From an uncultured virus (IMG/VR IMGVR_UViG_3300007734_000756) (taxonomy: Duplodnaviria; Heunggongvirae; Uroviricota; Caudoviricetes), in IMG/VR virus record IMGVR_UViG_3300007734_000756: 64,000 nucleotides of DNA; one strand, written 5' to 3'. Positions 1 to 64,000 of the stretch are shown piece by piece. The translations under genes were made by a program, and so were the position numbers. The notes beneath the pieces were generated by a model. It ran no database searches. It saw only the letters and a list, made by a program, of their open reading frames with translations, and was not told where the DNA came from. How positions within the stretch are numbered: position 1 is the first letter of the stretch; each line of letters opens with the position of its first letter.

Positions 1-117
1 CGCCGTTGGCAGTGCCTGCGTTTAACACAGGGTTAGCAGAGAACGTCACCACCCCAGTAGAGTCCGCCAGCGTCATCGAAGCCGTACCATCCTTGGCTTT
101 GATGTTCGTGACTTCTA
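1..117. repeat. Near-identical copy of 61956..62072
   Basis: Manual alignment 113/117 nt; mismatches at 2, 11, 41, 110, all synonymous third positions. Confidence 0.9.
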
Positions 118-955
118 GGTTGGTTAGGTCTAGGGTCGTAAAATTAACCGTCCCCGCCGTTACCGTCCCACCAAAGTACGCATTACCAGCAGCTACATAC
201 AAAGAGTATGGGTTGGTGATCGTTGCGCTACCTGCCGCAGCTGGCGCTCCTGCAATGTAGACCGTTGCTGCGTCTGTATAAGTAACAATGTTACTGGTGG
301 ATAGCGTTGGGGTACTAAACACCGTAAACGGTGCAAGCGCTTGCGTTGTGCCGCCAGCCGTCCCAGTGTCGGTATAGGTAGCCCCTTTGATCCAAGCCAG
401 TGCGGGCGCGCTCGCGCTGAGCGTGGTGGTTTTGGAAATATTGGAGTTTGCGGCTATCACCTGGCCATTGATAGTCGTGGTGTCTGCCCCGGCGTTTCCG
501 AGCGTTGAATTGCCGTTGACGCTTAGATTGCCGTTTACAACAAAGTTTCCGTGAACATAGTTGCCAATCTCAACAAAGTCTGACCCGTTCCAGGCTACTT
601 GCGCTGTTTGGCCGGCCCCAATCGTCACGCCCGAAGTGGCCGCTCCTTTGATAACCACCGCGCCGTCTGATTGATTGATGACGACATAAATCTTTGCTTG
701 ACTCGGAGCAACCACGTTTCGCGTTGTGCCAGGCGTCCCCGTAATGATCAGGGTGGACATCCTTGCTTGATTGGACGATCCGTTGGTGGTGCTTAACGTG
801 ACGTTGCCAGCGGTAACGCTGATACTCGCGGCATTGGCAACCGCGTCCTCAAGAAGCGCAGTAATCTCGTCATTAACAACCGTGCCCCACTGGCCTGTTT
901 CGGTTCCCGTGACCGGCTGTGCAAGCCCAAGCAATGCGGTGTAGCTGATAGTCAT
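1..955 (-). CDS. Tail fibre protein, N-terminal part (runs off window start); alternative version of 60298..62970
   Basis: Not in ORF track. ATG at 955 reads MTISYTALLGLAQPVTGTETGQWGTVVN...EVTNIKAKDGTASMTLADSTGVVTFSANPVLNAGTANG, open to position 1; homologous to 60298..62970. Confidence 0.85.
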   Translation of the reverse strand, partial: MTISYTALLGLAQPVTGTETGQWGTVVNDEITALLEDAVANAASISVTAGNVTLSTTNGSSNQARMSTLIITGTPGTTRNVVAPSQAKIYVVINQSDGAVVIKGAATSGVTIGAGQTAQVAWNGSDFVEIGNYVHGNFVVNGNLSVNGNSTLGNAGADTTTINGQVIAANSNISKTTTLSASAPALAWIKGATYTDTGTAGGTTQALAPFTVFSTPTLSTSNIVTYTDAATVYIAGAPAAAGSATITNPYSLYVAAGNAYFGGTVTAGTVNFTTLDLTNLEVTNIKAKDGTASMTLADSTGVVTFSANPVLNAGTANG

Positions 956-966
956 TTCTCAATCCT

Positions 967-1938
967 TTACGCTGCAAGCGTGATTTCTTCCCAATCCGGC
1001 GTCTGGGCATCATTTATGTTTGACCAGGTAACGGATTGGCTATCGTTTACCGCGCCCCAAGTCACTGATTGGGTTGTATTAACGGCGCCCCATGTGACTG
1101 ACTGGCTGTCGTTAATTGCCCCCCAATTTGGGATCTGCCCATCGTCAATTAGACCCCATACTAAGACATTTCCAACAATCCCGGAAGCTGCAACTCCAGT
1201 CAAATTGACCGCTGCGCCGCCGGTCGTCGTGACACTGCCAACCTGCCCGGTGGCCGAGCTGCCTAATACAGAAACCGTGGCGCCGGCGCTAACATCTACT
1301 GTGCCAACTTCTCCAGTGGCCGAAACCCCTGTAACACTGACGTTGGCGTCGCCAGTAACCGCGACACTGCCCACTTGGCCGGTTGCTGACACCCCGTCGG
1401 CAAGAACAATGACAGAGTTACCAATAACATCAACCGACCCTACCTCGCCAGTGGCCGACGATCCAGTAACGTCAACATTTGCAGCTGCTGCAACCTCAAC
1501 CGAACCCACCTGCCCGGATGCAAAAACACCCGTCACATCGGTGTTTGCGTCGCCAGTAACCGCGACATTCCCCACTTCGCCTGAAGCGGTAACACCTGTT
1601 ACTTCAACATTCGCATCGGCGGCGACCGTAATACCTGTCACTTCGCCCGTGGCCGCAACCCCGGTTACATCAGTGTTGGCGTCGCCCGTAACGTCAACTT
1701 GGCCGACTTGGCCAGAAGCAGTAACACCTGTTACTTCAACGTCTGCGCCGCCAGTAACCTCTACGCTACCAACCTGGCCACTCGCGGAAACGCCCGTAAC
1801 CTCTACATCGGCGCTTGCCTCAACGACAACAGCCCCGACTTGCCCGGTCGCAACCAGGCTTACGGAGCCCTCGCCCCAAGCCGCCTCACCCCAGGCTAGG
1901 GCGCCCCAGCCTCCAAGCGGGACGGTAACGTCATCCAC
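967..1938 (-). CDS. V/T/G-repeat virion (tail/fibre-associated) protein
   Basis: Repeats like VTGVSATGEVGTV; GWG N-terminus and W-spaced C-terminal repeats; homolog of 62978..63946. Confidence 0.8.
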   Translation of the reverse strand: MDDVTVPLGGWGALAWGEAAWGEGSVSLVATGQVGAVVVEASADVEVTGVSASGQVGSVEVTGGADVEVTGVTASGQVGQVDVTGDANTDVTGVAATGEVTGITVAADANVEVTGVTASGEVGNVAVTGDANTDVTGVFASGQVGSVEVAAAANVDVTGSSATGEVGSVDVIGNSVIVLADGVSATGQVGSVAVTGDANVSVTGVSATGEVGTVDVSAGATVSVLGSSATGQVGSVTTTGGAAVNLTGVAASGIVGNVLVWGLIDDGQIPNWGAINDSQSVTWGAVNTTQSVTWGAVNDSQSVTWSNINDAQTPDWEEITLAA

Positions 1939-1950
1939 ATTTCAGCCCTA

Positions 1951-2388
1951 TCAGGCAATGCGGATGATGGCATTAGAAGCATCAGCTGCCGGGAAGATGA
2001 TCTGAAACGTCCCGTTGGTGGAAGTTTTGGCGCCGCCAAAATCCAGCACCACCACAGCCGGATCGCCGGTTGCGCTGTCGTTGTAAATCAATGCGCCATA
2101 GGCGGTAATCGTGGCGGTCGTAAACGACAGGTCTGCGAAGTCAGTAAACGCCGTGGTGCCTGAAGTGGTCGGGGTAACGTTGGTCAACGCGCCGCCGCCC
2201 GCCGAGTACGAACCGCTGGCCGTTACTTCGTTGGTCGTGGTGTACGCCGTGGTCGCGGCTGTAAACGATGCGCTGTTGGTGTACAGAGCTAGCTTAAACG
2301 TATTGCCCGTTCCCGACGTAAAGTTGTGAATCGCTTGCATCAGCTGCTGCTTAAAGCTGGTGCACATGAAGTTTCCCGTAAACGCCAT
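1951..2388 (-). CDS. Virion structural protein (tail-associated)
   Basis: Likely start MAFTGNFMCTSFKQQL; FKLALYT and GALIYN motifs, ends AIIRIA; homolog fragment at the window end. Confidence 0.75.
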   Translation of the reverse strand: MAFTGNFMCTSFKQQLMQAIHNFTSGTGNTFKLALYTNSASFTAATTAYTTTNEVTASGSYSAGGGALTNVTPTTSGTTAFTDFADLSFTTATITAYGALIYNDSATGDPAVVVLDFGGAKTSTNGTFQIIFPAADASNAIIRIA

Positions 2389-2389
2389 A

Positions 2390-2671
2390 TTAGTTCTCCA
2401 AAATGGTTGCGAGTTCGGGATGACCGGCATCCCGGAGGCGAGTTGCGATAGTGTGCCTATCGTTGCGGATTGCATCCCTGATGTAGAACGTCACAACAGC
2501 GTGAATGTGATCCTTGAATGCCTGCGCTTGATCCCGAATCGCTGGGTGAGTTTGATTGCCCACGGAAATGATCTTGTCTACGCACCTGTGCGCCACCTCC
2601 TCAGGAGCAAACCCTCGATCATCGGTCGTTCTGACTTGCACGCCGGATACGCCTGTAGTCATGGTAATCAT
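2390..2671 (-). CDS. Hypothetical phage protein
   Basis: 93-aa ORF tightly packed in the structural operon. Confidence 0.7.
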   Translation of the reverse strand: MITMTTGVSGVQVRTTDDRGFAPEEVAHRCVDKIISVGNQTHPAIRDQAQAFKDHIHAVVTFYIRDAIRNDRHTIATRLRDAGHPELATILEN

Positions 2672-3354
2672 GCGACGGGATACCTTACCTGGCCAGAACG
2701 ATAAGTGTCTTGACGATCTTTGCCATCACCAAGCGCCTTGAGGAGCGCCAGCGCTTCGTCGTAGCGTGATTTGTACACGCCAATTACGTCAGGCTCGCCC
2801 TTCATAAAAGTGTATGCCTCTAGCAGCGCTCCGTAGAGCAATGCGCTATCAAAGTTATCCCCAAGCCAAGTCGTCCCGGTCAGCGAGTCTACGATACTTG
2901 TGGGATAGCCGTAATAGTGCATCTCCATGCTGTATGACGCATCTGGTGTTGGCCCCAGGATCATTGTGTTGTTGTCAAAGATTGCGTAATGAGTCGGCTC
3001 AGCATAGTCCGTTGGATCCGGGAACATCGCACGGATGAACTCCACATCCTTGTTTAACAAATACTCTTGTGTGCCGTCGTTGCGAATGATGGCCAGCGAA
3101 AACATCGCCAACCAGTCGCTTGGCATGGAAAGATATTTGTTTTGAAGCGTGCAGTTACCCGACACGCTTTTCCGCAACGCCGGCAGCTGAACGGTGTTAT
3201 AGATGCGCTGCTCGGCCTGTTTGATGAACGTATCAACCTGTTCCTTTTGGGTAAAGGTAACAGTCCCGGTGCCGGCAGAGTCCGTCCAAGTTGTGCCAGG
3301 GAAATCGTTTTCAACGTATCCCTTGATTGTCTCAAACAGGGTCGAGTAGTTCAT
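2668..3354 (-). CDS. Putative head-tail adaptor / tail tubular protein
   Basis: Likely start MNYSTLFETIKGY; TWLGDNFDSALLYGALLEAY motif; position in structural operon. Confidence 0.6.
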   Translation of the reverse strand: MNYSTLFETIKGYVENDFPGTTWTDSAGTGTVTFTQKEQVDTFIKQAEQRIYNTVQLPALRKSVSGNCTLQNKYLSMPSDWLAMFSLAIIRNDGTQEYLLNKDVEFIRAMFPDPTDYAEPTHYAIFDNNTMILGPTPDASYSMEMHYYGYPTSIVDSLTGTTWLGDNFDSALLYGALLEAYTFMKGEPDVIGVYKSRYDEALALLKALGDGKDRQDTYRSGQVRYPVA

Positions 3355-3355
3355 A

Positions 3356-3559
3356 TCACCCCATCTTCTGACTATTGCTGTTGCCGCGCGTCGTGTTCTT
3401 GGTGCCGCGCGTGCGCATCGTTTGCGTGTTGGCAACGTTATTTGGGTAGCCGTTCTCTCCCATCGTATCCGTGTATCCCTTGGGCTGAGTGTATTTGCCG
3501 ATGGGATCTTTGGTGTCCGGCGAGAAGAAATGGAACTTGTCGTTGGCTTTGCTCATCAT
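3356..3559 (-). CDS. Small basic virion-type protein
   Basis: ATGA-coupled to the upstream gene; basic C-terminus. Confidence 0.6.
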   Translation of the reverse strand: MMSKANDKFHFFSPDTKDPIGKYTQPKGYTDTMGENGYPNNVANTQTMRTRGTKNTTRGNSNSQKMG

Positions 3560-3765
3560 TTCGCTCCTGTTTTGCGATAGGTGAAGCTGGGAACCTTTTG
3601 GTTCGCAACTTTAGCCATGCCTCGTCCAAGCTGTTTTCGCTGCAACGAAGTAACGCCGCCTTTTGCATAACCTTTCCCGTGCATCCGACCTTCGTGTCCC
3701 TTGACTTCTGCCTTGGCAATGCTCTTTACCTTTTTGACATCGCCGCCTGAAAGATACTTGTTCAT
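3556..3765 (-). CDS. Small basic protein with YxxGG motifs
   Basis: AGGAGG RBS; YLSGG and YAKGG motifs; Lys-rich. Confidence 0.7.
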   Translation of the reverse strand: MNKYLSGGDVKKVKSIAKAEVKGHEGRMHGKGYAKGGVTSLQRKQLGRGMAKVANQKVPSFTYRKTGAK

Positions 3766-3773
3766 CTTACCTC

Positions 3774-4208
3774 CTAAGTGGTTGTGACCGACACCGATCC
3801 GACAGAACCAGTAGCCTGTAGATTATCCTGCAATCCAACGATTTGTAATGGGTTGTTCAGCCCAACTGGATTCCACCCCCACTGGATGATTCGGCTGCCA
3901 CCCTCCGGCTGGCCGAACGCATACGGATCCGCCGTGGGGAGCGTCAGCGGCTGCGTTTGCAGGCCATTCAGTCCCGACTGAAGGTAACTTGTGTCCGGCC
4001 TCGGGTTGCGTAGCGCCTGAGGGTCGTCCACCGGATACATCCCAAGCTGGAGCTGCGGCTGATCGGGTTCCCAGCACGTTGGGCACACCAGCAGGTTGAC
4101 ATTCTTGGTTTTGACAACCAATGTTCTCAATTGCTTTAGCTGATAGCGGAACCCACATCGGTCGCACTCCGAAATTGCGTATTTGCCAGATGCAAACCTG
4201 TTTGGCAT
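3774..4208 (-). CDS. Zn-ribbon-containing conserved phage protein
   Basis: CDRC and CPTC pairs. Confidence 0.7.
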   Translation of the reverse strand: MPNRFASGKYAISECDRCGFRYQLKQLRTLVVKTKNVNLLVCPTCWEPDQPQLQLGMYPVDDPQALRNPRPDTSYLQSGLNGLQTQPLTLPTADPYAFGQPEGGSRIIQWGWNPVGLNNPLQIVGLQDNLQATGSVGSVSVTTT

Positions 4209-4215
4209 AGCAGCC

Positions 4216-5130
4216 TCAGATGAACATCTGTCGCGGCGCTATCCGCAAGGCCGCCTTCTCTCGATCTTCCGAAGAAGCCAGCAACCACTGCTCTTCATAG
4301 TCCAGTTTCAGCCGGTCTACCCGGCCCTGCCCCTCCGGGATCTTCATGGCAATGTAGTACGCCAGCCCCGACACCAGGCACGGCATCAATCTGAACGGGA
4401 TGTCTTGGTTGTCGCGGCCATTGCCGGCATCATCAATACGTCGTAGCCGCCAATAGACAAACGTATAGAAGTTGCTCTGGTCAGGCGACGGCCAAACATT
4501 GATGCAAGGCAAGTTGTTAAGAGATACCGCTGCACCCGATGAGTGGCCCGCAGCTGTGGTGCCGTTTTGCCCACGAATGCACCCGGTTAGTGTCACACCG
4601 CTGATGCCAGTATATTGAATAGTTTCACTTCCAATATTGACAAACCCAACCTGCGGAAGCGCCGTAGGGGCTGCGCTTAACGTAATCGTAGTGTCGCCCG
4701 CCAACAGATTGCCACTCAACGTAAGCCCTGTCTCTGATACCGTCCCTGACTGGCGGTTGATCCACACTTGAATCGGGCGGCCCTGAGCGTTTTTGTTCGG
4801 GATTGTCGCGTAGGTGGAAACAGAAATCCGAGTGATGTTGATGTCGGTCTGTCCGATGCCTGTTTGCGTTCTGACTACTTGGTCTAGCAGATCAATCGTA
4901 TCAACCGGAAAGTTGTACGCAATCTGTGCTTGGTTCAGTGCAATCTGCCCCTGCTCAATCGTCCAGAGGTTTATCCCGCGATTGGCCCACTCGATGGTCA
5001 GCAGGTTCAAGCTCCGACGGGCTGTCCTGACGTTGTAGCCCGACCGAATCTCGCCACCCGCTCGCTCGAAAGCCTCCTCCATCAAATTGGCTAGGTCGAG
5101 GTTGAATAACGTGGTTCCGGTCGTTGTCAT
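4216..5130 (-). CDS. Putative head-tail adaptor / tail tubular protein A-like
   Basis: EEAFERAG...ARRSLNLL..EWANRG.NLW and PFR..PCLVSGLAYY motifs; location. Confidence 0.6.
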   Translation of the reverse strand: MTTTGTTLFNLDLANLMEEAFERAGGEIRSGYNVRTARRSLNLLTIEWANRGINLWTIEQGQIALNQAQIAYNFPVDTIDLLDQVVRTQTGIGQTDINITRISVSTYATIPNKNAQGRPIQVWINRQSGTVSETGLTLSGNLLAGDTTITLSAAPTALPQVGFVNIGSETIQYTGISGVTLTGCIRGQNGTTAAGHSSGAAVSLNNLPCINVWPSPDQSNFYTFVYWRLRRIDDAGNGRDNQDIPFRLMPCLVSGLAYYIAMKIPEGQGRVDRLKLDYEEQWLLASSEDREKAALRIAPRQMFI

Positions 5131-5196
5131 GCTGATTTCCTGATGGCGCGCTGATTTTGTTTTTCCGTCTTTTCTCTTTGCGCAGGTGGTTGGCCA

Positions 5197-5430
5197 TTAC
5201 CGAAAGGCAGCTGTCTTCTTGGCAATGCGATTGGGTTGCGCAACGAATTGCTGGCCCTTGGCTTTGCCAGCCCGCTTTGCCCTGGTCGTCGCCGCATATT
5301 CCGCCGGCGTCAGAGACTTGATGGCCGCCTCAGGCAAATACCTTTCGCCCGTCTTCGACGACGGTTTACCAGACTTTGTACGCCATTTCTGCGCAGTCCA
5401 GTCTTTAAGCGACTGCTGAGGAGATTTCAC
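5197..5430 (-). CDS. Basic protein resembling the C-terminal half of DUF5872
   Basis: QQSLKDWTAQKWRTKSG...GERYLP motif. Confidence 0.6.
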   Translation of the reverse strand: MKSPQQSLKDWTAQKWRTKSGKPSSKTGERYLPEAAIKSLTPAEYAATTRAKRAGKAKGQQFVAQPNRIAKKTAAFR

Positions 5431-5603
5431 TCAAAATCCTCTTCGATCAACCCAGCTTCTTCTAGCTCAAGCTCTGCCTGTATTTCCTCTGCGTCACAAG
5501 TACACGGGCCTTCGTCATGAACGGCGCACCAGTCCGTACATTTGACCGAGATGGATCTGTTTGTAACCGTCGTTTTGATTCTCAACGCTTCTATATCAAT
5601 CAC
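5427..5603 (-). CDS. Small acidic Cys/His protein
   Basis: GTG at 5603, MIDIEAL...CTDWCAVHDEGPCTC; overlaps both neighbours. Confidence 0.5.
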   Translation of the reverse strand: MIDIEALRIKTTVTNRSISVKCTDWCAVHDEGPCTCDAEEIQAELELEEAGLIEEDFE

Positions 5604-5873
5604 GATACCCACCTCCCTTGGCCTTGTATTGCTTTGCCAATAGCTGCGCTTTTCTCGCGCTCCATTGCCCTGCCGCAGTCCCTTGTGTCGCCTGTCCTTT
5701 GATGCGGTTAAAAAGCGCTTTCCGCATACCGGGCTTGGTGTAGTTGCCGGCCTCGTTAACACGGCTCACCTTTCCGCCCTCGGCGTACTCGGTGAAGTCT
5801 GTGTCATCGCGTCGCTTGCGGCGCTCTGGAACTTTGGATGGGTTGATTGCGCCCATCCCGCGACTGGGCATCA
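5596..5873 (-). CDS. Basic protein resembling the N-terminal half of DUF5872, with YAEGG motif
   Basis: MMPSRGMG... NYTKPGMRK...GQWSARKAQLLAKQYKAKGGGY; start position approximate. Confidence 0.6.
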
Positions 5874-5875
5874 TG

Positions 5876-6385
5876 TCAGCAGTACCGTTTAGCCATGCCG
5901 CCCTTGGCCATCTTGCCCTTGCCATCAGCAGCAAATGCCGGAACCATCTTGCCGCCTTTGTTGACCATGGCCATGCCGCCAGCTGCCATTTTTACCATGG
6001 AGCCTTTGGTCTTGCCTTTCATGGCAACGCCATCGGCAGTTTTGTGACCCATGGCCAGGCCGCCAGCCTTCATACCCATGTTGCCCATTTGTTTGGGATT
6101 GGGCAGGCGCTTCGGGATGCCGCCCGCTTCCATGCCGGCCTCCGCCATTTCGTGGCGAACCATTGATTTGGGGGCGCCCTTCTTTTTCATGAAGGACAGT
6201 TCCTTTTTCATCATCGCTTTAGACTCTTTCATTTCTCCACCTTTGGAAAAGGTCATGCCTTTGTTAGATTTGCCAAACTCTTTCGGTACGGAGCTCTTCT
6301 TGGCCGGGCGCTTTGACATTGCATAGCCGCCCTGCTCAACTGACTTGCCGCCAGTTGACCAATTGCCAAGCGATAGCTTCTTCAC
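5876..6385 (-). CDS. Lys/Met/Gly-rich protein with multiple [FM]xxGG motifs
   Basis: FSKGG, MEAGG, MKAGG, MAAGG, MAKGG; ADGVAMKGKTKG; GTG start overlaps upstream stop. Confidence 0.7.
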   Translation of the reverse strand: MKKLSLGNWSTGGKSVEQGGYAMSKRPAKKSSVPKEFGKSNKGMTFSKGGEMKESKAMMKKELSFMKKKGAPKSMVRHEMAEAGMEAGGIPKRLPNPKQMGNMGMKAGGLAMGHKTADGVAMKGKTKGSMVKMAAGGMAMVNKGGKMVPAFAADGKGKMAKGGMAKRYC

Positions 6386-6525
6386 AGCATCTTGCCTTTA
6401 GTCTTGCCGCGCTGGGCGCACCCATCGGCGCGCTTGGATGCGGATCCGCCGTGCTTAAACGACGTGGTGCGCGACTGCTCATAAGCAGACTTGGCGTCTT
6501 TGATCATCTTTGGGGGCATCGTCAT
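6382..6525 (-). CDS. 47-aa basic protein (below ORF-track cutoff)
   Basis: MTMPPKMIKDAKSAYEQSRTTSFKHGGSASKRADGCAQRGKTKGKML; shares ADGxAxxGKTKG with the neighbour. Confidence 0.7.
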   Translation of the reverse strand: MTMPPKMIKDAKSAYEQSRTTSFKHGGSASKRADGCAQRGKTKGKML

Positions 6526-6526
6526 G

Positions 6527-6769
6527 TTACGCATTTGGGTTCCTTTGCATCAGATTGTCAATCTTCTGTTCTAGCTTGTTAAACCGCTGATCAATGTGCT
6601 GAGAAATTCGATTGATCTCATCGTTTGTGATGTTGTCTCGCGCAATCTCTTCTCTGGTTCGGTTAAGAAGAATTTGCACTCTCTGCAACTCATCCCACAT
6701 CACTTTCAATAGCCACAGCACCAGGCCAGAGACAAATGAAAGGATGACATTCCATAGCATCATTTCCAT
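6527..6769 (-). CDS. Small membrane-anchored coiled-coil protein
   Basis: N-terminal hydrophobic helix followed by heptad repeats. Confidence 0.7.
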   Translation of the reverse strand: MEMMLWNVILSFVSGLVLWLLKVMWDELQRVQILLNRTREEIARDNITNDEINRISQHIDQRFNKLEQKIDNLMQRNPNA

Positions 6770-6770
6770 C

Positions 6771-7025
6771 TCAACACTTCCACTTGCGCAGCGCCTTATT
6801 GATACGGCTGTTTGGATCGTTAGCCGTCTTCGCGGATGTCAGCTTGCTCTTCATCCCGGACATCCTCGCGCAAAACGATTTCTTCCTGGCGCCACCCTCG
6901 GGCTGCGGAGCTTTCAACCCCGGCTTCCCCGGATTGGCTTTGTTGTACGAAGCGCGCCCTTTGGCATTCAAACCACCAGAGGGACTCTTTCCTTCTGATC
7001 GTTGCCATGCTGGGGTCTTTGCCAT
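6771..7025 (-). CDS. Conserved basic phage protein (DUF6321-like)
   Basis: GGLNAKGRASYN...RKKSFCARM...SRINKALRKWKC. Confidence 0.7.
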   Translation of the reverse strand: MAKTPAWQRSEGKSPSGGLNAKGRASYNKANPGKPGLKAPQPEGGARKKSFCARMSGMKSKLTSAKTANDPNSRINKALRKWKC

Positions 7026-7762
7026 TAAGCCACCCGTTTGCTCTCAATGGGGTTGATCATTGGGTACAGCACATCTCGCCCAAAGTCACCCTCGTATTCC
7101 TGCACGCCCATGTGGCCAAGTTTGATCGTCGGGTCAACCCAAATTTCGTACCCGATTGCACGCGCTCGGTCGCAGAACAAATAGTCTTCGCCCATGTAGC
7201 CTTCCTCGGTTACAAGGAAATCAAACACGGCATTAAGCAACTTTTCGGTGTTGTGATCGTGATAGTTCCACTGGGGGTTTTCGTTGACTAGGCGCTCAAA
7301 GACTTCGCGGCGAACCAGCATAAAAGCGGTAGCAATGCGCTTGGCACGCACCAGGCCCATGCGGTTCATTGTTACCCCTTCTTCGTCCTGATCTAGCTGC
7401 GCGATATACACTTTGTCCGTTTTTCTGGTGCGTGGCACGCCGCCTACAATCCCTTTCTTGGGATCGGTAGCCCAGGCCATAAGGCGCAACACTGAATCCG
7501 GCTCAAAGTTGATGTCTGCGTCAATGAACATCAGGTCTGTGCTGTCTGTGTCCAGAAAGTCTCGCACTAGTAAATTACGGGCGCGAGACACCACGGAACA
7601 TCCGCAGATGCTGCCTATGCTCAGGTCAACCCCATGCTGCGGCAGCTGCTGGGCTAACCTTGCCAGCGATACCGCCAGCTTGAGGCTGACCTTGAAGTCA
7701 TAGGCGGGCAGAGCCACAAATAACTTGCGACCTGCGAGGCTGTAGCTCTGCTCACTTTGCAT
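7025..7762 (-). CDS. Glycosyltransferase-like (GT-A fold) protein
   Basis: SRARN, FIDAD (DxD), GEDYLFC, LGH motifs; paralog of 23135..23959. Confidence 0.7.
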   Translation of the reverse strand: MQSEQSYSLAGRKLFVALPAYDFKVSLKLAVSLARLAQQLPQHGVDLSIGSICGCSVVSRARNLLVRDFLDTDSTDLMFIDADINFEPDSVLRLMAWATDPKKGIVGGVPRTRKTDKVYIAQLDQDEEGVTMNRMGLVRAKRIATAFMLVRREVFERLVNENPQWNYHDHNTEKLLNAVFDFLVTEEGYMGEDYLFCDRARAIGYEIWVDPTIKLGHMGVQEYEGDFGRDVLYPMINPIESKRVA

Positions 7763-7765
7763 AAA

Positions 7766-8071
7766 TCACCCGTAGAACAACACAACCGACGCTACGTTTG
7801 AAACCGTGCCATGCACATCTGTTTCAAACAACAAGCCTTGGCCGGGAATTAGCAATTGTGTTGGCTGGGTCGCCGACGCAACGGTGTTAATAACAACCAC
7901 CGTTGTGCCGCCCGACCCGCCGTCTTTGAGTGTGACGCTACCAGCCGTCCCTGTTGGGATCAGGTAAATCGCCTTAACCCGAACACGACCAAGATTGTTC
8001 GTGTTCTGGTCTTTGAAATTACCCGTGCTGGTCAGCGCCGCACTGGCTTTGACATCGGTTTGCATAGCCAT
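7766..8071 (-). CDS. Small virion structural protein
   Basis: Beta-rich 101-aa ORF downstream of capsid genes. Confidence 0.65.
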   Translation of the reverse strand: MAMQTDVKASAALTSTGNFKDQNTNNLGRVRVKAIYLIPTGTAGSVTLKDGGSGGTTVVVINTVASATQPTQLLIPGQGLLFETDVHGTVSNVASVVLFYG

Positions 8072-8084
8072 GTTGGCCCCCTAA

Positions 8085-8624
8085 TCAGGAGTCGGCAAAC
8101 GGAGTCGCAACCGAACCAGAGCCTACCGCTACGCCAGTTACCATGTACTTGAGTGCAGCCAACGCAACAATTTGCACCCACGTTCCCGCAACTCCGCCCG
8201 TAGTGCTGCCGTTGAAGTTGATGAAATCGTTGGTTGCACCCGCGCCAAAGCCACGGGTTGCGTCAGTTGAGTCGCTATCAATGGACAGGACATAACCGAC
8301 AAACTTGTCAGTGCCGTCTGTGCCAATCTTCAGCGAACTAGTCGAAATGGTTGTGGGCACCCAAATGGTGTACACAACGCCTTCGTTGTTGGGATTGTTG
8401 GGGTCGGAACCTGGGCCGGCAGCACTTGCGTCGGCAGAGGTATTGATGGTGGGAAGCGTCAGAACGACGTTTGCCGCAAGCGACCCGCCAACAGTAATAA
8501 TGCGTCCGCCATGATCGACGGGGTTGAGCGTTGCGCTAGAGGTGATGTTAATCACCGCGCCTGGGCCTTGTTGATAAAAGCCTCCAAGCGAGCGCACTGG
8601 CCCCTGGAAAGTGGTCTGAGCCAT
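8085..8624 (-). CDS. Putative capsid-associated (decoration/fibre) protein
   Basis: Start MAQTTFQGPVRS after AAAGGA RBS; G/T/A-rich. Confidence 0.65.
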   Translation of the reverse strand: MAQTTFQGPVRSLGGFYQQGPGAVINITSSATLNPVDHGGRIITVGGSLAANVVLTLPTINTSADASAAGPGSDPNNPNNEGVVYTIWVPTTISTSSLKIGTDGTDKFVGYVLSIDSDSTDATRGFGAGATNDFINFNGSTTGGVAGTWVQIVALAALKYMVTGVAVGSGSVATPFADS

Positions 8625-8637
8625 GACTATCCTTTCG

Positions 8638-8708
8638 TGTTGTAGCACATCCCCGTACAGTCTCTACAAAGTCTGCTAGGTCAGTCTGTACGAGTTCAAT
8701 TCCTAGAT
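8638..8708 (-). ncRNA. Pseudoknotted cis-RNA downstream of the major capsid gene (Mu-gpT-DE-like by position)
   Basis: Three crossing pairings: 8676-8680/8702-8706, 8652-8660/8686-8694, 8641-8645/8664-8668. Confidence 0.55.
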
Positions 8709-8721
8709 AACCTGATCATAA

Positions 8722-8754
8722 AACAAAAAGGGGGGCTTTGACACCCCCCTTTTC
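8722..8754 (-). terminator. Intrinsic terminator after the major capsid gene
   Basis: AAAAGGGGGG-loop-CCCCCCTTTT hairpin with a T-tail on the minus strand. Confidence 0.75.
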
Positions 8755-8755
8755 T

Positions 8756-9664
8756 TTACGCGCCAGGCGAGCCGAACACGCCAAGCGGATCCGACCATCC
8801 GAAGCTGTAACGCTCACGGGCCTTGTAACGAACGTTGCCGGTGTCAAAATCACCGTCCATCGACGTTGCAAGAGGAGTGCGAACGAAATGCTTCAGGCCA
8901 TTCGGAACATCGGTGGTCAGGAACCAGGCGTCGGTATCGGTCAGGAAGTTGTTGACCGTATACCCTTCCGGGATCGAGCCGTTGTTCTTGATGGCATTGA
9001 TGTCGTTATCAGCGGTGCCGACACGGAGTTCCGTTTCGAGCAGTCGCGTGGCAACAAACATCAGGTTGGGCGGAACCACGAGCTTGCGCGGCTTGGCAGC
9101 AATCAGCAGACCACGCTCATCCGTCCACGCCGCAATCTGAATGACAGCCGCCTCAAGGGAGGTTTCATTCAAATCCGCCGGGGTCGAAGGTTCGTTGGAG
9201 TTGGTGCCACCGGACACAATCGGGTGAGCCGTCGAGAACAGTTCGACACCATCGCCACCTTTGTAGGTAGACGAGAAGCCGTTGTTCAGGATGGCCGCCG
9301 CTTTGGTCTGCTTGGTGTACGCCATAGCGCGAGCCAGCGCCTTGGTATAGCGCGACGACAGAGTGTCATAGAGGTTGTCCTCAATGGCCTCTTCCGTCAG
9401 GCTGAAACCCAGGGCGATGGTTTCGTGGTTATAGCGAGCCGTCCACGCCTCTTGGCCGTTATCGTAGGCAATCGCACTGCCTTCGTTCTTCACCGGAGCG
9501 GCGGAGAAGCCTGACAGTTTGGTTTCCTCTTCAAACGAACGCTCGGAGGTTTCCGTTTCAAAAATCTCCTTGTGCTGCTCGCCGTAGGTCTTGTACTCAA
9601 GACCAAACAAAGCGTTCAGGCCTGGGAGAAGCTCTTTCAATAGTTGTGCGCGTGAAATAGCCAT
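8756..9664 (-). CDS. Major capsid protein (Mu gpT-like family)
   Basis: MAISRAQLLKELLPGLNALFG...RYKARERYSFGWSDP; position downstream of portal and scaffold. Confidence 0.85.
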   Translation of the reverse strand: MAISRAQLLKELLPGLNALFGLEYKTYGEQHKEIFETETSERSFEEETKLSGFSAAPVKNEGSAIAYDNGQEAWTARYNHETIALGFSLTEEAIEDNLYDTLSSRYTKALARAMAYTKQTKAAAILNNGFSSTYKGGDGVELFSTAHPIVSGGTNSNEPSTPADLNETSLEAAVIQIAAWTDERGLLIAAKPRKLVVPPNLMFVATRLLETELRVGTADNDINAIKNNGSIPEGYTVNNFLTDTDAWFLTTDVPNGLKHFVRTPLATSMDGDFDTGNVRYKARERYSFGWSDPLGVFGSPGA

Positions 9665-9675
9665 TTGTTAGCTCC

Positions 9676-10275
9676 TTATACGCCAGTTGCGTTGTCATAC
9701 TGGTGCATACCGGCGTTCCACTTCACAATAACTTCAGTGTAGGAGCCAGGATAGCCAGCAATGGCCGTTTCGGGAACCACATCAATGACACGAACCGGGA
9801 AAGTGCTGGTCGTGGCAGTGGTGGAACTGACAGCAACTTTGGAGTTGCCATTGGTGGTGCTTCCCGCGTTTTGAACCAGCACTGCGTTGTTACCAACGGC
9901 GGTGCGGTTCACATAGCTAATAGTCGTCGTAGCCGACACCACAGCAACCTTAAACAGCGCGCTGGGATCGTCTTCAACATAAGCCATGATGTCAGAAGCA
10001 ACAGTGCTTGCCGGGTAATACTGACGAAACACCTTGCCAAACGTGGCGTCGGTGTACGAGCATCCCATGAAAACACCAACCGGGGTGGCGGCGTCAGTGC
10101 CAGTGTCTTTCGACAGAGTGCCATCGCTGCCCAGCTTTACCACATCACCAAAGAAGATGTTGGTGGCAGAACCGGAATTGATAGGAATCTGGCGAGTCGC
10201 ACCGGCAAACACCTGACCGCCGATCAAATTGATCGGAATCAGCCCGTAAGGGGCATCAACTGATGGGTAAGCCAT
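9676..10275 (-). CDS. Capsid cement / minor capsid protein
   Basis: DAPYGL.P, IFFGDVV motifs; immediately upstream of the capsid gene; AAGGAG RBS. Confidence 0.6.
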   Translation of the reverse strand: MAYPSVDAPYGLIPINLIGGQVFAGATRQIPINSGSATNIFFGDVVKLGSDGTLSKDTGTDAATPVGVFMGCSYTDATFGKVFRQYYPASTVASDIMAYVEDDPSALFKVAVVSATTTISYVNRTAVGNNAVLVQNAGSTTNGNSKVAVSSTTATTSTFPVRVIDVVPETAIAGYPGSYTEVIVKWNAGMHQYDNATGV

Positions 10276-10291
10276 TTAAGGACTCCTTGGA

Positions 10292-10741
10292 TTAACGACC
10301 TTGACCAAACGATGTCGTAGATTTCTTCTCTTTGAACAGAGGCATCCGGGCATCGCTTTCTCTCATGAAATTGTTGTCTACAGCGTCCATGTTGTCCTTG
10401 GCAACCTTAGCGTAATACGCTGCGCGTTGTTCCACGAACTCTTCTGGCATTTTGCAGAGCAACAAACCTGCAATTTCTACGTTGTCTTTGAAGCGACTAT
10501 TGGGATCAACAAGCATTTGAAACTGAGGCTGTTCTTCAACACGAACAGGCTCCCAGCCTTCTCGGAACTTGGCGGATACGTTTTTGGCATCGCTTTGTCC
10601 AAGTGCTGCAATCCTAATCCACCGATACTGGTATCCAGGCTGCCTATCCGGCTGCGGAAGCGTTTCGGGACGATTCCACTGCTTGGGCCGCTCAGATGCG
10701 CTTCGATTTTGAATTTCGCGTGCAAGTCTATTTTCAGCCAT
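10292..10741 (-). CDS. Conserved head-module protein
   Basis: YRWIR...REGWEPV...GLLLCK motifs. Confidence 0.7.
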   Translation of the reverse strand: MAENRLAREIQNRSASERPKQWNRPETLPQPDRQPGYQYRWIRIAALGQSDAKNVSAKFREGWEPVRVEEQPQFQMLVDPNSRFKDNVEIAGLLLCKMPEEFVEQRAAYYAKVAKDNMDAVDNNFMRESDARMPLFKEKKSTTSFGQGR

Positions 10742-11678
10742 TTTGGCTCTCCAGTTTTAACACTTCACGAGCATAGCGTTCAGGCGTGATGCCAAACTTC
10801 TTGGCTAATCTCACCTGCGTTTCTGTCAACACAACCTTTTTGGGGGCCGTGCTTCGTGATGCCGGAGCAACCACGGTGGCAGGTTTGCTTGCGCCTCGAC
10901 TGGGCTTGCCGCCCCCAGTCTGCGTATCTGGGAACTCTTCCGGGAACCTGTCGCGCATTGTTTTGTCAATACGCGCATAGTATTCGTCGGTTGTTGCATA
11001 GGCTTGCCCATGCTGTTCCACTAAGTCTTCGTGCAGTCCAAGCGCCAGCGCTGTCATCGGACGGTTTTTCCCAAACCACTGATTTCGCTCTTGCCACGAA
11101 ACCGCTTTGGAATCCCGTTGAATAACTGGTTTGTCCTGCTCAAGTTGCGTATTTACCTCAGACTCGGGTTTTTGTAAAGGGGTTTTAATCCTTTCCGCCT
11201 GAGCGGCCTTCATTTGCGCGGAGTTTAGCGCCTGTTGCGCCTCTAATACGCGGTCTGAGTCTCCTGACTCAAATGCTTCTTTATAAGCAGACTGAGCGTC
11301 TTTGAGCTGCCTGGCCGCTTGTTCTTTGAACGTTGCAATCAGTGCAGTTTCAGAGTGCGTTGTCTTGGCTTTCAGCTTTTGATTCTCTTCAATCAACCGC
11401 TTGGCCGCACCAATTGCTTCTTGGCGCTCTCGATCCGCTTCTTCCTTGGCGCGGCGCTCGTCATGCCACGCTTTTTTCATCTGCTTTAGGCGGATTTTGA
11501 CCTTTTCCGAGTAGTCCTCTAAGTCATCATCCTCAAGTTCCTTCACCAAGTCTTCTGGGAGGGGTTCGCGTCCACGATCTTCTTCTGGCGTGTCATCTTG
11601 AACAGCCACTTCAATGACATCATCATCAATGTCAACGGCAACTTCGTTGTCCTTCTTGGGTACGGTAGACATAACCAC
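10734..11678 (-). CDS. Putative scaffolding protein
   Basis: Acidic N-terminus, coiled coil, WQERNQWFG, C-terminal AKKFGITPERYA. Confidence 0.6.
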   Translation of the reverse strand: MVMSTVPKKDNEVAVDIDDDVIEVAVQDDTPEEDRGREPLPEDLVKELEDDDLEDYSEKVKIRLKQMKKAWHDERRAKEEADRERQEAIGAAKRLIEENQKLKAKTTHSETALIATFKEQAARQLKDAQSAYKEAFESGDSDRVLEAQQALNSAQMKAAQAERIKTPLQKPESEVNTQLEQDKPVIQRDSKAVSWQERNQWFGKNRPMTALALGLHEDLVEQHGQAYATTDEYYARIDKTMRDRFPEEFPDTQTGGGKPSRGASKPATVVAPASRSTAPKKVVLTETQVRLAKKFGITPERYAREVLKLESQNG

Positions 11679-11680
11679 TC

Positions 11681-12088
11681 CTATTTGCGAGATATGCCGC
11701 GAGGATCTTCTACAACCCCCTCGACGCTATCGTCGTTGATGATTCGGAACTCCCGGCCATGGATCTTCAGTCTTGATCCGGCGTGGGGCCGGACAAGAAC
11801 GAAGTCCCCTTCTTTGCACCAAGGGCCACTTGGAAAACGGGACGGGTCTTTGTAGCAATCGGGGCCGAGCTTGACGACAAACAGCACCGTCGTTAGCAGC
11901 TCCTCATGCAACATTGTGATGTCGGCTTTGATGATGCCGTTATCAAATGAGTCTTCGATCTCTGGAATAGCGCAAAGGATGCGATAGCCCGATGGATCTG
12001 GCAGCTGTCTTGCCTTTTGTTCTGCGGTGTCAGGCAGTACCGTTGTTGCTCCTGGGTCATCGGGGTTTGTGCCGATCAGGATAGTCAT
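11681..12088 (-). CDS. groES: Co-chaperonin GroES-like protein
   Basis: PSGYRIL...GII...VVKLGP...GDFVL...FRIINDDSVEGVV. Confidence 0.85.
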   Translation of the reverse strand: MTILIGTNPDDPGATTVLPDTAEQKARQLPDPSGYRILCAIPEIEDSFDNGIIKADITMLHEELLTTVLFVVKLGPDCYKDPSRFPSGPWCKEGDFVLVRPHAGSRLKIHGREFRIINDDSVEGVVEDPRGISRK

Positions 12089-12276
12089 TCGATTTCCTCG
12101 TATCGTTCTGCTGTGTCAGCAATGATTGAGTTGGCAATCATCAACCCGCGAATCATCCCTACCGCGTGTTTGTAATCACCAAAGTCTTTAGCCTTACCTA
12201 ATGTCAAATCGTCTGAAATGACTTGCACCTCCTCTTGTAGTTTCTTGGACAACATCTTCAACACATCAACGCTCAT
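12085..12276 (-). CDS. Hypothetical protein
   Basis: ATGA-coupled between portal and groES. Confidence 0.7.
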   Translation of the reverse strand: MSVDVLKMLSKKLQEEVQVISDDLTLGKAKDFGDYKHAVGMIRGLMIANSIIADTAERYEEIE

Positions 12277-14741
12277 TGACCTCTCCTCATAGATGCACCG
12301 ATCTTCATGCCTTCAATCTGTTCTTTTGCGGCAAGCTCATCTTTGGATTTTTGGATCTCAAAGCCGAGCTTCATCCCTTCAATCTCTTCTGCCGATTGAA
12401 GTTTTTCCATGTCCATTTGTTGTTTGGTTTGAATGGCCGCCATGGCTGCGCGCTCTTGTGATGCGACGCGCTCCTGTTCAATCTGCAACTGCTGCATCCG
12501 CATCTGAGCGTCTTGCTGATCCTTTTGCGCTTTCCTTTGAACGTCTTGCGCTTTGATCTGCAATTCTTGCATCTGCATCTGGATGATTGGATCTTGTGCT
12601 TGTTGTTGCGCCTGTTGCTGCTGAGCGTTAGCCTGGTTTTGCATCAAAAGCTGCTGAGAGGCTTGCGCCACCATCCGTGACAGCGCGGCTTCAAACTCCT
12701 CGGGCAACGGTTCCTCTGCGTCCGGGGGAGGTAGTGCCGCACCCACCTGTTGCTCGATCATGTTGCGATACAAGAATGCGTAGTGCTCTGCAATATGAGC
12801 TTGTAACGCCGCCATCATTTGTTGCGCTTGCGGATTTTGGCCAATCATTTGCGCTGTCATGGGGTCTTGCATAAATGACTGGTGCGTGGTGACGTGCGCC
12901 TGGTGATCCTGATACGCAAATGCCTTCAATGGCTTCATCCTCACCACATCCATATTCTCTGTGATGGGGTCTTTGGGTTTGTTGTCTTCTTCTAGCTTGA
13001 CGAGCTTGGATGCGTTTTTGATCCCCAACACCTCAAGCATTTGTCTATGCAACTGTGCCAAGTCATAGAGCTGCGGAGCAGACGCCGCTAGTTGCAAGGC
13101 AGCCTGGTATTGCACAACCTTCTGGCTCATGGTGGCTGCGTTGGGATCAGACACCGGAATGACATCTACCCGGTCATAGTCCGATCTTTTAGCGCGCCTA
13201 TCGCCATCCTCAGGTTGATAGTTATATTCTTCTGGGGTGTAGTCCCTGATAATCCCTTTGAGTAACTTGAACTCCTGCCGCATGGAGTAGTGGATCCGGG
13301 CTTGAACGGCGCTCATGATCTTGAGCGTTCTCTCCAAGATGGCCAGCGTTGTGCCCACAGGAGATTGCGCAGACATATCACTGATCTTTAAGTCCGCAGC
13401 CGACGCAAATCGTCTGCCTTCATCAATGATCTTGTCCATCAATCCAGCCAACACCTGGCTTGGCTCCTTATAGGGGAGCGCCATGATGTTGTCTTTAATT
13501 GTCCCGGAGGCTACGTCTACATCCCTGAACTCCGCCGGCGCAATGGGGGTGTCGTCACCTTTGACCCGAAGACCTTTGGTCTTAAACCCGCCTGGAAGAT
13601 TGGAAAGCGTCCCCGCATCTACCAGCTGGCGGATCAAGGATGTCCCTGCTTTGGAGTACGCGCCAATAAGATGGATCAATCCAAAGCAATAGAACCCAAA
13701 CCCAGGAACGTAGCCGTAGTGGACAAAGTGCTGACGCTTTAATTTCAGATCGTCGTCTTCGTTCCAGTTCCGCCTAATGGACAAAATAGATGAACTGTGT
13801 TTCTCAATCGTGACCACATACGGCAAACCAATGCCTGTTTGCTCGCCATCAACCTCGTCTTCGTAACCCGGCAGGTCTAAGGTGACGTGCATCTCCAATA
13901 TCTTGTAGCGGTCGTCGCTACTTGCACGAAAACCCATTCGTTCGGCAATTTTCTTCTCAACATCATCAAACGTATCAGTTGGCTCACCTAAGTCTATGTC
14001 TCTATAGAACCCGCTGACCTGTAGCTTGCGCATCTCATTTTCAGTCTTCCTCATCACATGGGTGACGCGCTCTGCGGTTTCCAGGCTAGATGCCCCATAC
14101 GGAACAACAATATCTTCCGCCGGTACAAAAATAGCCACTTGCCGACCAAGACTTGGGTCGTAGTAGACCTTCTTAAACGCATTGCCCGCCAGGCCTAGAC
14201 CCCACAAAAGTCGTTCATGTTCTGGCCGATATTCGGGCATTTTTTCGGTTAGTTGATAGTTCATGTCCTCCTTAACGCGAGTTGCCGCGTCGCGGGTTTC
14301 GCTATCTTCTTTACCAATCACCTGTGTCTTAACCGGGCCTTGAGCGGGAAAAGTCTCCATGATGGTTTCAGACTGAAACTTAACTAGCGCCTCTGCCAGT
14401 AAGGGGTGATACACCCCGCACGCACCCGGCCAGGGCTCTGTCCTGTCTTCAAGTTTCATCCCTAACAACTGAATCCCATCTACATACGTCTGAATCCAGT
14501 CCTTCCTACTATCTACATCTGACTGATAGTCCGCCAAAAGATCCGATGCAAGACCTGCCAAGGTGTCGCTTGGCATACTCTCAGCCAGGTTCTCAGAAAA
14601 GTCTTCCTCAACTTCAAAATCCAGCTCTATCCCATTGATAGATACCGACTCGGGATCCACAATTTCAATCTCTATCGGCTCGCCTTCCTCTAACACCGCC
14701 AAACCCATAGGGGCTTGATTGATTGCTTTGTCAATGTCCAT
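12273..14741 (-). CDS. Portal protein
   Basis: 822 aa directly downstream of terL; Q-rich coiled-coil C-terminus typical of P22-like portals. Confidence 0.8.
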   Translation of the reverse strand: MDIDKAINQAPMGLAVLEEGEPIEIEIVDPESVSINGIELDFEVEEDFSENLAESMPSDTLAGLASDLLADYQSDVDSRKDWIQTYVDGIQLLGMKLEDRTEPWPGACGVYHPLLAEALVKFQSETIMETFPAQGPVKTQVIGKEDSETRDAATRVKEDMNYQLTEKMPEYRPEHERLLWGLGLAGNAFKKVYYDPSLGRQVAIFVPAEDIVVPYGASSLETAERVTHVMRKTENEMRKLQVSGFYRDIDLGEPTDTFDDVEKKIAERMGFRASSDDRYKILEMHVTLDLPGYEDEVDGEQTGIGLPYVVTIEKHSSSILSIRRNWNEDDDLKLKRQHFVHYGYVPGFGFYCFGLIHLIGAYSKAGTSLIRQLVDAGTLSNLPGGFKTKGLRVKGDDTPIAPAEFRDVDVASGTIKDNIMALPYKEPSQVLAGLMDKIIDEGRRFASAADLKISDMSAQSPVGTTLAILERTLKIMSAVQARIHYSMRQEFKLLKGIIRDYTPEEYNYQPEDGDRRAKRSDYDRVDVIPVSDPNAATMSQKVVQYQAALQLAASAPQLYDLAQLHRQMLEVLGIKNASKLVKLEEDNKPKDPITENMDVVRMKPLKAFAYQDHQAHVTTHQSFMQDPMTAQMIGQNPQAQQMMAALQAHIAEHYAFLYRNMIEQQVGAALPPPDAEEPLPEEFEAALSRMVAQASQQLLMQNQANAQQQQAQQQAQDPIIQMQMQELQIKAQDVQRKAQKDQQDAQMRMQQLQIEQERVASQERAAMAAIQTKQQMDMEKLQSAEEIEGMKLGFEIQKSKDELAAKEQIEGMKIGASMRRGQ

Positions 14742-14749
14742 GTTGATCC

Positions 14750-16285
14750 TTAGTAGTAAACGGGCTTTCTTCGGAAAGGCTTCGTATCTTCTTCTTCATC
14801 TAAGTCCGCCGTGACGTAGCCGCCTTTTCGGAAACGCATCAATGCTAGTGAAACTGTGTCCACATAGTCATCATTTTCCCCAGATGGAAAAGAGGCAACT
14901 TCGTCAATCACTTCTTCAGCCCAATGCGCGTTAGGCGCCCAGACTCTTCCTGATGCAAAGAGGTCGGACACCGCGTTCAGTCTCGTGATCTTATCGTTAC
15001 CCCGCACGGGGGTAAATTCCTGCACCGGAATGCCCATGGCCCGGAGCTCGTAAATCAATGGTGCTCCAGATGCCTTTTTCTCAATGATTGTGCTGTCCGG
15101 CTCCCAGTCTTTGGTCAACCGCAACACCATTTTCTTCAGTTCCGGGAACTCCACCCTGTCTCGTACAGCATTCAACAAGATGATATTGGCCCTCTCTTCC
15201 CCGTATTCGTTGGGATGGTTGAACACCCCCCATATCGTACAGGCCGAGTAGTCTGCCCTGTTGGATTTCTCAAACGCGGTATCCCATGCCATCAGGGTAA
15301 AGTGACAATAAGGGGGGTCATCCGCCTCCCATATCTTCCACCACTCTCTTTTTACTAACGCTGCGCTCTCAGAAGTGGGACTTTGTTGATACTGAGCTTG
15401 CCATTTCGAGTTCGGGAGCTCCGCTTTAAGCGCCAAAAGCTCGTTTAATGACCAAAACTCCGGCCACAAAGGCTTGTCTGAGGGCAAAATCGCAGGAAAC
15501 TCAATCAGTTCCCACTCATCTCCCCCTCTTTGCACCGAATCCTTCATCACTCGACCCGTCAGATCACGCTTTGACCATCGAGTCATCACCACTACGATAG
15601 AAGCACCAGGTTGCAACCTCTGCCTTGGCCCCGACGTATACCACTCATACACCGTATCAAAGATACTCGGGTCGCTTTCCGCCAGCTTCGCCTGTTGTTC
15701 TGAATGCGGATCGTCAATGATCAACAAATCCGCACCTTTCCCCGTAACCGTACCCCCTACCCCAATAGCAAAATACTCCCCGTTGGCATTCGTAGACCAC
15801 CGTCCAGCCGCCTTAGAGTCATGCCTTAACGCGACATTTGGGAACACCTTGGCATAGGTGTCACTATCGACCAAATTACGCACTTTCCGACCAAATCCGA
15901 CAGCAAGTTCTGCCGTATTGGATGACTGGATGATCTTCTTATGGGGAAATTTGCCCAAAAACCACGCCGGCAAAAGATAACTGGCAAACTCAGACTTGGT
16001 GTGCCGGGGAGGCATATTGATAATCAACCGCTTCAACTCCCCCTTCGCTACCCTCTCAAACGCATCCGCCATGATTTCATGATGCCGGCCACCTATAAAA
16101 CTAGGCCACATCAACTTCACAAACTCCATAAACTTCTGCTGCCCACGATCCCGGCTAATCGCCTTCTTATACTCATCCGCAATCTGAGCTAAATGCTCCC
16201 TCTGCCCAACAGGCAACTTCTCTAACACCCTCTCCAACTGGGTGTCACTCATCTTCCCCAATACATCTAACAACTCATCACTCAA
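14750..16285 (-). CDS. terL: Terminase large subunit
   Basis: MPPRHTKS (Walker A-like), LLIIDDP (Walker B), nuclease WDTA and DDYVD. Confidence 0.95.
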   Translation of the reverse strand: MSDELLDVLGKMSDTQLERVLEKLPVGQREHLAQIADEYKKAISRDRGQQKFMEFVKLMWPSFIGGRHHEIMADAFERVAKGELKRLIINMPPRHTKSEFASYLLPAWFLGKFPHKKIIQSSNTAELAVGFGRKVRNLVDSDTYAKVFPNVALRHDSKAAGRWSTNANGEYFAIGVGGTVTGKGADLLIIDDPHSEQQAKLAESDPSIFDTVYEWYTSGPRQRLQPGASIVVVMTRWSKRDLTGRVMKDSVQRGGDEWELIEFPAILPSDKPLWPEFWSLNELLALKAELPNSKWQAQYQQSPTSESAALVKREWWKIWEADDPPYCHFTLMAWDTAFEKSNRADYSACTIWGVFNHPNEYGEERANIILLNAVRDRVEFPELKKMVLRLTKDWEPDSTIIEKKASGAPLIYELRAMGIPVQEFTPVRGNDKITRLNAVSDLFASGRVWAPNAHWAEEVIDEVASFPSGENDDYVDTVSLALMRFRKGGYVTADLDEEEDTKPFRRKPVYY

Positions 16286-16502
16286 TCTCTCTCACCCTCA
16301 AATACGCCGGCCGAATCGACCTCGGCCTATTAGGCAAGCCCTTACATATCCCCAACTCCACTAACGTCCTCATCTTCCTATTCACATTCCCCCTCCCCCT
16401 ATCCCCCGTAATCCTCATCACATCATCTATCGTCGGCCCAAACCCAAACTTCTTCCACCACTCATCTATCACCAAAAATATCTCCTTCTGCGCCGGCGTC
16501 AT
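16278..16502 (-). CDS. LexA-type winged-helix DNA-binding protein (DNA-binding domain only)
   Basis: MTPAQKEIFLVI...GFGPTIDDV...LVELG...RSIR resembles LexA N-terminal domain; no peptidase domain. Confidence 0.7.
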   Translation of the reverse strand: MTPAQKEIFLVIDEWWKKFGFGPTIDDVMRITGDRGRGNVNRKMRTLVELGICKGLPNRPRSIRPAYLRVREIE

Positions 16503-16608
16503 TTCTATACCCCCCCTACCCCTTTTTTTCCTCACGACCCCACGGGGGGTCTTCCCAATAGCCACCATCTATCAACTCCCAACTTTTCATAGCCCCACCC
16601 CCCCCCAT

Positions 16609-16702
16609 TAGGGTTTTCCCGAATAAGGGTAACACCTGTTACCCTCGTTAGGGTTTACCCTAATTACCGTAACACCTGTTACCCTACCTAGGGTTTACCC
16701 GT
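16609..16702. repeat. 40-bp tandem array of two alternating palindromes
   Basis: TAGGGTTT(A/T)CCC at 16609, 16649, 16689; GTAACACCTGTTAC at 16629, 16669. Confidence 0.9.
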
Positions 16703-17482
16703 AGAGGACACAACGTTTGGTTCCGACGCGGATTCGACGGGTGGGCGCGTGGATTGACGGGGTGATCCGATGTGTGGATTACTAAGCATAGCGGGGGCGC
16801 TCGGGCCCGGCTGCGCGGGGGGTGCCGCCCCGGTGGGGTCGCCGCTCGCCCCGTCGTCGCCCCGTCCGGGGTCAGCTGCCATCACCGCATCGGTAACGCT
16901 GTTACCATCGGCGTCGGCAATCTGGTGCCGTTTGCGGTCACGGCCAGGATGCGAGACAATTTCCGCGTCCATCGAAGTCTGCCGCAGCGCATCGCGCAGT
17001 GATTCGAGCAGCGCCGCCCTGGCCCCAGCTGCATCGATTGCCTGAACAATTTCCCGCCGTTCCGTGAATGCGGCAATCTCGGTCACCTTGCCTAGCAGCT
17101 CAAGCGCGCGGAGTCTCTGAGCGGGTGGCACGTCCTGGCTGAGTGCGTGCTCGGTGAGTTGCTGGATGACAAGTGAGCGCAGAGCAGCGGGTGTTGCGTG
17201 CCTCGCCGCCTCTCCCGCCAGCTGTAGCGCCTCGATTTGCGCGGCGATCTTGGGGTCAGTTTTCAGCCGGTGCGCTTGGTGCCCGACGTGAATCGGTGCT
17301 GCGCTCGTGTCGTAAACCTCCCTGTAGACCTTAGCTGCCGGTTTACCCATTGCCACCCCTTCGGCGAATTTCCTTTGTTTCGCTGTTAGCTTGGTTTCCT
17401 TCGCAGCTGCCGCACCGAGTAACAGAACATCTACCGGGACAGCTTGCAATCCTTCCTTCACTGCTTTCCTGCTGAGTTTCAT
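16688..17482 (-). CDS. terS: Putative terminase small subunit
   Basis: LTAKQRKFAE..A.G HTH-like segment and RLRALELLGK motif; upstream of terL; start uncertain. Confidence 0.65.
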   Translation of the reverse strand: MKLSRKAVKEGLQAVPVDVLLLGAAAAKETKLTAKQRKFAEGVAMGKPAAKVYREVYDTSAAPIHVGHQAHRLKTDPKIAAQIEALQLAGEAARHATPAALRSLVIQQLTEHALSQDVPPAQRLRALELLGKVTEIAAFTERREIVQAIDAAGARAALLESLRDALRQTSMDAEIVSHPGRDRKRHQIADADGNSVTDAVMAADPGRGDDGASGDPTGAAPPAQPGPSAPAMLSNPHIGSPRQSTRPPVESASEPNVVSSTGKP

Positions 17483-17602
17483 TGACGGGTATTTGATAGG
17501 TATTGTCGATTGGCGCATCGTATCCGATAGCTTCCCTTCCCTGCAAGCCTGCTTGCCTTCGGCATTAGGGTTTTCCTGATCCCTTGCGCGCGACTAGACC
17601 GC

Positions 17603-17632
17603 TTGACAGTCAATCTCGAAACCCTCTAGCAT
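17603..17632 (+). promoter_or_regulatory. Sigma70-type early promoter
   Basis: TTGACA-18-TAGCAT ahead of the plus-strand early cassette. Confidence 0.65.
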
Positions 17633-17676
17633 TGCAACACATGACAGCACCCCGTTGTCATCTGATGAGGGAAACC

Positions 17677-17976
17677 ATGCACAACACACAACCTACTTCC
17701 ATCCCCTTGCGGGGGGATGATGCCGCCTGCACTCCCGACCTGTTCCCGGACGCTGAACCGTCGCCGCGTTGGGTTCCTGCGATGAAGCACTCCGGCAGAG
17801 CATGGGCTTGGCACCACACGGGCACCGATCTGCTCGTGCGCCACTGCGGACACCCGACCGCGCTGCGGCCCTACTACGTCGATGGGTTGCTGTCCGAGCT
17901 CGGAACCTTCCGACACTTGAAGGATGCTCAAGCTGCCGCCTTGCATCACCACGCCCGCATGGAGTCTGCACGATGA
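17677..17976 (+). CDS. Early hypothetical protein
   Basis: GAGG RBS; HCGHPTALRPYY motif. Confidence 0.6.
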   Translation: MHNTQPTSIPLRGDDAACTPDLFPDAEPSPRWVPAMKHSGRAWAWHHTGTDLLVRHCGHPTALRPYYVDGLLSELGTFRHLKDAQAAALHHHARMESAR

Positions 17977-18248
17977 AAACCTTCCGCTTCGAGCGCACCG
18001 ATCATGGATGCCGCGCGTTTGTCCGGCGCGGCAATGCTTACGTCTACTTCGGCCATTTTCTGACGCAGCGCGCCGCGCGCGAGGCGTGGGATGAAACCCT
18101 GCAACGCCACGACACCGACCATGCCGTGATCTGGAGCGTGTTCCATGACTCGTACATCGTCCAACCGTTGCCGCGAATCGGCGCCCTGGAGCTGAAGTAC
18201 ACCGGAACGCGCGACGAATGCAACGCTTGGATCGCACAGCAAAGGTGA
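17973..18248 (+). CDS. Early hypothetical protein
   Basis: ATGA overlap; MKTFRFERTDHG. Confidence 0.6.
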   Translation: MKTFRFERTDHGCRAFVRRGNAYVYFGHFLTQRAAREAWDETLQRHDTDHAVIWSVFHDSYIVQPLPRIGALELKYTGTRDECNAWIAQQR

Positions 18249-18252
18249 CCAA

Positions 18253-18336
18253 ATGAAAGACGCCCTAGCAGCTGCAATCCTGGCCGCCTTGACCGTGGGC
18301 TTTACGGTCGCCTTGTTTCTGGAGCTCTCAAAATGA
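18253..18336 (+). CDS. 27-aa single-transmembrane micropeptide
   Basis: MKDALAAAILAALTVGFTVALFLELSK; AAGG RBS; ATGA coupling to the next gene. Confidence 0.55.
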   Translation: MKDALAAAILAALTVGFTVALFLELSK

Positions 18337-18512
18337 ACGATTACCACCCGCACCCAACACGCGCCGCTTACCTTGAATCGCTCGCAATCGAGCACGGGAT
18401 CGACCTTGCTATCGTCCGAATGATGGCAGGCCTGCTCGGGCCTTCCGAGGACTTCGATGGGCTCGTGACTGCCCTTGAGGACTACACCGACGATTTGGAG
18501 CGCGCAGAATGA
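18333..18512 (+). CDS. 59-aa acidic early protein
   Basis: MNDYHPHPTRAAYLESLA...LLGPSEDFDGLVTALED. Confidence 0.65.
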   Translation: MNDYHPHPTRAAYLESLAIEHGIDLAIVRMMAGLLGPSEDFDGLVTALEDYTDDLERAE

Positions 18513-18724
18513 CTCACCCCGCTGGAATGACCGACGCGCTCGCCGAACTTCGCCGCGCAGCTGCTGCCGGTGAAATCGCCGAATTCTGGATTGAGAACAC
18601 CCGCAACGGGCGCGCGATTTTTTATCGCCCGAGTGATTCACCCCGCGCCTGCCCGTTTCCGATCTGGCAGGAATTTCACGATCACCCCGAGCACAACATT
18701 TACCACGCCCTCGATGGCGAATGA
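18509..18724 (+). CDS. Early hypothetical protein
   Basis: ATGA-coupled ORF, GGAG RBS. Confidence 0.55.
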   Translation: MTHPAGMTDALAELRRAAAAGEIAEFWIENTRNGRAIFYRPSDSPRACPFPIWQEFHDHPEHNIYHALDGE

Positions 18725-18731
18725 GGAAACC

Positions 18732-18989
18732 ATGCTAACCATTGACTACATCCAAGACCCCGGACACGGTTGGATCGCGGCTGATGCTAGCCTGCTCGAC
18801 TCCCTCGGTATCGCCGACAAGATCAGCGAATACAGCTACCAGGACGGGCCGACCGTCTGGTTGGAGGAGGACTGCGATGCGCCGCTGTACCTGCGCGCAC
18901 TGTCACGCGCCGGGATTGCCTACCGTATCACCGAAACCCACACGCGCGGCGATGCTTGGATCCGTCGCCTCCCTCACTTTGGAGCATGA
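18732..18989 (+). CDS. Early hypothetical protein
   Basis: GAGG RBS; DPGHGW and LEEDCDA motifs. Confidence 0.7.
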   Translation: MLTIDYIQDPGHGWIAADASLLDSLGIADKISEYSYQDGPTVWLEEDCDAPLYLRALSRAGIAYRITETHTRGDAWIRRLPHFGA

Positions 18990-19663
18990 CTATGGAAACC
19001 ATCGAACAATTGAAGGCAAAACACGCCAAAGAATTAGAACAGGCTGAGCAGCTGCACGCTATCGCCGCCCAACTTCCAGCGGCGCCGGATCGCCTGTCCC
19101 ATGCATACCGTGGACACTACTGGGCAACCTATAAAACCCCCACGACCGCGCAGGTCGCCGCGTTAATTCGCCAATTCGCGCCGCTCATCGTTCCGGTTGC
19201 AGAGGTGCGGGATGGTTGCTTATATCAGGTTCCCGCCGACTTGTTACCCGCGCGCGCTGCTGCAAAGTATGAAACCGAGGGCCAGGATTTCGCCTTCGGC
19301 CTCGATACGCGACAGGGGCGAGGTTATGGGGTAACGGTGCAATTTTGGTTTTATTGCAGGGTTCCGTCCGGGGTCATCGTCAAAGTTATTTGCGATTTGC
19401 CAGACAACCACCGCGCAAGCGCAAGACTTACCCCGCCCGACTATGACCGGAGAGGGCAACCCATGACGCAGGGGTCAGCATCGCCGAATCCGATATTGCG
19501 CGGGATTTTCCACGATCACACCTCCTGGAGCGCGAACACGCGCGGCGAGGACGCGCATTACACCTTCAAGATTTGCGACGATGCCCCGGATTATCGGGAG
19601 GCGTGCGAAATCCTCGAAAACAGCGAAATCGCGCAATGGTGGACAGAAAAGGTGCCGGCATGA
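18986..19663 (+). CDS. Early hypothetical protein
   Basis: ATGA overlaps at both ends. Confidence 0.65.
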   Translation: MTMETIEQLKAKHAKELEQAEQLHAIAAQLPAAPDRLSHAYRGHYWATYKTPTTAQVAALIRQFAPLIVPVAEVRDGCLYQVPADLLPARAAAKYETEGQDFAFGLDTRQGRGYGVTVQFWFYCRVPSGVIVKVICDLPDNHRASARLTPPDYDRRGQPMTQGSASPNPILRGIFHDHTSWSANTRGEDAHYTFKICDDAPDYREACEILENSEIAQWWTEKVPA

Positions 19664-19815
19664 TTTACATCCAGCGCAAAGACGCGCGACACCTCGAAAC
19701 GGTGGACGAGTTCGCAACTTGGAAAGAGGCGCGCGCGATGGTGGCTGAATACCGGCTCGCGGATCCTGCCGGCGTCTACTACCTAAGCCGGCGATGCTGT
19801 CGCGGGTGGCGATAG
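19660..19815 (+). CDS. 51-aa early protein
   Basis: MIYIQRKDARHLETVDEF...EYRLAD; ATGA overlap. Confidence 0.6.
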   Translation: MIYIQRKDARHLETVDEFATWKEARAMVAEYRLADPAGVYYLSRRCCRGWR

Positions 19816-19883
19816 GTTCCGGCCTTCTGCCCCCACTCGGGGCAGCGGGGCGGGACTTCCGCCGATCAACTGAGGGGGCACCC

Positions 19884-20231
19884 ATGGGATTACTGCTTAA
19901 CGTCTATCGCTGGGAATTGGGCGACTGCACCAACGGCGGCGCATCCGCGACCGTCAAAGATATTTGCGTGGTCAACATTCCGGGGCCATTTCACCCGTCG
20001 GACTCGACGCCCTCGTTTGTCCTGGCGCGGGGGCCGAGCGGTGATCCGATCCTGAAACCCGCAGCGGGGGGAACGGGTATCGGGCCGATGTTCGGGGGGA
20101 ACTTCGCGCACACGAGCGACTCTCGGCTAGGCGAGGCAGTGCAGGACATGACGGGGCGCCGCAGCTGGGGCGCGCTGCCGATTTTTGATCGGTACGAATC
20201 CGCTGAACAAGCCAGCCGCAATTTTGATTAA
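19884..20231 (+). CDS. Early hypothetical protein
   Basis: GAGG RBS; DCTNGG and MFGGNF..TSDSR motifs. Confidence 0.7.
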   Translation: MGLLLNVYRWELGDCTNGGASATVKDICVVNIPGPFHPSDSTPSFVLARGPSGDPILKPAAGGTGIGPMFGGNFAHTSDSRLGEAVQDMTGRRSWGALPIFDRYESAEQASRNFD

Positions 20232-20247
20232 GGGGAAGGCCGTGAAA

Positions 20248-20433
20248 ATGTCAGACCTTGAATCACTTGCTGATGAGGCGCTGGATGTTGCAGTCAAGCA
20301 CATTCAGACCGTGTTAGGGCAGACGGACGGGGGATTCGCTGCGCTGTGGTTTTCGGGGCAGCGCGAGGCAATCGTAACAGCAATTTTGGCCGATTACGCA
20401 CGAGCGGAAATCGAACACTTTGAGGAGGTTTGA
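20248..20433 (+). CDS. Early hypothetical protein
   Basis: IQ..LGQTDGGFA motif. Confidence 0.6.
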   Translation: MSDLESLADEALDVAVKHIQTVLGQTDGGFAALWFSGQREAIVTAILADYARAEIEHFEEV

Positions 20434-20434
20434 A

Positions 20435-20791
20435 ATGGGGTTTTTCAGCAAGTGCTGCGCTAAATCGCAGCTGCCGATTGTCGCTACATGGCGCAATTAT
20501 CCGGAACTGTCGCGGGTCGTGGTGCTGCAACCTAGGGGGCGCACGCTGATGGGGCACTACGACGGTTATGGGAGGGTCGAAGGCGAACAAATCGAAAACT
20601 TTGACCGCGCTAAATTTGTCCTGGCGCAGCACTACAACGGCGAAAAGTATGGCGACCTCCCGCGCTCTCACGATGAGATGGCGCAGGGCTATTTTATGTC
20701 CGACGAATTTTTGCAGCACTGCATCGCGGTGGGATCGTTCAAAAATCGCGCCGAATATGTGCGCGCCTTCAAACTTTTGGCGAGGTGGTGA
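20435..20791 (+). CDS. Early hypothetical protein
   Basis: GAGGAGG RBS; MGFFSKCC, YDGYGR, QGYF motifs. Confidence 0.7.
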   Translation: MGFFSKCCAKSQLPIVATWRNYPELSRVVVLQPRGRTLMGHYDGYGRVEGEQIENFDRAKFVLAQHYNGEKYGDLPRSHDEMAQGYFMSDEFLQHCIAVGSFKNRAEYVRAFKLLARW

Positions 20792-20792
20792 C

Positions 20793-21020
20793 GTGAAAAC
20801 CTACATTGTGCTTTATCGCATCGAGTCGATCCTGGCGCCCACTGATCCCCCTTTTGGGTTTAAGTGCCAGGCCGAGAACGCCGACCACGCCGAGGAGCAG
20901 TGCATGGACGCCTATCCAGATGGCGAGGTTGTCTGGATTTGGGAAGGGGATTCCCTGCACGACGCGCTCGCCGACTATTGGACGGTCGAGGATTTCCACA
21001 ACTGGCTGGAAGCAAAATAA
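20793..21020 (+). CDS. Early hypothetical protein
   Basis: GTG start; AENADHAEEQC motif. Confidence 0.6.
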   Translation: MKTYIVLYRIESILAPTDPPFGFKCQAENADHAEEQCMDAYPDGEVVWIWEGDSLHDALADYWTVEDFHNWLEAK

Positions 21021-21031
21021 CGGAGGGCATC

Positions 21032-21583
21032 ATGCCAAACTGGTGCGTAAACATTTTGACGTTGCGTCACAAAGATTCCGCGATGATCGAGCGCGCGGCT
21101 CGCGCGTTTGAGTCCGGGACACTTCTGCACGAATTTATCCCTGTGCCGGATAAGCTGATCGAAACTGTGGCTGGCTCATACGGACACGAATATGACCGGG
21201 AATTGCAGGAATGTCGGCAACAACTCAATTTGAAGTATTTTGGATATAAAGATTGGTACGACTTCTGTGTCGCAAAATGGGGAACCAAATGGGATGTCGG
21301 GGGGTCTGATGGTCAGATTGTCAGCCAAAACGCAACCCTTTTGGAGTGCTCGTTTTCGAGCGCATGGGAACCACCCGTCACGGCATACACCACGATGCAA
21401 CAGATGGGGTTCGAGATAACGGCCTTTTATTGGGAACCCGGACTGTCATTCGCTGGTTTATTCAACGATGAAGGCGACCATCGTTATCAAATCGAAGGCG
21501 CGGAGGACGCAGCCAATTTGCCGCATGGCATTGATGAGATGATGAACATCAGCGCCTCGATGGAAATGTGGGGTGAAGCATGA
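21032..21583 (+). CDS. DUF1281/YubB ferredoxin-like fold protein
   Basis: MPNWC.N...WYDFC...WGTKWD...FSSAWEPP...YWEPG. Confidence 0.75.
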   Translation: MPNWCVNILTLRHKDSAMIERAARAFESGTLLHEFIPVPDKLIETVAGSYGHEYDRELQECRQQLNLKYFGYKDWYDFCVAKWGTKWDVGGSDGQIVSQNATLLECSFSSAWEPPVTAYTTMQQMGFEITAFYWEPGLSFAGLFNDEGDHRYQIEGAEDAANLPHGIDEMMNISASMEMWGEA

Positions 21584-21807
21584 CCCGCAACGATCATGCG
21601 CGGATTCTATCCGCATACCTGTCGCGCCTATCCATGGCGCATTTGGCGGCCATTGTCGAGGCCGAACGTGCAGCATGGGTCAGTCAGTCATGGGAACCCA
21701 TGGGCGCGCAGCTGAAGGCCCAGGATCGCGCACGCGAGGCTGTCCTGGCGGCAATCAATTCAATGCTCGATCACGACCTGAAACAAATTGAGGAGCTAAT
21801 CAAATGA
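21580..21807 (+). CDS. Hypothetical protein
   Basis: ATGA-coupled. Confidence 0.55.
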   Translation: MTRNDHARILSAYLSRLSMAHLAAIVEAERAAWVSQSWEPMGAQLKAQDRAREAVLAAINSMLDHDLKQIEELIK

Positions 21808-22094
21808 AAGTTAACGCTTGGGTTTACGGCACGATCCGCGACCTGCACACCATGACGCCGGAGCAGCTGGTGGACATGGTGGTGCTGACCAACTCGGAGT
21901 TCGGGGATCGCTGGACGCTGGTGGGCCATGCCGATGTTGAGGTAACACTGTTACCGCAGGACGCGATGGTCGCCAATCAGGTCGAATCGCTTCGCAAGCA
22001 AATCAAAGAGGCGCGCGATCAGGCCGAGCGCACGGTCGCCATGTGCGAGGACAAGATTCGATCCCTGCAATGCCTGACGATGGAGGTCAAATGA
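21804..22094 (+). CDS. Hypothetical coiled-coil protein
   Basis: GAGGAG RBS; C-terminal coiled coil. Confidence 0.65.
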   Translation: MKVNAWVYGTIRDLHTMTPEQLVDMVVLTNSEFGDRWTLVGHADVEVTLLPQDAMVANQVESLRKQIKEARDQAERTVAMCEDKIRSLQCLTMEVK

Positions 22095-22369
22095 GCAACC
22101 TGCGACTCTATGGCGGCCAGGTTCCCGTCGAAACGGGCGACCTCACCCACCCGATCCGACTCGTTGCATTCCCGACGTTCGATCAATTCCGGGAGCTATA
22201 CGGCAATCAGGTGAAAGGCGAAAATCTGCCGAGGTATTTTCGGATGCTGACCGCACGCGCGAATGGTGCGACACTGACGGACGCAGCAAAGGCCGAGGGT
22301 GTCACAAAGGAACGCGCTCGCCAGATTGAGGCGAAATTCCTGCGGTTGATGCGACGATCACTCGCTTGA
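22091..22369 (+). CDS. Sigma-70 region 4-like HTH protein
   Basis: TLTDAAKAEGVTKERARQIEAK; GGAGG RBS. Confidence 0.7.
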   Translation: MSNLRLYGGQVPVETGDLTHPIRLVAFPTFDQFRELYGNQVKGENLPRYFRMLTARANGATLTDAAKAEGVTKERARQIEAKFLRLMRRSLA

Positions 22370-23138
22370 GTGAGTTCATTGCTTTGAACAGGCCGACCCG
22401 AACATGAAAGTCGTTGAAATCTTCACCCGTTGCTTCCGAAATCCAGTAAGGCTTACCTGTGTCTCGGGCGACCTGTTCACCCACTCCGTTAGGGTCATTG
22501 TCGGCGACGACGATGCCCCCGCTCACATCCCGCGATACCGCCTTGAGATTGCCTGCCGAGAAGGTGACAAAGATCGAGTATCGGATTTTCATCGCCTTCA
22601 TCACTGCCCGGACGGACAGGCCGGTGGCATACCCCTCGCACAAGATGGGGAGCCCCTTTGCATCCATGACAAAACTTGCCCCCTTCGTCATCTGACCGTT
22701 CAGGAACTTCTTATTCCCTTCGTTGTCGATGAGCTGGCAGCCGACGAGCTTGGTGCCCTGCCGCATCGGAACCACTAGCAGCTGGTTCCAGACGTTCCCC
22801 ATTTCATCGGGGAATCCCTTTGCGGCCAGATACGAATGGGTGGAAGGCGAAGATTGATGCAGGATCCACCCGGCCTTGGACGCAGCTTTGGCGGCCATTT
22901 CAACGCGCTCCCGGTCATCGGACACATAGCGACGCACTTCGGGCAGCGGTCGGTCGGTTTTCCACATTTCCGGGCTCTGCATCGTTGCCCAGTTTTGCAC
23001 CCAGCCAACATCTCCCAGAAACTTGTAACGCCCGTTACGCTTTCGCGGATGGTCGTCAGTTGGCACCGCAACCCACCTGCCAGGCACCAGGCCACCGATT
23101 CGCAATCCGTGTGCTCGGGCGAAGTCCTCAAACCTCAT
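22302..23138 (-). CDS. TOPRIM-domain DNA primase
   Basis: ILCEGYATG, VVADND, EDFND motifs; 3' end overlaps convergent gene. Confidence 0.85.
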   Translation of the reverse strand: MRFEDFARAHGLRIGGLVPGRWVAVPTDDHPRKRNGRYKFLGDVGWVQNWATMQSPEMWKTDRPLPEVRRYVSDDRERVEMAAKAASKAGWILHQSSPSTHSYLAAKGFPDEMGNVWNQLLVVPMRQGTKLVGCQLIDNEGNKKFLNGQMTKGASFVMDAKGLPILCEGYATGLSVRAVMKAMKIRYSIFVTFSAGNLKAVSRDVSGGIVVADNDPNGVGEQVARDTGKPYWISEATGEDFNDFHVRVGLFKAMNSLKRVIVASTAGISPQSGERVPL

Positions 23139-23959
23139 AGCGGTTCACTCCCCATGCGGGCAAGGTTGCCGCTGAACTTCCAAGTGCCAATGTGACCCAG
23201 CTGAAGATAGGGGTTCACGAAAATCTGGCCGCCGGCCTTGCGGTACTCGTTGCAGAACCAGTAATCCTCGCTCGTGTACTTGCCGTTATCGCCAACGCCA
23301 ACGCGAAAGAAGTCCCAACCGACCACACTGTTACCTTGGATCACATCCTCATAGCATGGGGTAAGCGGCATCATCTTGAGGAACACCGGCCTACGCAGCA
23401 GCAAAAATCCTGTCGCAGCGTGCGTCACCTCAATCAATCCGTCTTGCGACTCCTGGCCTTCGACGCCTCGGAACAGGTAGCTGCACGCCCAATCCTCTGG
23501 GTTTGTTTTGCCGGCCACCGCAGCTTTGGCTACCGCATCCCAATGGATTGTCTTGCGGGGGTAAACCCCCCCAACAAAGTCCTTGTCGGCGAGGATCAGC
23601 TTCAGAACGTCGTGCTCGGTAAAGCAAATGTCTGAATCAATGAACATCATCATGTCCATCGTCGCGTCTTGGATGAACGTCCTCGCCAAGTTGTTTCGGG
23701 CGCGGGTGATGAGGCTCTCATTAAACATTGCCTGGGTGTTGACCCGAAACCCCAGATTGGTAAGCAGGTTGACCGTCCTGACTAGCGAGAGGGCGAAGTC
23801 GCCATGGCACATCCCACCAAACATCGGCAGCGCGAACATGATCCCGACCTGCCGGCGCCTGTTGTCCTCCCTGATTGCATCAAACAGCATCCCCTCTAGC
23901 GATTTCTTTTTCTGCTCCTGCTGCCGCTCCAAATCTTCCCACGCTTCGTCCTCGTTCAT
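23135..23959 (-). CDS. Glycosyltransferase-like (GT-A fold) protein
   Basis: ESLITRARN, FIDSD, TGFLL, SEDYWFC, LGHIG. Confidence 0.7.
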   Translation of the reverse strand: MNEDEAWEDLERQQEQKKKSLEGMLFDAIREDNRRRQVGIMFALPMFGGMCHGDFALSLVRTVNLLTNLGFRVNTQAMFNESLITRARNNLARTFIQDATMDMMMFIDSDICFTEHDVLKLILADKDFVGGVYPRKTIHWDAVAKAAVAGKTNPEDWACSYLFRGVEGQESQDGLIEVTHAATGFLLLRRPVFLKMMPLTPCYEDVIQGNSVVGWDFFRVGVGDNGKYTSEDYWFCNEYRKAGGQIFVNPYLQLGHIGTWKFSGNLARMGSEPL

Positions 23960-25434
23960 TTGATTTTGCTCCTTGCTTTGGCCCATGCGATGTTGCGAGA
24001 CTTGATCCAATTTGCTGTTGCCAAACTCGTTGGCCTTGTAGCTTCATCTAACCCGCGCGGCCATACGCCAAACCGCTCTTTGTACTTGTGGCCGGCCCAA
24101 TGAGGGTTATAGTTTCGCTGTCGAGCGTAGTGGAGCAGCTCGGAGTAAAAGTTTTGTTTGTCGTCGCGCTTGGCTTGGCCGGTAAACAACTCGTGCATCT
24201 CACCTGCCACCGCTTCGATCTGATTGCGTCGCTGCCGGACATGGCCGCATGATGGGCAGCTGTCAGCGCCCTTCGGCCAAATGTGGCTGCATTTTGGGCA
24301 CTTGGCCTGGGTCTTTTCCTTCTCTGTCAGCTCCTTCTTGGCTCGCTCAACCCGCTTGTCTAGCTCCCGCACACCGTTGGAATAAATCTCATCCCAATCG
24401 TCTTGAAAGCGCAGGTAATTACCGCTGTGATCGAGCCACACGGCGAACTGCTTGGTGTGATGGGAGCGCATGACGCGACCCATTTGCTGGATGTGTGAGG
24501 ACAACGACTTGCTGAACGGCCTGGCCGACACGCCAATCTTCACATCAGGAACATCAAAGCCTCGCGTCAGGATGTCGGTTGCGATCAGACCGTGTATCTC
24601 AGTGTCCGGTTTCGAGAAGTCCTCAATCGCCTGCCGCTTGAACTCGTCATCATCTTTGTAGCTGATCGAGACAAAGTTGTAGCCCTTCCTGGCGAACTGC
24701 TCCACCAGATCGGCGCCGTGGGCGACGCCGGCACAGAAGACGATGGTCTTCTCGGGCTTGCCAAATATCTCGTGAGTTTTCTTGACCCATTCCTCCACAA
24801 TATCGCCAGTAATCTTCATCCCCCGCTCAGTCACAACATCCTGCGCCCACTCACCGGCAACCTTCTTGGCACCTGTCATGTCGATTTCTTTGGCAATGTA
24901 GACCTTGAGCGGCACAAGCCACTTGTTATCGACAAGCCACTCGTTTGTGGCGCCACACACCACGCGCTTGTAAACATCTCCCAGCCCCTTGGTAAAGGGT
25001 GTCGCGGTCAACCCGATGACCTTAACCTCCGGGTGCTTCTTGATAAATTCGACCGTATGCTTCCTGGCAATGTGCGCCTCGTCGATGATGAGCAAATCGA
25101 CGTTTGGCACCCCATCGCGCGCCTCTAGCGTCTGCGCGCTGCACACTTGCAAAAGTTGCTTGGGGTCGTATGCCCAGTGCTGTGCCTGAAACACTCCGTG
25201 GGGCAGCTGGTACTTGGTAAGCCGCATACTGGTCTGATCGACTAGCACCAGGCGGTCTAACACCATGGCCGCGCGCTTCCACTTGTCACGGGTGGCCTTC
25301 ATCAACGCTATCGCCACCTCCGTCTTGCCGAACCCGGTCGGCGCGTACAACAACTGTGACTGCACTCCCTCTCGAAAACCATCCCTCAGCGCATCAATGA
25401 CGTTTGATTGATGCTCTCGCAGCGACAACTCCAT
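23956..25434 (-). CDS. Superfamily 2 DNA helicase with Zn ribbon
   Basis: APTGFGKT, DEAH, TATP, QQMGRVMR, CPKC/CPSC. Confidence 0.92.
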   Translation of the reverse strand: MELSLREHQSNVIDALRDGFREGVQSQLLYAPTGFGKTEVAIALMKATRDKWKRAAMVLDRLVLVDQTSMRLTKYQLPHGVFQAQHWAYDPKQLLQVCSAQTLEARDGVPNVDLLIIDEAHIARKHTVEFIKKHPEVKVIGLTATPFTKGLGDVYKRVVCGATNEWLVDNKWLVPLKVYIAKEIDMTGAKKVAGEWAQDVVTERGMKITGDIVEEWVKKTHEIFGKPEKTIVFCAGVAHGADLVEQFARKGYNFVSISYKDDDEFKRQAIEDFSKPDTEIHGLIATDILTRGFDVPDVKIGVSARPFSKSLSSHIQQMGRVMRSHHTKQFAVWLDHSGNYLRFQDDWDEIYSNGVRELDKRVERAKKELTEKEKTQAKCPKCSHIWPKGADSCPSCGHVRQRRNQIEAVAGEMHELFTGQAKRDDKQNFYSELLHYARQRNYNPHWAGHKYKERFGVWPRGLDEATRPTSLATANWIKSRNIAWAKARSKIK

Positions 25435-25471
25435 GTGGCCTCCTGTGCTACCGGGTTCCCCCCGGCGTGGG

Positions 25472-26260
25472 TTACTTCTTCAGCTTGGCTTGCAGCGACT
25501 TCACGAGCTTCATCAGCTCTGCGTTCCGGTTCTGGAACATATCCCGCGAATCTCGCAGCGCGCGGTTGTCAATCTCTAACAACCTGATCTGCTCCCGGAG
25601 CTCTTTAATCGTTTCCTGGGCGTCGATCTTCTCAATGTCGGTAGCATCCCATTGGCCGACTGCAATCGCGTCTTTGAGGCGCTGATTTTCTTGGCTGAGA
25701 CTGCTCACCGTATCCGCGAGTTCCGTTAAGTCATCCGGCTCCTGCGCCACCTTGGTTGCAAGGTTCTCGGTGTTGACCGTGACCTTCTGGCCGTCCTTCT
25801 TGGTGTAAGTGCGCTTGACCGGAGACTGCACGCCAAGGCTGGCCTTGACCCTGCCAACAGTCATCTTGGATACGCCAACGTGACGCGCGATCTGGGCGTT
25901 CGTCCAGCTGCGACTTAAAGGATGCTCAAGCATCCGCTTGATGATGTTGCGGTTGTCCTCGTGTGTCGTAGACAAGCCGCGACGGGAGTTCGCACCAAAG
26001 GCGAACAACTGTGCTTCTTCTACGGTGCCGATCTTGATCTCGGCAAAAATGTCTGCGAGTTCCGCCTGCCGGTGTGCGTGGTATCGGTGGAATCCATCGG
26101 CCAGCCAGTAGCTGCTACCGTCATGGAACACAATGATCGCGGGGAACTTGTCGCCTTCCTTGAGGCACTCTGCGTACTGAGCAACTTGTGCTGGATCTAG
26201 AGCTACGCGCGCCTGGGTGTCTCCGTCAATACGGATCTGATCTAGGTTTAATTTTGTCAT
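25472..26260 (-). CDS. ParB/Srx-like protein with HTH and coiled coil
   Basis: TQAR...PAIIVF..WLADGFHRY; WTNAQIARHVGVSKMTVGRVK HTH. Confidence 0.8.
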   Translation of the reverse strand: MTKLNLDQIRIDGDTQARVALDPAQVAQYAECLKEGDKFPAIIVFHDGSSYWLADGFHRYHAHRQAELADIFAEIKIGTVEEAQLFAFGANSRRGLSTTHEDNRNIIKRMLEHPLSRSWTNAQIARHVGVSKMTVGRVKASLGVQSPVKRTYTKKDGQKVTVNTENLATKVAQEPDDLTELADTVSSLSQENQRLKDAIAVGQWDATDIEKIDAQETIKELREQIRLLEIDNRALRDSRDMFQNRNAELMKLVKSLQAKLKK

Positions 26261-26287
26261 TGTCTCTCCTTGGTTAAATGCTGAAGG

Positions 26288-27127
26288 CTAGTCGCCACAA
26301 AAGCAAGCTAGGGTTTCCTCTGATGGGTCAAACATCGTGATCTGCTGATTGGCGAACTTCAGCATTTGCGCGTAACTCGGCCTGTCCTTGTGGAAGTAAC
26401 CCCCTTGTGCGATTTTCGGGTTGGTGATGCTGCCCTCCTGCTTGGCCCACCAGATGGCACGCTCTGGCTTCTCCGCAATCAAGGACATGATTTGGTGCGC
26501 CCCCTTGAGGAAGCAAAGGTCGCAGTTGCCATGGAACGTGACCCCGTTGATGTTGGGGAGCTGCAAGTCAAAGGTTTGCGATGACCAGAACTTGGATATG
26601 TCCTGCTTTGAAATCCCGTCTGTTGCCAGTGGCAGAAGCCGAGTCACCCCCTTTACTCCGTCCGATGGGTTTGCCCGAATCTTGGCTACCCGTCTTGGCT
26701 CGTCAGCGCGGATGCCAATCAGGTTGTCCCATTCGTCCCACCCGAGGTGCCTGGCGTACTTGGCCAGCGGTTTGATTTTGAGGTCTACCGTGCAGAAGCG
26801 CGTTACCGGGTTGGGCAGGTAGTTTTTCTTCTTGATGAGCGCCTCAAACGGTTCACCGTTCCGGCTGGCCGACTCAAAGGTCACGATGCGCCACCCCGGA
26901 TCCTCGATCTGATACTCCAGCCAGATAATTGGCACTGACCACTCTTTTGAGCAGCGGTCAACGAACTGGAGCGTCGCCTCATCCTCTTTGCCTGTGTTGG
27001 CAAAGCAAACATGAGCGCCGTCAGGAAGGCCGCCATTGGCCTCCAAAACGCGCCACAGCATATAGGCCGAAGTGCGGCCACCGGAGAAGCTGACGAAGGT
27101 CTGCTCTGTAATTTTGTATGGGTTCAT
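26288..27127 (-). CDS. PAPS-reductase-family (PP-loop) protein
   Basis: SFSGGRTS, FANTGKE, RFCT, GIRADE, GNCDLCF, CFCGD. Confidence 0.8.
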   Translation of the reverse strand: MNPYKITEQTFVSFSGGRTSAYMLWRVLEANGGLPDGAHVCFANTGKEDEATLQFVDRCSKEWSVPIIWLEYQIEDPGWRIVTFESASRNGEPFEALIKKKNYLPNPVTRFCTVDLKIKPLAKYARHLGWDEWDNLIGIRADEPRRVAKIRANPSDGVKGVTRLLPLATDGISKQDISKFWSSQTFDLQLPNINGVTFHGNCDLCFLKGAHQIMSLIAEKPERAIWWAKQEGSITNPKIAQGGYFHKDRPSYAQMLKFANQQITMFDPSEETLACFCGD

Positions 27128-27783
27128 GCAGGCACCTTGTAGTCGTGGAACACCGTCCCACTTGACGGGTCGCCTACTCTACAAGGTTTGACCCAGACCT
27201 TCTTTGTTTTGATCGTGCGCCAATGGCCTCGACGGTCGTGCGCTCGGGGGCTGGCGTGAGTACCACCCAGAGGCTCTCCTTTTGGCCTGGGTAACACTGT
27301 TACTGTTCGCCAATCGTAGCTCGGCTTCTTGCCTTGCGCGATCTTGCGCTTGTTGGTGAACGATTGCTTGACGGTAGGCTGATACGCCGTTTGCTGCGTT
27401 TCTAGCCTCCCCAAAAGAGTCTGGATGATTCCCAGTGCCATCATCGTCGTTTGCTGCTTTGTAGCTCCTTCCGGGTAAACGCCGATGCCCTCATCCTTTT
27501 CCATGTAAACGAATGGATTGATGTCGATCATCGTGTCGCCAAACACAAAGCCCACCACGCTGATTTGTTCGCCAAGGACAGACTTAAGCTGGAACGCTGC
27601 CCTGACTAGCACTCGGCGACGCCCAGCCCTGGCCGCCACAAACACCACATCGTAGGGCAGATGCACCATCAGCTCGGGATCGAGCACGAAGTCGATGGCT
27701 TCAGGGACTTCGCCCAAGTCAAACCAGTAGCCGGCCTCTGGATCGGGCGTCACCCGCGCCAGCTCAGCGATCAGCGGCGTCAT
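27124..27783 (-). CDS. Hypothetical protein
   Basis: GGAGG RBS; GGTHASPRAHDRRGHWR motif. Confidence 0.7.
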   Translation of the reverse strand: MTPLIAELARVTPDPEAGYWFDLGEVPEAIDFVLDPELMVHLPYDVVFVAARAGRRRVLVRAAFQLKSVLGEQISVVGFVFGDTMIDINPFVYMEKDEGIGVYPEGATKQQTTMMALGIIQTLLGRLETQQTAYQPTVKQSFTNKRKIAQGKKPSYDWRTVTVLPRPKGEPLGGTHASPRAHDRRGHWRTIKTKKVWVKPCRVGDPSSGTVFHDYKVPA

Positions 27784-27849
27784 CTAGCCTCCCCGAGTAA
27801 CACCTGTTACTCCCCTGTTGTGACATGATACCCGTACCCGGTCATCTCA

Positions 27850-28265
27850 TGACTCAGTAGCCTTCAGGTCGCCCAAGGGGTGGAGCGCAGCCCATCCCCC
27901 GCCCCAGCGGCACTTAGGTCGTGCAGCCCAGGCTACCCGGAGGCAGCGATTCGTTCATCACAGGCCTTGTCTACCACCCTTGTACCTGTGACTACTCCAG
28001 TCCCTCGCTGACAGGCTGGATACGGACAACCGGGGGTGTACGGTGCCGTGTGTTTCCTTCCGCGCAGCCCATTCAGGCTCTTGATCTCGCTCGGAGTGCG
28101 GGTAAGTCGGCACCAAAAGAAAAACCCTCATGGGGGAAGGCTTTAGGCTTGGTTGCCGCCCCTTGGTTGGTCTAACCACCTTCCAAGTGCTTTGACGAAG
28201 CCTGCCCGCATGAGGGTTCAGGATCGCAGGTTAGTGCTTTTACCGGATTACCAGCCCGGCAAGTG
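27850..28265 (-). ncRNA. Putative long structured non-coding RNA or origin region
   Basis: No credible ORF; upstream consensus promoter; multiple stems incl. 28123-28218; boundaries approximate. Confidence 0.5.
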
Positions 28266-28270
28266 GTTAA

Positions 28271-28300
28271 ATCTTATCAAGCCGCTTCAAGGCTTGTCAA
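28271..28300 (-). promoter_or_regulatory. Sigma70-type promoter
   Basis: TTGACA-18-TAAGAT with TG extended -10. Confidence 0.7.
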
Positions 28301-28371
28301 GTGCCGGTCTTTCCCGGCTGCCAACTAGCCCCCATCTTGAGGAGACTAACCTTCACAGGGTGGAGATGTGA

Positions 28372-28917
28372 CTAGCTGCCGGTGTTATTGGCCACCTCCG
28401 GCTGGGCAAACTCCGAGAGCAATCGTACATCAAAAACGAAGCTCTCCTTGGCGTTGCCACCCGTATCACTGATACGCCGCTGGTATCGAATCTTCTGGAC
28501 GCCGGCTGCCTTGATCGCTCGACGAATGTCAGACAGGAACCCGGCATACGTCCTGTGCATGGGCTCCACCTTCTTGTCGTTCCACTCGGTCACATCCCAC
28601 TTCACATCAAAGATCACCAAGATGTTGGGATACAGCTTGGCATATCGCTGGCCATCTTTGACGTTGAAGGTCACTGTGTACTGCGGATCCAGCCCGTAAA
28701 GTTCCCGCGCCATGAACAGCGGCGTCCTGACGGTTTTGAGATCCGATGGCACCGTCACAAACAGATCGTGCGCAAACGGATCGTCGTCCTTCTCTATGTT
28801 TATACCGCCCGAGAACCCGAACTTTCTCAGTCGCCTGGCAAACTCCACCTCCGCCTTCGCGCCGGCCTCGCACCAGGCGGCCTTATCCTCGGTCGGTAAG
28901 TGCTCTGACCACATCAT
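28372..28917 (-). CDS. Putative PD-(D/E)XK-fold nuclease
   Basis: E...HDL...DLKT spacing; likely start MMWSEH. Confidence 0.45.
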   Translation of the reverse strand: MMWSEHLPTEDKAAWCEAGAKAEVEFARRLRKFGFSGGINIEKDDDPFAHDLFVTVPSDLKTVRTPLFMARELYGLDPQYTVTFNVKDGQRYAKLYPNILVIFDVKWDVTEWNDKKVEPMHRTYAGFLSDIRRAIKAAGVQKIRYQRRISDTGGNAKESFVFDVRLLSEFAQPEVANNTGS

Positions 28918-29146
28918 TAAGCACCGATAGCTCGGTCTTCTTGGCGACGTTCCACATGGCTCGCCGGCCATGGATCCCGTTGTGACTACCTTGATGACAG
29001 TCCTTACACAACGGAATGCACAGGTAGTGCAACCCCTGCTCGATGTGGTGCGCGTCCGAGGGCGCAGCTGCTCCACACACACCACATGGCAGGGACTTCA
29101 CGGCGGCAAGATGATCGCGGTCGCGGTCTGACAGTTTGCTACGCAT
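28883..29146 (-). CDS. Zn-binding HNH-like (DUF968/Ref-like) protein
   Basis: LPCGVCG...DAHHI...IPLCKDCHQG..GIH. Confidence 0.7.
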   Translation of the reverse strand: MRSKLSDRDRDHLAAVKSLPCGVCGAAAPSDAHHIEQGLHYLCIPLCKDCHQGSHNGIHGRRAMWNVAKKTELSVLNDVVRALTDRG

Positions 29147-29478
29147 CAGTCATCGTACCCGCGAGCATGGGGATAGCTTGTTTGATATGTGCTCGTTGGC
29201 CATACCGCCTTGGGGACGACACGCTCAACTGGCCGCTCAACTGGCCGCTCAATAACTTGCTCAACAGGCTGAGCCTCGGGCTCGTCGCCTAATTTCTTTG
29301 ACCAGACAATCTGTCCTTTAACCTGATCCCGGTTCAAATACCCAAACTCATACAACATCCTGAGGTACGTCGTCGCAGTAGACCGCGCCATGGAAAATTG
29401 ATACGCCACAACCTTGGCTGTCACAGGCTTCTTGCGCTCTGATACAAACTTCAATACTCGTTCAGTTTTTGGACTCAT
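29146..29478 (-). CDS. Winged-HTH protein with PVER repeats
   Basis: VTAKVVAYQFSMARSTATTYLRML; 12-bp tandem repeats near 29222-29268. Confidence 0.6.
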   Translation of the reverse strand: MSPKTERVLKFVSERKKPVTAKVVAYQFSMARSTATTYLRMLYEFGYLNRDQVKGQIVWSKKLGDEPEAQPVEQVIERPVERPVERVVPKAVWPTSTYQTSYPHARGYDD

Positions 29479-29479
29479 T

Positions 29480-29662
29480 TCAATCCTTGTACAGTGGAAT
29501 CCACGATGGCGGAAGGTTGGCGCCGTTGGTGCGAAAACGCATGGACACAGGGTGATACCAACAAAAAGGCGTTCTGGCTGCTTTGGCTTTCTCCAGCTCG
29601 ATGATCTTGTCTATCGCGTTCCGGGCAATCATCGCTAGATCGGAGGTTAGCTGGTCAGTCAT
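29480..29662 (-). CDS. Hypothetical protein
   Basis: Packed ORF ending WIPLY. Confidence 0.5.
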   Translation of the reverse strand: MTDQLTSDLAMIARNAIDKIIELEKAKAARTPFCWYHPVSMRFRTNGANLPPSWIPLYKD

Positions 29663-29982
29663 GAGTTCCTAGCCTTCAAAATTGCTTCCAAGTACCGAGC
29701 ATTTGCGATACACCATCCCCTAGGGTCTTGTGACCAATCGTTAGGTGTTTCGTATTCAACATGACAAAACCCTTGATGAATCTCCTCATCCGTCAGCCCT
29801 TGCCATTGGCGCGGTAACGGGGTTGAGACAAGCTCTTGCGCCTGCTCGATTGCAGCGCGGAGAGCGGTGATTGCTGCCTCGCATTCCCGTGTCATAGACG
29901 GCGACCACGATTCGCTGCTGGTGTAAAACACCGCTTCTTCTAATGCCTCCAGCGCCAGCTTTAGTGCTTCGTCTTTGGTCAT
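29659..29982 (-). CDS. Hypervariable small-ORF family member
   Basis: KDEALKLALEAL and LTDEEI shared with neighbours; AAGGAG RBS. Confidence 0.65.
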   Translation of the reverse strand: MTKDEALKLALEALEEAVFYTSSESWSPSMTRECEAAITALRAAIEQAQELVSTPLPRQWQGLTDEEIHQGFCHVEYETPNDWSQDPRGWCIANARYLEAILKARNS

Positions 29983-29993
29983 GATTTCTCCTT

Positions 29994-30650
29994 TTATTCT
30001 TGGTTCACAGACCAGTAGTGCAGTTTTGTCATCTCTAGCACACCGATCACCGTGGCGATTGTCATGTGGTCGTACTTGGGTGCGTTGATGACGTCTCTTA
30101 GCTCATTCATTAAATCCACACCCATGGCTTTTTGGTCTGACGATGGGATGACGGTTAAGCTGGGTTGCTTGCTCATCTCTCGCTCCTTAATAGCGTGTGC
30201 GGCTTCAATGGCTCGGGCGAATGCCACGCAACTTCCGGGAGGCCACGGTTGTGCCCCAAACGTTCTGGCCATGTCTAGCGCCTCCTCATCCGTCAGTGGC
30301 TTGCGCTGTGGTGGGGTGGTGTAGAGAGGCTCCCAATTACCCCCCGTTGGTTTGCCAACAATCTTGATTGAAAGTTTTCCGTCAGGCAGTGTGGAAAACC
30401 ACGCCACAGGCTCTTGCTCTGGCTTGCCTATGCCAACACCAGTCTGCACAAGGGTGATGCGCTCTAAATCCCCTTGTGCGTTCTCCATCAGCCGATGGTC
30501 TGATGTGGCGCTGTATGGCTGTGATGGCTGCTCTACCAGTGCTTCGCGGATGGCTTTTTGTGCCAACTTAGCAACAGGGAATGGCATAGCCTCGTCAATC
30601 TGCTTTAACGCCTCCAGCGCCAGCTTCAGCGCCTCGTCTTTCTTGCTCAT
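29994..30650 (-). CDS. Hypervariable family member fused in frame to a downstream ORF
   Basis: Start MSKKDEALKL; internal AAGGAG...ATG before MSKQPSL. Confidence 0.6.
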   Translation of the reverse strand: MSKKDEALKLALEALKQIDEAMPFPVAKLAQKAIREALVEQPSQPYSATSDHRLMENAQGDLERITLVQTGVGIGKPEQEPVAWFSTLPDGKLSIKIVGKPTGGNWEPLYTTPPQRKPLTDEEALDMARTFGAQPWPPGSCVAFARAIEAAHAIKEREMSKQPSLTVIPSSDQKAMGVDLMNELRDVINAPKYDHMTIATVIGVLEMTKLHYWSVNQE

Positions 30651-30949
30651 GTCTGTTCTCCTGTAATGCCGTGTGCGGCTTCTATGGCTCGGGCAAAGTC
30701 TTGCTGATCGTAGTAGGGTGATGTGTTTTGCCACAGGACTTCAATCTCCTCATCTGTTAGCGGCTTGCGCTGCGGGCAGCAATGCCCGCACCTTGGGCAA
30801 TCGATAACGTACTCCTGCTCAGGCTGCGCCAGCCTCTCGCGCAGGGTGGTGATGGCAGCCTTGGCGCGGTCAGACTGCCATTGGCTGTTGTTGCTCCATG
30901 CGATTTCACCAAACGCATCCAGCGCCTGTTTCATTGCGTCAATGCTCAT
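30647..30949 (-). CDS. Hypervariable small-ORF family member
   Basis: QRKPLTDEEI, FARAIEAAH, CPRCGHCC. Confidence 0.65.
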   Translation of the reverse strand: MSIDAMKQALDAFGEIAWSNNSQWQSDRAKAAITTLRERLAQPEQEYVIDCPRCGHCCPQRKPLTDEEIEVLWQNTSPYYDQQDFARAIEAAHGITGEQT

Positions 30950-31170
30950 GCGTACCCATCCTTAACAACTTTGTGCAGTGCTTCAGTCAGCGCACCGATC
31001 AGTTGCAGCCGGTCTTGCGTAGCACTTGTCTTGATCTTGAACTGACCACGATCTTTCCAGAACAAGACAATGATTGCTGTGTCTGGGTTTTCGTCGATAG
31101 CTTCATAGAGTATTTCCGCTGCGGCTTCTTTGTACTTGTCTGTGATTGCTACTGGTTGTAGTTTGGTCAT
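30946..31170 (-). CDS. Hypothetical protein
   Basis: ATGA-coupled; GGAGG RBS. Confidence 0.6.
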   Translation of the reverse strand: MTKLQPVAITDKYKEAAAEILYEAIDENPDTAIIVLFWKDRGQFKIKTSATQDRLQLIGALTEALHKVVKDGYA

Positions 31171-31367
31171 TTTCCCTCCGCTTTCTTTTTGAGCGCCGCC
31201 GTCACATCTTTAAGATATTCCGATGCGCGGTACGCATACAGTTCTTTCAATAGTTCTTGATTCAATTCATACAACCGGCGTAACTCGGCAGCGGCTTGCG
31301 CCTGATGGTCGTACTCGGCAACACGCTCCATCTCGTCAGCCAGTCTCAATGCTTCTGGTTGTGTCAT
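31167..31367 (-). CDS. Hypothetical protein
   Basis: QPEALRLAD..AAAELRRL; ATGA-coupled. Confidence 0.6.
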   Translation of the reverse strand: MTQPEALRLADEMERVAEYDHQAQAAAELRRLYELNQELLKELYAYRASEYLKDVTAALKKKAEGK

Positions 31368-31732
31368 TCTTCCACCCGTTCATAAGTCGCCTCAAAGATG
31401 TCAGGCTTGCATGGATAGTGTTCGCCCTTCACGCCGGTGATAATCCAGTCGCCGGGGCAGACGATGTGGCCGCCCTCAAGCGTGTCAATCCATCCGTGCT
31501 CGTGCATGATCTGCTCGCAGTGTTTACATTCCATGCCGCCGTCCACGTTGGGGTGACGGTAGTAGCGCACGATGTCGCCTTCCCAGTTGTTGGCTCTGCG
31601 ATGCTCGGCAGGTATGCTGATTAGCCGTCCGTTTTGAAACCCACTTTGCTCGCTTGAGTAGTCCAGCGGGTGATCGCCGTTCTTAAACCACTGCGTAGCC
31701 TCGATGACTACGGGTTTTTTGCGGAACTTCAT
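31364..31732 (-). CDS. Widespread phage protein (RKKPVVIEA / PGDYG-like family)
   Basis: FRKKPVVIEA...TLEG...PGDWII.GVKGEHYPCKPDIF. Confidence 0.75.
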   Translation of the reverse strand: MKFRKKPVVIEATQWFKNGDHPLDYSSEQSGFQNGRLISIPAEHRRANNWEGDIVRYYRHPNVDGGMECKHCEQIMHEHGWIDTLEGGHIVCPGDWIITGVKGEHYPCKPDIFEATYERVEE

Positions 31733-31986
31733 TTCTCCCCCATTGCTCGAATAGCTGCGGATATTTCTGAACCAGTAGCCGGAACATCATTTCGTTGTGA
31801 GGCGACCCATGCGGCTATGCTTTCACGCTCGGCAGCAGCGACAAGAGCGGCAAAGCGTTCAAGCTCGTCTGATATTTCGTCATCGCTCCCCGTGTAGATT
31901 CCGCCGCGCCCCAAGATTTCTTCGCTTGGCAATAGCGCATCGAACCCAGCCTCTTTCGCCATCCTGATGATGTCATCTCTGTTCAC
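31729..31986 (-). CDS. Hypothetical protein
   Basis: DDIIRMAKEAG...LERFAALVAAAERE. Confidence 0.65.
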   Translation of the reverse strand: MNRDDIIRMAKEAGFDALLPSEEILGRGGIYTGSDDEISDELERFAALVAAAERESIAAWVASQRNDVPATGSEISAAIRAMGEK

Positions 31987-32149
31987 GTTTCTTCTCCGCT
32001 TCCATCTCGCGTAGATCCATCGCTGCGTCGGCTACGCCATGCCAGTCAGACCGCGCTACCATCACCAGCAGGTACTCGATCATCACCCTGCGCTGAGTTT
32101 CGTAATTGGCGTAGTCCGGGTTAAACGTAGTTTCGTATTCGTCAACCAT
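31973..32149 (-). CDS. Hypothetical protein
   Basis: AAGGAG RBS; DWHGVADAAMDLRE. Confidence 0.6.
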   Translation of the reverse strand: MVDEYETTFNPDYANYETQRRVMIEYLLVMVARSDWHGVADAAMDLREMEAEKKREQR

Positions 32150-32327
32150 GTCGTTGCTCCTTGGGCAGGTGCACATCAAACGCGCGTTCTGTGTTGACTT
32201 CCGTATTCAGAGTCTTAAAGAACTGCCACTTCTCTTTGATCTTTGGGTCTTCACTCGGCGGCGTCCAGCCAAACTCGCGCCACGTTGCCTGAACATCCGT
32301 CGTCCGCTTGTACTTAGGCATATTCAT
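32142..32327 (-). CDS. Hypothetical protein
   Basis: TDVQATWREFGWTPPSE motif. Confidence 0.6.
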   Translation of the reverse strand: MNMPKYKRTTDVQATWREFGWTPPSEDPKIKEKWQFFKTLNTEVNTERAFDVHLPKEQRHG

Positions 32328-32571
32328 GTTGAGTCTCCATGTGGTTGAACACTTCCTGCTCTAGCCTTTGAACATCATCAGGCGACAACTTCTCATCAAG
32401 CCATGCCGCCCGATAACCCTTGCGATCCAAAAGTTCCCACGTTCCAAACCCACCTTCATCCGGGTAACAGTGTTCCGGTCGCCCATAGAGTTGGCCTGGC
32501 CGATGTCGCTCCCATGAGGTCACGCGCACCCGGCAAGGGATGCCGCCCACTTGCGTATCAAACTCTTTCAT
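32314..32571 (-). CDS. Hypothetical protein
   Basis: GIPC...PEHCYP...LDRKGYRAAWL. Confidence 0.65.
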   Translation of the reverse strand: MKEFDTQVGGIPCRVRVTSWERHRPGQLYGRPEHCYPDEGGFGTWELLDRKGYRAAWLDEKLSPDDVQRLEQEVFNHMETQHEYA

Positions 32572-33179
32572 CGCTTCACCTTCTTGATGGCAACCTGATA
32601 ACTAATGTGAAGGACAACAATCTCCCCGCCAAAGATGTTCATGAACGCATCAATCGCAACCTTAGGGCGCTGTAGCGGCTTCCTGGGGTCGCCCCACAGA
32701 TAGTCATCAAACACCAGCACACCGTTCGTGCGGAGCAGCTGCCAAGCCATGCACGCATCCGTCAGGACATCGTGAGCCAAGTGGCTGCCGTCGATGTAAA
32801 TAAAGTCCATGAGCTGCTCGTCAGACTTCATCCACCGCAGCTGATGTGCGAGCGCATCGGTCGAGGTGGTTTTGATCTTGTGAATCGCTGGACATCCCAA
32901 CCTGGATTTGGCTTGGGCAATGTTGGCGTCGAACCGCTCCTCAACCTGCTTCATGTTAATGCTGGAGTGTTCTGCGCCACCCTCCCAAGTGTCTACTAAG
33001 AAAATATGGTCGGATGGCCTGGCCATGTTCTCAATGATCCACACCGCGCTTCGGCCCTCAAACGAACCAATCTCCAGAAACCTGCGAGAAGGCCTGTCAG
33101 GAAGGTGCTTGACAAGCTCTGGCCACAGCACAGGGCCAAGCTGAAACCAATCCTCGGTAAAGTTATAAGGAGCGCTCAT
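32568..33179 (-). CDS. Class I SAM-dependent methyltransferase (Methyltransf_24-like)
   Basis: LEIGSFEGRSA, VDTW, DFIYIDGSH, FDDY. Confidence 0.85.
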   Translation of the reverse strand: MSAPYNFTEDWFQLGPVLWPELVKHLPDRPSRRFLEIGSFEGRSAVWIIENMARPSDHIFLVDTWEGGAEHSSINMKQVEERFDANIAQAKSRLGCPAIHKIKTTSTDALAHQLRWMKSDEQLMDFIYIDGSHLAHDVLTDACMAWQLLRTNGVLVFDDYLWGDPRKPLQRPKVAIDAFMNIFGGEIVVLHISYQVAIKKVKR

Positions 33180-33457
33180 GGCTTTTCCAGCTCCAAGATA
33201 CGCTCTGACAAAATGGCCCCAATGTCCCTACCCTTAACGGCCACCATCTGAGCTTCTTGACAGTCGTATACCACCTGCGCCGCGTCCCGAACGCCCTTGA
33301 TGTATCCACTCTTAAAGGTGTCTGAGCCGGCCAGAATCATCGCCACCGCATCCCGGATCAACCGAGAGGCTTGTCGCGTTTTAGCCATCTCCTTCATCTG
33401 CGCGTGCAGCTCGGGCGGCAGATAGACCGAATACGGAATCAGTCTTTGCTTATCCAT
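33176..33457 (-). CDS. Ribbon-helix-helix DNA-binding protein
   Basis: PYSVYLPPELHAQMK...ASRLIRDAV pattern. Confidence 0.6.
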   Translation of the reverse strand: MDKQRLIPYSVYLPPELHAQMKEMAKTRQASRLIRDAVAMILAGSDTFKSGYIKGVRDAAQVVYDCQEAQMVAVKGRDIGAILSERILELEKP

Positions 33458-33861
33458 TGAGAAAACTCCATTCGTATAGTTTCAAGACGCACCCTCGCCT
33501 CGTGGTTGGTTTTGAGGTCGGCGCGCGAGGCCACCCCAAGGTAGTCTCGCAGCCAATCGGTTGCTTCCTTCTCGGTCGCACCAAGGATCTGGTTGTCCTC
33601 GTGCAAGAACTCCCAGAACTTTGGATCCCTGCACAACACCCCCGCTATCTTGATAGCCCGAGAACCGGCAAATTCATCCTGCCGATCCATGGGCTGCTCG
33701 TTCGTGTTAAGCCGAACCATGACCACTTGATAGCGTGATCCAACAAAGTCACGAAGCAGGTCTTCCGGGATTTCATCCGGGTGCAGACATAACGTCAGCA
33801 CATAGCCCGTCTTGTCCTGCTTCAGTGCAACCTTGACGGCCTCAAAGTTGAGCGTCTTCAT
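33439..33861 (-). CDS. Hypothetical protein
   Basis: 140-aa packed ORF; LCRDPKFWEFL. Confidence 0.65.
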   Translation of the reverse strand: MKTLNFEAVKVALKQDKTGYVLTLCLHPDEIPEDLLRDFVGSRYQVVMVRLNTNEQPMDRQDEFAGSRAIKIAGVLCRDPKFWEFLHEDNQILGATEKEATDWLRDYLGVASRADLKTNHEARVRLETIRMEFSQWISKD

Positions 33862-34118
33862 CAGAACGGAACCGGCTCGTTACCCCCCGGCTTGACATAC
33901 GGGGCCGACACGGAAATCGACAGGCACTTTTTGCCGCCTATCACCTTGTCCCAACCGGCAATTTGCAGCTTCACTAAATCGCCGGCTGTTTTGTCGATCA
34001 TGTCCTGAAGAAAGATGCGGTCGATAAACACATCGCCACGAACGTCAGGATGGTTCGCCGCCGCCTTGCGGTCGTTGGGCCACAGTGTTCCGGTATTAGG
34101 CTTGGGTTGATAGCTCAT
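33861..34118 (-). CDS. Putative small ssDNA-binding protein (DUF736-like)
   Basis: HPDVRG...IAGW...LSISV; C-terminal VPF like SSB tails; next to erf. Confidence 0.55.
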   Translation of the reverse strand: MSYQPKPNTGTLWPNDRKAAANHPDVRGDVFIDRIFLQDMIDKTAGDLVKLQIAGWDKVIGGKKCLSISVSAPYVKPGGNEPVPF

Positions 34119-34783
34119 GATTTCTCGCTAAAACGTGATTTGGCCTCAGTGAAATTGGCCATGAGGGTTTTGAAGAAAGAGGCGTCTTGCGTCTTGACGG
34201 CATCAAACAACTGCTTGTTCTTGCGGAACAGCTGCATTACATCGTCTTCGCTTTGGGCCATGTCTAGCGCGGTTTTGCACGCCGACTCAATGACATCAAG
34301 CCAGGCATTCACATCCCCATCGGGAGCAAGGCTTGCCTTGATTTGCCAGTCGCCAGGCTGCCCAACAATCTTGGCTGGCGGCTTTGCGGCTGGCTTGGGC
34401 TGCTCCTTGGGCGGCTCTGAGGCGTCAATGATGTCGTGCTCGACAATCTCCATGGCGGCCAGCCAAAGGTAGCGACGCTGGTAGCTCTCCACCGCACCCA
34501 GGTTCTGAATGGGATGCGCGCCCTTGAGGTTTGCATCAGCCATAGGGCTGGTGATGAGGATGACCCCCTCGTTCTCGGTATCCATGATGGTGAGCGTCGC
34601 CAACTCTTGGGTGAACGACACCACGCTGGCCAAACCAAGATCGCTGAAGATTTTCATCGTCTGAGGAAGAAAGTCGCCAAGCTCAAAGTATTTGTAGCCG
34701 GCAAACTTGTTCTCCCCTGACTTCTTCAACTCCATGCCTTGCAGCCTGATCCGCGCTTGCATAAGTTTTGAGTAGACAGACAT
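34115..34783 (-). CDS. erf: ERF-family ssDNA annealing protein
   Basis: KKSGENKFAGYKYFELGD; QNLGAVESYQRRYL. Confidence 0.85.
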   Translation of the reverse strand: MSVYSKLMQARIRLQGMELKKSGENKFAGYKYFELGDFLPQTMKIFSDLGLASVVSFTQELATLTIMDTENEGVILITSPMADANLKGAHPIQNLGAVESYQRRYLWLAAMEIVEHDIIDASEPPKEQPKPAAKPPAKIVGQPGDWQIKASLAPDGDVNAWLDVIESACKTALDMAQSEDDVMQLFRKNKQLFDAVKTQDASFFKTLMANFTEAKSRFSEKS

Positions 34784-35077
34784 TTACTTCCCCTTGGGCG
34801 GGCGACCGCGACGCTTGGGAGTAACAGTGTTACTCACCACCTTGACCGGAGTAACAGTGTTACTCGGTGCCTTGGCCAGCTCTAGCTCAATTAGCTTCTC
34901 CAAGTAGTGCTGCGCCTTGAGAAGATCCAGTACGCCACCCTTGGCGTGGTGCCGGCTGACGTACTTGATGACGTTGCCCTCAAAGAACCCCAGCTTGTTG
35001 GCCGCGATAAAGTCCCACGGTTGAATCGGGGCTGTCTTGTAATGCACCCCGCCGACTTGCACCTCGTTTGCTGACAT
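34784..35077 (-). CDS. DUF3310-family protein with C-terminal AT-hook
   Basis: QVGGVHY...EGNVIKYVSR...DLLKAQHYL; tail KRRGRPPK. Confidence 0.8.
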   Translation of the reverse strand: MSANEVQVGGVHYKTAPIQPWDFIAANKLGFFEGNVIKYVSRHHAKGGVLDLLKAQHYLEKLIELELAKAPSNTVTPVKVVSNTVTPKRRGRPPKGK

Positions 35078-35079
35078 GA

Positions 35080-35964
35080 TTACTCCTCAATCCATCCATC
35101 TTGATAATCCCGCCATTGCTGGCAGTACCCATTTACGGGGCAGAAGTTGGCGCAGCGGGTTCTCTCCCCCGGCCTAACCTCCACCTCGTAGTCAGCACCA
35201 AGTTTCTCCACGGCCACCCTGGCGTCCTCTGCGGTGGCGTGTAACGTCTTGGCGCGAACCCCTCCCTTCTTCCGAACTGCATAGATCGTTGGCTTCTCCC
35301 ACATATCTTCAGAAGAGCACCGGGGCAGCTGCTCGCCCGCCTCCATGGCGAACTCACAAGCCGAGTGCTGTGCAATCCGGTGCAGGACAAACGCCTCTCG
35401 GTCTGCCATCGGCCACAACCGGATGGGGAGCTCCTTGACGGGCGCCTCCGGGTAGCCCTCGCGGGTAGTGGAGTCCCGCCGGTTCCAATCACGGATGATG
35501 GCCACAATCCCCAAGTCCCTGACCAGCACGCCCTTCACTTTCTCCACCAAAAAGGCGTAAATGTTCAGCTGCTGCTCCCACTCAATCTTCTCGTTCATGA
35601 CCGACCATGCCGAGGTGGTCTTATAGTCACGCACACTGATCGTGCCGTCGTCGTTCTTGATCTGCAAATCAATGGCCCCGCTGATGCGCCACCCATCTAG
35701 TTCGGCATGGATGCGCTCCTCAACAACGTGGTTCGGATCCTTGCCATGCTCCAACACGGAATGGACGGCAGACCCAAAGATTGACCACACCATGTCTGCG
35801 GCGTCTTCCTCTAGCTCATCCTGAAACTTATTGCTTAACGCGACAATTTTTGGAGAGTTGATAAGCTGGGTAACACTGAGATTGGCGCGGCCCTTGGAGT
35901 AGGTCGGGCGCTTCAATACGTTGACAATTGTCTGCGGCAGGTTGTGCTTGTTGGTAATCTTCAT
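35080..35964 (-). CDS. PD-(D/E)XK (RecB/Cas4-like) exonuclease
   Basis: GSAVHSVLE, SGAIDL, DYKT, QLNIY, terminal Cys cluster; AAGGAG RBS before MKITN. Confidence 0.8.
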   Translation of the reverse strand: MKITNKHNLPQTIVNVLKRPTYSKGRANLSVTQLINSPKIVALSNKFQDELEEDAADMVWSIFGSAVHSVLEHGKDPNHVVEERIHAELDGWRISGAIDLQIKNDDGTISVRDYKTTSAWSVMNEKIEWEQQLNIYAFLVEKVKGVLVRDLGIVAIIRDWNRRDSTTREGYPEAPVKELPIRLWPMADREAFVLHRIAQHSACEFAMEAGEQLPRCSSEDMWEKPTIYAVRKKGGVRAKTLHATAEDARVAVEKLGADYEVEVRPGERTRCANFCPVNGYCQQWRDYQDGWIEE

Positions 35965-35982
35965 GTGATCTCCTTGAAGCAG

Positions 35983-36011
35983 ATTGTCGGGCATAACAAA
36001 GCCCTTGTCAA
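35983..36011 (-). promoter_or_regulatory. Sigma70-type promoter of the recombination operon
   Basis: TTGACA-17-GACAAT. Confidence 0.65.
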
Positions 36012-36073
36012 CAGTCTATACCCATTCCGGGTCATGTGTTGCATCATAGGGTAACAGGTGTTACTCTGTACCC

Positions 36074-36427
36074 ATGAAACCAATCCAATTGCTTCTGCCG
36101 TGGCCGCCGAGCGTCAACCATTACTGGTTGTCTCGGGGCAATGCCCGTTTCATCGGCAAGGCTGGCAGGGCGTTCCGCCAGGCCGTAGCTGAAGAATGCG
36201 CCGGCCAGGAGGTGATGGCGCTAGAGGGACGGTTGGCTGTGTATGTGTCTCTGTTCCCGCCCGACAAGCGGGCGAGAGACATTGACAACATCTTAAAGGC
36301 GTTGCTCGATGCTTGCGAGCACGCCGGCTGTTACACCTCAGACAATCAAATCGACGAGCTGCACGTCGTGCGGCAGGGCGTCCAGAAGGGCGGTCACTGC
36401 ACCGTTGTGATTGTGCCCATCACCTGA
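36074..36427 (+). CDS. rusA: Holliday junction resolvase RusA
   Basis: LPWPPSVNHYW, PPDKRARDIDNILKALLDA, DNQID. Confidence 0.92.
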   Translation: MKPIQLLLPWPPSVNHYWLSRGNARFIGKAGRAFRQAVAEECAGQEVMALEGRLAVYVSLFPPDKRARDIDNILKALLDACEHAGCYTSDNQIDELHVVRQGVQKGGHCTVVIVPIT

Positions 36428-39400
36428 AAATCTCCCTGCGGAGCTCTTTGACAGGCTCAAGGATGTCGAGCTTGATCCTGCGAAGTTCGTCCATCTCTTG
36501 GCGGCGTTCTTTCGGGGACAGGTCTTTGGAGCGTGATTCACCAACACGACGGATTTCCTTGTTGATGTCCGACAGCTCATCTTCTGTGCGGTTGATGTAT
36601 TGATACATTCCGACAATATCGCCATGCTTGTCGAGGTAAGCGTCGGCAGCATCAAAGTCTTCTCGATCAATCATCTTGTTCCACGTCTTGTACTTCTCAA
36701 AGACTTCCTTCTTAAAGTCGTAGAACAAATCCTCACGTCCTCGGGGGATGTCCTCCCTCAAGAATCCGCCGATCACCGGAGTTTCCCTAGCGGTGGGTTC
36801 GGGGCGGGTTTCTGCAATCACTCCAATCGAGTTCGATGCCCACTGGGCCATGGCGCCCGCAGAGCCAAAAATACCGCGCACCAAATGATCCGCTTCAATC
36901 GGGCTGAGCATCCGCTTGTCATCCGTTCCGGGGATTGACATCAGTGCGCTAAGTGCCTTGCCAAGCTCTGAAGTAGAGGCTGTGTATTGCTCCGCCGCCG
37001 CAACATCCTTCAGCCCCTCCGGGATCACCGTGCGGCCTGTGTAGAAGTTGCGATCAAGCAGCACCTCAAGCACCGGCTTCACGCCGGCAGGCACCGGCTC
37101 CGGCCCAAGCAGCATATCTCTGGCGGCATCAGCCAATGCTTTCCGAACGCGGCGCCGATCTAGCTCGTTCTCCGTTCCCTCTCGGGTAACGGTGTTATAA
37201 ATCAATTCTGGAATAGCCTTGAAGATGAACGCGGCTGATGTATTCATCGGCATCATAATCTTCGTGCCTGGGATCATGACGTTTCGCAGCTTGGTCTGAT
37301 CATCTAGTTCGTCATACTCGGGGTCTGCGCCGGCCAACATACAGTAGAGCAGTGTTGCCCCGGTAAGCAACCCCGTAGTAACTCCAAGCCTCAACAAAGC
37401 CTTCTTCCGGCTTACACCTTTAAGCCCGCTGCCAGCCAAAGCTCGGATCAGCACATCGGATGAGTTGAGATAGGCGCCCATAAAGGGAACGACCTTAACC
37501 ATAGCCTGTGCATATCCCGCCGACCCATGATGAAGGAAGTTAATGACGTTAGCCGCTCGGTACAGGGCTTGTGTCTCGTCGCCCGTTTCTTTCAACACGC
37601 GCTTATACGTCGCCACCCGCTGGGCCATATCTGACGAATCGCCGATGTGATCGAGCCCCTTGATCACAAAGTCAAAGATGTTCCCGTTCATGATCCCAAG
37701 CCGACGCTTGATCTCTGCCTCTGGAGTTCTTGCAGGGCTATGGAAGCCACCAATGCCCGCTGCCTTGAGAATATCCACGACCGGATCGGTATTGGTGAGA
37801 CTGGTAAGGAACCCCTTCCAGACACCACCAATCAGCGCGAGCGGGTTTTTGACGCCCGTCACCAAGGCCGCCGTGGGAGCGTCTTTAAACACCTGCTTGA
37901 TCTGGAATGCGCCTGACAAGGTGATGCTTCGGCGGGTAAGGTTGGCCACTGCGGCGAGCGGCGCCCACATCCTGAGGTTGATGTTGTCCATCCCGTAGAT
38001 AGCCTCGGCCACCAGAGGATCGGAAATCTCAACCACCACCTTCTTGCCGTTTACTATCCAGTTGAATCGACCCTTAGGCCTATCTACGGAGGGGTAAGTC
38101 ATTACCTTCCCCTTCTCGTTTCTGGTGGCGTACTCCAACACAATACGGTTGGCCGCAAACTGGCGCAGACCATTCATCGTCATCCGCATGACGTTGCGCG
38201 TCATGTTGTCGATGATGTTCTGAATCTCCCGATTGGTCTTAAACACAACCAAATCGTTCTCGTTCAACTCAAGATCAAGTCGCACATCTCCTTCCGGGGT
38301 TGTCGTCACCAAAGAGGGGTCTACTTGCTTGCCGTTGACCTCCACTTGAACCACAGAGGACGGTTGAATCTTGAAGTCTGTTTGCCCTTGTGTGGCCCGG
38401 AAATCCACCACCGCAATCGGTCTGCCGCGCTTGAATAACTTTTCCCTGCCGATGTTGGTCATCGTCCGCGTGGTGGACTGTATTTCCGACTGGTCATGGA
38501 GATCCTTCTCGTCGTCCATGATCCGATACCACGGCACATAGTCCTTAATGGCGGCCAGCGTTTCGTATCGGCCTTGCGACAACAACCCTACTTGTCTCCA
38601 GAACTTGAGCAGGTTCTGATTGATCGCAGTCCAGTTGTCCATGATGGTTCTAAGCTCTGGATACTCCTCTTCCAAAGCGGCGAACTCATACATCTCTTCC
38701 TCTGACATATTGACCGAGGATGCGGCCTTTTTGATTGACGCCACTTCCTGCTCGGCTTGCTCCACGGCTTCTTTGGCCATGGCTATTTCATCCGGCTCCG
38801 CGCCCATGCTTTGCAACAGATCCCGGCGCGCCTTAGCTGCATCAAGAGCGGCCTCTCGGGTGTACAGCTCGGTCATGATGCTGATGGAGCGTTTGGCCTC
38901 TAGGTAGCCTTGGATGGTATCCGTGCCCAGCTGATCGCCAATCCTGTCCTTGAGCGCCTTCTCGGCTTCGTAGACGCCGCGCATCCCCATGTCTCGTTCA
39001 ACGGCCACAAAGTTTCTGGCTTTCTCGTTGAACTCAATGCCGCCTCGGAAGATCACCTCGGTGCCGATGTTGCCGCCACGAATGGCGTTGTCTAGCGCAA
39101 CCGATGCCGTGGCGAACCCGTTCGATGTTTTGAGGGCGCCGTTGTATTGCGCAAAGTCCCTTGCTTCAAGACCTGATCCGTACCAGATGTTCTGGTTGCG
39201 CATGGCGATGAGGCCATTAATAACATCATTGCCCACCATGCTGGGGTTGGCCGCCGCCTCCTTAAAATACTCTTTGCCGTTCTTAAACTGTTTCGTGACA
39301 AAAGTTGTGATGGGCGTTGTATCCAACATCGGCGTGTTGGGGCGGCTGTACTTCTCCTTCAGGTTCTTGGCCGGTTCAATATTGTTGAGCGTAACAAACT

Positions 39401-42400
39401 GCGATCCGTCGCCCACGGAACTCATCACAATGTCCACCAGCGTTTCGCGGGTGATGCGCTCTTTGCTGCCCTTCATGACCTGGCCAAACACCCGATGTAC
39501 GTCGTACTGATTGTCGAACCCAAGAACTTTCTTGAGTCCTTCAAACAGTTGTTGCACCGCGCGCTTGAACCGATCCCATGCAGTGCCAAGCTGCGATGCC
39601 ATCAAGCGCTCAGCATTCACCGCCCAGTATTCAGAGGGGTTGATGAACTGGTACATCTCGTAGCCAGGCAGAAGCATTTGTGCGTTGTTCAGCGTCCTCT
39701 GGCTTGGGTTGTCCAGGAACTTTAGAATTGCGTCGAAGTAACGCTGATGCAGCTCATCCGGGTTTTGCTTAATCGCTCTGGCCAGCGCCTTGCCCCAGGC
39801 TTGAACAACAACCATCCGCTGCTCGGGCGTCATCATCTGCTCAAGCGCGTGCGAAAGCTCGTGACGAATGGTGCGCGGCTCATAAGTACCGGAGGTGGAT
39901 TTGTACAGGTAGACAATCCGCCGCATCGGATCAAAGCTACCGACAGCCTCTCCGGCCCCCTTGCGAACACTTAGCAGCAACCCATCGAGCAGCTCGGGTT
40001 GCTTGCCATACGCGGCCTGAATGACATCAAGCACATCTTTGTCGATGTTGCCCTTGTCGTACTCTTGTAGCGCCTTGGCAAGAAATGCTTCCGGTGTATC
40101 TACGCGGGGCTTGCTTGCTTTGATGGCCGATTGCAACTCCCGCGACTTCTGCATCATCTCGGTGGTGTTGCGCTGGACATCAATGTCCACTTCACCTTCG
40201 GCAACCTTCTTGGCCACGCCAGCAAGTTTTTTGCGTAGCGCGGCGTATTCTTTGATCTGATACTCGCGGACAGCTTCGCGGCCAACAATCAGCTCACCCT
40301 CGCGCGTCATCAGAGAGGGTTCTGGAGCAGCAGGGCGCCCGATAACGTCGTAGAGGAAGTCTTCCTTCCTGCCATACGTTACCCCTTTGGCAAGGATCAT
40401 GTTGCCGATCTGAATGACTTCATCAGCGGCCACCACCGGCATCGTCGAGCTGCGGTCAAAGAAATAAGCGTGGCGCGTTGGATCGAACCCAACCTGCACC
40501 CAATCGCCGGACAGGATGGCATCGTCCGCCATCTGATACGCCTGATCCGCCGTGATGGGAACGAAGGTGCCCTCCATGGTTTGGATGGCATCTTTGGCGG
40601 AACCTGCGGCGATCTTGAGCGCCTCTCTTTGATTCCCAAGGCCAAAGGTGACGTTCTTGATTGAAGCCGCGCTGCTGTATCCAATGACCTTACCAGGCGA
40701 CGATGGAGTGCGCTTCTCGTGGATCGATACCACAAACACTCCGGCGCGATTGAATGCCGGAATGTCTAGGCGCAAACCAACCGGGTAGCCCGCCGGAATC
40801 TTGGGATCAATCTTATCGCGCTTGGCGGAGTCCAGGGCGTTATAAACCTGTTCTGACGTAGCCGGCTGCAACGGCGCAAAGTACACCGGAATCGGCCTAT
40901 AACGGTTGACCAGCTCGTCAAACTTCTGAGCGGTGATCTCCCCGCGCTGAAGCTGTTGCGCGGCCTCCGCGAGCTCCGGTGAACGCCCCGGCGGCAGCTT
41001 CTTTTTCTCCGGGATGTTCATGAGCTTGACGCCCTGCTGAGCCTCCGCAGCGCGCAGCATCACTTCTCGATCCCAGAATCGCCCATCCTTCAGTTCAAAC
41101 TGGCCGGTCACAGGGTCAAGCGTGAGAACCTTCTCTTTAATCAGCTTGCCCATGGCAGCATCAGCTTGCTCCTGGGTGAGCTTGAACTGATTCATCGCCG
41201 CCTTGCGGAAGCGAGTCGCCGCATTCATCATGCGCTCGCCCATGACGGCAGCGCCTATCCCTGGTGCGGTCGGCTCAATAGCTGCTGGCCCGCCGGTGGC
41301 TTTCTCAATGTACTGCGCAAAGGTTTCGTTTGGCAGATACTTGCGCGCCTGTAGTTGCTGAAAGAACCGGCGCAGCTGAATGCCAAGACGTTTGAAATAT
41401 TTCTCTACGATGGTAACTGGCCGTGCAGAGGATAGCGCCCACCTTGCCGTTTGATCTGCATACCACTCTCCAAACATCCTCCAATAATTGGATAGCTCGT
41501 TGGATTGCATACCTTCTCGCACCGGCACCGCTCGCCCCGTAGACCTGGCGCGCATAGAATCAATCATCTCTCGCGCGGTCTTGCCTTTCTGCGACTCTAA
41601 CCACTTTTTGTGCGCATCACGCAGAGCGTCTTTTTCTTCTTGCGAAGCACGGTCATAGAACAAACTCTGATGCACATGACCCATTTCATGTGCAATCGTT
41701 TCCAGCATCTTGGTCGTACTGGTGCTCTTGTCAAACAAGATGTAGTAGCTGGAGTCCGGCATCATGCGCATCGAGCCCAGATCGTTGGCATTTAACGTGC
41801 CGGAACCAATCGCGCGATGCGGGCCTGTAAAGTTGTTGCGGTTTGTGCGCGCGTCCTCAATGGTCGATACATAGATTGGAACGTCGAGCTTTAGAAGCGA
41901 CTTCCATTCCTTGATGACCCCGGCCAGCTGCTCTGGGATGTCTTGCGACATTGCAAGGCCGTCTTGGAAGGTAATAAATGGCGCAGCGTTGTGCTTTTCT
42001 GCTGCCTCAGCTTCCAGTCTCTTTTTAACGTCGATCATCTCCTGTTTAACGTCGTCAGACACCAACCTATCGGACAAGGATTCAATGTCTATTCTGGCGC
42101 GGGTATCGCCAGCCGTCGCTATATACACAGGAGCGCCAGATAGACGGGCGTAGCCACGAATCAGCGCGTTATCGCCTCGTTGCCAAACAATCTCTCCGCC
42201 AAGCTCTTTGGCATGAACCTCGGCGTTTTTGCGTTGTTCTGGCGTGTATTGCTCTTCTTCTGGCACAACCACAGACCGCTGGCGCACCAACACCACTTCG
42301 ACTTGTCGCTGCGTCGGCGCTAGGCCGCGCGCCGTCATGGCTAGAACGGAGCTTTCTTCTGGAGTATCCACCAGCTGAATGCTGTACTTCTGGCCGCGCT

Positions 42401-45400
42401 TCATCGGAGTAGCGGTGGCCAATTTCGCCAGTTCATCAAATTCCGCGCGTGAAATGGCTCCTTGCCACTCGGCGGTTTCTGTTTTGACCTGACCGCGCTC
42501 GCTATCTTCGTACTGAACCGCCTGTTGCTGCTCGTCAAGCAGAGCGGTGTATTTGCCAACAACATCACTTTCCGCAGGCTCTTCCGTCGGGATCGACTGA
42601 AGATAGTTGTTCAGCTGTTGACGCTGCTCGCCGATGCCGCCAGAAGTAACATTGATACTCGCCGTGCTTGGGATGCGGCCAGCATTCACCAAGTCTGCGA
42701 CAGCAGCGCGCATGACCTGCTGATACTCTTTGCCACCAACAATCAGAACGTCCTGGATGTTGGTCGGCCACGTTACCTTTGCCAGTTCTGCGCCCAGGTT
42801 GGAGAGCATCTCCTTGGCCCGCGTCGGCGTCATCACCTGATCGTATGGCTCAATCTCTTGAGTCGGATCGATGAACCCATGCTTGGCCGAAAGGATGATG
42901 ACGTTTGGCTGCGCTCCTGGCTTGACGTTGCTGGCAAACGATTGGAAGAAGACGCCTTTGTACAGCTCCATCGCGGGCGCGGCCTTGGCTCCTTTCTTTG
43001 CGCAGCATGGCATCAGCACTAAACGATTATCTGCTGGCAGATCAGCCGGAGGAGTTTCGTTGTTGACTACCGTATCGGCGGTAACACCCGTTACTCCTTG
43101 CGCCTTCTCATACGCAATCAGTTCGCGGCGGCGTTTTAGCTGCGCCGGAGTAAGCTCTTTGCCGGGATCGCGCTCTGATTCCTTCAACTCTTTGCGCGCC
43201 AACCGGATGTTCTCTGGCTCTTTCGCGGCCCTCTCGGGAACCACCGTGGTGACCAAGCGCGAATACTTGGGCGGCGTTTGATCCGTGCCAAGCGACTTCA
43301 GTTCGTTCTTAATCCGCCAAATGTTAAGCGGGATGTTGAACCCTGTAGCCACCTCTACGATGCGCCCAAACCTATACTCGGCAAGGTCTTGCGGGTCTTT
43401 GCTTACCGCAAGATATTTCTCTCTGGCCTCTTGATTTGCTGGCGACAGCTTCGGCTCGGGCGCTGCTTCACCAAGCTCCATTTGTCCACGGGCTGCGGCC
43501 TCGTCTGCCGCGCGATCACTACCCGTAAGCACAAAGTCACCACGCGCCTCATCGGCCTTTGCTTTGCGCTCGGCTTCAGCAGCTTCTTGCGCGCGCCTGG
43601 CGTCCGCTTCTTCTTTGGCTCGGATGTCTTCCGGGGTGGGTGCGGTGAGCAGGTCTTCGTCAAACAAAGACGGCCCAGCTGGTGGCTCTTCAACGATAGT
43701 GGGCGCAGGGGGCGCTACACCACGGGCAGCGCGGATCTCGGCCACAAGATCAGGGCTGGTTGACCAGTTGTCCCAGGCGGTCTTGCGCCGCTTCAGCTCC
43801 TCGATGCGACGCTTGATGGCTTCTGGATCGCGGACATCAATACCCTCTGCCTTGGCCAGCGCCGGGTTCTTGGCTGCACCGCTGATGGCAGAAAGCCGTG
43901 TCTGAATCTCGCGTTGCTTTTGAGATGCGATCTTGGCCATCTCTTCGGCTTCGCGGATGGCACTATCGTCAAAGCCAAACATATCTAGCGTGGTGTCGGT
44001 TTCGCCAGCCAGAGCTTTGACTGCCTGCATCATGTTCGTGGCGGTGTTCATGGACTTGCCGTCCTGAATCGCCTTGATGCCTACGCTTTGCAAGCGCGCG
44101 TCGCTGGGTGCATTTAGCGCGATGTAGAACGCGGCCTCATCCCCGATTTGGTCGGCACGAACTGCGGCAATGAGTTCATCGCTTCCTTGAGTTGCGATTG
44201 CGTAAGACCGCTTGCCCGTAGCCCTCGCCAGAAGGCCTCTTGCGTCGGCATCTTGCTTGGTGATGCCGCTTTCTTTGAAGTAATTGACATAATCTTTTAC
44301 CTTTCCTTGGCCATCACGAATGTTGAGTTCTGCGTCCAGGATGGAGGCTTGCAGCTTATTGAACCCCTTGGCCTCGTCGTGGATCTGCGCGGGAATGGTT
44401 GTCTCGCCGCTGCGCTTGGCCAGATCAAACCTGTGCCGGCCAGAGATGACCTCTAGCGACCCATCAAGCCTGCGCCAAACTTGAATGGGCGCAACCCCAG
44501 TGCGCTCAAACTTTCCACCAAGTGGCTCAACAATCCCCTCGGCAGTGGCGCCAATCTTGAATTGCGGCACGTCTTCGGAGAGCTTCAGCTGCGTCAGCGG
44601 CACCTCGACCGTTGGCATCCCATCGGCTTCCAGGTCTACTGTCGCCGGCTCAAACTCCTTGGGCTTGGCGATCGGTGCGACCGTTGGCGTTTCAGGAAGC
44701 CTGGCCGCTGCTTGGGTCGGCGTGAATGTCGGAGTAACAGGTGTTACTTCCTGCGTAACTTCAGTTACAGGTTTGGTTACTTCTTCCGTAAGGGTAACAG
44801 GTGTTACTGGTTCATCCGGCGGTTTGGCGGCGGGAGTAACGGGTGTTGCTTCAAGCTCTTCTACCTCTTCCCCGGTAGGCATTCCGGGGATCGCCGCTAC
44901 GGGTCGAGTAACAGGTGTTACACCCTTTGGCGCGGGGGCGGGTGGCGGAGTGGGTTCTGGCGCCCCGGCTTGCGGTGCCTCGCCCTCTTCTGGCGGCCCC
45001 AGGCGCGGTTCTGCGCGGGCAGTGACCGGGATCTCGCCGGCAATCGTCGGTTCTGCTTTCTCGGCGGCCTGAGCGACCTCTCCAATCGTTGGCTCGGCGC
45101 GACCCGCCGGCGGAGCGACTTCCCCTACCGATGGCTCTGCGGGTTCAGTAGACGGAGGCTCGGGAAGCGTTCTGGCCAGCTCTGCTATGGTCGTTGGGCG
45201 GATGCCAGCAGCTGCCGCAGCACCCTCTCTGCGAATGCCTTCGCGGGTGAAGTCCGTTTCCGCGACGCCGGACTCAATGGCTTCAGCGATCTGCGCTTCG
45301 CGGGTCGCTGCTCGCGCTTGACGTAGGGCGGCGGCAACGTCTACCGGAGCGGTAACGCCCTCGGCAATTCCTTCAAGCAATACCTCTGCGGGTTTGTTTT

Positions 45401-46619
45401 CGCCAGTAGCTTGTTGCGCCGCAAACTCTCCCCCCGCGCCGGCGCCCATCTGTAGCGCAAGTTCTTTGCTCCACGCAGCAATCGTTGCTTTCTTGGCTGC
45501 GGCACCCGACAGCTTGCCGGCGGCAATAAGTTCATTGGCTGGACGCAAAAACCTGCCCGCCATTCCCATGGAAATCGCATCAAACGTGCCGATGATTAGG
45601 CCGCGCTTGGCGCCCTTTTCTTTCATCTCCGCCAGAATCTCAGGGTTCTGGAGCGCGCCGGCAACCTTGGAGGCGTCCGTCAGCTCAATCCCCTTGTCTT
45701 GCAGGACATCCCCCATGACTGCCGCATACTCCATCGAGGCGGATGCGGCAAACGCAGCAGCAGGTCGCGCCGGCCCGGCCAGAGCGGTTGCCGCCAATGC
45801 GGGCGCCGTAACGAGCAGTGAATCCACAAGCAGCGACAGGGTGGCTCGGGGATTTCTGAGCATCGCCTCGGCAGCGTCGCCGTAGGTTTTGGCTCCTCCA
45901 ATAGCCTCTAGTCCTTGCTGAATTTCTTCCGAAGGCGCTGCGGCCCCGCGCTGTCGTGCTTGCCGCCGGATTAGTTGCGCGGCATCGTCGGGTGATAGCG
46001 CGCCCGTGGAAAACAAGAGACTGGTTGATAGGTCTTTTAGGTTGGCATCCGCGCGCTTAAACGTATTGGCCGTGCTTTCCAAGAACGTCGGCTCAATCTT
46101 TCGCATCTCCCCGCGTGGCTCGGGCAGCTGGCCTGGCTCAGTGGTTCGCGGCCTGAACAAGTCGCTGCCTCGCTTTTGTCCGTGACTGACTATTTCTGAC
46201 CATGCAATCCCAAGTTTTTTGAACCCCTCGATAACTTGGTTTTTGTCGGCGCCCTCTTCAAGAAGATTGACCGCATCGTCTAGCGCCTCGGCTCGACTGC
46301 GATACGGAGTTGGTTCGGCGGGCTTAACTGGCTCCGGCGCAGGCTGCGCTGTCATTGGCGTGACGGTTTCTTCCGGCGACCGGAGGGGCTCAGCGGGCTC
46401 CGCAACTCGTCTGCCTAGTGAGGCCAAACTGGCCTGAGGCGGCAGGATCGGCCCCTCTTCCACCGGGGCGGGCGGAGTAACAGGTGTTACTGCTTCCACT
46501 GGCTCAAAGCCCGCCATCGTTCCCGCTGCGGGCAATGTTGCCGGCGGCGAGGCAGGGGCTTCTAGTGGAACAAACCGATAGGCCGGCCCTTCAATTTCCG
46601 ACAGCGGAACGAATCGCAT
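36420..46619 (-). CDS. Giant (3399 aa) polyvalent internal virion protein
   Basis: ParB-like SGRHR segment, DUF6884-like CCAKK...LY...ILSAKHG, two HExxH motifs (HEMGH, HELSH), LPD38-like C-terminus. Confidence 0.8.
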   Translation of the reverse strand: MRFVPLSEIEGPAYRFVPLEAPASPPATLPAAGTMAGFEPVEAVTPVTPPAPVEEGPILPPQASLASLGRRVAEPAEPLRSPEETVTPMTAQPAPEPVKPAEPTPYRSRAEALDDAVNLLEEGADKNQVIEGFKKLGIAWSEIVSHGQKRGSDLFRPRTTEPGQLPEPRGEMRKIEPTFLESTANTFKRADANLKDLSTSLLFSTGALSPDDAAQLIRRQARQRGAAAPSEEIQQGLEAIGGAKTYGDAAEAMLRNPRATLSLLVDSLLVTAPALAATALAGPARPAAAFAASASMEYAAVMGDVLQDKGIELTDASKVAGALQNPEILAEMKEKGAKRGLIIGTFDAISMGMAGRFLRPANELIAAGKLSGAAAKKATIAAWSKELALQMGAGAGGEFAAQQATGENKPAEVLLEGIAEGVTAPVDVAAALRQARAATREAQIAEAIESGVAETDFTREGIRREGAAAAAGIRPTTIAELARTLPEPPSTEPAEPSVGEVAPPAGRAEPTIGEVAQAAEKAEPTIAGEIPVTARAEPRLGPPEEGEAPQAGAPEPTPPPAPAPKGVTPVTRPVAAIPGMPTGEEVEELEATPVTPAAKPPDEPVTPVTLTEEVTKPVTEVTQEVTPVTPTFTPTQAAARLPETPTVAPIAKPKEFEPATVDLEADGMPTVEVPLTQLKLSEDVPQFKIGATAEGIVEPLGGKFERTGVAPIQVWRRLDGSLEVISGRHRFDLAKRSGETTIPAQIHDEAKGFNKLQASILDAELNIRDGQGKVKDYVNYFKESGITKQDADARGLLARATGKRSYAIATQGSDELIAAVRADQIGDEAAFYIALNAPSDARLQSVGIKAIQDGKSMNTATNMMQAVKALAGETDTTLDMFGFDDSAIREAEEMAKIASQKQREIQTRLSAISGAAKNPALAKAEGIDVRDPEAIKRRIEELKRRKTAWDNWSTSPDLVAEIRAARGVAPPAPTIVEEPPAGPSLFDEDLLTAPTPEDIRAKEEADARRAQEAAEAERKAKADEARGDFVLTGSDRAADEAAARGQMELGEAAPEPKLSPANQEAREKYLAVSKDPQDLAEYRFGRIVEVATGFNIPLNIWRIKNELKSLGTDQTPPKYSRLVTTVVPERAAKEPENIRLARKELKESERDPGKELTPAQLKRRRELIAYEKAQGVTGVTADTVVNNETPPADLPADNRLVLMPCCAKKGAKAAPAMELYKGVFFQSFASNVKPGAQPNVIILSAKHGFIDPTQEIEPYDQVMTPTRAKEMLSNLGAELAKVTWPTNIQDVLIVGGKEYQQVMRAAVADLVNAGRIPSTASINVTSGGIGEQRQQLNNYLQSIPTEEPAESDVVGKYTALLDEQQQAVQYEDSERGQVKTETAEWQGAISRAEFDELAKLATATPMKRGQKYSIQLVDTPEESSVLAMTARGLAPTQRQVEVVLVRQRSVVVPEEEQYTPEQRKNAEVHAKELGGEIVWQRGDNALIRGYARLSGAPVYIATAGDTRARIDIESLSDRLVSDDVKQEMIDVKKRLEAEAAEKHNAAPFITFQDGLAMSQDIPEQLAGVIKEWKSLLKLDVPIYVSTIEDARTNRNNFTGPHRAIGSGTLNANDLGSMRMMPDSSYYILFDKSTSTTKMLETIAHEMGHVHQSLFYDRASQEEKDALRDAHKKWLESQKGKTAREMIDSMRARSTGRAVPVREGMQSNELSNYWRMFGEWYADQTARWALSSARPVTIVEKYFKRLGIQLRRFFQQLQARKYLPNETFAQYIEKATGGPAAIEPTAPGIGAAVMGERMMNAATRFRKAAMNQFKLTQEQADAAMGKLIKEKVLTLDPVTGQFELKDGRFWDREVMLRAAEAQQGVKLMNIPEKKKLPPGRSPELAEAAQQLQRGEITAQKFDELVNRYRPIPVYFAPLQPATSEQVYNALDSAKRDKIDPKIPAGYPVGLRLDIPAFNRAGVFVVSIHEKRTPSSPGKVIGYSSAASIKNVTFGLGNQREALKIAAGSAKDAIQTMEGTFVPITADQAYQMADDAILSGDWVQVGFDPTRHAYFFDRSSTMPVVAADEVIQIGNMILAKGVTYGRKEDFLYDVIGRPAAPEPSLMTREGELIVGREAVREYQIKEYAALRKKLAGVAKKVAEGEVDIDVQRNTTEMMQKSRELQSAIKASKPRVDTPEAFLAKALQEYDKGNIDKDVLDVIQAAYGKQPELLDGLLLSVRKGAGEAVGSFDPMRRIVYLYKSTSGTYEPRTIRHELSHALEQMMTPEQRMVVVQAWGKALARAIKQNPDELHQRYFDAILKFLDNPSQRTLNNAQMLLPGYEMYQFINPSEYWAVNAERLMASQLGTAWDRFKRAVQQLFEGLKKVLGFDNQYDVHRVFGQVMKGSKERITRETLVDIVMSSVGDGSQFVTLNNIEPAKNLKEKYSRPNTPMLDTTPITTFVTKQFKNGKEYFKEAAANPSMVGNDVINGLIAMRNQNIWYGSGLEARDFAQYNGALKTSNGFATASVALDNAIRGGNIGTEVIFRGGIEFNEKARNFVAVERDMGMRGVYEAEKALKDRIGDQLGTDTIQGYLEAKRSISIMTELYTREAALDAAKARRDLLQSMGAEPDEIAMAKEAVEQAEQEVASIKKAASSVNMSEEEMYEFAALEEEYPELRTIMDNWTAINQNLLKFWRQVGLLSQGRYETLAAIKDYVPWYRIMDDEKDLHDQSEIQSTTRTMTNIGREKLFKRGRPIAVVDFRATQGQTDFKIQPSSVVQVEVNGKQVDPSLVTTTPEGDVRLDLELNENDLVVFKTNREIQNIIDNMTRNVMRMTMNGLRQFAANRIVLEYATRNEKGKVMTYPSVDRPKGRFNWIVNGKKVVVEISDPLVAEAIYGMDNINLRMWAPLAAVANLTRRSITLSGAFQIKQVFKDAPTAALVTGVKNPLALIGGVWKGFLTSLTNTDPVVDILKAAGIGGFHSPARTPEAEIKRRLGIMNGNIFDFVIKGLDHIGDSSDMAQRVATYKRVLKETGDETQALYRAANVINFLHHGSAGYAQAMVKVVPFMGAYLNSSDVLIRALAGSGLKGVSRKKALLRLGVTTGLLTGATLLYCMLAGADPEYDELDDQTKLRNVMIPGTKIMMPMNTSAAFIFKAIPELIYNTVTREGTENELDRRRVRKALADAARDMLLGPEPVPAGVKPVLEVLLDRNFYTGRTVIPEGLKDVAAAEQYTASTSELGKALSALMSIPGTDDKRMLSPIEADHLVRGIFGSAGAMAQWASNSIGVIAETRPEPTARETPVIGGFLREDIPRGREDLFYDFKKEVFEKYKTWNKMIDREDFDAADAYLDKHGDIVGMYQYINRTEDELSDINKEIRRVGESRSKDLSPKERRQEMDELRRIKLDILEPVKELRREIFR

Positions 46620-46627
46620 TACTCACC

Positions 46628-48586
46628 TCACGGTTGCAGATAACCCACGAGCTTACCGTCACTTCCTAGCACTTCCCAGCCTTTGCCTTCCACTAGCTTG
46701 CCAACCGACGCCCCTCTTGGCGCCCCTTGGACTTTTGAAATATCAGGTTTTGCCGGTGCGCTTGGGGCTGTGGCCTGGCCACCCGGAGGGGCTGCCGCCT
46801 GCCCCGGAGAGATGACTTGCGCAGCCGCCTGTAGCTCGCGCGCCCGGTCAATAACAAGGCTCTGCCGAAATTCTGCTGCTTTTTTGCCCGTTGGATCTTC
46901 GCGCTGCAATTTCCGATATTCGCGCGATTCTGTTGACGCAAGCGACCCAAGGGTTTTGTCAACACTATCTTGCGCTTGATTGACGTACCGTTCTTCAATC
47001 CCGGCCATCTGTACGCGCTGGCCGGCCTGCGCAGTTCCGGCAGCAATCGCCGCCCTCTGCTCCGCAAACCCGTATCGCTTGAAGAACTCGTTGTAGCCTT
47101 CGTTGCGGATCACGTCGTCGGGGCGCTTATCGCCTTCGGATCGCTTCATGGCCAAATAGTTTTCCGCATATTTCGCGCCCAGCTGGCTGTCTTTGGCAAG
47201 CTCTCGACGCAACTCGCGGTCAAGATACTGGCCGTACAACTGTGCGCCGCCCTGGATGTCTTGCATACCCTCGGCTCGCTGTGCTCTCGATGATTCTGCG
47301 GCAGCCTTGAGTTCAGCCAATCGCTGAGCTTGCTGAGAGCGAACATCCTCTCCGTAGCCTTTGAGTGCTTCCTGAGCGCCCTGGCCGATGTTTGTCAAGC
47401 CGTAAGGGGAAGTTCCTCCCATGATGCCAAGGCCGGCCTGGAGCAAACGCATATACTTCTGCTGCTCCACATCTTTTGAAGACAGGGCGCCCTTCTTCAG
47501 TGCTTCTTGATAGGCGATCTCTTCTGCTGACGGCCGGCGCGATGCAGCGGTCATGCCTTGGAATTGCTTGATGAACTCCGCCAAGCTGGCCGGCCCTGCT
47601 CCGGGTTTGGGCGGCTCTACCTCGGAGCGTAGCTGCCTTAGGCCTGTCGGGCCTTCCACAAACGAATCTTCTTCGCCGTTGAATGCCACAATGCCGCCCT
47701 GTTCAAACGGCATTTGATAGCGCATCTGCGCTTGCGGCGCACCCCCGCGAGGGAAGTTAACGCCGGTCATCAAGCGCCCCTGACCCACGGGCACTTCGTA
47801 CCCAAGGTTGGCGCCCGTCACACGGGTTTGTTGTGGTGTTCGCAGTGCCCCCAACCCGGCGCTAACTCTCCCGGATCCCATGGGATACGATGCTTGGGCG
47901 CCTAGCTGATACGTTCCGCTTGGGCCGTCTAGGGATTTTGCTGCTTGCCCCGATAGCGTGAGATCGCCAAGTTGCGTGCCGTATTGCGCCACCAACATTT
48001 TGGCTAAATCCTGTCTCTGATCGTCAGAGATTTTGGCAACAGTAACGCCTAGAGAACCTTCGTCAACCCCCAGGCCGGCCATCAACACTTCAACATCTTT
48101 GCCGGTCGTTTTGTCGCGGGCCGCATTGGCAAACGCTCGCGCCAGTTCTTTTGATGGCATTTCCGACATCCCGCCTTCGGCAAACGCTACGATGCCACCA
48201 GCTTCAAAGTTCTGCCCTTGGAACATTTGCCCGGTTGGCAATCCCGCGACACCTTGCGGAGCTTGCTGTGGAGTTTGTTGCGGAGCTTGTTGCGGGGCTT
48301 GCTGTGGCGGCTGGCCTGGGGGCATCCCGCTTTCTGATTGAGCGTTGGCCTGCATGGCCTGCTCAATAACAGTTGGCATTGGGCGACCCTGTGTCTGAGC
48401 AGCAGCCTGGAGATTGGCCATTTCTTTGGCCATTCGGGCTTTTTCGCTAATGACCACCGGAACCATATCCGCCGGGATGTGGCCCATTTGGGCCAGGCGA
48501 ATGATCTCGTTCTGAGGCAGCGCGGCCAGCTGAGAAATGGATTGCTGGTTGGCCTTCTGGACTTTGATTGCGTCAAGAATGCTCAT
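46628..48586 (-). CDS. Internal virion/ejection protein with beta-barrel-like insert
   Basis: Q/A-rich helices, duplicated FExGGIVAF motif, amphipathic beta segment. Confidence 0.65.
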   Translation of the reverse strand: MSILDAIKVQKANQQSISQLAALPQNEIIRLAQMGHIPADMVPVVISEKARMAKEMANLQAAAQTQGRPMPTVIEQAMQANAQSESGMPPGQPPQQAPQQAPQQTPQQAPQGVAGLPTGQMFQGQNFEAGGIVAFAEGGMSEMPSKELARAFANAARDKTTGKDVEVLMAGLGVDEGSLGVTVAKISDDQRQDLAKMLVAQYGTQLGDLTLSGQAAKSLDGPSGTYQLGAQASYPMGSGRVSAGLGALRTPQQTRVTGANLGYEVPVGQGRLMTGVNFPRGGAPQAQMRYQMPFEQGGIVAFNGEEDSFVEGPTGLRQLRSEVEPPKPGAGPASLAEFIKQFQGMTAASRRPSAEEIAYQEALKKGALSSKDVEQQKYMRLLQAGLGIMGGTSPYGLTNIGQGAQEALKGYGEDVRSQQAQRLAELKAAAESSRAQRAEGMQDIQGGAQLYGQYLDRELRRELAKDSQLGAKYAENYLAMKRSEGDKRPDDVIRNEGYNEFFKRYGFAEQRAAIAAGTAQAGQRVQMAGIEERYVNQAQDSVDKTLGSLASTESREYRKLQREDPTGKKAAEFRQSLVIDRARELQAAAQVISPGQAAAPPGGQATAPSAPAKPDISKVQGAPRGASVGKLVEGKGWEVLGSDGKLVGYLQP

Positions 48587-48594
48587 GATCGGCC

Positions 48595-50169
48595 TTATCT
48601 ATTAAACAAGTTATACATACTCAGCCCAGATAACCCAAGGCCGGCTAGTTGTGATGCAAAACTCGGCGGCGGCGTGGTTTGCACAGACGTTTGCAGCGTA
48701 TCCCCTAATGGAACACCGCGCAAAATGTTTGCCATCTTTCCAAGCTGTTCTTCTGGGTAGCCAATATTTCGCAGGATGTCTTGATACTGTGCGTCGAGCT
48801 TCTGTTGCGCGTAAGCCCGCTCCAAGTCTCCATAGGCGCCGATTGTCTTGAGTCGATCCAAGTCCGCCGCTTGCTGCGCAACACCCAGCTGACCCGTCGT
48901 AGACGCCAAGGAGCCCAAGCCTTGTGCCGCCGCCAGCCTTTGTTGCTGCGCCTGAAGCGCCGCTTGTTGATTGGCCTGTTGCGCCGATAGGCTTTGCTGC
49001 GCCCCAAGTTGTTGAACCCCCAGCGCCGCTGACAGGTTCTGACGCGCAGCTTCTTGTAGCGCGGCTTGATTAAGCTGCTGTGCTTGCATTCCTTGCTGCG
49101 CACCCAATTGCTGCGTCTGAAGTTGGGCGGCCAAGTTCTGCTGACCCGCCGTCATGCCAGCCTGTTGATTGGCAAGGGCCACCTGCAACGCCTGTTGTGC
49201 GTTCAATCCTTGCGTCTGAAGCTCCGCCGCGAGGTTTTGCACATTGGCTTGTTGTTGCGCGTTAAGATTAGCAAGCGCGGTTTGAAGCCCGGTCTGCGTG
49301 CCCAATTGTTGAACGCCCAGTTGTGCAGCAAGGTTCTGTTGTTGCGCGCCCATCCTGGCTGCGCGATCCCGCTCAAACTGGCCCTGTGCGCTTTGATAAG
49401 CAGACGCTAGGCCTTGCGTCTGAATATCTCCAAGTTGTAACCCCAGCGCACGTTCGCGCTCCGTTCCCGCCAAGAGCGCGCCGGACGATCCAAGAGATCC
49501 TTTCCTTCCTGCGGAGAGGTTTCCGGCAAGCTGGGTGCGCTGCGCATCCTCAATTGCCTTGCGCTTGGCTACGTCCGTAACACCTTGCATATACGGATCC
49601 ATGTACCGCTGAGCAGCCTCTGCGCTAAATTGCTCAGGCGCGGCCATCTGAAACGTTGTCAGGTTTGGTTGGTAGCCCGTTTGCGCTGCATCCATCCGCG
49701 CGCCCCGAGCTTGCGGCGTATAGCCCGCATTCACCGCGTTCATGGCGTACTGTTGCAGCTGCGGCGCCGACACCATTGAAGTCGGAGACATCTGGAACGT
49801 CGTAAGCCCTGGAGCATTAACGTTCATGGCTGAGGCGTTCATCAGGTTGTTTAGACCTGTGGCAGCCTGACCGGCATAACCCGTCGCTGTTTGGAACTGC
49901 CCCGGAGTGGTCAACCCCAAGATGCCGGAACGTAGCGCCTGTTGCGCTGCCGTGCTAGAAATATCCGCAATCCGGCCTGAACCCATCATTCCTGCGGTTT
50001 GCAGCGGCTTGTAGTAATCCGCATACGTTTGGGAAAAAATGGATTGCGCGGTTGGCAGTAACCCAGGAACGTAATCCGCCTGTCCTTTCGTTCCTGTCCC
50101 AGTAAAGTAGGGCTCCAGAATCTCCGGGATGTTTTGCTGACCGCTAACGGTGGTGCTGGTGGTTGCCAT
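48595..50169 (-). CDS. Q/A-rich internal virion (DNA delivery) protein
   Basis: QQNLAAQL repeats, YMDPYMQ, hydrophobic Gly-rich C-terminus. Confidence 0.65.
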   Translation of the reverse strand: MATTSTTVSGQQNIPEILEPYFTGTGTKGQADYVPGLLPTAQSIFSQTYADYYKPLQTAGMMGSGRIADISSTAAQQALRSGILGLTTPGQFQTATGYAGQAATGLNNLMNASAMNVNAPGLTTFQMSPTSMVSAPQLQQYAMNAVNAGYTPQARGARMDAAQTGYQPNLTTFQMAAPEQFSAEAAQRYMDPYMQGVTDVAKRKAIEDAQRTQLAGNLSAGRKGSLGSSGALLAGTERERALGLQLGDIQTQGLASAYQSAQGQFERDRAARMGAQQQNLAAQLGVQQLGTQTGLQTALANLNAQQQANVQNLAAELQTQGLNAQQALQVALANQQAGMTAGQQNLAAQLQTQQLGAQQGMQAQQLNQAALQEAARQNLSAALGVQQLGAQQSLSAQQANQQAALQAQQQRLAAAQGLGSLASTTGQLGVAQQAADLDRLKTIGAYGDLERAYAQQKLDAQYQDILRNIGYPEEQLGKMANILRGVPLGDTLQTSVQTTPPPSFASQLAGLGLSGLSMYNLFNR

Positions 50170-50178
50170 GTCTATTCC

Positions 50179-51426
50179 TTACGCCGGCAAATACTTAGAA
50201 GGAGTGATTTCTTTGCCCTGCTCTTTGTTTCCCGTCCTGGCTTGGCGGATACGATCCATCATTGAATACAGTTGTTGTGCGCCCGCCTTGGTTGATCCGT
50301 TCCCAAGGTGAGAAACAACGTCAGCCGGGATGACAAACTCGCCGTCTGCCAGTCTTGCCGGTTGCGTGCCATCAATTGTCGCAGGGATGGAGTCACTCAT
50401 GCCGTCGCCTGGCCCATCAATGTATCGCGCCGTGCCGCCTTGTTTCATGCCATAGGGGTTGTTTTCGCTTTCCGGCGGCCCCTTCATAGAAATTGGCACT
50501 TCTCCGCCCATAGCGTATTGATACGGATTGGCTCGCATGGCCTCTACCGCACGTTGTTTGGCCGCTGCAATTCTCGCTTTTGCGGCCTGATACTGAGCTT
50601 CCGAAATCTGCTGCGCAGCTTTGGCTTGCTCAAGCTGCTGCTCTTGCTCCTCAAGGGACATTACCCCGGTGGCGCCAATCATGGTGCCGTAGGCTTTGCC
50701 CATGCCAAACTCTTTTCCAAACGCCGATGTGGCTGCTTCCCGCACCGCCTTGTCGCCCGACATCAGATTGCTGATGCCTTTCTTGGCGGCATCAAACTCC
50801 GCCGTCATAGGCCGCGTTGCCGCACCGGGGGTGGCCGCAGAAACCTCGGCGCTAGACGCAGCCGCGCTGCCGGCTTCAACGGGCGTGCCAAATGCGTCGT
50901 AACTTTGCCCAACCGGAGCTGCACCGCCTCCGGCTGCCTGTAAGCCTTCAAAGGCACTGCTTAGTCCGTATGAAGTCAGGCCTGCCATCAGCCCGCGCTT
51001 CAGGTTTGGCCGCCCTCCTGCGAGCGCCCCGACTGCGCCGCCTAGCAAGCCCCTGCCAAGTGGCGAGGCCAGCGCCCCAAGGCCAACACTCCCAAGTGCT
51101 GCGCCGGGGATAAATGGGACGATGTACTGAGCGTTTTTACCAAGCGTATTGATCGCGCCGGATGCAGAGTCATACAGGTTCCCCAATCCAGCTGATTTCA
51201 TCCCTCGTTCAATTGGGTCTGTGTAAGTGTTGATGTTAAACAGACTTCTGAGATTGAATGCTTCAGGTAGTCCTGTTACCGGGTTTTGAGTCATGGGCGC
51301 GCCCGCCGCTTGCCCCATGCGCTGCATGGCCGACACTTCGTCGGGCCTCATGTGAACCAGCATAGAGTCGCCGCCGCGACCCTGAGCCGCTAGTTGTTGC
51401 GCACGAATTTGAGCCATGGATTGCAT
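50179..51426 (-). CDS. Internal virion protein with GPGDGMSDSIPA...DGEFV domain
   Basis: GRGGDSMLVH and NPVTGLPEAF N-terminus; YAMGG and MKQGG; conserved C-terminal domain. Confidence 0.7.
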   Translation of the reverse strand: MQSMAQIRAQQLAAQGRGGDSMLVHMRPDEVSAMQRMGQAAGAPMTQNPVTGLPEAFNLRSLFNINTYTDPIERGMKSAGLGNLYDSASGAINTLGKNAQYIVPFIPGAALGSVGLGALASPLGRGLLGGAVGALAGGRPNLKRGLMAGLTSYGLSSAFEGLQAAGGGAAPVGQSYDAFGTPVEAGSAAASSAEVSAATPGAATRPMTAEFDAAKKGISNLMSGDKAVREAATSAFGKEFGMGKAYGTMIGATGVMSLEEQEQQLEQAKAAQQISEAQYQAAKARIAAAKQRAVEAMRANPYQYAMGGEVPISMKGPPESENNPYGMKQGGTARYIDGPGDGMSDSIPATIDGTQPARLADGEFVIPADVVSHLGNGSTKAGAQQLYSMMDRIRQARTGNKEQGKEITPSKYLPA

Positions 51427-51427
51427 A

Positions 51428-54400
51428 TCACGCTACTCCTACCATCTGTTGGAGAATGGCAAGCTGATTTGGGGTGAGTTTATTAATGTCAACCGTTTGT
51501 GGGGCGCCCAACGTCTTTGCCAGATACCCAAGTCCTTGAGAGCCTGGCGCTTGACCTGACAGCAGTGCTCCAAATTCTCTAGTGAAATCCTCGGGCGCCG
51601 CAGCTTCGGGTGGCTTATAAAGCTCTTGCGGGCCGTATATTTGTGATGCCGCGCTAAATGTTGGCGTCAAAGTGGAAGTGTCTCGTTCGGGCGCCGCGCC
51701 ATAAGTGTACGTCTTCTTTGGCGGGGGCTCTGGGTCTACTTCCCTTGGGGCTTCGTCACCACCTAACAGTGCTGTGCCGCCCAACAGAACGCCCGCCGTC
51801 AACAAAGGATTGGACGTTGCAAACTCCAGCACCCCCTCACCAAGATCCTTCAAGGAGTCGGAGAGGGGCTTGTCCTTAACTGCCTCATACGGGGTTGTGC
51901 GGTCTTCAATTGGCGCGCCATCTCCGGGCGGCATATCTCCCCCCAATGGGTCGTTCACCCCTAACGCATTCACGGGTGGCAAATCCCCGCCCAAAGGATC
52001 ATTGACCCCGAGCGGATCAACCGGTGGCATATCTCCCCCCAAGGGATCATTTACGCCACTGGCGCCATCTCCGCCGCCCACGGCGTCGCCAACACCGTAA
52101 TCGTCGCGGACGCCAAACCCGCCGCCGTCACCCAGGTCGCCCGCGCCGGCCCCGCCGCCCGTGCCGTCGCCAAACACTCCTTCAGTGGCGTCTGTTGCGG
52201 TAATTGTCCCATCAGCCTTGACTGTAAGTGTCGAGCCATCGGGGAACTCCTGCGTAAACGTCCCGTCGCCAGGTAAATCGCCGCCGAAAGGATCGTTGTC
52301 ACCAACACCAGCAGCAGGCGTACCAGGATCGTATGGGCGATTGGGGTCGTACACATTGGTTCGGTCAATCCGCACGCCGTCAGCATCTATTGGTTCCGTG
52401 ACTTTGGTGCCGGCGTCAAACGGGCGGTCGGGATCTAACGTCACGTCCCGATTAATCTTCACGCCATCAGCGTCTATCGTTCCTGTTGCCTTGGCATCAG
52501 GCAGCTCGGCATCTAGCGTCACCTCTCGGTTGATTGGCACGCTATCCGCGCCAAGGTCTTTGGCCAGATCATCTAGCCCAAGATCGCCAATTGCTGCATC
52601 AACACCTGTTGGCGGGGTGCCTGGTTGGAGCGCATCCGCTGATACCGCAGCCAAGTTGTCGATGTCGTCTACAAAACCCAGCCCGTCCGCCGGCACAACC
52701 GATAGGTTGCCCACTGGATCTGACACCAGCAACGTGCCGTCGCCAAGATTGGCAACCACATTTTCTGCGCCAACAGACGCAAGCGTATCGGGAGCGGCTT
52801 GGAGATTTTGTAGATACTCCGGCACGGGACTAAAGCCCGGTATTGCAAACGGGTCTGCCCCTTGGAGCCCACCTCCTGCTGGGAACCCCTGTCCTGCCTG
52901 GAATTCAAACCCCGGTGTCGCAGCTGTTGGGAAGTTGTAAAGCGGACGCGGGAACGCCTCGGCAGACGGCAGTCCTTGTATCCCTTGAGGCACTCCAGAC
53001 GGCATAGGCCCAGCAGACGCAAAAATGGGCTCAATGGCATCTGCTGCCACAAATGCCGCATTACCCGACAGATCGGCAATGTCGGACAAACCCGTTTGTA
53101 ACTTAGCGGTCAGGTCTGGGATGTTGTTTAGCTGGGCCAGTGCGTCATTTGCGCCCACGGATAAATTGTTACTAATCGAACCGCCCATCGTCGGGTCTGC
53201 TAGGAAGTCCGTCACTTGCTCAGGAGTTAGCCCCGCAGCTGCGGCGCCTTGCAGATCGCCCGTAGTAATTGCAGCGTCTTGTCCACTAAACAGTTCGGCT
53301 CCCGCATACGCCATGGCCGCCGAGAGCAGCCCTTTTTCTACATCACCTTCATTTACGGCAGTTTGGATAACAAACGTACCAATCGCTCCCGCTACGGCTG
53401 GCGTAACAGCAACCCCCACCGCACCCGCAATCGCAGAGCCGATAGCTTGACCAACGCCGGGAAACATAAGCGATGCGATGCCCATGCCGGCAGCCAACAT
53501 ATTTGGCGAAATGTTTGAGCTCGATGGCCCCGGCGAAGAGCTAAACACCGGCACCCCGTTGACCATCGAGATGTTTAGATTGGTGTTACCGCCCGCAAAC
53601 GATCCGCCAAACGTATAAGAGTCTGGAAACTTTCCCGACTCATCGGCCTGAACGGCTGTGCGCGCACCAATATAACTGGCGTCGTGGCCTTGTTTTAACT
53701 GCTCGCCTGTACGCTTGTTGTATAAAACCTTTTCTTCTGGCCCGATGCGCTCGTATGGCAACAACACCGGGAATGAATCAATCTCTGCATTGCCATAACC
53801 AGTAGCCAAGTTCCAGTAGTCTTTGCCAGCCCCACTTAGTTTAGAAGGATCAACCCCCTCGGCGTTTGTGTAGTAATACTGCTTTCCATTGACATCAACA
53901 ATAGAGTTGGCACTCTGTCCCTGATAGCCGCCAGAGTTATACCAGTTGGCAAAATCTGTCAGTGCTTGGTTTTTGTCGGCTTTTGTGTTGATTGCTAAGC
54001 CGCGCTGTGTTTTTTCACCAATTTCACTAATATCTCTAATGCCGCTGCGAGTCAGTAAGTCCGCCATGTATTGGGTGGCGGTATCAATGCCACCCATTGC
54101 GCCTATGGCGCCTTGATAATACTTTTCCGTACCAAGGTTTTGTCTTTGATCGGCAATCTGCTGGGCTAGTTTGTTTTGGTAATAACCTTTGTCAAGCGTC
54201 CCAGCAAAATCAAAATTACCGTTTTTTAGCTTCTGAAAGTCCGACTCTATCTGGCTGTTACTTTTTCCTGAACTTTGCACCAAAGACAAAAAGTTGCGAA
54301 ACCCTGCGCGCTCGTCTTGCGATGGCTTCGACCCGGCAAAGTAGTTTTCTTCTAACTGCTGAGCAAATGGTTTCTGGGGCGTCGTGGGGCCGGTTGGAAT

Positions 54401-54436
54401 TGGCGGCCCATAAGCGCCGGGTGCGAGGGTTGCCAT
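51428..54436 (-). CDS. Large acidic repeat-containing virion protein
   Basis: 1002 aa; hydrophobic Gly/Ala stretch; D-rich repeats. Confidence 0.6.
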   Translation of the reverse strand: MATLAPGAYGPPIPTGPTTPQKPFAQQLEENYFAGSKPSQDERAGFRNFLSLVQSSGKSNSQIESDFQKLKNGNFDFAGTLDKGYYQNKLAQQIADQRQNLGTEKYYQGAIGAMGGIDTATQYMADLLTRSGIRDISEIGEKTQRGLAINTKADKNQALTDFANWYNSGGYQGQSANSIVDVNGKQYYYTNAEGVDPSKLSGAGKDYWNLATGYGNAEIDSFPVLLPYERIGPEEKVLYNKRTGEQLKQGHDASYIGARTAVQADESGKFPDSYTFGGSFAGGNTNLNISMVNGVPVFSSSPGPSSSNISPNMLAAGMGIASLMFPGVGQAIGSAIAGAVGVAVTPAVAGAIGTFVIQTAVNEGDVEKGLLSAAMAYAGAELFSGQDAAITTGDLQGAAAAGLTPEQVTDFLADPTMGGSISNNLSVGANDALAQLNNIPDLTAKLQTGLSDIADLSGNAAFVAADAIEPIFASAGPMPSGVPQGIQGLPSAEAFPRPLYNFPTAATPGFEFQAGQGFPAGGGLQGADPFAIPGFSPVPEYLQNLQAAPDTLASVGAENVVANLGDGTLLVSDPVGNLSVVPADGLGFVDDIDNLAAVSADALQPGTPPTGVDAAIGDLGLDDLAKDLGADSVPINREVTLDAELPDAKATGTIDADGVKINRDVTLDPDRPFDAGTKVTEPIDADGVRIDRTNVYDPNRPYDPGTPAAGVGDNDPFGGDLPGDGTFTQEFPDGSTLTVKADGTITATDATEGVFGDGTGGGAGAGDLGDGGGFGVRDDYGVGDAVGGGDGASGVNDPLGGDMPPVDPLGVNDPLGGDLPPVNALGVNDPLGGDMPPGDGAPIEDRTTPYEAVKDKPLSDSLKDLGEGVLEFATSNPLLTAGVLLGGTALLGGDEAPREVDPEPPPKKTYTYGAAPERDTSTLTPTFSAASQIYGPQELYKPPEAAAPEDFTREFGALLSGQAPGSQGLGYLAKTLGAPQTVDINKLTPNQLAILQQMVGVA

Positions 54437-54446
54437 CTTTTACTCT

Positions 54447-55205
54447 CTATGAAATTGATACCGTAACCGTGCCAACGTATCCCGATGCGTAAACGCCGGA
54501 GACATTTGGCTCGGGCAACGCAGACACAAAGATGATTGACCCTCTGGCTGATGGTATCGCCGGCCTTGCGTAAGGGGTTGTTTGTGCTACTTGATGATGC
54601 AGATACACCCCCGTTGTGCCGCCGCTTGTTGCCGCCTGGTCGGTTGCCCAATACAGCTCAATCTCATCATTGGCGTTAATTGGAAATACTACCTCTGAGT
54701 ATGCGCTGACGTAACTCGGGTTGCCAGCGCTTTTCCTGGCGGGAACCGTATACGCTGTGGTCGAGTTACCAATATCAATCCCATTGATGCGCAACCAAAA
54801 GAACGCATCATGAACCGTATTGTTGTTATTAGCTAATTGCAGCTCATAAGTAATTTTATAGATACCCGCGTACTGGGCAGTTGCGGATCCCGGAGCGTTA
54901 AGCGCCCACCCAGATTGCGACCTAAGCGTGTTCCAGTTGACTAGCGTTGACGTGTTATTTCCGGTTGCGTACTGTTCTGTGCTATCGGACGCAGCAACGT
55001 GCGGGAACTGTATTCCGTAGCCTTCGCCACTAAACAAACCGCCCGTAAAGTTGGTAGCAATAACCTGATCCCACTGGCTTGGTGTTGTGGAATCCAGTTG
55101 ATTAAAGTACAGCCCCAGCGCACGAATAAGCTGCGAGAAATAGTCTTGCTTGTAGTCCGGGCCGGCAATTGGCAGCGGTGGCGCGCGGAACTTGAGCATT
55201 GCCAT
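54447..55205 (-). CDS. Tail-associated structural protein
   Basis: APPLP..Y...IRALGLYFNQLD N-terminus with beta-sandwich-like C-terminus. Confidence 0.6.
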   Translation of the reverse strand: MAMLKFRAPPLPIAGPDYKQDYFSQLIRALGLYFNQLDSTTPSQWDQVIATNFTGGLFSGEGYGIQFPHVAASDSTEQYATGNNTSTLVNWNTLRSQSGWALNAPGSATAQYAGIYKITYELQLANNNNTVHDAFFWLRINGIDIGNSTTAYTVPARKSAGNPSYVSAYSEVVFPINANDEIELYWATDQAATSGGTTGVYLHHQVAQTTPYARPAIPSARGSIIFVSALPEPNVSGVYASGYVGTVTVSIS

Positions 55206-55208
55206 GCG

Positions 55209-57131
55209 CTATCTCCTGCCGTCTGTCCGTGCGTCCAAACGGGGGGAGCCCAGCTGCCAATTCACGCCAAGCTGCGATGAGATTACTTTGAGCGCCATCT
55301 GTCTCGCCCTGGCGCGCACCCAGATTTGATCGGTGTAAACATCAACCGACGACTCCACAACGGATTGCGTATCAAAACTATCTGACGCATACGTTGAGCC
55401 GGGGAAGTTGCGCGGCTTGACCATAAAATTCAGCGCCGGGGTATTAGCCGTCGATCCCTCAAAGTTGACATCCGGGATGATGCGGCGCGTCAACATAAAC
55501 TGATCACCGTCCTGCAAATCAAAGTCGGATGACTGGATATACGCCTCCATCGGCGCCCCATCGGCATCCACCCCGCGCTCATGATCCAAAAGAATGTTGT
55601 CGTATCCCACCGCTTGCGGATAGGGGCGAAGGGGGCTATCGAGCCACGCTGTTCGCGCCAGGCTTCCATAAAACCAAATCCGCTCTAGGTAGTTGTAGAC
55701 CACATACGAATCAATCTGCTCGGATTCTTCGCTGGGGTAAAACCACCACACTTCGTGAAACGCTTCGTTGGTTCCCGCAATAACCTGATCTTTCTGGTTG
55801 TAGTTCAGGTTGTTGAACACATGATTTCTTAGGGTGCATGGCAGCGTTTCCACCGTTCCAGTAAACCCATAGAACTTATCCGTGCCCATCCAATACGTCA
55901 CGTTGTTGGCAGAAATGACTGCCCTTGGCCCCATGAGCGAGATATTGTCTGCCAGTTCTTGCAAGTTGAACACTTCAGTAGTGCCGGTGTACTGAAGGGA
56001 AAACAGGTGCGAGTTTGTATACACAAGAATGGTTTGCCGGGTGGGTAGTGCGCGCACAATCTGCGACCCCCGCGACACCCGAATGAATCCGGCGCTACTA
56101 AGATTCCCTGTGGAGGGCACCACTACGGTTCCCGGCGTCCAAAACTCTGGCGCGTCCTGAGCGGCCCAGCGGATCAGCAGCGGATCAAAGTCCGCTGTCG
56201 ATGTGGATCCAAACGGCACACACCCAAACGCCAACAGGTGCTTGTCGTTCTGCGATACAAGAATCTGCATGGCTTCTGTTGGCACATCCGCCGCCCCGGC
56301 CAAAGAGGACAGAAGCACCGCCCGCGTAGCGAGTTTGACATCAATGTCCGCCTCTGCGCCCCTGACCCAGTAGTAGATGGCACCATTCCTGATGTTCATC
56401 ACTAGGTCGTTGTCAAAGTTGTCAAACCACCAATCTCGCTGCTGCAACACCACCGGCGACGATGCCCCTAGTCCCCACGGAGATGACCCCCAGCCGCCTG
56501 CACCCCAGCCGTAGCCATACGTTGTTACATCAAATCCAATTGGTATTTGATACGCCCCAACAGTGGCCGCCCCGCCCGAACCCGAGTCCGATGCGTTGCT
56601 TGTTACCGGCAGCCCGGTTGTCGGGCTCTTGGCGATGATTTTGTAGGTGTTAGCCGTTAACGATTGGTAGACTTGATACTCTTGGTTCAGCACGGCCGCC
56701 GTAATGTTGCCGCCTAGGCTCGCGGCACCGCTGAAGGTTACAAAGTCCCCCGCATCCACGTTTGCGTTGGTATCTGTAACCGTAATCTCTGAGCTAAACG
56801 GCGAGGTTGTTACCGCCGCAAATGTAACCGCTCCGGCAGCTGTCGTTTCGCGCAACGGCGTGATGTCATAGAACTGCGAGCCGGCGTTGATGTAGACCTT
56901 TTTGCTCGTCCCCAGTGCTACGAAGTTGTCGCCAAAACTGGTGATGTAGCCAAACATCTGGCGGCACACGCCAAAGAATGTCTCGGACGTAGAACGCAGC
57001 CACCCGCCAAGTTTTTGCGGGAAACCAGACCGAAACCGGATTTTGTCGCAAGCAAACCATCCGCCTTCGTTGGTGTAGTTGGTCTGATCGCGGTTTACCC
57101 CCGCGCGGAACTGGAGCTTGATGAAAGCCAT
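55209..57131 (-). CDS. Tail nozzle / tubular protein B-like
   Basis: KIRFRSGFPQKLGGW, LIRWAAQD, EVWWFYPS, ends DGRR; beta-propeller-like. Confidence 0.65.
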   Translation of the reverse strand: MAFIKLQFRAGVNRDQTNYTNEGGWFACDKIRFRSGFPQKLGGWLRSTSETFFGVCRQMFGYITSFGDNFVALGTSKKVYINAGSQFYDITPLRETTAAGAVTFAAVTTSPFSSEITVTDTNANVDAGDFVTFSGAASLGGNITAAVLNQEYQVYQSLTANTYKIIAKSPTTGLPVTSNASDSGSGGAATVGAYQIPIGFDVTTYGYGWGAGGWGSSPWGLGASSPVVLQQRDWWFDNFDNDLVMNIRNGAIYYWVRGAEADIDVKLATRAVLLSSLAGAADVPTEAMQILVSQNDKHLLAFGCVPFGSTSTADFDPLLIRWAAQDAPEFWTPGTVVVPSTGNLSSAGFIRVSRGSQIVRALPTRQTILVYTNSHLFSLQYTGTTEVFNLQELADNISLMGPRAVISANNVTYWMGTDKFYGFTGTVETLPCTLRNHVFNNLNYNQKDQVIAGTNEAFHEVWWFYPSEESEQIDSYVVYNYLERIWFYGSLARTAWLDSPLRPYPQAVGYDNILLDHERGVDADGAPMEAYIQSSDFDLQDGDQFMLTRRIIPDVNFEGSTANTPALNFMVKPRNFPGSTYASDSFDTQSVVESSVDVYTDQIWVRARARQMALKVISSQLGVNWQLGSPRLDARTDGRR

Positions 57132-57132
57132 G

Positions 57133-57306
57133 TTATCTGAGCTTCTTCAAGGTTTGAGCAAGCCTGGCGCGCTGTCCAAGTTTTCCAGGTTTCTTGGCCG
57201 CCGCCGCAAGTTTATTGGCGGGGATCGTTTGGCCCTTTTTGACCCCGAGCGATTTTCGCAAGGCGCCCGGTTTCTTGATAGCTGACTGGATCCATTTTTC
57301 GGCCAT
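57133..57306 (-). CDS. 57-aa basic protein
   Basis: MAEKWIQSAIKKPGALRKSLG...RARLAQTLKKLR; AGGAG RBS. Confidence 0.75.
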   Translation of the reverse strand: MAEKWIQSAIKKPGALRKSLGVKKGQTIPANKLAAAAKKPGKLGQRARLAQTLKKLR

Positions 57307-57315
57307 GATGCACTC

Positions 57316-57480
57316 CTAGTTGACTTCTTCTACCTTCTGCTCAGGAATCGGCAGCTGCGGAATCACAACAGCCTGGATCTCCTGCACAATGGGATAGACC
57401 TCCTGATACGGGCGCGTCCCCAAATACTGCAAGATCGCGTTAACCAGGCCAAGTTTCAGAGTTACGTTTTGATCGTTCAT
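57316..57480 (-). CDS. 54-aa hypothetical protein
   Basis: MNDQNVTLKLGLVNAILQYLGTRPYQEV; GGAG RBS. Confidence 0.7.
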   Translation of the reverse strand: MNDQNVTLKLGLVNAILQYLGTRPYQEVYPIVQEIQAVVIPQLPIPEQKVEEVN

Positions 57481-57515
57481 TTCTAGCTCCGTTTACCGCT
57501 GTGATGGGGCAGCGG

Positions 57516-57986
57516 CTAACCCCGTAGATAAAACGCCCGTTCGTCTTTTCTTCTTGTAACCAGCCCCGGTAGCACTTTACCCGCCGACAAGTTCCACTTC
57601 AAGAACTCCTCAGCCGCCCCCCCAAAGTCGCCCCGGTTGTGTTTGGCCCGAAGGGTAGACGCCTGAAGGTTCCCTAGTCCAACGTTGAAAGCGAACGAAG
57701 TGAGTGCCAGATGGCGAGGGCTAAGATCATCCACAGTACATAGTCGGCGTACCCCCGCCAGAAACCGCGCCAGATCCTGTTGGAGAATGCTGTCAACCTC
57801 TTCATCCGTCAGCCTCCGATCCCAACCGGCAGGAATGGCGAGGCCAAGTCTTGCATCAAACGGTACGCGCAGGTGAGCAGGATCGATAACGTGACCAACA
57901 CCGACAGTCCACAGACGAGCAGGGCAACGGTAAGGCTCATGCTTAACCCCTTCATGATGCCGAAGCATCTTGATTAACTCTTTCAC
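57516..57986 (-). CDS. Endolysin, GH24 lysozyme
   Basis: HEG...YRCPA..WTVGVGH, SFAFNVG, GLVTRRKDE; GTG start overlapping upstream stop. Confidence 0.9.
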   Translation of the reverse strand: MKELIKMLRHHEGVKHEPYRCPARLWTVGVGHVIDPAHLRVPFDARLGLAIPAGWDRRLTDEEVDSILQQDLARFLAGVRRLCTVDDLSPRHLALTSFAFNVGLGNLQASTLRAKHNRGDFGGAAEEFLKWNLSAGKVLPGLVTRRKDERAFYLRG

Positions 57987-58468
57987 TGCTTTGCTTTGCA
58001 ACCATCAAAGTGATACCGCCGCATATTGCCACCGCCGCCTTCAAGCCCGCAATGCGGACACTTCACAATCTGCCGCTTACCTTTACACGCCTCGCTGAGC
58101 CGCGTCGTAAACTCTGGGTCTGCTAATCGCTTGGCCGCGCCCTGAAGGTATGGTTCGCGCTGACGCTTAATTCCAGTCGCCCCATCCACGCTCGGAGCCT
58201 TGTTGTAAAGCATATCCAGCCCTTGCCGCAACAACTCAGCTTCTATGGCACGCGCCTCTTCAACCGTCCCGGTTTCCTTGACAACAACAAACTCAAACCC
58301 GGATATGCCGTATTTTTGGGCGTCTTCTGCGTAGCCTTCGTAATGCCGAAAATTGGCGCAATTGATGGCGCATCGGTGATTCCGCAGCCGAAGCTCTATC
58401 TGGCTAGAGCTTCCTATGTATCGCTTACCGTTGTGTTTGTTGACAACGGCATAGACCCCGATGGTCAT
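57983..58468 (-). CDS. GIY-YIG homing endonuclease-like protein
   Basis: GVY...YIGSS...R...YN; C-terminal CPHC. Confidence 0.85.
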   Translation of the reverse strand: MTIGVYAVVNKHNGKRYIGSSSQIELRLRNHRCAINCANFRHYEGYAEDAQKYGISGFEFVVVKETGTVEEARAIEAELLRQGLDMLYNKAPSVDGATGIKRQREPYLQGAAKRLADPEFTTRLSEACKGKRQIVKCPHCGLEGGGGNMRRYHFDGCKAKQ

Positions 58469-58977
58469 TTGCCGCTCCTTTCAAATGCGCGACCTCCAAA
58501 ATGGAAACTGATGATTGACGCCCAAATGATCTGGGTATCTGCATCCCAAAGGTTAGCAATCACCTCGGCAAACGGGGTTCCAAGGTGCCACGCATACGCG
58601 GCTCCAAAGACGTTGATGAAGCACAGTAGCGCAAACATCCCGTAGGTGATTACAGGTCTTACGAGAGCGCGGGCGTTGATCACCCACCTCGATGCCCCTT
58701 CACCGATAGCAATGTCGTGAGCGTAGAGGGCTTGCTTCTCTTGGAGTGCGATCTGTTGGGTCGAGACTTCAGCGTTGATCGTCAGTTGATCCGTTCTGAT
58801 CTCTTCGACCCGTGCCTGTGCCTCGAACCCTGCTTTCCTGAGTTCCAGTTCCCGCTCGATCTGCATCTGGGCGAGCTTGATCTCGTGAGCCTTGTCCGAC
58901 CGGTCTTGGAAGAAGTCGAGGAGCTTAGGCAAGCCTCCAGCAAGGAAGGACAGCAGCGTAGTCAGAAGCGTAATCAT
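58465..58977 (-). CDS. Putative holin (3TM family)
   Basis: RPVITY, hydrophobic helices, FHFGGR; next to lysozyme. Confidence 0.65.
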   Translation of the reverse strand: MITLLTTLLSFLAGGLPKLLDFFQDRSDKAHEIKLAQMQIERELELRKAGFEAQARVEEIRTDQLTINAEVSTQQIALQEKQALYAHDIAIGEGASRWVINARALVRPVITYGMFALLCFINVFGAAYAWHLGTPFAEVIANLWDADTQIIWASIISFHFGGRAFERSGK

Positions 58978-59048
58978 CGAGATATCTCCGCTAAGAAAAC
59001 CATGAGCGCCGCTATCAGGATAAAGACGAGAGTTAACAGGTAGTTCAT
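58974..59048 (-). CDS. 24-aa single-transmembrane micropeptide
   Basis: MNYLLTLVFILIAALMVFLAEISR; ATGA overlaps at both ends. Confidence 0.55.
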   Translation of the reverse strand: MNYLLTLVFILIAALMVFLAEISR

Positions 59049-59449
59049 TTCACCGCCGTCACTTGATCGTCACCCTTCGTGACCGTTACTCGGCCCTCAG
59101 TAACATCAACCTTCATCGGCAATTCTTTCCGGTCGAGCTTATCCAGACGTTCAATGAGTGACTTGATCACCTCAAACTCCGGCTTCTCCTGCTTAGGATT
59201 CGCCCCAGCGATACCGTTCAGCATTGAGATCAGGGCAGTTAAAGCTGCACCCAATAGACCCATGACGGCTGCGATCTTCTCGTTCTCAAGGACGATAGAA
59301 GCGCCCACCCCGATCACTACTATGAGAGTGATATAGAACAGTCCCTGCTTGCCGATAGCTTTACCAGCTACGTCTTTAGCAGAGGATTCCGCCTCTAGTC
59401 TCTGTAGCTCTGCTTGCGCCTGAGCCTTGAGCATTTTGATCTCGTTCAT
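59045..59449 (-). CDS. Two-TM membrane protein
   Basis: Two hydrophobic helices; ATGA-coupled. Confidence 0.65.
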   Translation of the reverse strand: MNEIKMLKAQAQAELQRLEAESSAKDVAGKAIGKQGLFYITLIVVIGVGASIVLENEKIAAVMGLLGAALTALISMLNGIAGANPKQEKPEFEVIKSLIERLDKLDRKELPMKVDVTEGRVTVTKGDDQVTAVK

Positions 59450-59955
59450 TCCGGCCACCGATCCACCATGAACTTGATGATGTGGAAGAGAATGATCCCG
59501 CCTGTACCGATCACAACCGCTATGAAGATGGCGTCAGAGCTGTTCTTGATGAACTTTTTCCTGCGTCTCATCTGCTCGTACACCATCTTCTCTCGCTGCT
59601 CTTTAATCCGCCGCCGCATCTGGACGAACTCGACGTACCCTTCGCGGCCCAGATGCTGAAGCTCTCCGTAGTGAAACCAGTGATAGAGAGCCTTCTCCAT
59701 CTCTTTGATCTTTACCTGCGCCGCGTAAGCATCAAACGCTTCTTGGGTAGCAGACTTCGTAAAGACCAACTTCTTGAACAACGGAGGCTTCTTGTTGGCC
59801 TCTATGTTGATCCACTCTTGTAGATCAGAGACAGCAGACGCCCACTTACCCAACTGGCCGAAGACATCTTCTGCCTCTCGGCCAAGCTCAACAGCTTTTT
59901 TTAGGCCGTTAAAGACTGCCGTAGCAGTAGCCAGCAGGGTAACTGGGTCAAGCAC
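59446..59955 (-). CDS. Membrane-anchored coiled-coil protein
   Basis: MLDPVTLLATA N-terminus; C-terminal TM helix. Confidence 0.65.
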   Translation of the reverse strand: MLDPVTLLATATAVFNGLKKAVELGREAEDVFGQLGKWASAVSDLQEWINIEANKKPPLFKKLVFTKSATQEAFDAYAAQVKIKEMEKALYHWFHYGELQHLGREGYVEFVQMRRRIKEQREKMVYEQMRRRKKFIKNSSDAIFIAVVIGTGGIILFHIIKFMVDRWPE

Positions 59956-59958
59956 AAT

Positions 59959-60288
59959 TTATGCAGCCTGCGGGAGCCAAGGCAGCGGCGGGGTCACAAT
60001 CGTCGGGAATGCCTGAGCCTGAATCTGCGCCTCTACAGCCGCTTCCGTTGCAGACTGATCCACTCCATTGGCCCAGATCCAATCAAGCACTTCTTGCTTA
60101 GTGACATTCGCATACGGGATAAAGGTATCGGTCGGCGCGGGGAGAGTGCAGGTAGCATAGACCCGGCCTGAATACTCTTTACCGTCGATGACTTGGGTGT
60201 CATCACACGACCAATGAACCGTCTGAATAATATCCTGACGGTCGCCTTCTTGGGCGATGCACTGTAGACAAGAGATGTTCCAGTTCAT
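59959..60288 (-). CDS. Tail-fibre-associated small protein
   Basis: TVHW...FIPYANVT..EVLDW...PLPW; AAGGAG RBS; follows fibre gene. Confidence 0.65.
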   Translation of the reverse strand: MNWNISCLQCIAQEGDRQDIIQTVHWSCDDTQVIDGKEYSGRVYATCTLPAPTDTFIPYANVTKQEVLDWIWANGVDQSATEAAVEAQIQAQAFPTIVTPPLPWLPQAA

Positions 60289-60297
60289 GTTAGCTCC

Positions 60298-62970
60298 TTA
60301 CTTAGCTTCAAGGGCGGCGACTTTCGCCTCCAGTTGTTCAATCCGGGCCATTGCTTCTTGCAGGGCAACAGCGGCTTTCATCAGCAGGATAGATGACTTG
60401 ACGGTTTTAGTGGTCGTGCCAGTAGGCTGCTGCGTCTGCGTGACGTTGCCATCCTCGTCCGTCACTTCTACCGTTTCCATGTCTGGGTGTTCATCTACCA
60501 GACCGGGAGATACTTGCTCAAGTTCTTGTGCGATTACGCCAAGCAACGCCGGAGCATCAGGATTAGCAGCAACATCAGACTTCATCCGATACTTGCGGAA
60601 GCGGATTGCTTTGATGTCATCCCATTGCGAACCCGCGTCTACGATGTCTTGTTTTAGCTTCTGATCGGAGATCGTGCCGTAAACACCGTCGTGGTTAGCA
60701 AGGTCGCCGTCAGAATAGATGTATAGCCGAGTTGTAGTGCTGTCTTCACAGGTAAAAAACCAGTTTGTATTATTATCCGGCGAAGCGGATGAAAACTTTA
60801 TAACTTGCCCGTATGGTGATGCCGACGTATTGGCAACAAATACAGTATTTACATCGGATGCACTGCTCCGCAACTCGTGATATGTGCCCCCAGCATCTTG
60901 ATACGTCCCCGCATTACTCGCCTTGAAATACCCACCCGACGTTATCCGGGCGCGTTCGGTGGCATTGGTATAAAACGCAATAGGCTCCGCACCACTTTGA
61001 TATAGCCAAGCCTCACCATTTGACCGGCGAGAAACAATAAAATTGTTTGCACTGCTTGTGTGGTTAATGTAAATATCACCATTAAAACTTGCATTGTTTT
61101 GTACAAATCTTGCAAGCACACCTAAACCGAGCGTGTTCTTGACGATTAGCATCCCATCAGGATTCGTCTCGCCAATGCCAAGACGCCCCGACGCATCTAG
61201 CGTCATGGCTTGAGAAAGCGAAATCGTTCCACCAGCCGAACCTGATGCAGACGTAAAGAAGCGATGCTGTCCCTGATATTGGTTATATAGCGTCGCCTGT
61301 CCAGTTCCTATGTACTTCCAATTAGACCCATCGTAATAGCCATTAAACGAAATCCCACCATCTCCAGTTGACCCGGAAATTCCAAGGCTGTTAACTTGGA
61401 TTGCCTTATAGCTACCCCAAGCACTCGGCGTCACCCCAAGGCCGAGGTTGCCGGAGGAGTCGAGGGTGGCAACTGTAGAACCATCAACATCAAAACTAAT
61501 TTGAGAAGATGCGTATGCATTATTTGGGTCGGCAGATACTTGCAAGACCCCGTTTGTGCTTGAGCGCAGCAAACCTTTGTTGAGTATCCCAATGCCACCG
61601 CTATCAGTCACAACCTTTGCGCCTGAAAAATCGCTTGTCGTACCTACTTTCAGACCTGTGGAGGTCAGGCGCATTTGTTCTGTGTTGTTGATACCCCACG
61701 CCAACGGGTGGTTGGTTGTTGTTCGGAACACCACCCCTGCTACGCCAGCATTTCCAGCAGCGTCTGCAAAGTTCTGATACCCAACCGATCCGGCGATCAG
61801 ATTGATCGTTGCGTAAGAACCAGAAGCGCCTTCATTTTGAAGTGTAAGCGCAGCAGCCGAACCATCAGTCGTGTTTCGATAGTTCTTGAGATTCGTCCCG
61901 TCAAACGTCAGCGCACTCCCCGTGGTCAGGACTTTGGAGCCGTTGAGGTAGGCCACTCCGTTGGCTGTGCCTGCGTTTAACACAGGGTTAGCAGAAAACG
62001 TCACCACCCCAGTAGAGTCCGCCAGCGTCATCGAAGCCGTACCATCCTTGGCTTTGATGTTCGTTACTTCTATAGTGGTGAGATCAAGAGCAGCATTAGA
62101 AATCTGCACCTGACCATTGCCGTTGGGGGCTATGACGATGTTCCCATCCACCCCGTCCTGAATCGTAATGCTGCCGGAGTTGGTGCCTGCGTTCGTGTTA
62201 AGAATCAGGTCAGCAGTGCCATTGCTCGTGATCGTGACGTTGATGTTGGAGTCGCCAACACGAACGGTGTCTGCGTCAAGCTGAACGTCACCCGTCCCAT
62301 TGGGGGCAAGAACGATGTTGCCGTTGGTATCCGTAGAGGAGAGGGTGTTGGCGTCCAGCCGGAGGTTGTCTACGTTAAGAAGCGTAGAAACGGTGATTGC
62401 GCCCGTGCTGTCAGCAATCGTAGCGGCAGCAGTGCCGTCTTTTGCCTTGATGTTAGTGACTTCAAGATTAGTAGTGTCAACGGTAACAAACTCCCCCGTC
62501 CCACTCTGCGTAGCGATCTTTACGAAGTCAGTACCATTCCAAGCAATCAGCGCCCGTTCGCCAGCCGTAATCGTTACACCAGTCGAGGTACCGCTGCTGG
62601 TCGTCGCCTGAACAACAACAGATTGATTTGTAGAAGTGCTATTGAAGATCAGGTAAGTCTTACTGAACTGCGAGTTAGTAAGAGACGAATAACTAACCGT
62701 GATTGTCAGGGTGCTCGCTGGGTTCCCCGTGCAACGAATCAGGGCGTATTGAGCAGAACCGGTAGAGCCACTCCCAGCCGCGACAAGAGCCGTTCCTGTA
62801 GTTTTAGACAGCGTGACCGCAGTCTGACTGCCGCTAATGACCTGTGCGTTGGCAATCGCGTCATCAAGATACTTGGTGATGTAGTCGTTTACCGTATCGC
62901 CCCAAGTACCGGAAAGTTCTCCAGTGACGGGAAGAGCCAGACCAAGAAGATTTGAATATGCAGTGGTCAT
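60298..62970 (-). CDS. Tail fibre with C-terminal intramolecular chaperone (peptidase S74-like)
   Basis: Fibre repeats; SDQKLKQDI...LGVIAQELEQVSP; coiled-coil end. Confidence 0.88.
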   Translation of the reverse strand: MTTAYSNLLGLALPVTGELSGTWGDTVNDYITKYLDDAIANAQVISGSQTAVTLSKTTGTALVAAGSGSTGSAQYALIRCTGNPASTLTITVSYSSLTNSQFSKTYLIFNSTSTNQSVVVQATTSSGTSTGVTITAGERALIAWNGTDFVKIATQSGTGEFVTVDTTNLEVTNIKAKDGTAAATIADSTGAITVSTLLNVDNLRLDANTLSSTDTNGNIVLAPNGTGDVQLDADTVRVGDSNINVTITSNGTADLILNTNAGTNSGSITIQDGVDGNIVIAPNGNGQVQISNAALDLTTIEVTNIKAKDGTASMTLADSTGVVTFSANPVLNAGTANGVAYLNGSKVLTTGSALTFDGTNLKNYRNTTDGSAAALTLQNEGASGSYATINLIAGSVGYQNFADAAGNAGVAGVVFRTTTNHPLAWGINNTEQMRLTSTGLKVGTTSDFSGAKVVTDSGGIGILNKGLLRSSTNGVLQVSADPNNAYASSQISFDVDGSTVATLDSSGNLGLGVTPSAWGSYKAIQVNSLGISGSTGDGGISFNGYYDGSNWKYIGTGQATLYNQYQGQHRFFTSASGSAGGTISLSQAMTLDASGRLGIGETNPDGMLIVKNTLGLGVLARFVQNNASFNGDIYINHTSSANNFIVSRRSNGEAWLYQSGAEPIAFYTNATERARITSGGYFKASNAGTYQDAGGTYHELRSSASDVNTVFVANTSASPYGQVIKFSSASPDNNTNWFFTCEDSTTTRLYIYSDGDLANHDGVYGTISDQKLKQDIVDAGSQWDDIKAIRFRKYRMKSDVAANPDAPALLGVIAQELEQVSPGLVDEHPDMETVEVTDEDGNVTQTQQPTGTTTKTVKSSILLMKAAVALQEAMARIEQLEAKVAALEAK

Positions 62971-62977
62971 TTGAGCC

Positions 62978-63946
62978 TCATGCTGCTATTTGATTCCAGT
63001 TGGCGGTCTGTGAGTCGTTTACTGCTACATAAGAAGCGGTTTGTGAGTCATTGACGTTTATCCATGTTGCCACCTGACCCGTTCCCACACTACTCCACCC
63101 CGCGCTTTGCGCGTCACTCACATTCTGCCAGTTTGCGTTCTGGTCGTCATTAATTTGACCCCAGACATTTACTTGCCCGATAACTCCAATTGCCTGAACG
63201 CCTGATGGAGTTGCCGTCGCCCCGCCTGTAACAGTTACTGTACCTACAAAACCAGTCGCCGATACACCAGAAACAAGAACAATGATTGAATTAAGAACTG
63301 TAACCGTGCCAATTTGCCCGGTGGCTTGTACTCCAGTAACTGGGACAACCGCTGTACCGGTTATCGACGCCTGACCTATAACTCCCGTAGCAGAAACGCC
63401 AGAAGGAAGTACGGTCGCTCCACCAGTAACCGTAACAGTGCCAAGCTCCCCTGTTGCGGAAACTCCGGTTACTTGTACAAGAGAGCCTGCGGAGACTGTA
63501 ACGGTGCCGATCTGACCAGTGGCAACGTTGCCACTTACAATTACAACGGCAGTACCAGAAACAGTGACGGTGCCTATTGCACCGGTGGCTGATACCCCCG
63601 TTACGGCAACTACCGCCCCTGCATCAACAGTGACGGTACCAATCTCGCCGGTCGCTTGTACGCCGGTTACCGCAACATTCGCATCAGCCGTGACTACAAC
63701 TGTGCCAACTTCCCCAGTTGCCTGTACGCCTGAGACTACAACAATCGCTTCTGCTACTACAGTAACGGTGCCTATGAACCCCGTGGCCTGAACGCCTGTT
63801 ACCGGGACATCCGCATCAGCCGTTACTACAACCGAGCCTAAAAAGGTTTGAGCCGTGACTGCCGATTTGCCGACGCCCCAGCCCTGCTGCCCCCAGCCAA
63901 CGCCAGAGGCAGACCAACCTTCAAACGCTACGATTGCATCTGACAC
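62978..63946 (-). CDS. V/T/G-repeat virion protein (second, divergent copy)
   Basis: Same architecture and length (322 vs 323 aa) as 967..1938. Confidence 0.8.
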   Translation of the reverse strand: MSDAIVAFEGWSASGVGWGQQGWGVGKSAVTAQTFLGSVVVTADADVPVTGVQATGFIGTVTVVAEAIVVVSGVQATGEVGTVVVTADANVAVTGVQATGEIGTVTVDAGAVVAVTGVSATGAIGTVTVSGTAVVIVSGNVATGQIGTVTVSAGSLVQVTGVSATGELGTVTVTGGATVLPSGVSATGVIGQASITGTAVVPVTGVQATGQIGTVTVLNSIIVLVSGVSATGFVGTVTVTGGATATPSGVQAIGVIGQVNVWGQINDDQNANWQNVSDAQSAGWSSVGTGQVATWINVNDSQTASYVAVNDSQTANWNQIAA

Positions 63947-63947
63947 A

Positions 63948-64000
63948 CTTATGCAATCCTAATGATCGCAGACGAAGCATCGTTAGTCGGGAACTGAACG
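63948..64000 (-). CDS. C-terminal fragment of a homolog of 1951..2388
   Basis: VQFPTNDASSAIIRIA* versus IIFPAADASNAIIRIA*. Confidence 0.75.

What the first reader, a model, noticed from the sequence alone, without database searches (positions are those of the whole stretch)
282..46490. Genome-wide palindrome GTAACA-N1/2-TGTTAC written into genes in several frames: candidate phage parS/matS-like site system
Seen: 15 perfect copies found by eye. The identical 14-mer GTAACACCTGTTAC is at 1589, 1721, 16629, 16669, 27797 and its reverse complement at 36051, 44734, 44794, 44908, 46477. 13-mers are at 282, 21942, 27291, 34821, 34851. Near or compensatory variants are at 16893, 23025 (GTAACGCCCGTTAC), 32464, 42646, 43081, 44755. 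Twelve fixed bases with two spacings give about 0.01 expected copies in 64 kb at uniform composition. Inside genes it is read as VTGVT, VTPVT, SNTVT, SNIVT, VTLL and VTVL, so selection appears to act on the DNA, not the peptide. Established: dispersed intragenic palindromes are how parS (ParB) and matS (MatP, GTGACRNYGTCAC; the 13-mer differs at two symmetric positions) organise chromosomes. Inference: a protein binds these sites to organise, position or protect the phage DNA. Candidates are the ParB-HTH protein (25472..26260), the ParB-like domain of the giant virion protein, the LexA-like protein, or a host factor.
Basis: partly seen in the sequence, partly recalled or inferred. Interest (0 to 1): 0.88.

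Follow-up and report, generated by a model that had tools for sequence, protein, structure and literature searches.

The report
Phage ParB-like protein's dispersed binding palindromes
A 13/14-base palindrome written 15 times across this aquatic phage genome is most likely the binding site of the phage's own ParB-family protein, making it a virus version of the parS/KorB-operator idea rather than a chance or peptide-driven repeat.

Summary
GTAACA-N1/2-TGTTAC occurs 15 times, against 0 in shuffles. Eleven copies lie in genes, against a mean of 0.17 in 2000 synonymous-codon shuffles, so selection acts on the DNA. The core TAACA-N1-3-TGTTA is shared by a large clade of uncultured aquatic phages (111 copies in 1.14 Mb; 2-15 per near-complete genome). 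The outermost base of each half-site tracks one residue of the phage ParB-like protein (25472..26260): position 12 of its helix-turn-helix, the first residue of the recognition helix. K gives G in 124 of 128 half-sites and R in 10 of 12; S gives T or A; N and M give A; Q gives C. Across phages the match is 57 of 58, and a single K/R clade is rejected (p-AU 0.005). The LexA-like protein shows no such mapping. The protein has a ParB/Noc/KorB fold and a modelled coiled-coil dimer, but no ParA partner. Sites are enriched between genes and just upstream of gene starts. The most conserved array lies between terS and the LexA-like/TerL genes. Binding and function (KorB-like regulation versus organisation or packaging) are inferred, not shown.

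The parts
282..294 (.). site GTAACA-A-TGTTAC (13-mer), inside ORF 2..955(-), read SNIVT
1589..1602 (.). site, 14-mer centre CC, inside ORF 967..1938(-), read VTGVT
1721..1734 (.). site, 14-mer centre CC, inside ORF 967..1938(-), read VTGVT (internal protein repeat 132 nt from the previous one)
16629..16642 (.). site, 14-mer, intergenic array between terS-like and LexA-like/TerL genes; arms extend to AAGGGTAACA
16669..16682 (.). site, 14-mer, same array, 40 bp from the previous, 5 bp after the terS-like stop
21942..21954 (.). site, 13-mer centre C, inside ORF 21804..22094(+), read VTLLP
27291..27303 (.). site, 13-mer centre C, inside ORF 27124..27783(-), read VTVLP; 1043 bp upstream of the ParB-like start
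27797..27810 (.). site, 14-mer, intergenic, 13 bp upstream of the start of ORF 27124..27783(-), i.e. at the head of the operon that holds the PAPS-reductase-like, ParB-like, helicase and primase genes
34821..34833 (.). site, 13-mer centre G, in the 3' end of DUF3310 ORF 34784..35077(-) (SNTVT), 38 bp upstream of the Erf-like gene start
34851..34863 (.). site, 13-mer centre G, same ORF tail, 30 bp from the previous
36051..36064 (.). site, 14-mer centre GG, intergenic between divergent exonuclease (35080..35994 -) and RusA-like (36074..36427 +) genes; 40 bp upstream of a sigma-70-like -35 hexamer on the - strand
44734..44747 (.). site, 14-mer, giant gene aa 625, read VTPVT; no counterpart in relative G002
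44794..44807 (.). site, 14-mer, giant gene aa 605, read VTPVT; conserved at the homologous place in G002 amid diverged flanks
44908..44921 (.). site, 14-mer, giant gene aa 567, read VTPVT; no counterpart in G002
46477..46490 (.). site, 14-mer, giant gene aa 44 (about 130 nt after its start), read VTPVT
44837..44850 (.). decayed copy (2 arm mismatches) at the place where G002 has a perfect site
16893..16905 (.). 1-mismatch variant GTAACG-C-TGTTAC
23025..23038 (.). symmetric 2-mismatch variant GTAACG-CC-CGTTAC
32464..32476 (.). 1-mismatch variant
42646..42658 (.). 1-mismatch variant
43081..43094 (.). 1-mismatch variant GTAACA-CC-CGTTAC
25472..26260 (-). ParB-like protein, 262 aa. It has a ParB/Srx-fold N-domain (GFHRYHA where M. 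xanthus ParB has GERRWRA), an HTH at residues 121-141 with K132 as the first residue of the recognition helix, and a C-terminal coiled coil at about 176-261. Proposed binder of the sites.
16278..16502 (-). LexA_DNA_bind-only winged-helix protein (about 74 aa counted from the conserved Met; the ORF as listed is 16278..16568). Its end overlaps the TerL start by 8 nt. Rival binder, or a possible partner protein.
16688..17518 (-). terS-like gene (phrog_51, E 9e-10); the site array starts 5 bp after its stop
14750..16285 (-). terminase large subunit, first large gene downstream of the array
16608..16701 (.). 40-bp-period array: three copies of a second palindrome (TTAGGGT-TT-ACCCTAA type) interleaved with the two GTAACA sites

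Best explanation
The palindromes are the recognition sites, in the parS or KorB-operator sense, of the phage's own orphan ParB-family protein (25472..26260). A coiled-coil dimer places one helix-turn-helix on each RGTAACA half-site. The first residue of the recognition helix (K132) reads the outer G, and the flexible tether between the DNA-binding domains and the coiled coil tolerates a centre of 1 or 2 bases. The sites sit at module boundaries: the head of the ParB/helicase/primase operon, the exonuclease/RusA divergent region, upstream of erf, and an array directly before the LexA-like/TerL/structural operon. Further copies lie inside genes. I infer that the protein works as a ParB-type regulator or organiser of the phage genome. 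My leading guess is that it controls promoters near to and at a distance from its sites, as KorB, VirB or BisD do. Whether it represses or activates is unknown, and so is whether it uses a nucleotide-driven clamp. Shown here: the excess of sites, DNA-level selection, conservation across relatives, covariation of residue and base, the ParB fold, and the placement bias. Inferred: binding itself, dimer geometry, nucleotide use and the biological role.
For: (1) Excess and DNA-level selection: 15 copies against 0 in shuffles, and 11 in coding sequence against a mean of 0.17 and a maximum of 2 in 2000 synonymous shuffles.

(2) Family trait: 111 core sites in 1,136,156 bases around 80 ParB loci. My arithmetic expects about 3 at uniform composition. 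Near-complete relatives with K at the key position carry 11, 2, 8, 6 and 2 sites and 4 (G002); the backwards control pattern gave 0 everywhere.

(3) Specificity covariation over 92 distinct ParB proteins. K gives outer G in 124 of 128 half-sites (26 phages) and R in 10 of 12. S gives T 37, A 27, C 4, G 4, and splits by subclade. N gives A in 7 of 8, M gives A in 4 of 4, Q gives C in 4 of 4, A gives A 10 and C 8, and G is mixed. Per phage: K/R with G-majority 26, K/R without 1, non-K/R with G-majority 0, non-K/R without 31. The fewest changes on the best tree are 10 (K/R status) and 9 (G-majority status). Forcing all K/R phages into one clade costs 72 lnL units, p-AU 0.005.

(4) Lineages whose ParB helix departs from xMT[VI][GS]R lack the core upstream of ParB (0 of 17, against 26 of 61 with the usual helix). 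Two of them carry other dispersed palindromes: L302 has TGGCAAC-GTTGCCA x3, and L304 has TGGAA-N4/5-TTCCA x5, again with a 1-base spacer wobble.

(5) Loci that separate the candidates. L265/L253 have a divergent LexA-like helix and a usual ParB helix, and the sites are present. L271 has a near-usual LexA-like helix and a divergent ParB helix, and has 0 sites. L306 and L307 contrast in the same way. The variable residue of the LexA-like helix maps to no base: A goes with T14/C8/G20/A10 and S with A19/G16/T5/C4.

(6) Protein family. The profile against PDB hits M. xanthus ParB 7o0n at E 1.3e-6, plus Spo0J 1vz0 and the H. pylori ParB entry 4umk, across N-domain and HTH. The AF2 model has pLDDT 84.9 with helices at 121-128 and 132-141. 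Foldseek's top hits are ParB, Noc and KorB (8qa8, 8qa9), probability 1.00, E from 6e-8.

(7) Homodimer model: score 0.46 against a best control of 0.00. That mark was reached by 20 of 30 proteins solved as pairs and 1 of 23 solved as single chains. Runs agree in at least 44% of contacts, partner pLDDT is at least 68, and the interface is an in-register coiled coil at 177-260.

(8) Placement. In relatives 44 of 108 sites are intergenic against 10.5% of random positions (p 4e-16), and 60 of 108 lie within 150 bp upstream of a gene start against 31% (p 2e-7). In the window 4 of 15 are intergenic against 3.7% non-coding sequence (p 0.002).

(9) Precedent. In ParB and Noc the HTH recognition helix enters the major groove of the palindromic site, and four interface residues set specificity (PMC7383237, passages read). 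KorB acts from operators 4 bp to more than 1 kb from its target promoters (PMC11790492, section 'Main' read).
Against: No binding experiment exists, and all evidence is comparative.

ParB, the LexA-like protein, terS and TerL co-occur throughout the clade, so presence or absence cannot separate them. Only the residue-base covariation and a handful of loci do.

The tree backbone is weak. On strongly supported branches treekit finds only 1 independent pair, so the sign test cannot reach significance, and the careful tree never finished. The AU test used groups named after the tree had been seen.

S maps to two different bases, so there is no simple one-residue code.

The most conserved site position is upstream of the LexA-like/TerL genes (28 of 35 rows). 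A site within 1300 bp upstream of ParB is less common (26 of 61).

The ParB box II is GFHRYHA rather than GERRWRA, with the Glu and one Arg replaced. Pfam ParB_N is below its cut-off for the single sequence (14.8 against 26.3 bits). A CTP clamp therefore cannot be assumed.

Most sites (11 of 15 here, 64 of 108 in relatives) lie inside genes and have no promoter role I can point to.

At the terS junction the arms extend to 10-11 bp with lineage-specific symmetric flanks. That could instead mean a stem structure or a second protein.
Confidence: 0.68

Rival explanations
1. The sites are operators of the small LexA-DNA-binding-domain protein (16278..16502). This protein would autoregulate the late operon and shut off or switch on other modules.
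For: Pfam LexA_DNA_bind scores E 9.6e-6, above the family cut-off. In 28 of 35 distinct rows a core site lies within 700 bp upstream of the gene. Lineages with a strongly altered helix have other palindromes at that place: L302, L304 and L190. An AAC-N4-GTT geometry resembles what I recall of Gram-positive SOS boxes (recalled, not tested).
Against: The variable residue of its helix shows no relation to the outer base. L265/L253 have a divergent helix but keep the sites, while L271 has a near-usual helix but no sites. In L302 and L304 the ParB helix changed as well, so those cases do not discriminate. The protein lacks the LexA dimerisation/peptidase domain (only about 74 aa).
Confidence: 0.12
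2. The palindromes act as nucleic-acid stems. These could be RNA hairpins for processing, stability or termination, or DNA hairpins or cruciforms for priming or packaging.
For: The outer pair is seen as G-C, T-A, A-T and C-G in different lineages. At the terS junction the symmetric flanks extend the arms to 10-11 bp and differ between lineages. A 1-2 base change in the centre is easy for a loop. Some sites fold well (-12.8, -10.9 kcal/mol).
Against: The 5-bp core TAACA/TGTTA is invariant in phages whose ParB proteins share only about 39-66% identity with the window's, and shows no compensatory changes. That points to sequence read-out rather than pairing. Stability is very uneven, from -2.2 to -12.8 kcal/mol as RNA. 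A 6-bp stem cannot close a loop of 1-2 bases. No T-run follows the sites. In L265 the outer bases are not complementary. A stem would not explain why the outer base tracks a ParB residue.
Confidence: 0.07
3. The array after terS is the pac/cos recognition site of the small terminase, and the dispersed copies are secondary or decoy sites.
For: Arrays of 2-8 copies at spacings of about 24-58 bp lie directly after the terS stop and before TerL in most relatives. The terS-like gene co-occurs with the motif.
Against: Up to 15 dispersed copies would scatter packaging starts. Conserved sites at the ParB operon head and in other modules have no packaging logic. No covariation with terS was tested, whereas ParB covaries.
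Confidence: 0.06
4. A host protein (MatP-like, host ParB or another nucleoid factor) binds the sites.
Against: There are 0 matS-consensus matches with up to 1 mismatch. The outer base follows a phage-encoded residue. The spacing varies, whereas matS as quoted has a fixed spacing. The host is unknown, and no close prophage was found.
Confidence: 0.03

Closest known systems
KorB and its OB operators on plasmid RK2 (ParB-family global regulator)
   Same: Both are ParB-fold plus HTH proteins; Foldseek hits KorB 8qa8/8qa9. Both have palindromic sites spread over a roughly 60-kb mobile genome, some next to promoters and some far from them or inside genes (KorB distances from PMC11790492). A small second DNA-binding protein with its own interleaved palindrome might play the KorA part, but this was not tested.
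   Different: No ParA/IncC partner and no ParA-binding motif are present. Dimerisation is by a long coiled coil. Box II reads GFHRYHA, so CTP use is unknown. The site is 13 or 14 bp with a variable centre. The genome is a phage with no sign of plasmid or prophage life.
Chromosomal ParB (Spo0J)/parS and Noc/NBS
   Same: The domain order is the same: ParB N-domain, HTH, dimerisation domain. The sites are palindromic and often lie inside genes. In both, specificity is set by a few recognition-surface residues (PMC7383237).
   Different: The phage protein is an orphan with no ParA. The site sequence is different. There are 2-15 sites scattered over the whole small genome rather than clustered near an origin. 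It is shorter (262 aa) and has no LG(K/R)GL motif.
VirB (Shigella) and BisD (ICEclc): ParB-like transcription switches
   Same: These are ParB-like proteins without a partition role that load at specific sites and act on promoters at a distance (abstracts seen). This matches an early or middle-module ParB-like gene whose best-conserved array sits before the late operon.
   Different: No evidence here for activation, anti-silencing or CTP dependence. The sequence relation is only at the fold level.
N15/P1 prophage-plasmid partition sites (recalled, no call)
   Same: A phage genome carrying ParB-type centromere palindromes, which in N15 are dispersed.
   Different: Those phages live as plasmids and encode a ParA/SopA ATPase. 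None was found here.
matS/MatP
   Same: A 13-bp palindrome of similar outline.
   Different: The window has no match to the consensus. The protein fold expected for MatP is different (ribbon-helix-helix, recalled). It would be a host factor, not a phage one. The spacing here is variable.

Membership tests
ParB family (ParB/Srx N-domain + HTH + dimerisation domain) | ParB/Srx-fold N-terminal domain | tested here: met
   Profile against PDB: ParB 7o0n E 1.3e-6, Spo0J 1vz0 E 2.7e-6. Foldseek: ParB/Noc/KorB, probability 1.00. The single sequence is below the Pfam ParB_N cut-off (14.8 against 26.3 bits).
ParB family (ParB/Srx N-domain + HTH + dimerisation domain) | Central helix-turn-helix that reads a palindromic site | tested here: met
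   The HTH is at 121-141 in the model and aligns to the Spo0J and H. pylori ParB DNA-binding region. Read-out of the site is inferred from residue-base covariation, not measured.
ParB family (ParB/Srx N-domain + HTH + dimerisation domain) | C-terminal dimerisation | tested here: met
   Homodimer model scores 0.46 against a best control of 0.00, with an in-register coiled coil at 177-260. This is a model only, and the element differs from the canonical ParB C-domain.
ParB family (ParB/Srx N-domain + HTH + dimerisation domain) | Box II GERRxRA arginine patch / CTP binding and hydrolysis | tested here: inconclusive
   GFHRYHA aligns to GERRWRA: G and one R are kept, Glu becomes Phe and Arg becomes His. 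The Q-x-R of box I is kept (Q16, R18 invariant). The ParB fold can bind CTP, ATP or GTP (PMC12704722, passages). Nucleotide binding was not testable here.
ParABS partition system | Cognate ParA ATPase | tested here: not met
   No ParA-like hit among the ORFs scanned against Pfam and PHROGs. Small ORFs under 50 aa were not scanned.
ParABS partition system | N-terminal ParA-binding motif (L/F/I)G(K/R)G(L/F/I), as defined in PMC12704722 | tested here: not met
   The motif is absent from the 262-aa sequence when read directly. The protein starts only 9 residues before the conserved IRxDG.
KorB/OB-type global regulation | Operators proximal and distal to promoters across the replicon | tested here: inconclusive
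   Sites are enriched between genes and within 150 bp upstream of starts, but promoters are not mapped. The sigma-70 scan found 3 candidates against 9.4 in shuffles.
KorB/OB-type global regulation | Clamp-locking partner (KorA/TrbA-like) with adjacent operator | not tested
   A second palindrome is interleaved with the sites at 16608..16701, and a small wHTH gene lies next to it. This is suggestive only.
matS/MatP | Match to the matS consensus quoted in the finding | tested here: not met
   0 matches with up to 1 mismatch.
LexA/SOS box | LexA with S24 peptidase/dimerisation domain binding a fixed-spacing box | tested here: not met
   Only the N-terminal LexA_DNA_bind domain is present, about 74 aa. 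The spacing varies by 1 base. There is no covariation with its helix.

The most novel reading that the evidence does not exclude
A virulent-looking aquatic phage clade carries its own chromosome-organising system. An orphan ParB clamp would load at 2-15 genome-wide sites, spread or slide from them, and couple the timing of replication and late transcription to packaging, given that its best-conserved array abuts terS/TerL. The small LexA-like protein would act as a KorA-like lock. The clade would also supply a natural recognition code for the first residue of the ParB recognition helix: K/R reads G, S reads T or A, N/M reads A, Q reads C.
Probability: 0.2. Interest if true: 0.8.

Novelty: new variant of a known kind. 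Interest (0 to 1): 0.62.

Why it matters
Orphan ParB-like proteins are common in phages, but a recent survey of the fold describes no target sites or role for them (PMC12704722, passages read).

This clade offers a defined site, a defined candidate binder and dozens of natural specificity variants. The question of what phage ParB-like proteins do therefore becomes directly testable with EMSA or DAP-seq and a single-residue swap.

If the protein acts at a distance as KorB does, it would extend ParB-type long-range control from plasmids and integrative elements to phage developmental programmes.

The sites also show that phage genes can be constrained by DNA-binding sites written through several reading frames. 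This matters for codon-level analyses and for phage genome recoding.

Tried and rejected
- **N4-like hairpin promoters.** Rejected. The 3399-aa protein is a polyvalent protein (LPD38, DUF6884), and no RNA-polymerase domain was among its Pfam hits.
- **GTWAC restriction or methylation target.** Rejected. The half-sites are not enriched outside the palindromes.
- **Centre polarity.** In the window all C/CC centres lie below 28 kb and all G/GG centres above 34 kb on the + strand. Relatives show no single switch, and the same site class occurs in both orientations or with symmetric GC centres. I treat this as not functional.
- **Near-identical phage records.** Megablast of the giant gene found none.
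- **Whole genome of the window.** Not held.
- **Earlier notes of this scan.** Nothing returned.
- **Literature search for the exact 14-mer.** 0 papers.
- **Literature search for orphan ParB-like proteins, parS and lytic phages.** Among the 12 of 161 papers listed, nothing described this system.
- **Single-protein query with an S-type ParB.** It found only 14 loci, so an alignment query was used instead.
- **treekit independent pairs.** On strongly supported branches there was only 1 pair, so the test has no power. The careful tree did not finish in two runs.
- **Sigma-70 and terminator scan.** Uninformative.
- **Hairpin energies.** Heterogeneous.
- **Scan of bacterial genomes for ParB relatives.** It found only N-domain plus HTH homologues at about 31-47% identity in many phyla, and full-length matches only on short MAG contigs. 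There was no close prophage and no usable host clue.
- **ParB-like domain in the giant protein.** Not found.
- **Not attempted.** Sequencing-run and read mapping, and a metagenome-contig scan.

Full report
**1. The observation**

GTAACA-NN-TGTTAC occurs 10 times, always with centre CC or GG. GTAACA-N-TGTTAC occurs 5 times. Neither pattern occurred in 100 dinucleotide-preserving shuffles, and base composition predicts about 0.016 copies.

With up to one arm mismatch, only spacers of 1 and 2 are found. None has spacer 0, 3 or 4. The listed variants are real.

The half-site alone is not enriched. GTAACA occurs 30 times, 15 of them inside the palindromes. The palindrome is therefore the unit.

**2. 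DNA-level or peptide-level selection?**

Eleven sites lie in ORFs. They fall in two phases and read as six peptides (VTGVT, VTPVT, SNTVT, SNIVT, VTLLP, VTVLP). Four sites are intergenic.

I shuffled synonymous codons within each gene, which keeps every protein and each gene's codon usage. This gave a mean of 0.17 copies and never more than 2 in 2000 runs, against 11 observed. GTAACA encodes Val-Thr 14 times out of 153 VT pairs, although GTA and ACA are among the rarer codons for Val and Thr.

In the giant gene the sites sit in a poorly conserved Pro/Val/Thr-rich linker. Relative G002 has perfect copies at two homologous places, and the window's copy is perfect at one of them and decayed at the other. 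The flanks have diverged freely, and other copies are gained or lost. Selection therefore acts on the nucleic acid.

**3. What the genome is**

The window is most of a phage genome:
- a terminase, portal, head, tail-fibre and endolysin module;
- a replication/recombination module (primase, helicase, Erf-like, exonuclease, RusA-like);
- a 3399-aa polyvalent protein with LPD38 and DUF6884.

TerL is at most 54.6% identical to any deposited phage. Pelagibacter phages HTVC027P and HTVC023P are among the closest named isolates. Many uncultured aquatic relatives exist in IMG/VR. One of them is a complete, syntenic 66,451-bp genome, G002. No integrase or ParA was seen. No close prophage was found in bacterial genomes.

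**4. The motif is a clade trait with conserved places**

The core xTAACA-N1-3-TGTTAx occurs 111 times in 1.14 Mb around 80 ParB loci. My arithmetic expects about 3 at uniform composition. Near-complete relatives carry 2 to 11 perfect GTAACA-type copies, and the backwards control pattern gave 0. The window's 15 is the highest count seen.

Two places recur:
- A site or an array of 2-8 sites lies between terS and a small LexA-like gene that overlaps TerL. It is present in 28 of 35 distinct rows.
- A site lies within 1300 bp upstream of the ParB-like gene in 26 of 61 phages with the usual helix. In the window the operon-head site (27797) lies 1550 bp upstream and is not the one counted; the window counts through 27291, at 1043 bp.

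Sites are four-fold enriched between genes (44 of 108 against 10.5% of random positions). They are also enriched within 150 bp upstream of gene starts (60 of 108 against 31%). Even so, more than half lie inside genes.

**5. Which protein?**

ParB-like, LexA-like, terS and TerL genes always travel together, so co-occurrence cannot decide. What does decide is specificity.

The ParB-like protein has a textbook 20-residue HTH at residues 121-140. The pattern of Ala at position 5, Gly at 9 and a hydrophobic residue at 15, and the role of position 12 as a base-contacting residue, are recalled knowledge. In the AF2 model the helices are 121-128 and 132-141, so K132 is the first residue of the recognition helix.

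Across 92 distinct ParB proteins, the outermost base of each half-site follows this residue:

| Residue at HTH position 12 | Outer base of half-sites |
|---|---|
| K | G in 124 of 128 |
| R | G in 10 of 12 |
| N | A in 7 of 8 |
| M | A in 4 of 4 |
| Q | C in 4 of 4 |
| A | A 10, C 8 |
| G | any base |
| S | T 37, A 27, C 4, G 4 (T in one set of subclades, A in another) |

Per phage, the link between K/R and a G majority holds in 57 of 58 cases. The one exception is L306, with 1 of 2 half-sites.

On the best ParB tree, K/R status changes at least 10 times and G-majority status 9 times. A tree that holds all K/R phages together is 72 lnL units worse, p-AU 0.005.

Two caveats apply. On strongly supported branches only one independent pair can be certified. 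The groups for the AU test were named after the tree had been seen.

As a control, the variable residue of the LexA-like recognition helix maps to all four bases. Individual loci point the same way:
- L265/L253 have a divergent LexA-like helix and a usual ParB helix, and they keep the sites.
- L271 has the reverse combination and has none.
- L306 and L307 differ in the ParB helix and in the site.

Lineages with quite different ParB helices carry different dispersed palindromes. One of these families again has a one-base spacer wobble (L302, L304). In those lineages the LexA-like helix has changed too.

**6. What the protein is**

A family profile hits solved ParB and Spo0J chains across the N-domain and HTH (E 1.3e-6 to 3e-4). 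The model (pLDDT 84.9) matches ParB, Noc and KorB structures best.

The box II motif reads GFHRYHA where M. xanthus ParB has GERRWRA. The Q-x-R of box I is invariant. Nucleotide use is therefore open. A recent survey shows that this fold can bind CTP, ATP or GTP (PMC12704722, passages).

The C-terminal third is a long helix pair. A homodimer model passes the tool's mark:
- score 0.46 against a best control of 0.00;
- the mark was reached by 20 of 30 proteins solved as pairs and 1 of 23 solved as single chains;
- at least 44% of contacts are shared between runs, and partner pLDDT is at least 68;
- the interface is an in-register coiled coil at 177-260.

This supports a dimer but does not show one. 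There is no ParA and no ParA-binding motif.

**7. How it most likely works**

A coiled-coil dimer places two flexibly tethered HTH domains on the two RGTAACA half-sites. That arrangement would tolerate 1 or 2 central bases.

The sites mark the heads of modules:
- 27797 lies before the operon that holds the protein's own gene;
- 36051 lies in the exonuclease/RusA divergent region, 40 bp upstream of one of the few sigma-70-like promoters;
- 34821 and 34851 lie before erf;
- the array at 16629/16669 lies before the LexA-like/TerL/structural operon, upstream of a G-run/TATA element conserved in the relatives examined.

The closest working model is KorB. [quoted passage not shown] VirB and BisD are activating relatives (abstracts).

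Still unknown are whether the phage protein represses or activates, whether it slides, and what the intragenic sites do. Those sites could be loading points, roadblocks or organisers.

**8. Rivals**

- The LexA-like protein as binder is the main rival. It loses on covariation.
- A stem-structure role is suggested by symmetric, lineage-specific flanks at the junction site. It is weakened by the invariant core, the uneven stabilities and the link to a ParB residue.
- A pac-site role for the junction array cannot be excluded, but it does not explain the dispersed copies.
- A host MatP-like factor is not supported.

**9. Verdict**

This is a new variant of a known kind: an orphan, coiled-coil ParB-family protein with 2-15 dispersed 13/14-bp sites in phage genomes. 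I found no description of it in the searches made. Binding and function remain to be tested.

Noticed in passing
G005 record, positions 33753-41882 (loci L216/L217): A more distant relative (TerL 63%, with no detectable ParB-like, LexA-like or terS homologue) carries 8 copies of a different 20-bp palindrome, ATTCGTTAC-NN-GTAACGAAT. In the flanks I read by eye, several copies sit between same-strand genes just upstream of a ribosome-binding site. It contains the same GTTAC/GTAAC pentamers in swapped order.
   Followed up: partly
L147 (= G002), about 9730-9775, just upstream of the LexA-like gene: Three tandem copies of TTATCCACA lie directly beside the GTAACA site. I recall this sequence as the DnaA-box consensus. 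They stand where the window has its second palindrome instead.
   Followed up: no
window 16608-16701: A second palindrome (TTAGGGT-TT-ACCCTAA type, 3 copies, 40-bp period) is interleaved with the two GTAACA sites. It is also seen in close relatives L122, L123 and L132-L136. It may be the operator of the adjacent LexA-like protein.
   Followed up: partly
window 16503-16610 and the same place in relatives: A conserved G-run followed by TATA(T/A)AT-like bases lies upstream of the LexA-like/TerL genes, often twice, with a C-run (CACCCCCC) in between. It is present in all relatives examined, including those with other palindromes. It could be a promoter, a long-range stem or a packaging signal.
   Followed up: no
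window, all 14 sites with a C or G centre: On the + strand the centre is C/CC for the 7 sites below 28 kb and G/GG for the 7 above 34 kb. All ten 14-mers have CC/GG. Relatives show no such single switch and use other centres (GC, TG, GA), so this is probably history or gene conversion rather than function.
   Followed up: yes
window 26288-27127: A PAPS-reductase-like gene (phrog_424, E 2e-52) sits between the operon-head site and the ParB-like gene. G002 has no detectable tblastx match to this stretch. In L124/L125/L128 the site-bearing region upstream of the LexA-like gene is replaced by coding sequence that I read by eye as a similar gene; this was not searched. ParB-like plus PAPS-reductase pairs are a known but unexplained gene pair (recalled).
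   Followed up: no
L302 (532, 10451, 19886) and L304 (5024, 6670, 7389, 12434, 12471): Lineages with other ParB helices have their own dispersed palindromes. In each lineage one copy lies inside the ParB-like gene, at about +430 to +450 from its start. In L260, L254 and L265 a TAACA-type site lies inside the gene at +310 to +570.
   Followed up: partly
window 36420-46619: The 3399-aa virion-type polyvalent protein has only two confident Pfam domains (LPD38, DUF6884). Its hypervariable Pro/Val/Thr-rich linker (around aa 560-630) gains and loses sites between relatives.
   Followed up: partly
Genome-contig loci L381, L384, L404, L405, L422, L434 (one Planctomycetes chromosome) and others: Homologues of the N-domain plus HTH part (about 31-47% identity, without the coiled coil) are widespread in bacterial genomes of many phyla. 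Six copies lie in a single chromosome.
   Followed up: no
window 7025-7762 and 23135-24010: Two ORFs, one in the structural module and one in the replication module, both match the same PHROG of unknown function (phrog_1574, E 6e-34 and 6e-39).
   Followed up: no

Follow-up and report, generated by a model that had tools for sequence, protein, structure and literature searches.

The T4 origin ori(uvsY) is a transcript-opened R-loop origin that combines a promoter with an unwinding element and is not known to have a conserved ornate fold, and the primer RNA of the ColE1 plasmid carries a G-tract. As outlined in excerpts of the literature, the folded ColE1 transcript makes a persistent R-loop, and the helicase goes onto the strand thereby displaced (PMC5043065; R-loop also in PMC8683028), the MRB replicons of Vibrio plasmids have a structured replication element and no Rep protein (PMC3035462), the PAGEV, ARRPOF, and GEBRO motifs are structured elements of 223-349 nt in replication regions (PMC5737381), and lambda keeps its origin inside gene O, where O bound to iterons opens an A+T-rich region and P serves as the loader (PMC5043065).

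The present analysis concerns a 64,000-nt stretch of DNA from an uncultured virus (IMG/VR record IMGVR_UViG_3300007734_000756; Caudoviricetes), hereafter the window, which represents most of a ~64-kb tailed phage with terminase, portal, and capsid genes. Its replication-type genes encode ERF, an exonuclease, an SSB-like protein, and, on the minus strand, a ParB-like protein with an HTH (25472-26260), an SF2 helicase (23956-25434), and a Toprim_3 primase (22302-23138). No polymerase or O-like initiator was matched among the scanned ORFs of the window, a set that excludes a 3399-aa ORF (36420-46619, minus strand) and most virion ORFs. A gap at 27784-28371 stands ahead of the minus-strand replication operon, and in a crude ATG-ORF test no internal gap of the window is longer than 27784-28352, in line with the first-pass annotation, which had described the longest gene-free stretch here and suggested that it held an undescribed noncoding RNA or an RNA-primed origin used by the primase and helicase. 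Among the late genes, a GIY-YIG homing endonuclease gene (57983-58468, minus strand) adjoins 57516-58001.

The conserved RNA and its fold

The gap contains a core RNA of ~238 nt (27866-28101, minus strand) that is conserved across hundreds of uncultured phage contigs, including many freshwater bacterial viruses. Homologs of ~28107-27841 were present in 59/155 viral loci fetched via the ParB-like and helicase proteins, and a DNA pattern derived from the core returned at least 120 matches in viral contigs and at least 120 in metagenome contigs; among the matches listed, a profile confirmed 119/119 new viral loci and 116/120 metagenome loci, the latter yielding no RNA boundaries. The pattern matched 10 contigs of bacterial genomes, of which the profile confirmed four, all MAG contigs with mixed labels that do not thereby establish a host; the remaining 6/10 were rejected because the profile did not confirm them. 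Exactly one match was found in 41/44 records searched whole (two in 2, none in 1), and 23/23 near-complete virus records carried a match. The 174 full-length copies were reduced to 101 non-redundant sequences at 93% identity, with a mean identity of 57%. The record nearest to the window does not contain this region.

The Rfam search that had been proposed for this region gave no window match at gathering score (Rfam 15; best E 1.6), and in 38 further loci no family fell on the element. A blastn search of the window element against cultured phages returned just a 27-nt match upstream of the core, a homolog (L002) had no match among 72,556 plasmids, searches with L473-type elements found no match, and a model of the 5' domain run against 151 genomes from the order of a Burkholderiales MAG matched once, in that MAG itself. 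The RNA was nowhere described in our literature search, and the excerpts of PMC5737381, PMC3035462, PMC8683028, PMC5043065, PMC10690425, and 10.64898/2026.09.22.753630 contain no description of it, with the proviso that it may be among the ~10,000 unnamed candidates of PMC10690425 or be listed in the supplement of PMC5737381.

Structure was scored on 78/101 homologs, the 23 with long inserts being excluded. Compensatory changes are seen in some 15 helices, of which six are pseudoknots, and each of the top 18 mutual-information pairs is at least 91% canonical. The 65-pair structure is 93.6% paired (vs 73.2% when shuffled and 30-42% when slid), with a covariation of 0.523 vs 0.171 in the control, figures that the controls flatter since the 65 pairs were picked from the same sequences on which they were scored, whereas individual pairs are unambiguous (for one example, CG 30, GC 27, AU 11, UA 8). 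Every helix pairs in the window sequence, and covariation among homologs, proposed for testing at first pass, is evident, with both sides changing in 50/65 pairs. Within pairs, G-U outnumbers A-C by 500 to 66, and GNRA loops number 18 on the sense strand vs 0 on the opposite strand, the conserved GNRA and UUCG loops being on the sense strand; the G-U excess and the sense-strand GNRA loops fix the strand and favor RNA, while GNA triloops (10 on the opposite strand vs 0 on the sense strand) point weakly against an RNA reading.

All six frames contain stops in 70/101 homologs, and lengths modulo 3 are evenly distributed (31/33/37); these counts, with the pairs that change on both sides, led us to reject a protein-coding element, and the check for a translated ORF revealed no conserved frame. 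A hidden gene or a chance structure would find some support in a 73-codon frame (27958-28179, minus strand) that overlaps the element in the window and in the folding energy of the single window sequence, which is no better than shuffles (z -1.59 in one test; +0.35, minus; +1.19, plus) and leaves significance to come from the homologs only; we assign it a negligible probability given the stops, lengths, and compensatory changes above. Compensatory covariation and the lack of a conserved frame strongly support a structured noncoding RNA, as first proposed, and this is very likely a real, new RNA class with no Rfam family.

The fold, all on the minus strand, begins with a 5' domain (28050-28100), a three-way junction of P2, P2b, and P3 with two covarying pseudoknots, one joining the 5' end (28100-28098) to the P2b loop (28090-28088) and one joining the P3 loop (28074/71/70) to the AAACAC linker (28050-28052). 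P4/P4b (28022-28049), with a near-invariant ACACCCC loop, leads into the P5 region (27944-28020), in which P5 (28020-27996) has an invariant bulged A and a loop pseudoknot (28010-28005/27949-27944) and which also includes P6 (27992-27984/27965-27957). The stems recognized at first pass, TCACAGG 27958-27964/CCTGTGA 27985-27991 and 27996-28005/28013-28020, correspond to P6 and P5, respectively, and covary strongly. The P6 loop docks over long range onto the 3' end (27874-27979) through two helices, GGGUGG 27979-27974 with CCACCC 27883-27878 and CAA 27969-27967 with UUG 27876-27874, CTA/TAG variants being visible by eye; the flanking pair is A-T in 44, G-C in 50, and a mismatch or wobble in 5 of 99 homologs. 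The sixth crossing lies in the P7 region (27901-27943), comprising P7, a lone pair (27940:27929), a pseudoknot (27933-27930/27904-27901), and a variable hairpin, P8. Invariant unpaired bases lie within this compact multi-pseudoknot core. A switch exchanging GGUG between the P4 loop and the 3' CACC was rejected, the flanking base not covarying with the loop copy, as was pairing of leader positions 28166-28156 with the 3' end, which by eye is absent in homologs.

Two further features from the first pass are present in the window yet are not general. The repeat GCGCAGCCCAT occurs at 27885 and 28062, with a 10/11 copy at 27920, but an exact internal 11-mer repeat was found in 1/101 homologs and is attributable to chance; the minus-strand G-run is at 27905-27891, but at least 11 G in 15 nt occur in 8/101 homologs and a run of at least 5 in 20/101.

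The ~55-nt 5' domain is also joined to unrelated 3' domains: of 119 loci recovered with the 5'-domain pattern, 41 score poorly over the usual 3' part; many of these are divergent members, and some are plainly of another kind. The domain was detected in the cultured Ralstonia phage RSP15 (31 bits) and gave no match in regions of AP1, YA3, PS-1, ctsTn925, and ENT39118. We also observed at least three to four further types of 3' domain on the same 5' domain (L138, L445, L473, L509; L320, L444, L458, L500, L117; L411, L451; L310), some of these elements starting right after a primase stop codon and finishing in G-rich tracts; L473 is a provirus.

Promoter, leader, and flanks

A sigma70-like promoter, TTGACA-18-TAAGAT (28271-28300, minus strand), points into the element as first annotated, though taken alone it is at chance level (1 found vs 0.9 expected). 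Sense promoters lie within 260 nt upstream in 29/82 homologs vs 2/82 on the other strand, and an antisense promoter was found in 0/82 loci with enough flank, as judged by 10/12 sigma70 matches in the core plus 120 nt upstream, a threshold below which weaker promoters are undetectable. Upstream of the core, and often behind a promoter, is a variable leader of ~120 nt, "RNA A" (28115-28265, minus strand), whose sequence varies between phages while its layout is kept and which ends like an intrinsic terminator. In the window it consists of a 5' hairpin (28262-28240), a long stem (28218-28198/28143-28123), and a U-run (28124-28115), and inspection by eye shows complementarity between the sequences of the 5' hairpin and the 3' arm. 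A hairpin plus U-run lies 11-107 nt (mostly 11-37, about 20 nt) upstream of the core in 76/99 homologs; a T-run lies downstream in only 9/99, so the core has no 3' terminator of its own. The leader (28265-28115; also L001, L030, L170, L187, L223) had no Rfam match and seems to be an unlisted family in its own right, its 5' hairpin and 3' arm appearing to covary.

The 3' flank (27790-27865) carries CANRTG-type boxes and the GTAACA/TGTTAC palindrome, located at 27795-27812, that had been reported to close the region. In 39 homologs of the ParB/helicase type the boxes number 39 vs 10 expected, and the palindrome is found in 9/39 of them vs 1/43 others; boxes and palindrome are probable binding sites for a protein, perhaps one with a ParB-like HTH. 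The flank is A+T-richer than its locus in 78/83 cases, and no GC-skew switch was seen at the element.

Transcription of the element is hinted at by freshwater RNA libraries that were seen as contigs and give neither strand nor ends. Contigs of run X6 cover 27540-28077 and nothing else of 26800-29200, those of run X5 cover most of the stretch with none at 27775-27965, a gap that proves nothing in contigs, and runs X7-X9 cover small shares that carry no weight as evidence. One 55-nt X6 contig fuses opposite strands (27880-27904/27981-28010) at a 5-nt microhomology with a depth of 2 and is probably a reverse-transcription fold-back artefact.

Several other small elements were observed around the cassette. 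A short motif resembling Proteo-phage-1 (28374-28407, minus strand; E 4.2) lies at the end of the upstream ORF, this stretch alone being common to many unrelated contigs, and a similar GCCGG/CCGGC hairpin (28318-28303) immediately precedes the promoter. Extra small RNAs lie between leader and element in L169, L222, L173, and L176, two of them C4-like and one tRNA-like by eye, none reaching the Rfam gathering score, and type II hammerhead ribozymes lie 2.5-2.9 kb upstream of the element in L295 (464-523) and L350 (3983-4042).

Gene context and headless initiators

Among the 83 loci with flanks, the RNA stands before ParB-like/helicase genes in 39, the ParB-like gene being its commonest neighbor, and between scaffold and major capsid genes in 15 (the capsid group, podophages of the G002-G004 type), with varied settings in the rest. 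No protein family is common to all 20 RNA-bearing genomes (two of them partial); a primase is carried by 7/20 and a helicase by 8/20, which speaks against the earlier proposal of an origin tied to this primase and SF2 helicase. A new promoter lies directly downstream of the RNA in 15/15 capsid-group loci and 14/67 others; in the capsid group (L163, L170, L171, L182, L205) its -35/-10 boxes are good and lie 15 or 19 nt apart, and a conserved structured leader lies between it and the capsid start.

In several small podophages the O-like protein consists of the C-terminal domain only (headless), and in G037 the order is a cro-like gene, the RNA, a 96-aa O C-terminal domain, and a P-like loader. 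No HTH-bearing O-like gene was found among the scanned ORFs of G007, G008, G018, G019, G028, and G037, which were chosen subsets (101/129 in one set, 68/156 in another, plus a further set). In G034 a weak 104-aa HTH match may represent a split initiator, in G033 a full initiator and DnaB lie ~5 kb from the RNA, and in the capsid group an HTH-bearing O-like gene lies 7-10 kb from it.

Initiator homologs were then considered from the protein side, being fetched by protein alone, with the RNA sought within 3.5 kb and five truncated loci set aside; the queries were headless proteins adjoining the RNA, which is a bias, and the best 80 of 559 matches were kept. Among the matches listed, a same-strand copy of the RNA preceded 22/23 C-terminal-only but 0/37 full-length members of one initiator family, and 30/61 vs 0/16 of a second, the non-redundant counts at an earlier stage being 8/9 vs 0/13 and 13/35 vs 0/12. 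At least three copies of a 10-mer occurred in the 330 nt before the domain in 14/16 and 22/31 full-length loci vs 6/56 and 0/19 headless ones, headless loci thus being mostly without iteron-like repeats. On the tree, the full-length label needs three changes, one of them forced, and the headless state may have arisen independently just two to four times.

The same slots are filled by Betaproteobacteria-1 (RF02932), an orphan motif found before ParB-like/helicase genes, before headless O, and after the primase in Acidovorax phage AP1; its family model gives no window match even with E values as high as 10 allowed. Among the matches listed, it was carried by 21/31 headless loci without the core RNA; of 80 ParB-like loci, 46 had the core RNA, 23 Betaproteobacteria-1, 11 neither, and 0 both. 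Within the flank examined, 42/75 helicase loci had neither RNA, and such loci imply that other solutions or undetected classes exist. In protein trees the two RNAs swap repeatedly, even between near-identical proteins (L603/L606), and starred branches force at least five to six changes of Betaproteobacteria-1, counts that loci with neither RNA inflate. The RF02932 model matches eight slot-mate loci and spans ~120 of ~230 conserved nt. We observed that the RNA runs ~110 nt past the Rfam model (L065, L592, L599, L605, L614; AP1 L559, 10362-10620) and that the extended form shows alternative pairing and repeats its 3'-end sequence internally. A direct-repeat signal in this type of RNA (8.32 vs 6.71 shuffled; 33/45 parsed) was discarded owing to imperfect anchoring and because it is partly alternative pairing. 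Our literature search, whose scope did not extend to the supplement of the describing paper, found no paper on the motif's function. Further structured-looking fillers lie upstream of a headless initiator in L610 and in Pseudomonas phage PS-1 (L561, 7378-7992), neither with an Rfam match.

Origin model, rival readings, and known systems

The element is a single-copy, strand-specific, noncoding multi-pseudoknot structure with a promoter and a terminator-ended leader on its 5' side and a flank of higher A+T content on its 3' side, in the place that the DNA-binding half of O and the iterons occupy in lambda-like phages. It replaces the origin-binding domain and its sites, and the simplest reading is thus that it does their job. 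We lean, by somewhat more than even chances, toward a replication origin module that works through RNA, opening the DNA to a headless initiator or a helicase-primase. The RNA would arise when transcription passes the leader terminator, to an extent limited by alternative pairing within the leader, and its fold would maintain a persistent R-loop that leaves the duplex open at the RNA's 3' end. As a speculation, the P6 loop might pair with the displaced non-template strand CCACCCCTTG, which has the same sequence as the 3' end of the RNA, an identity that leaves covariation unable to decide between the two partners; a loop pairing divided between two short helices would be apt for a strand that has no free ends, and the repeat shared by loop and 3' end is barely above shuffles (7.24 vs 7.08). 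A headless O C-terminal protein and a P-like loader would load on the opened strand, their place being taken in the window by the ParB-like protein, SF2 helicase, and primase, and synthesis would be primed by the RNA 3' end or by primase, such that a ColE1-style R-loop route might feed a lambda-type loader. An HTH initiator is present in the capsid group and in G033, at a distance from the RNA, which counts against an origin, as do the small number of independent events, the query bias, the helicase loci with neither RNA (42/75), the lack of a GC-skew switch, and the lack of antisense control or a conserved G-tract; the capsid-group RNA might serve as an additional or a late origin, or else be free-standing.

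An unlikely alternative is that the RNA is free-standing and acts in trans, as a ribozyme or as a scaffold binding the headless initiator or helicase, expressed from an early promoter and not marking an origin. The compact core with its invariant unpaired bases, the promoter right at the RNA's 5' end in RSP15, L469, and L476, the separate downstream promoter in all capsid-group loci (15/15), and the capsid and terminase contexts would all fit such a molecule, whereas the terminator that usually precedes it (76/99), its lack of a 3' terminator (T-run in 9/99), and the absence of a protein partner common to the 20 genomes do not, and headless loci being mostly without iteron-like repeats, the origin must lie somewhere. 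A cis-acting transcription element, such as a processive antiterminator or an attenuator heading long operons, appears improbable: it would agree with a position that is always co-directional and upstream of an operon, behind promoter and terminator, and with X6 RNA contigs that extend from 28077 into the next gene, but a new promoter directly after the element in 15/15 capsid-group and 14/67 other loci is at odds with it, and it explains neither why the RNA accompanies headless and not full-length initiators nor why iterons were lost.

Known single-stranded DNA initiation sites are simple hairpins. A structure formed in single-stranded DNA, serving primosome assembly or lagging-strand initiation, would go beyond them with six pseudoknots, and the conserved G-U pairs, the sense-strand GNRA and UUCG loops, and, weakly, the RNA-library cover also argue for RNA. 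In its favor are the location in a gap between terminator and promoter, the opposite-strand GNA triloops (10 vs 0), and the poor separation of RNA and single-stranded DNA motifs by computation noted in excerpts of PMC5737381; we regard this reading as still less probable than the transcription element.

Returning to the origin reading, a broader and decidedly tentative extension of it is that many freshwater tailed phages have swapped protein-based DNA recognition at a lambda-type origin for exchangeable folded RNAs (the core class, Betaproteobacteria-1, and further unlisted classes) that open their own template by gripping the displaced strand with split loop helices and hand it to a headless initiator or helicase. 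At the least, the locus provides a new, abundant, and ornate RNA class with about six pseudoknots in 240 nt, suited to structure work, and its gene context gives an orphan RNA a specific testable function that applies also to the orphan Betaproteobacteria-1 motif. If the origin reading is true, RNA-opened replicons, known from two plasmid families (PMC3035462), would also occur broadly among tailed phages, a hybrid replicon would keep the protein helicase-loading half and drop the DNA-binding half, and the start of replication in phages without a recognizable initiator, like that of the window, would be explained.

Comparison with described systems places the element beside, not within, each of them. 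Flaviviral xrRNAs have a three-way junction, a 5' end that is paired back, and a loop-to-downstream pseudoknot, and the topology of the 5' domain resembles theirs by analogy; the element has no Rfam match. Like lambda, G037 keeps the cro-O-P order and the O C-terminal domain; unlike lambda, the N-terminal DNA-binding half of O and the iteron-like repeats are missing, with the RNA in their place, and a lambda-type iteron origin was rejected because the element is noncoding and the adjacent initiators are headless and mostly without repeats. The MRB, PAGEV, ARRPOF, and GEBRO elements are likewise Rep-less or replication-region structures of similar length, from which the element differs in being phage-borne, without an Rfam or plasmid match or an evident RNA I. 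With ColE1 RNA II/RNA I, as described in excerpts of PMC5043065, it shares a long folded RNA with a promoter some hundreds of nt before it, and perhaps the lack of an origin-binding initiator, no O-like or polymerase match having been found among the window ORFs scanned and relatives keeping a headless O or, in some, a full one; it differs in lacking sequence or Rfam similarity, an antisense RNA I promoter (0/82), and a conserved G-tract, and these phages keep helicase-loading proteins. The RNA-primed origin suggested at first pass is thus supported indirectly by gene context, while the ColE1-type version, with antisense control and a G-tract, was rejected for want of an antisense promoter, of homology, and of a conserved G-run (at least 5 in 20/101). 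An RSP15 homolog of the 5' domain lies behind a promoter and upstream of a uvsY-like gene, as at T4 ori(uvsY), which is not known to have a conserved ornate fold like that of the element. If the origin reading is right, the element would work much as the transcript-opened origins of ColE1, MRB, and T4 do.
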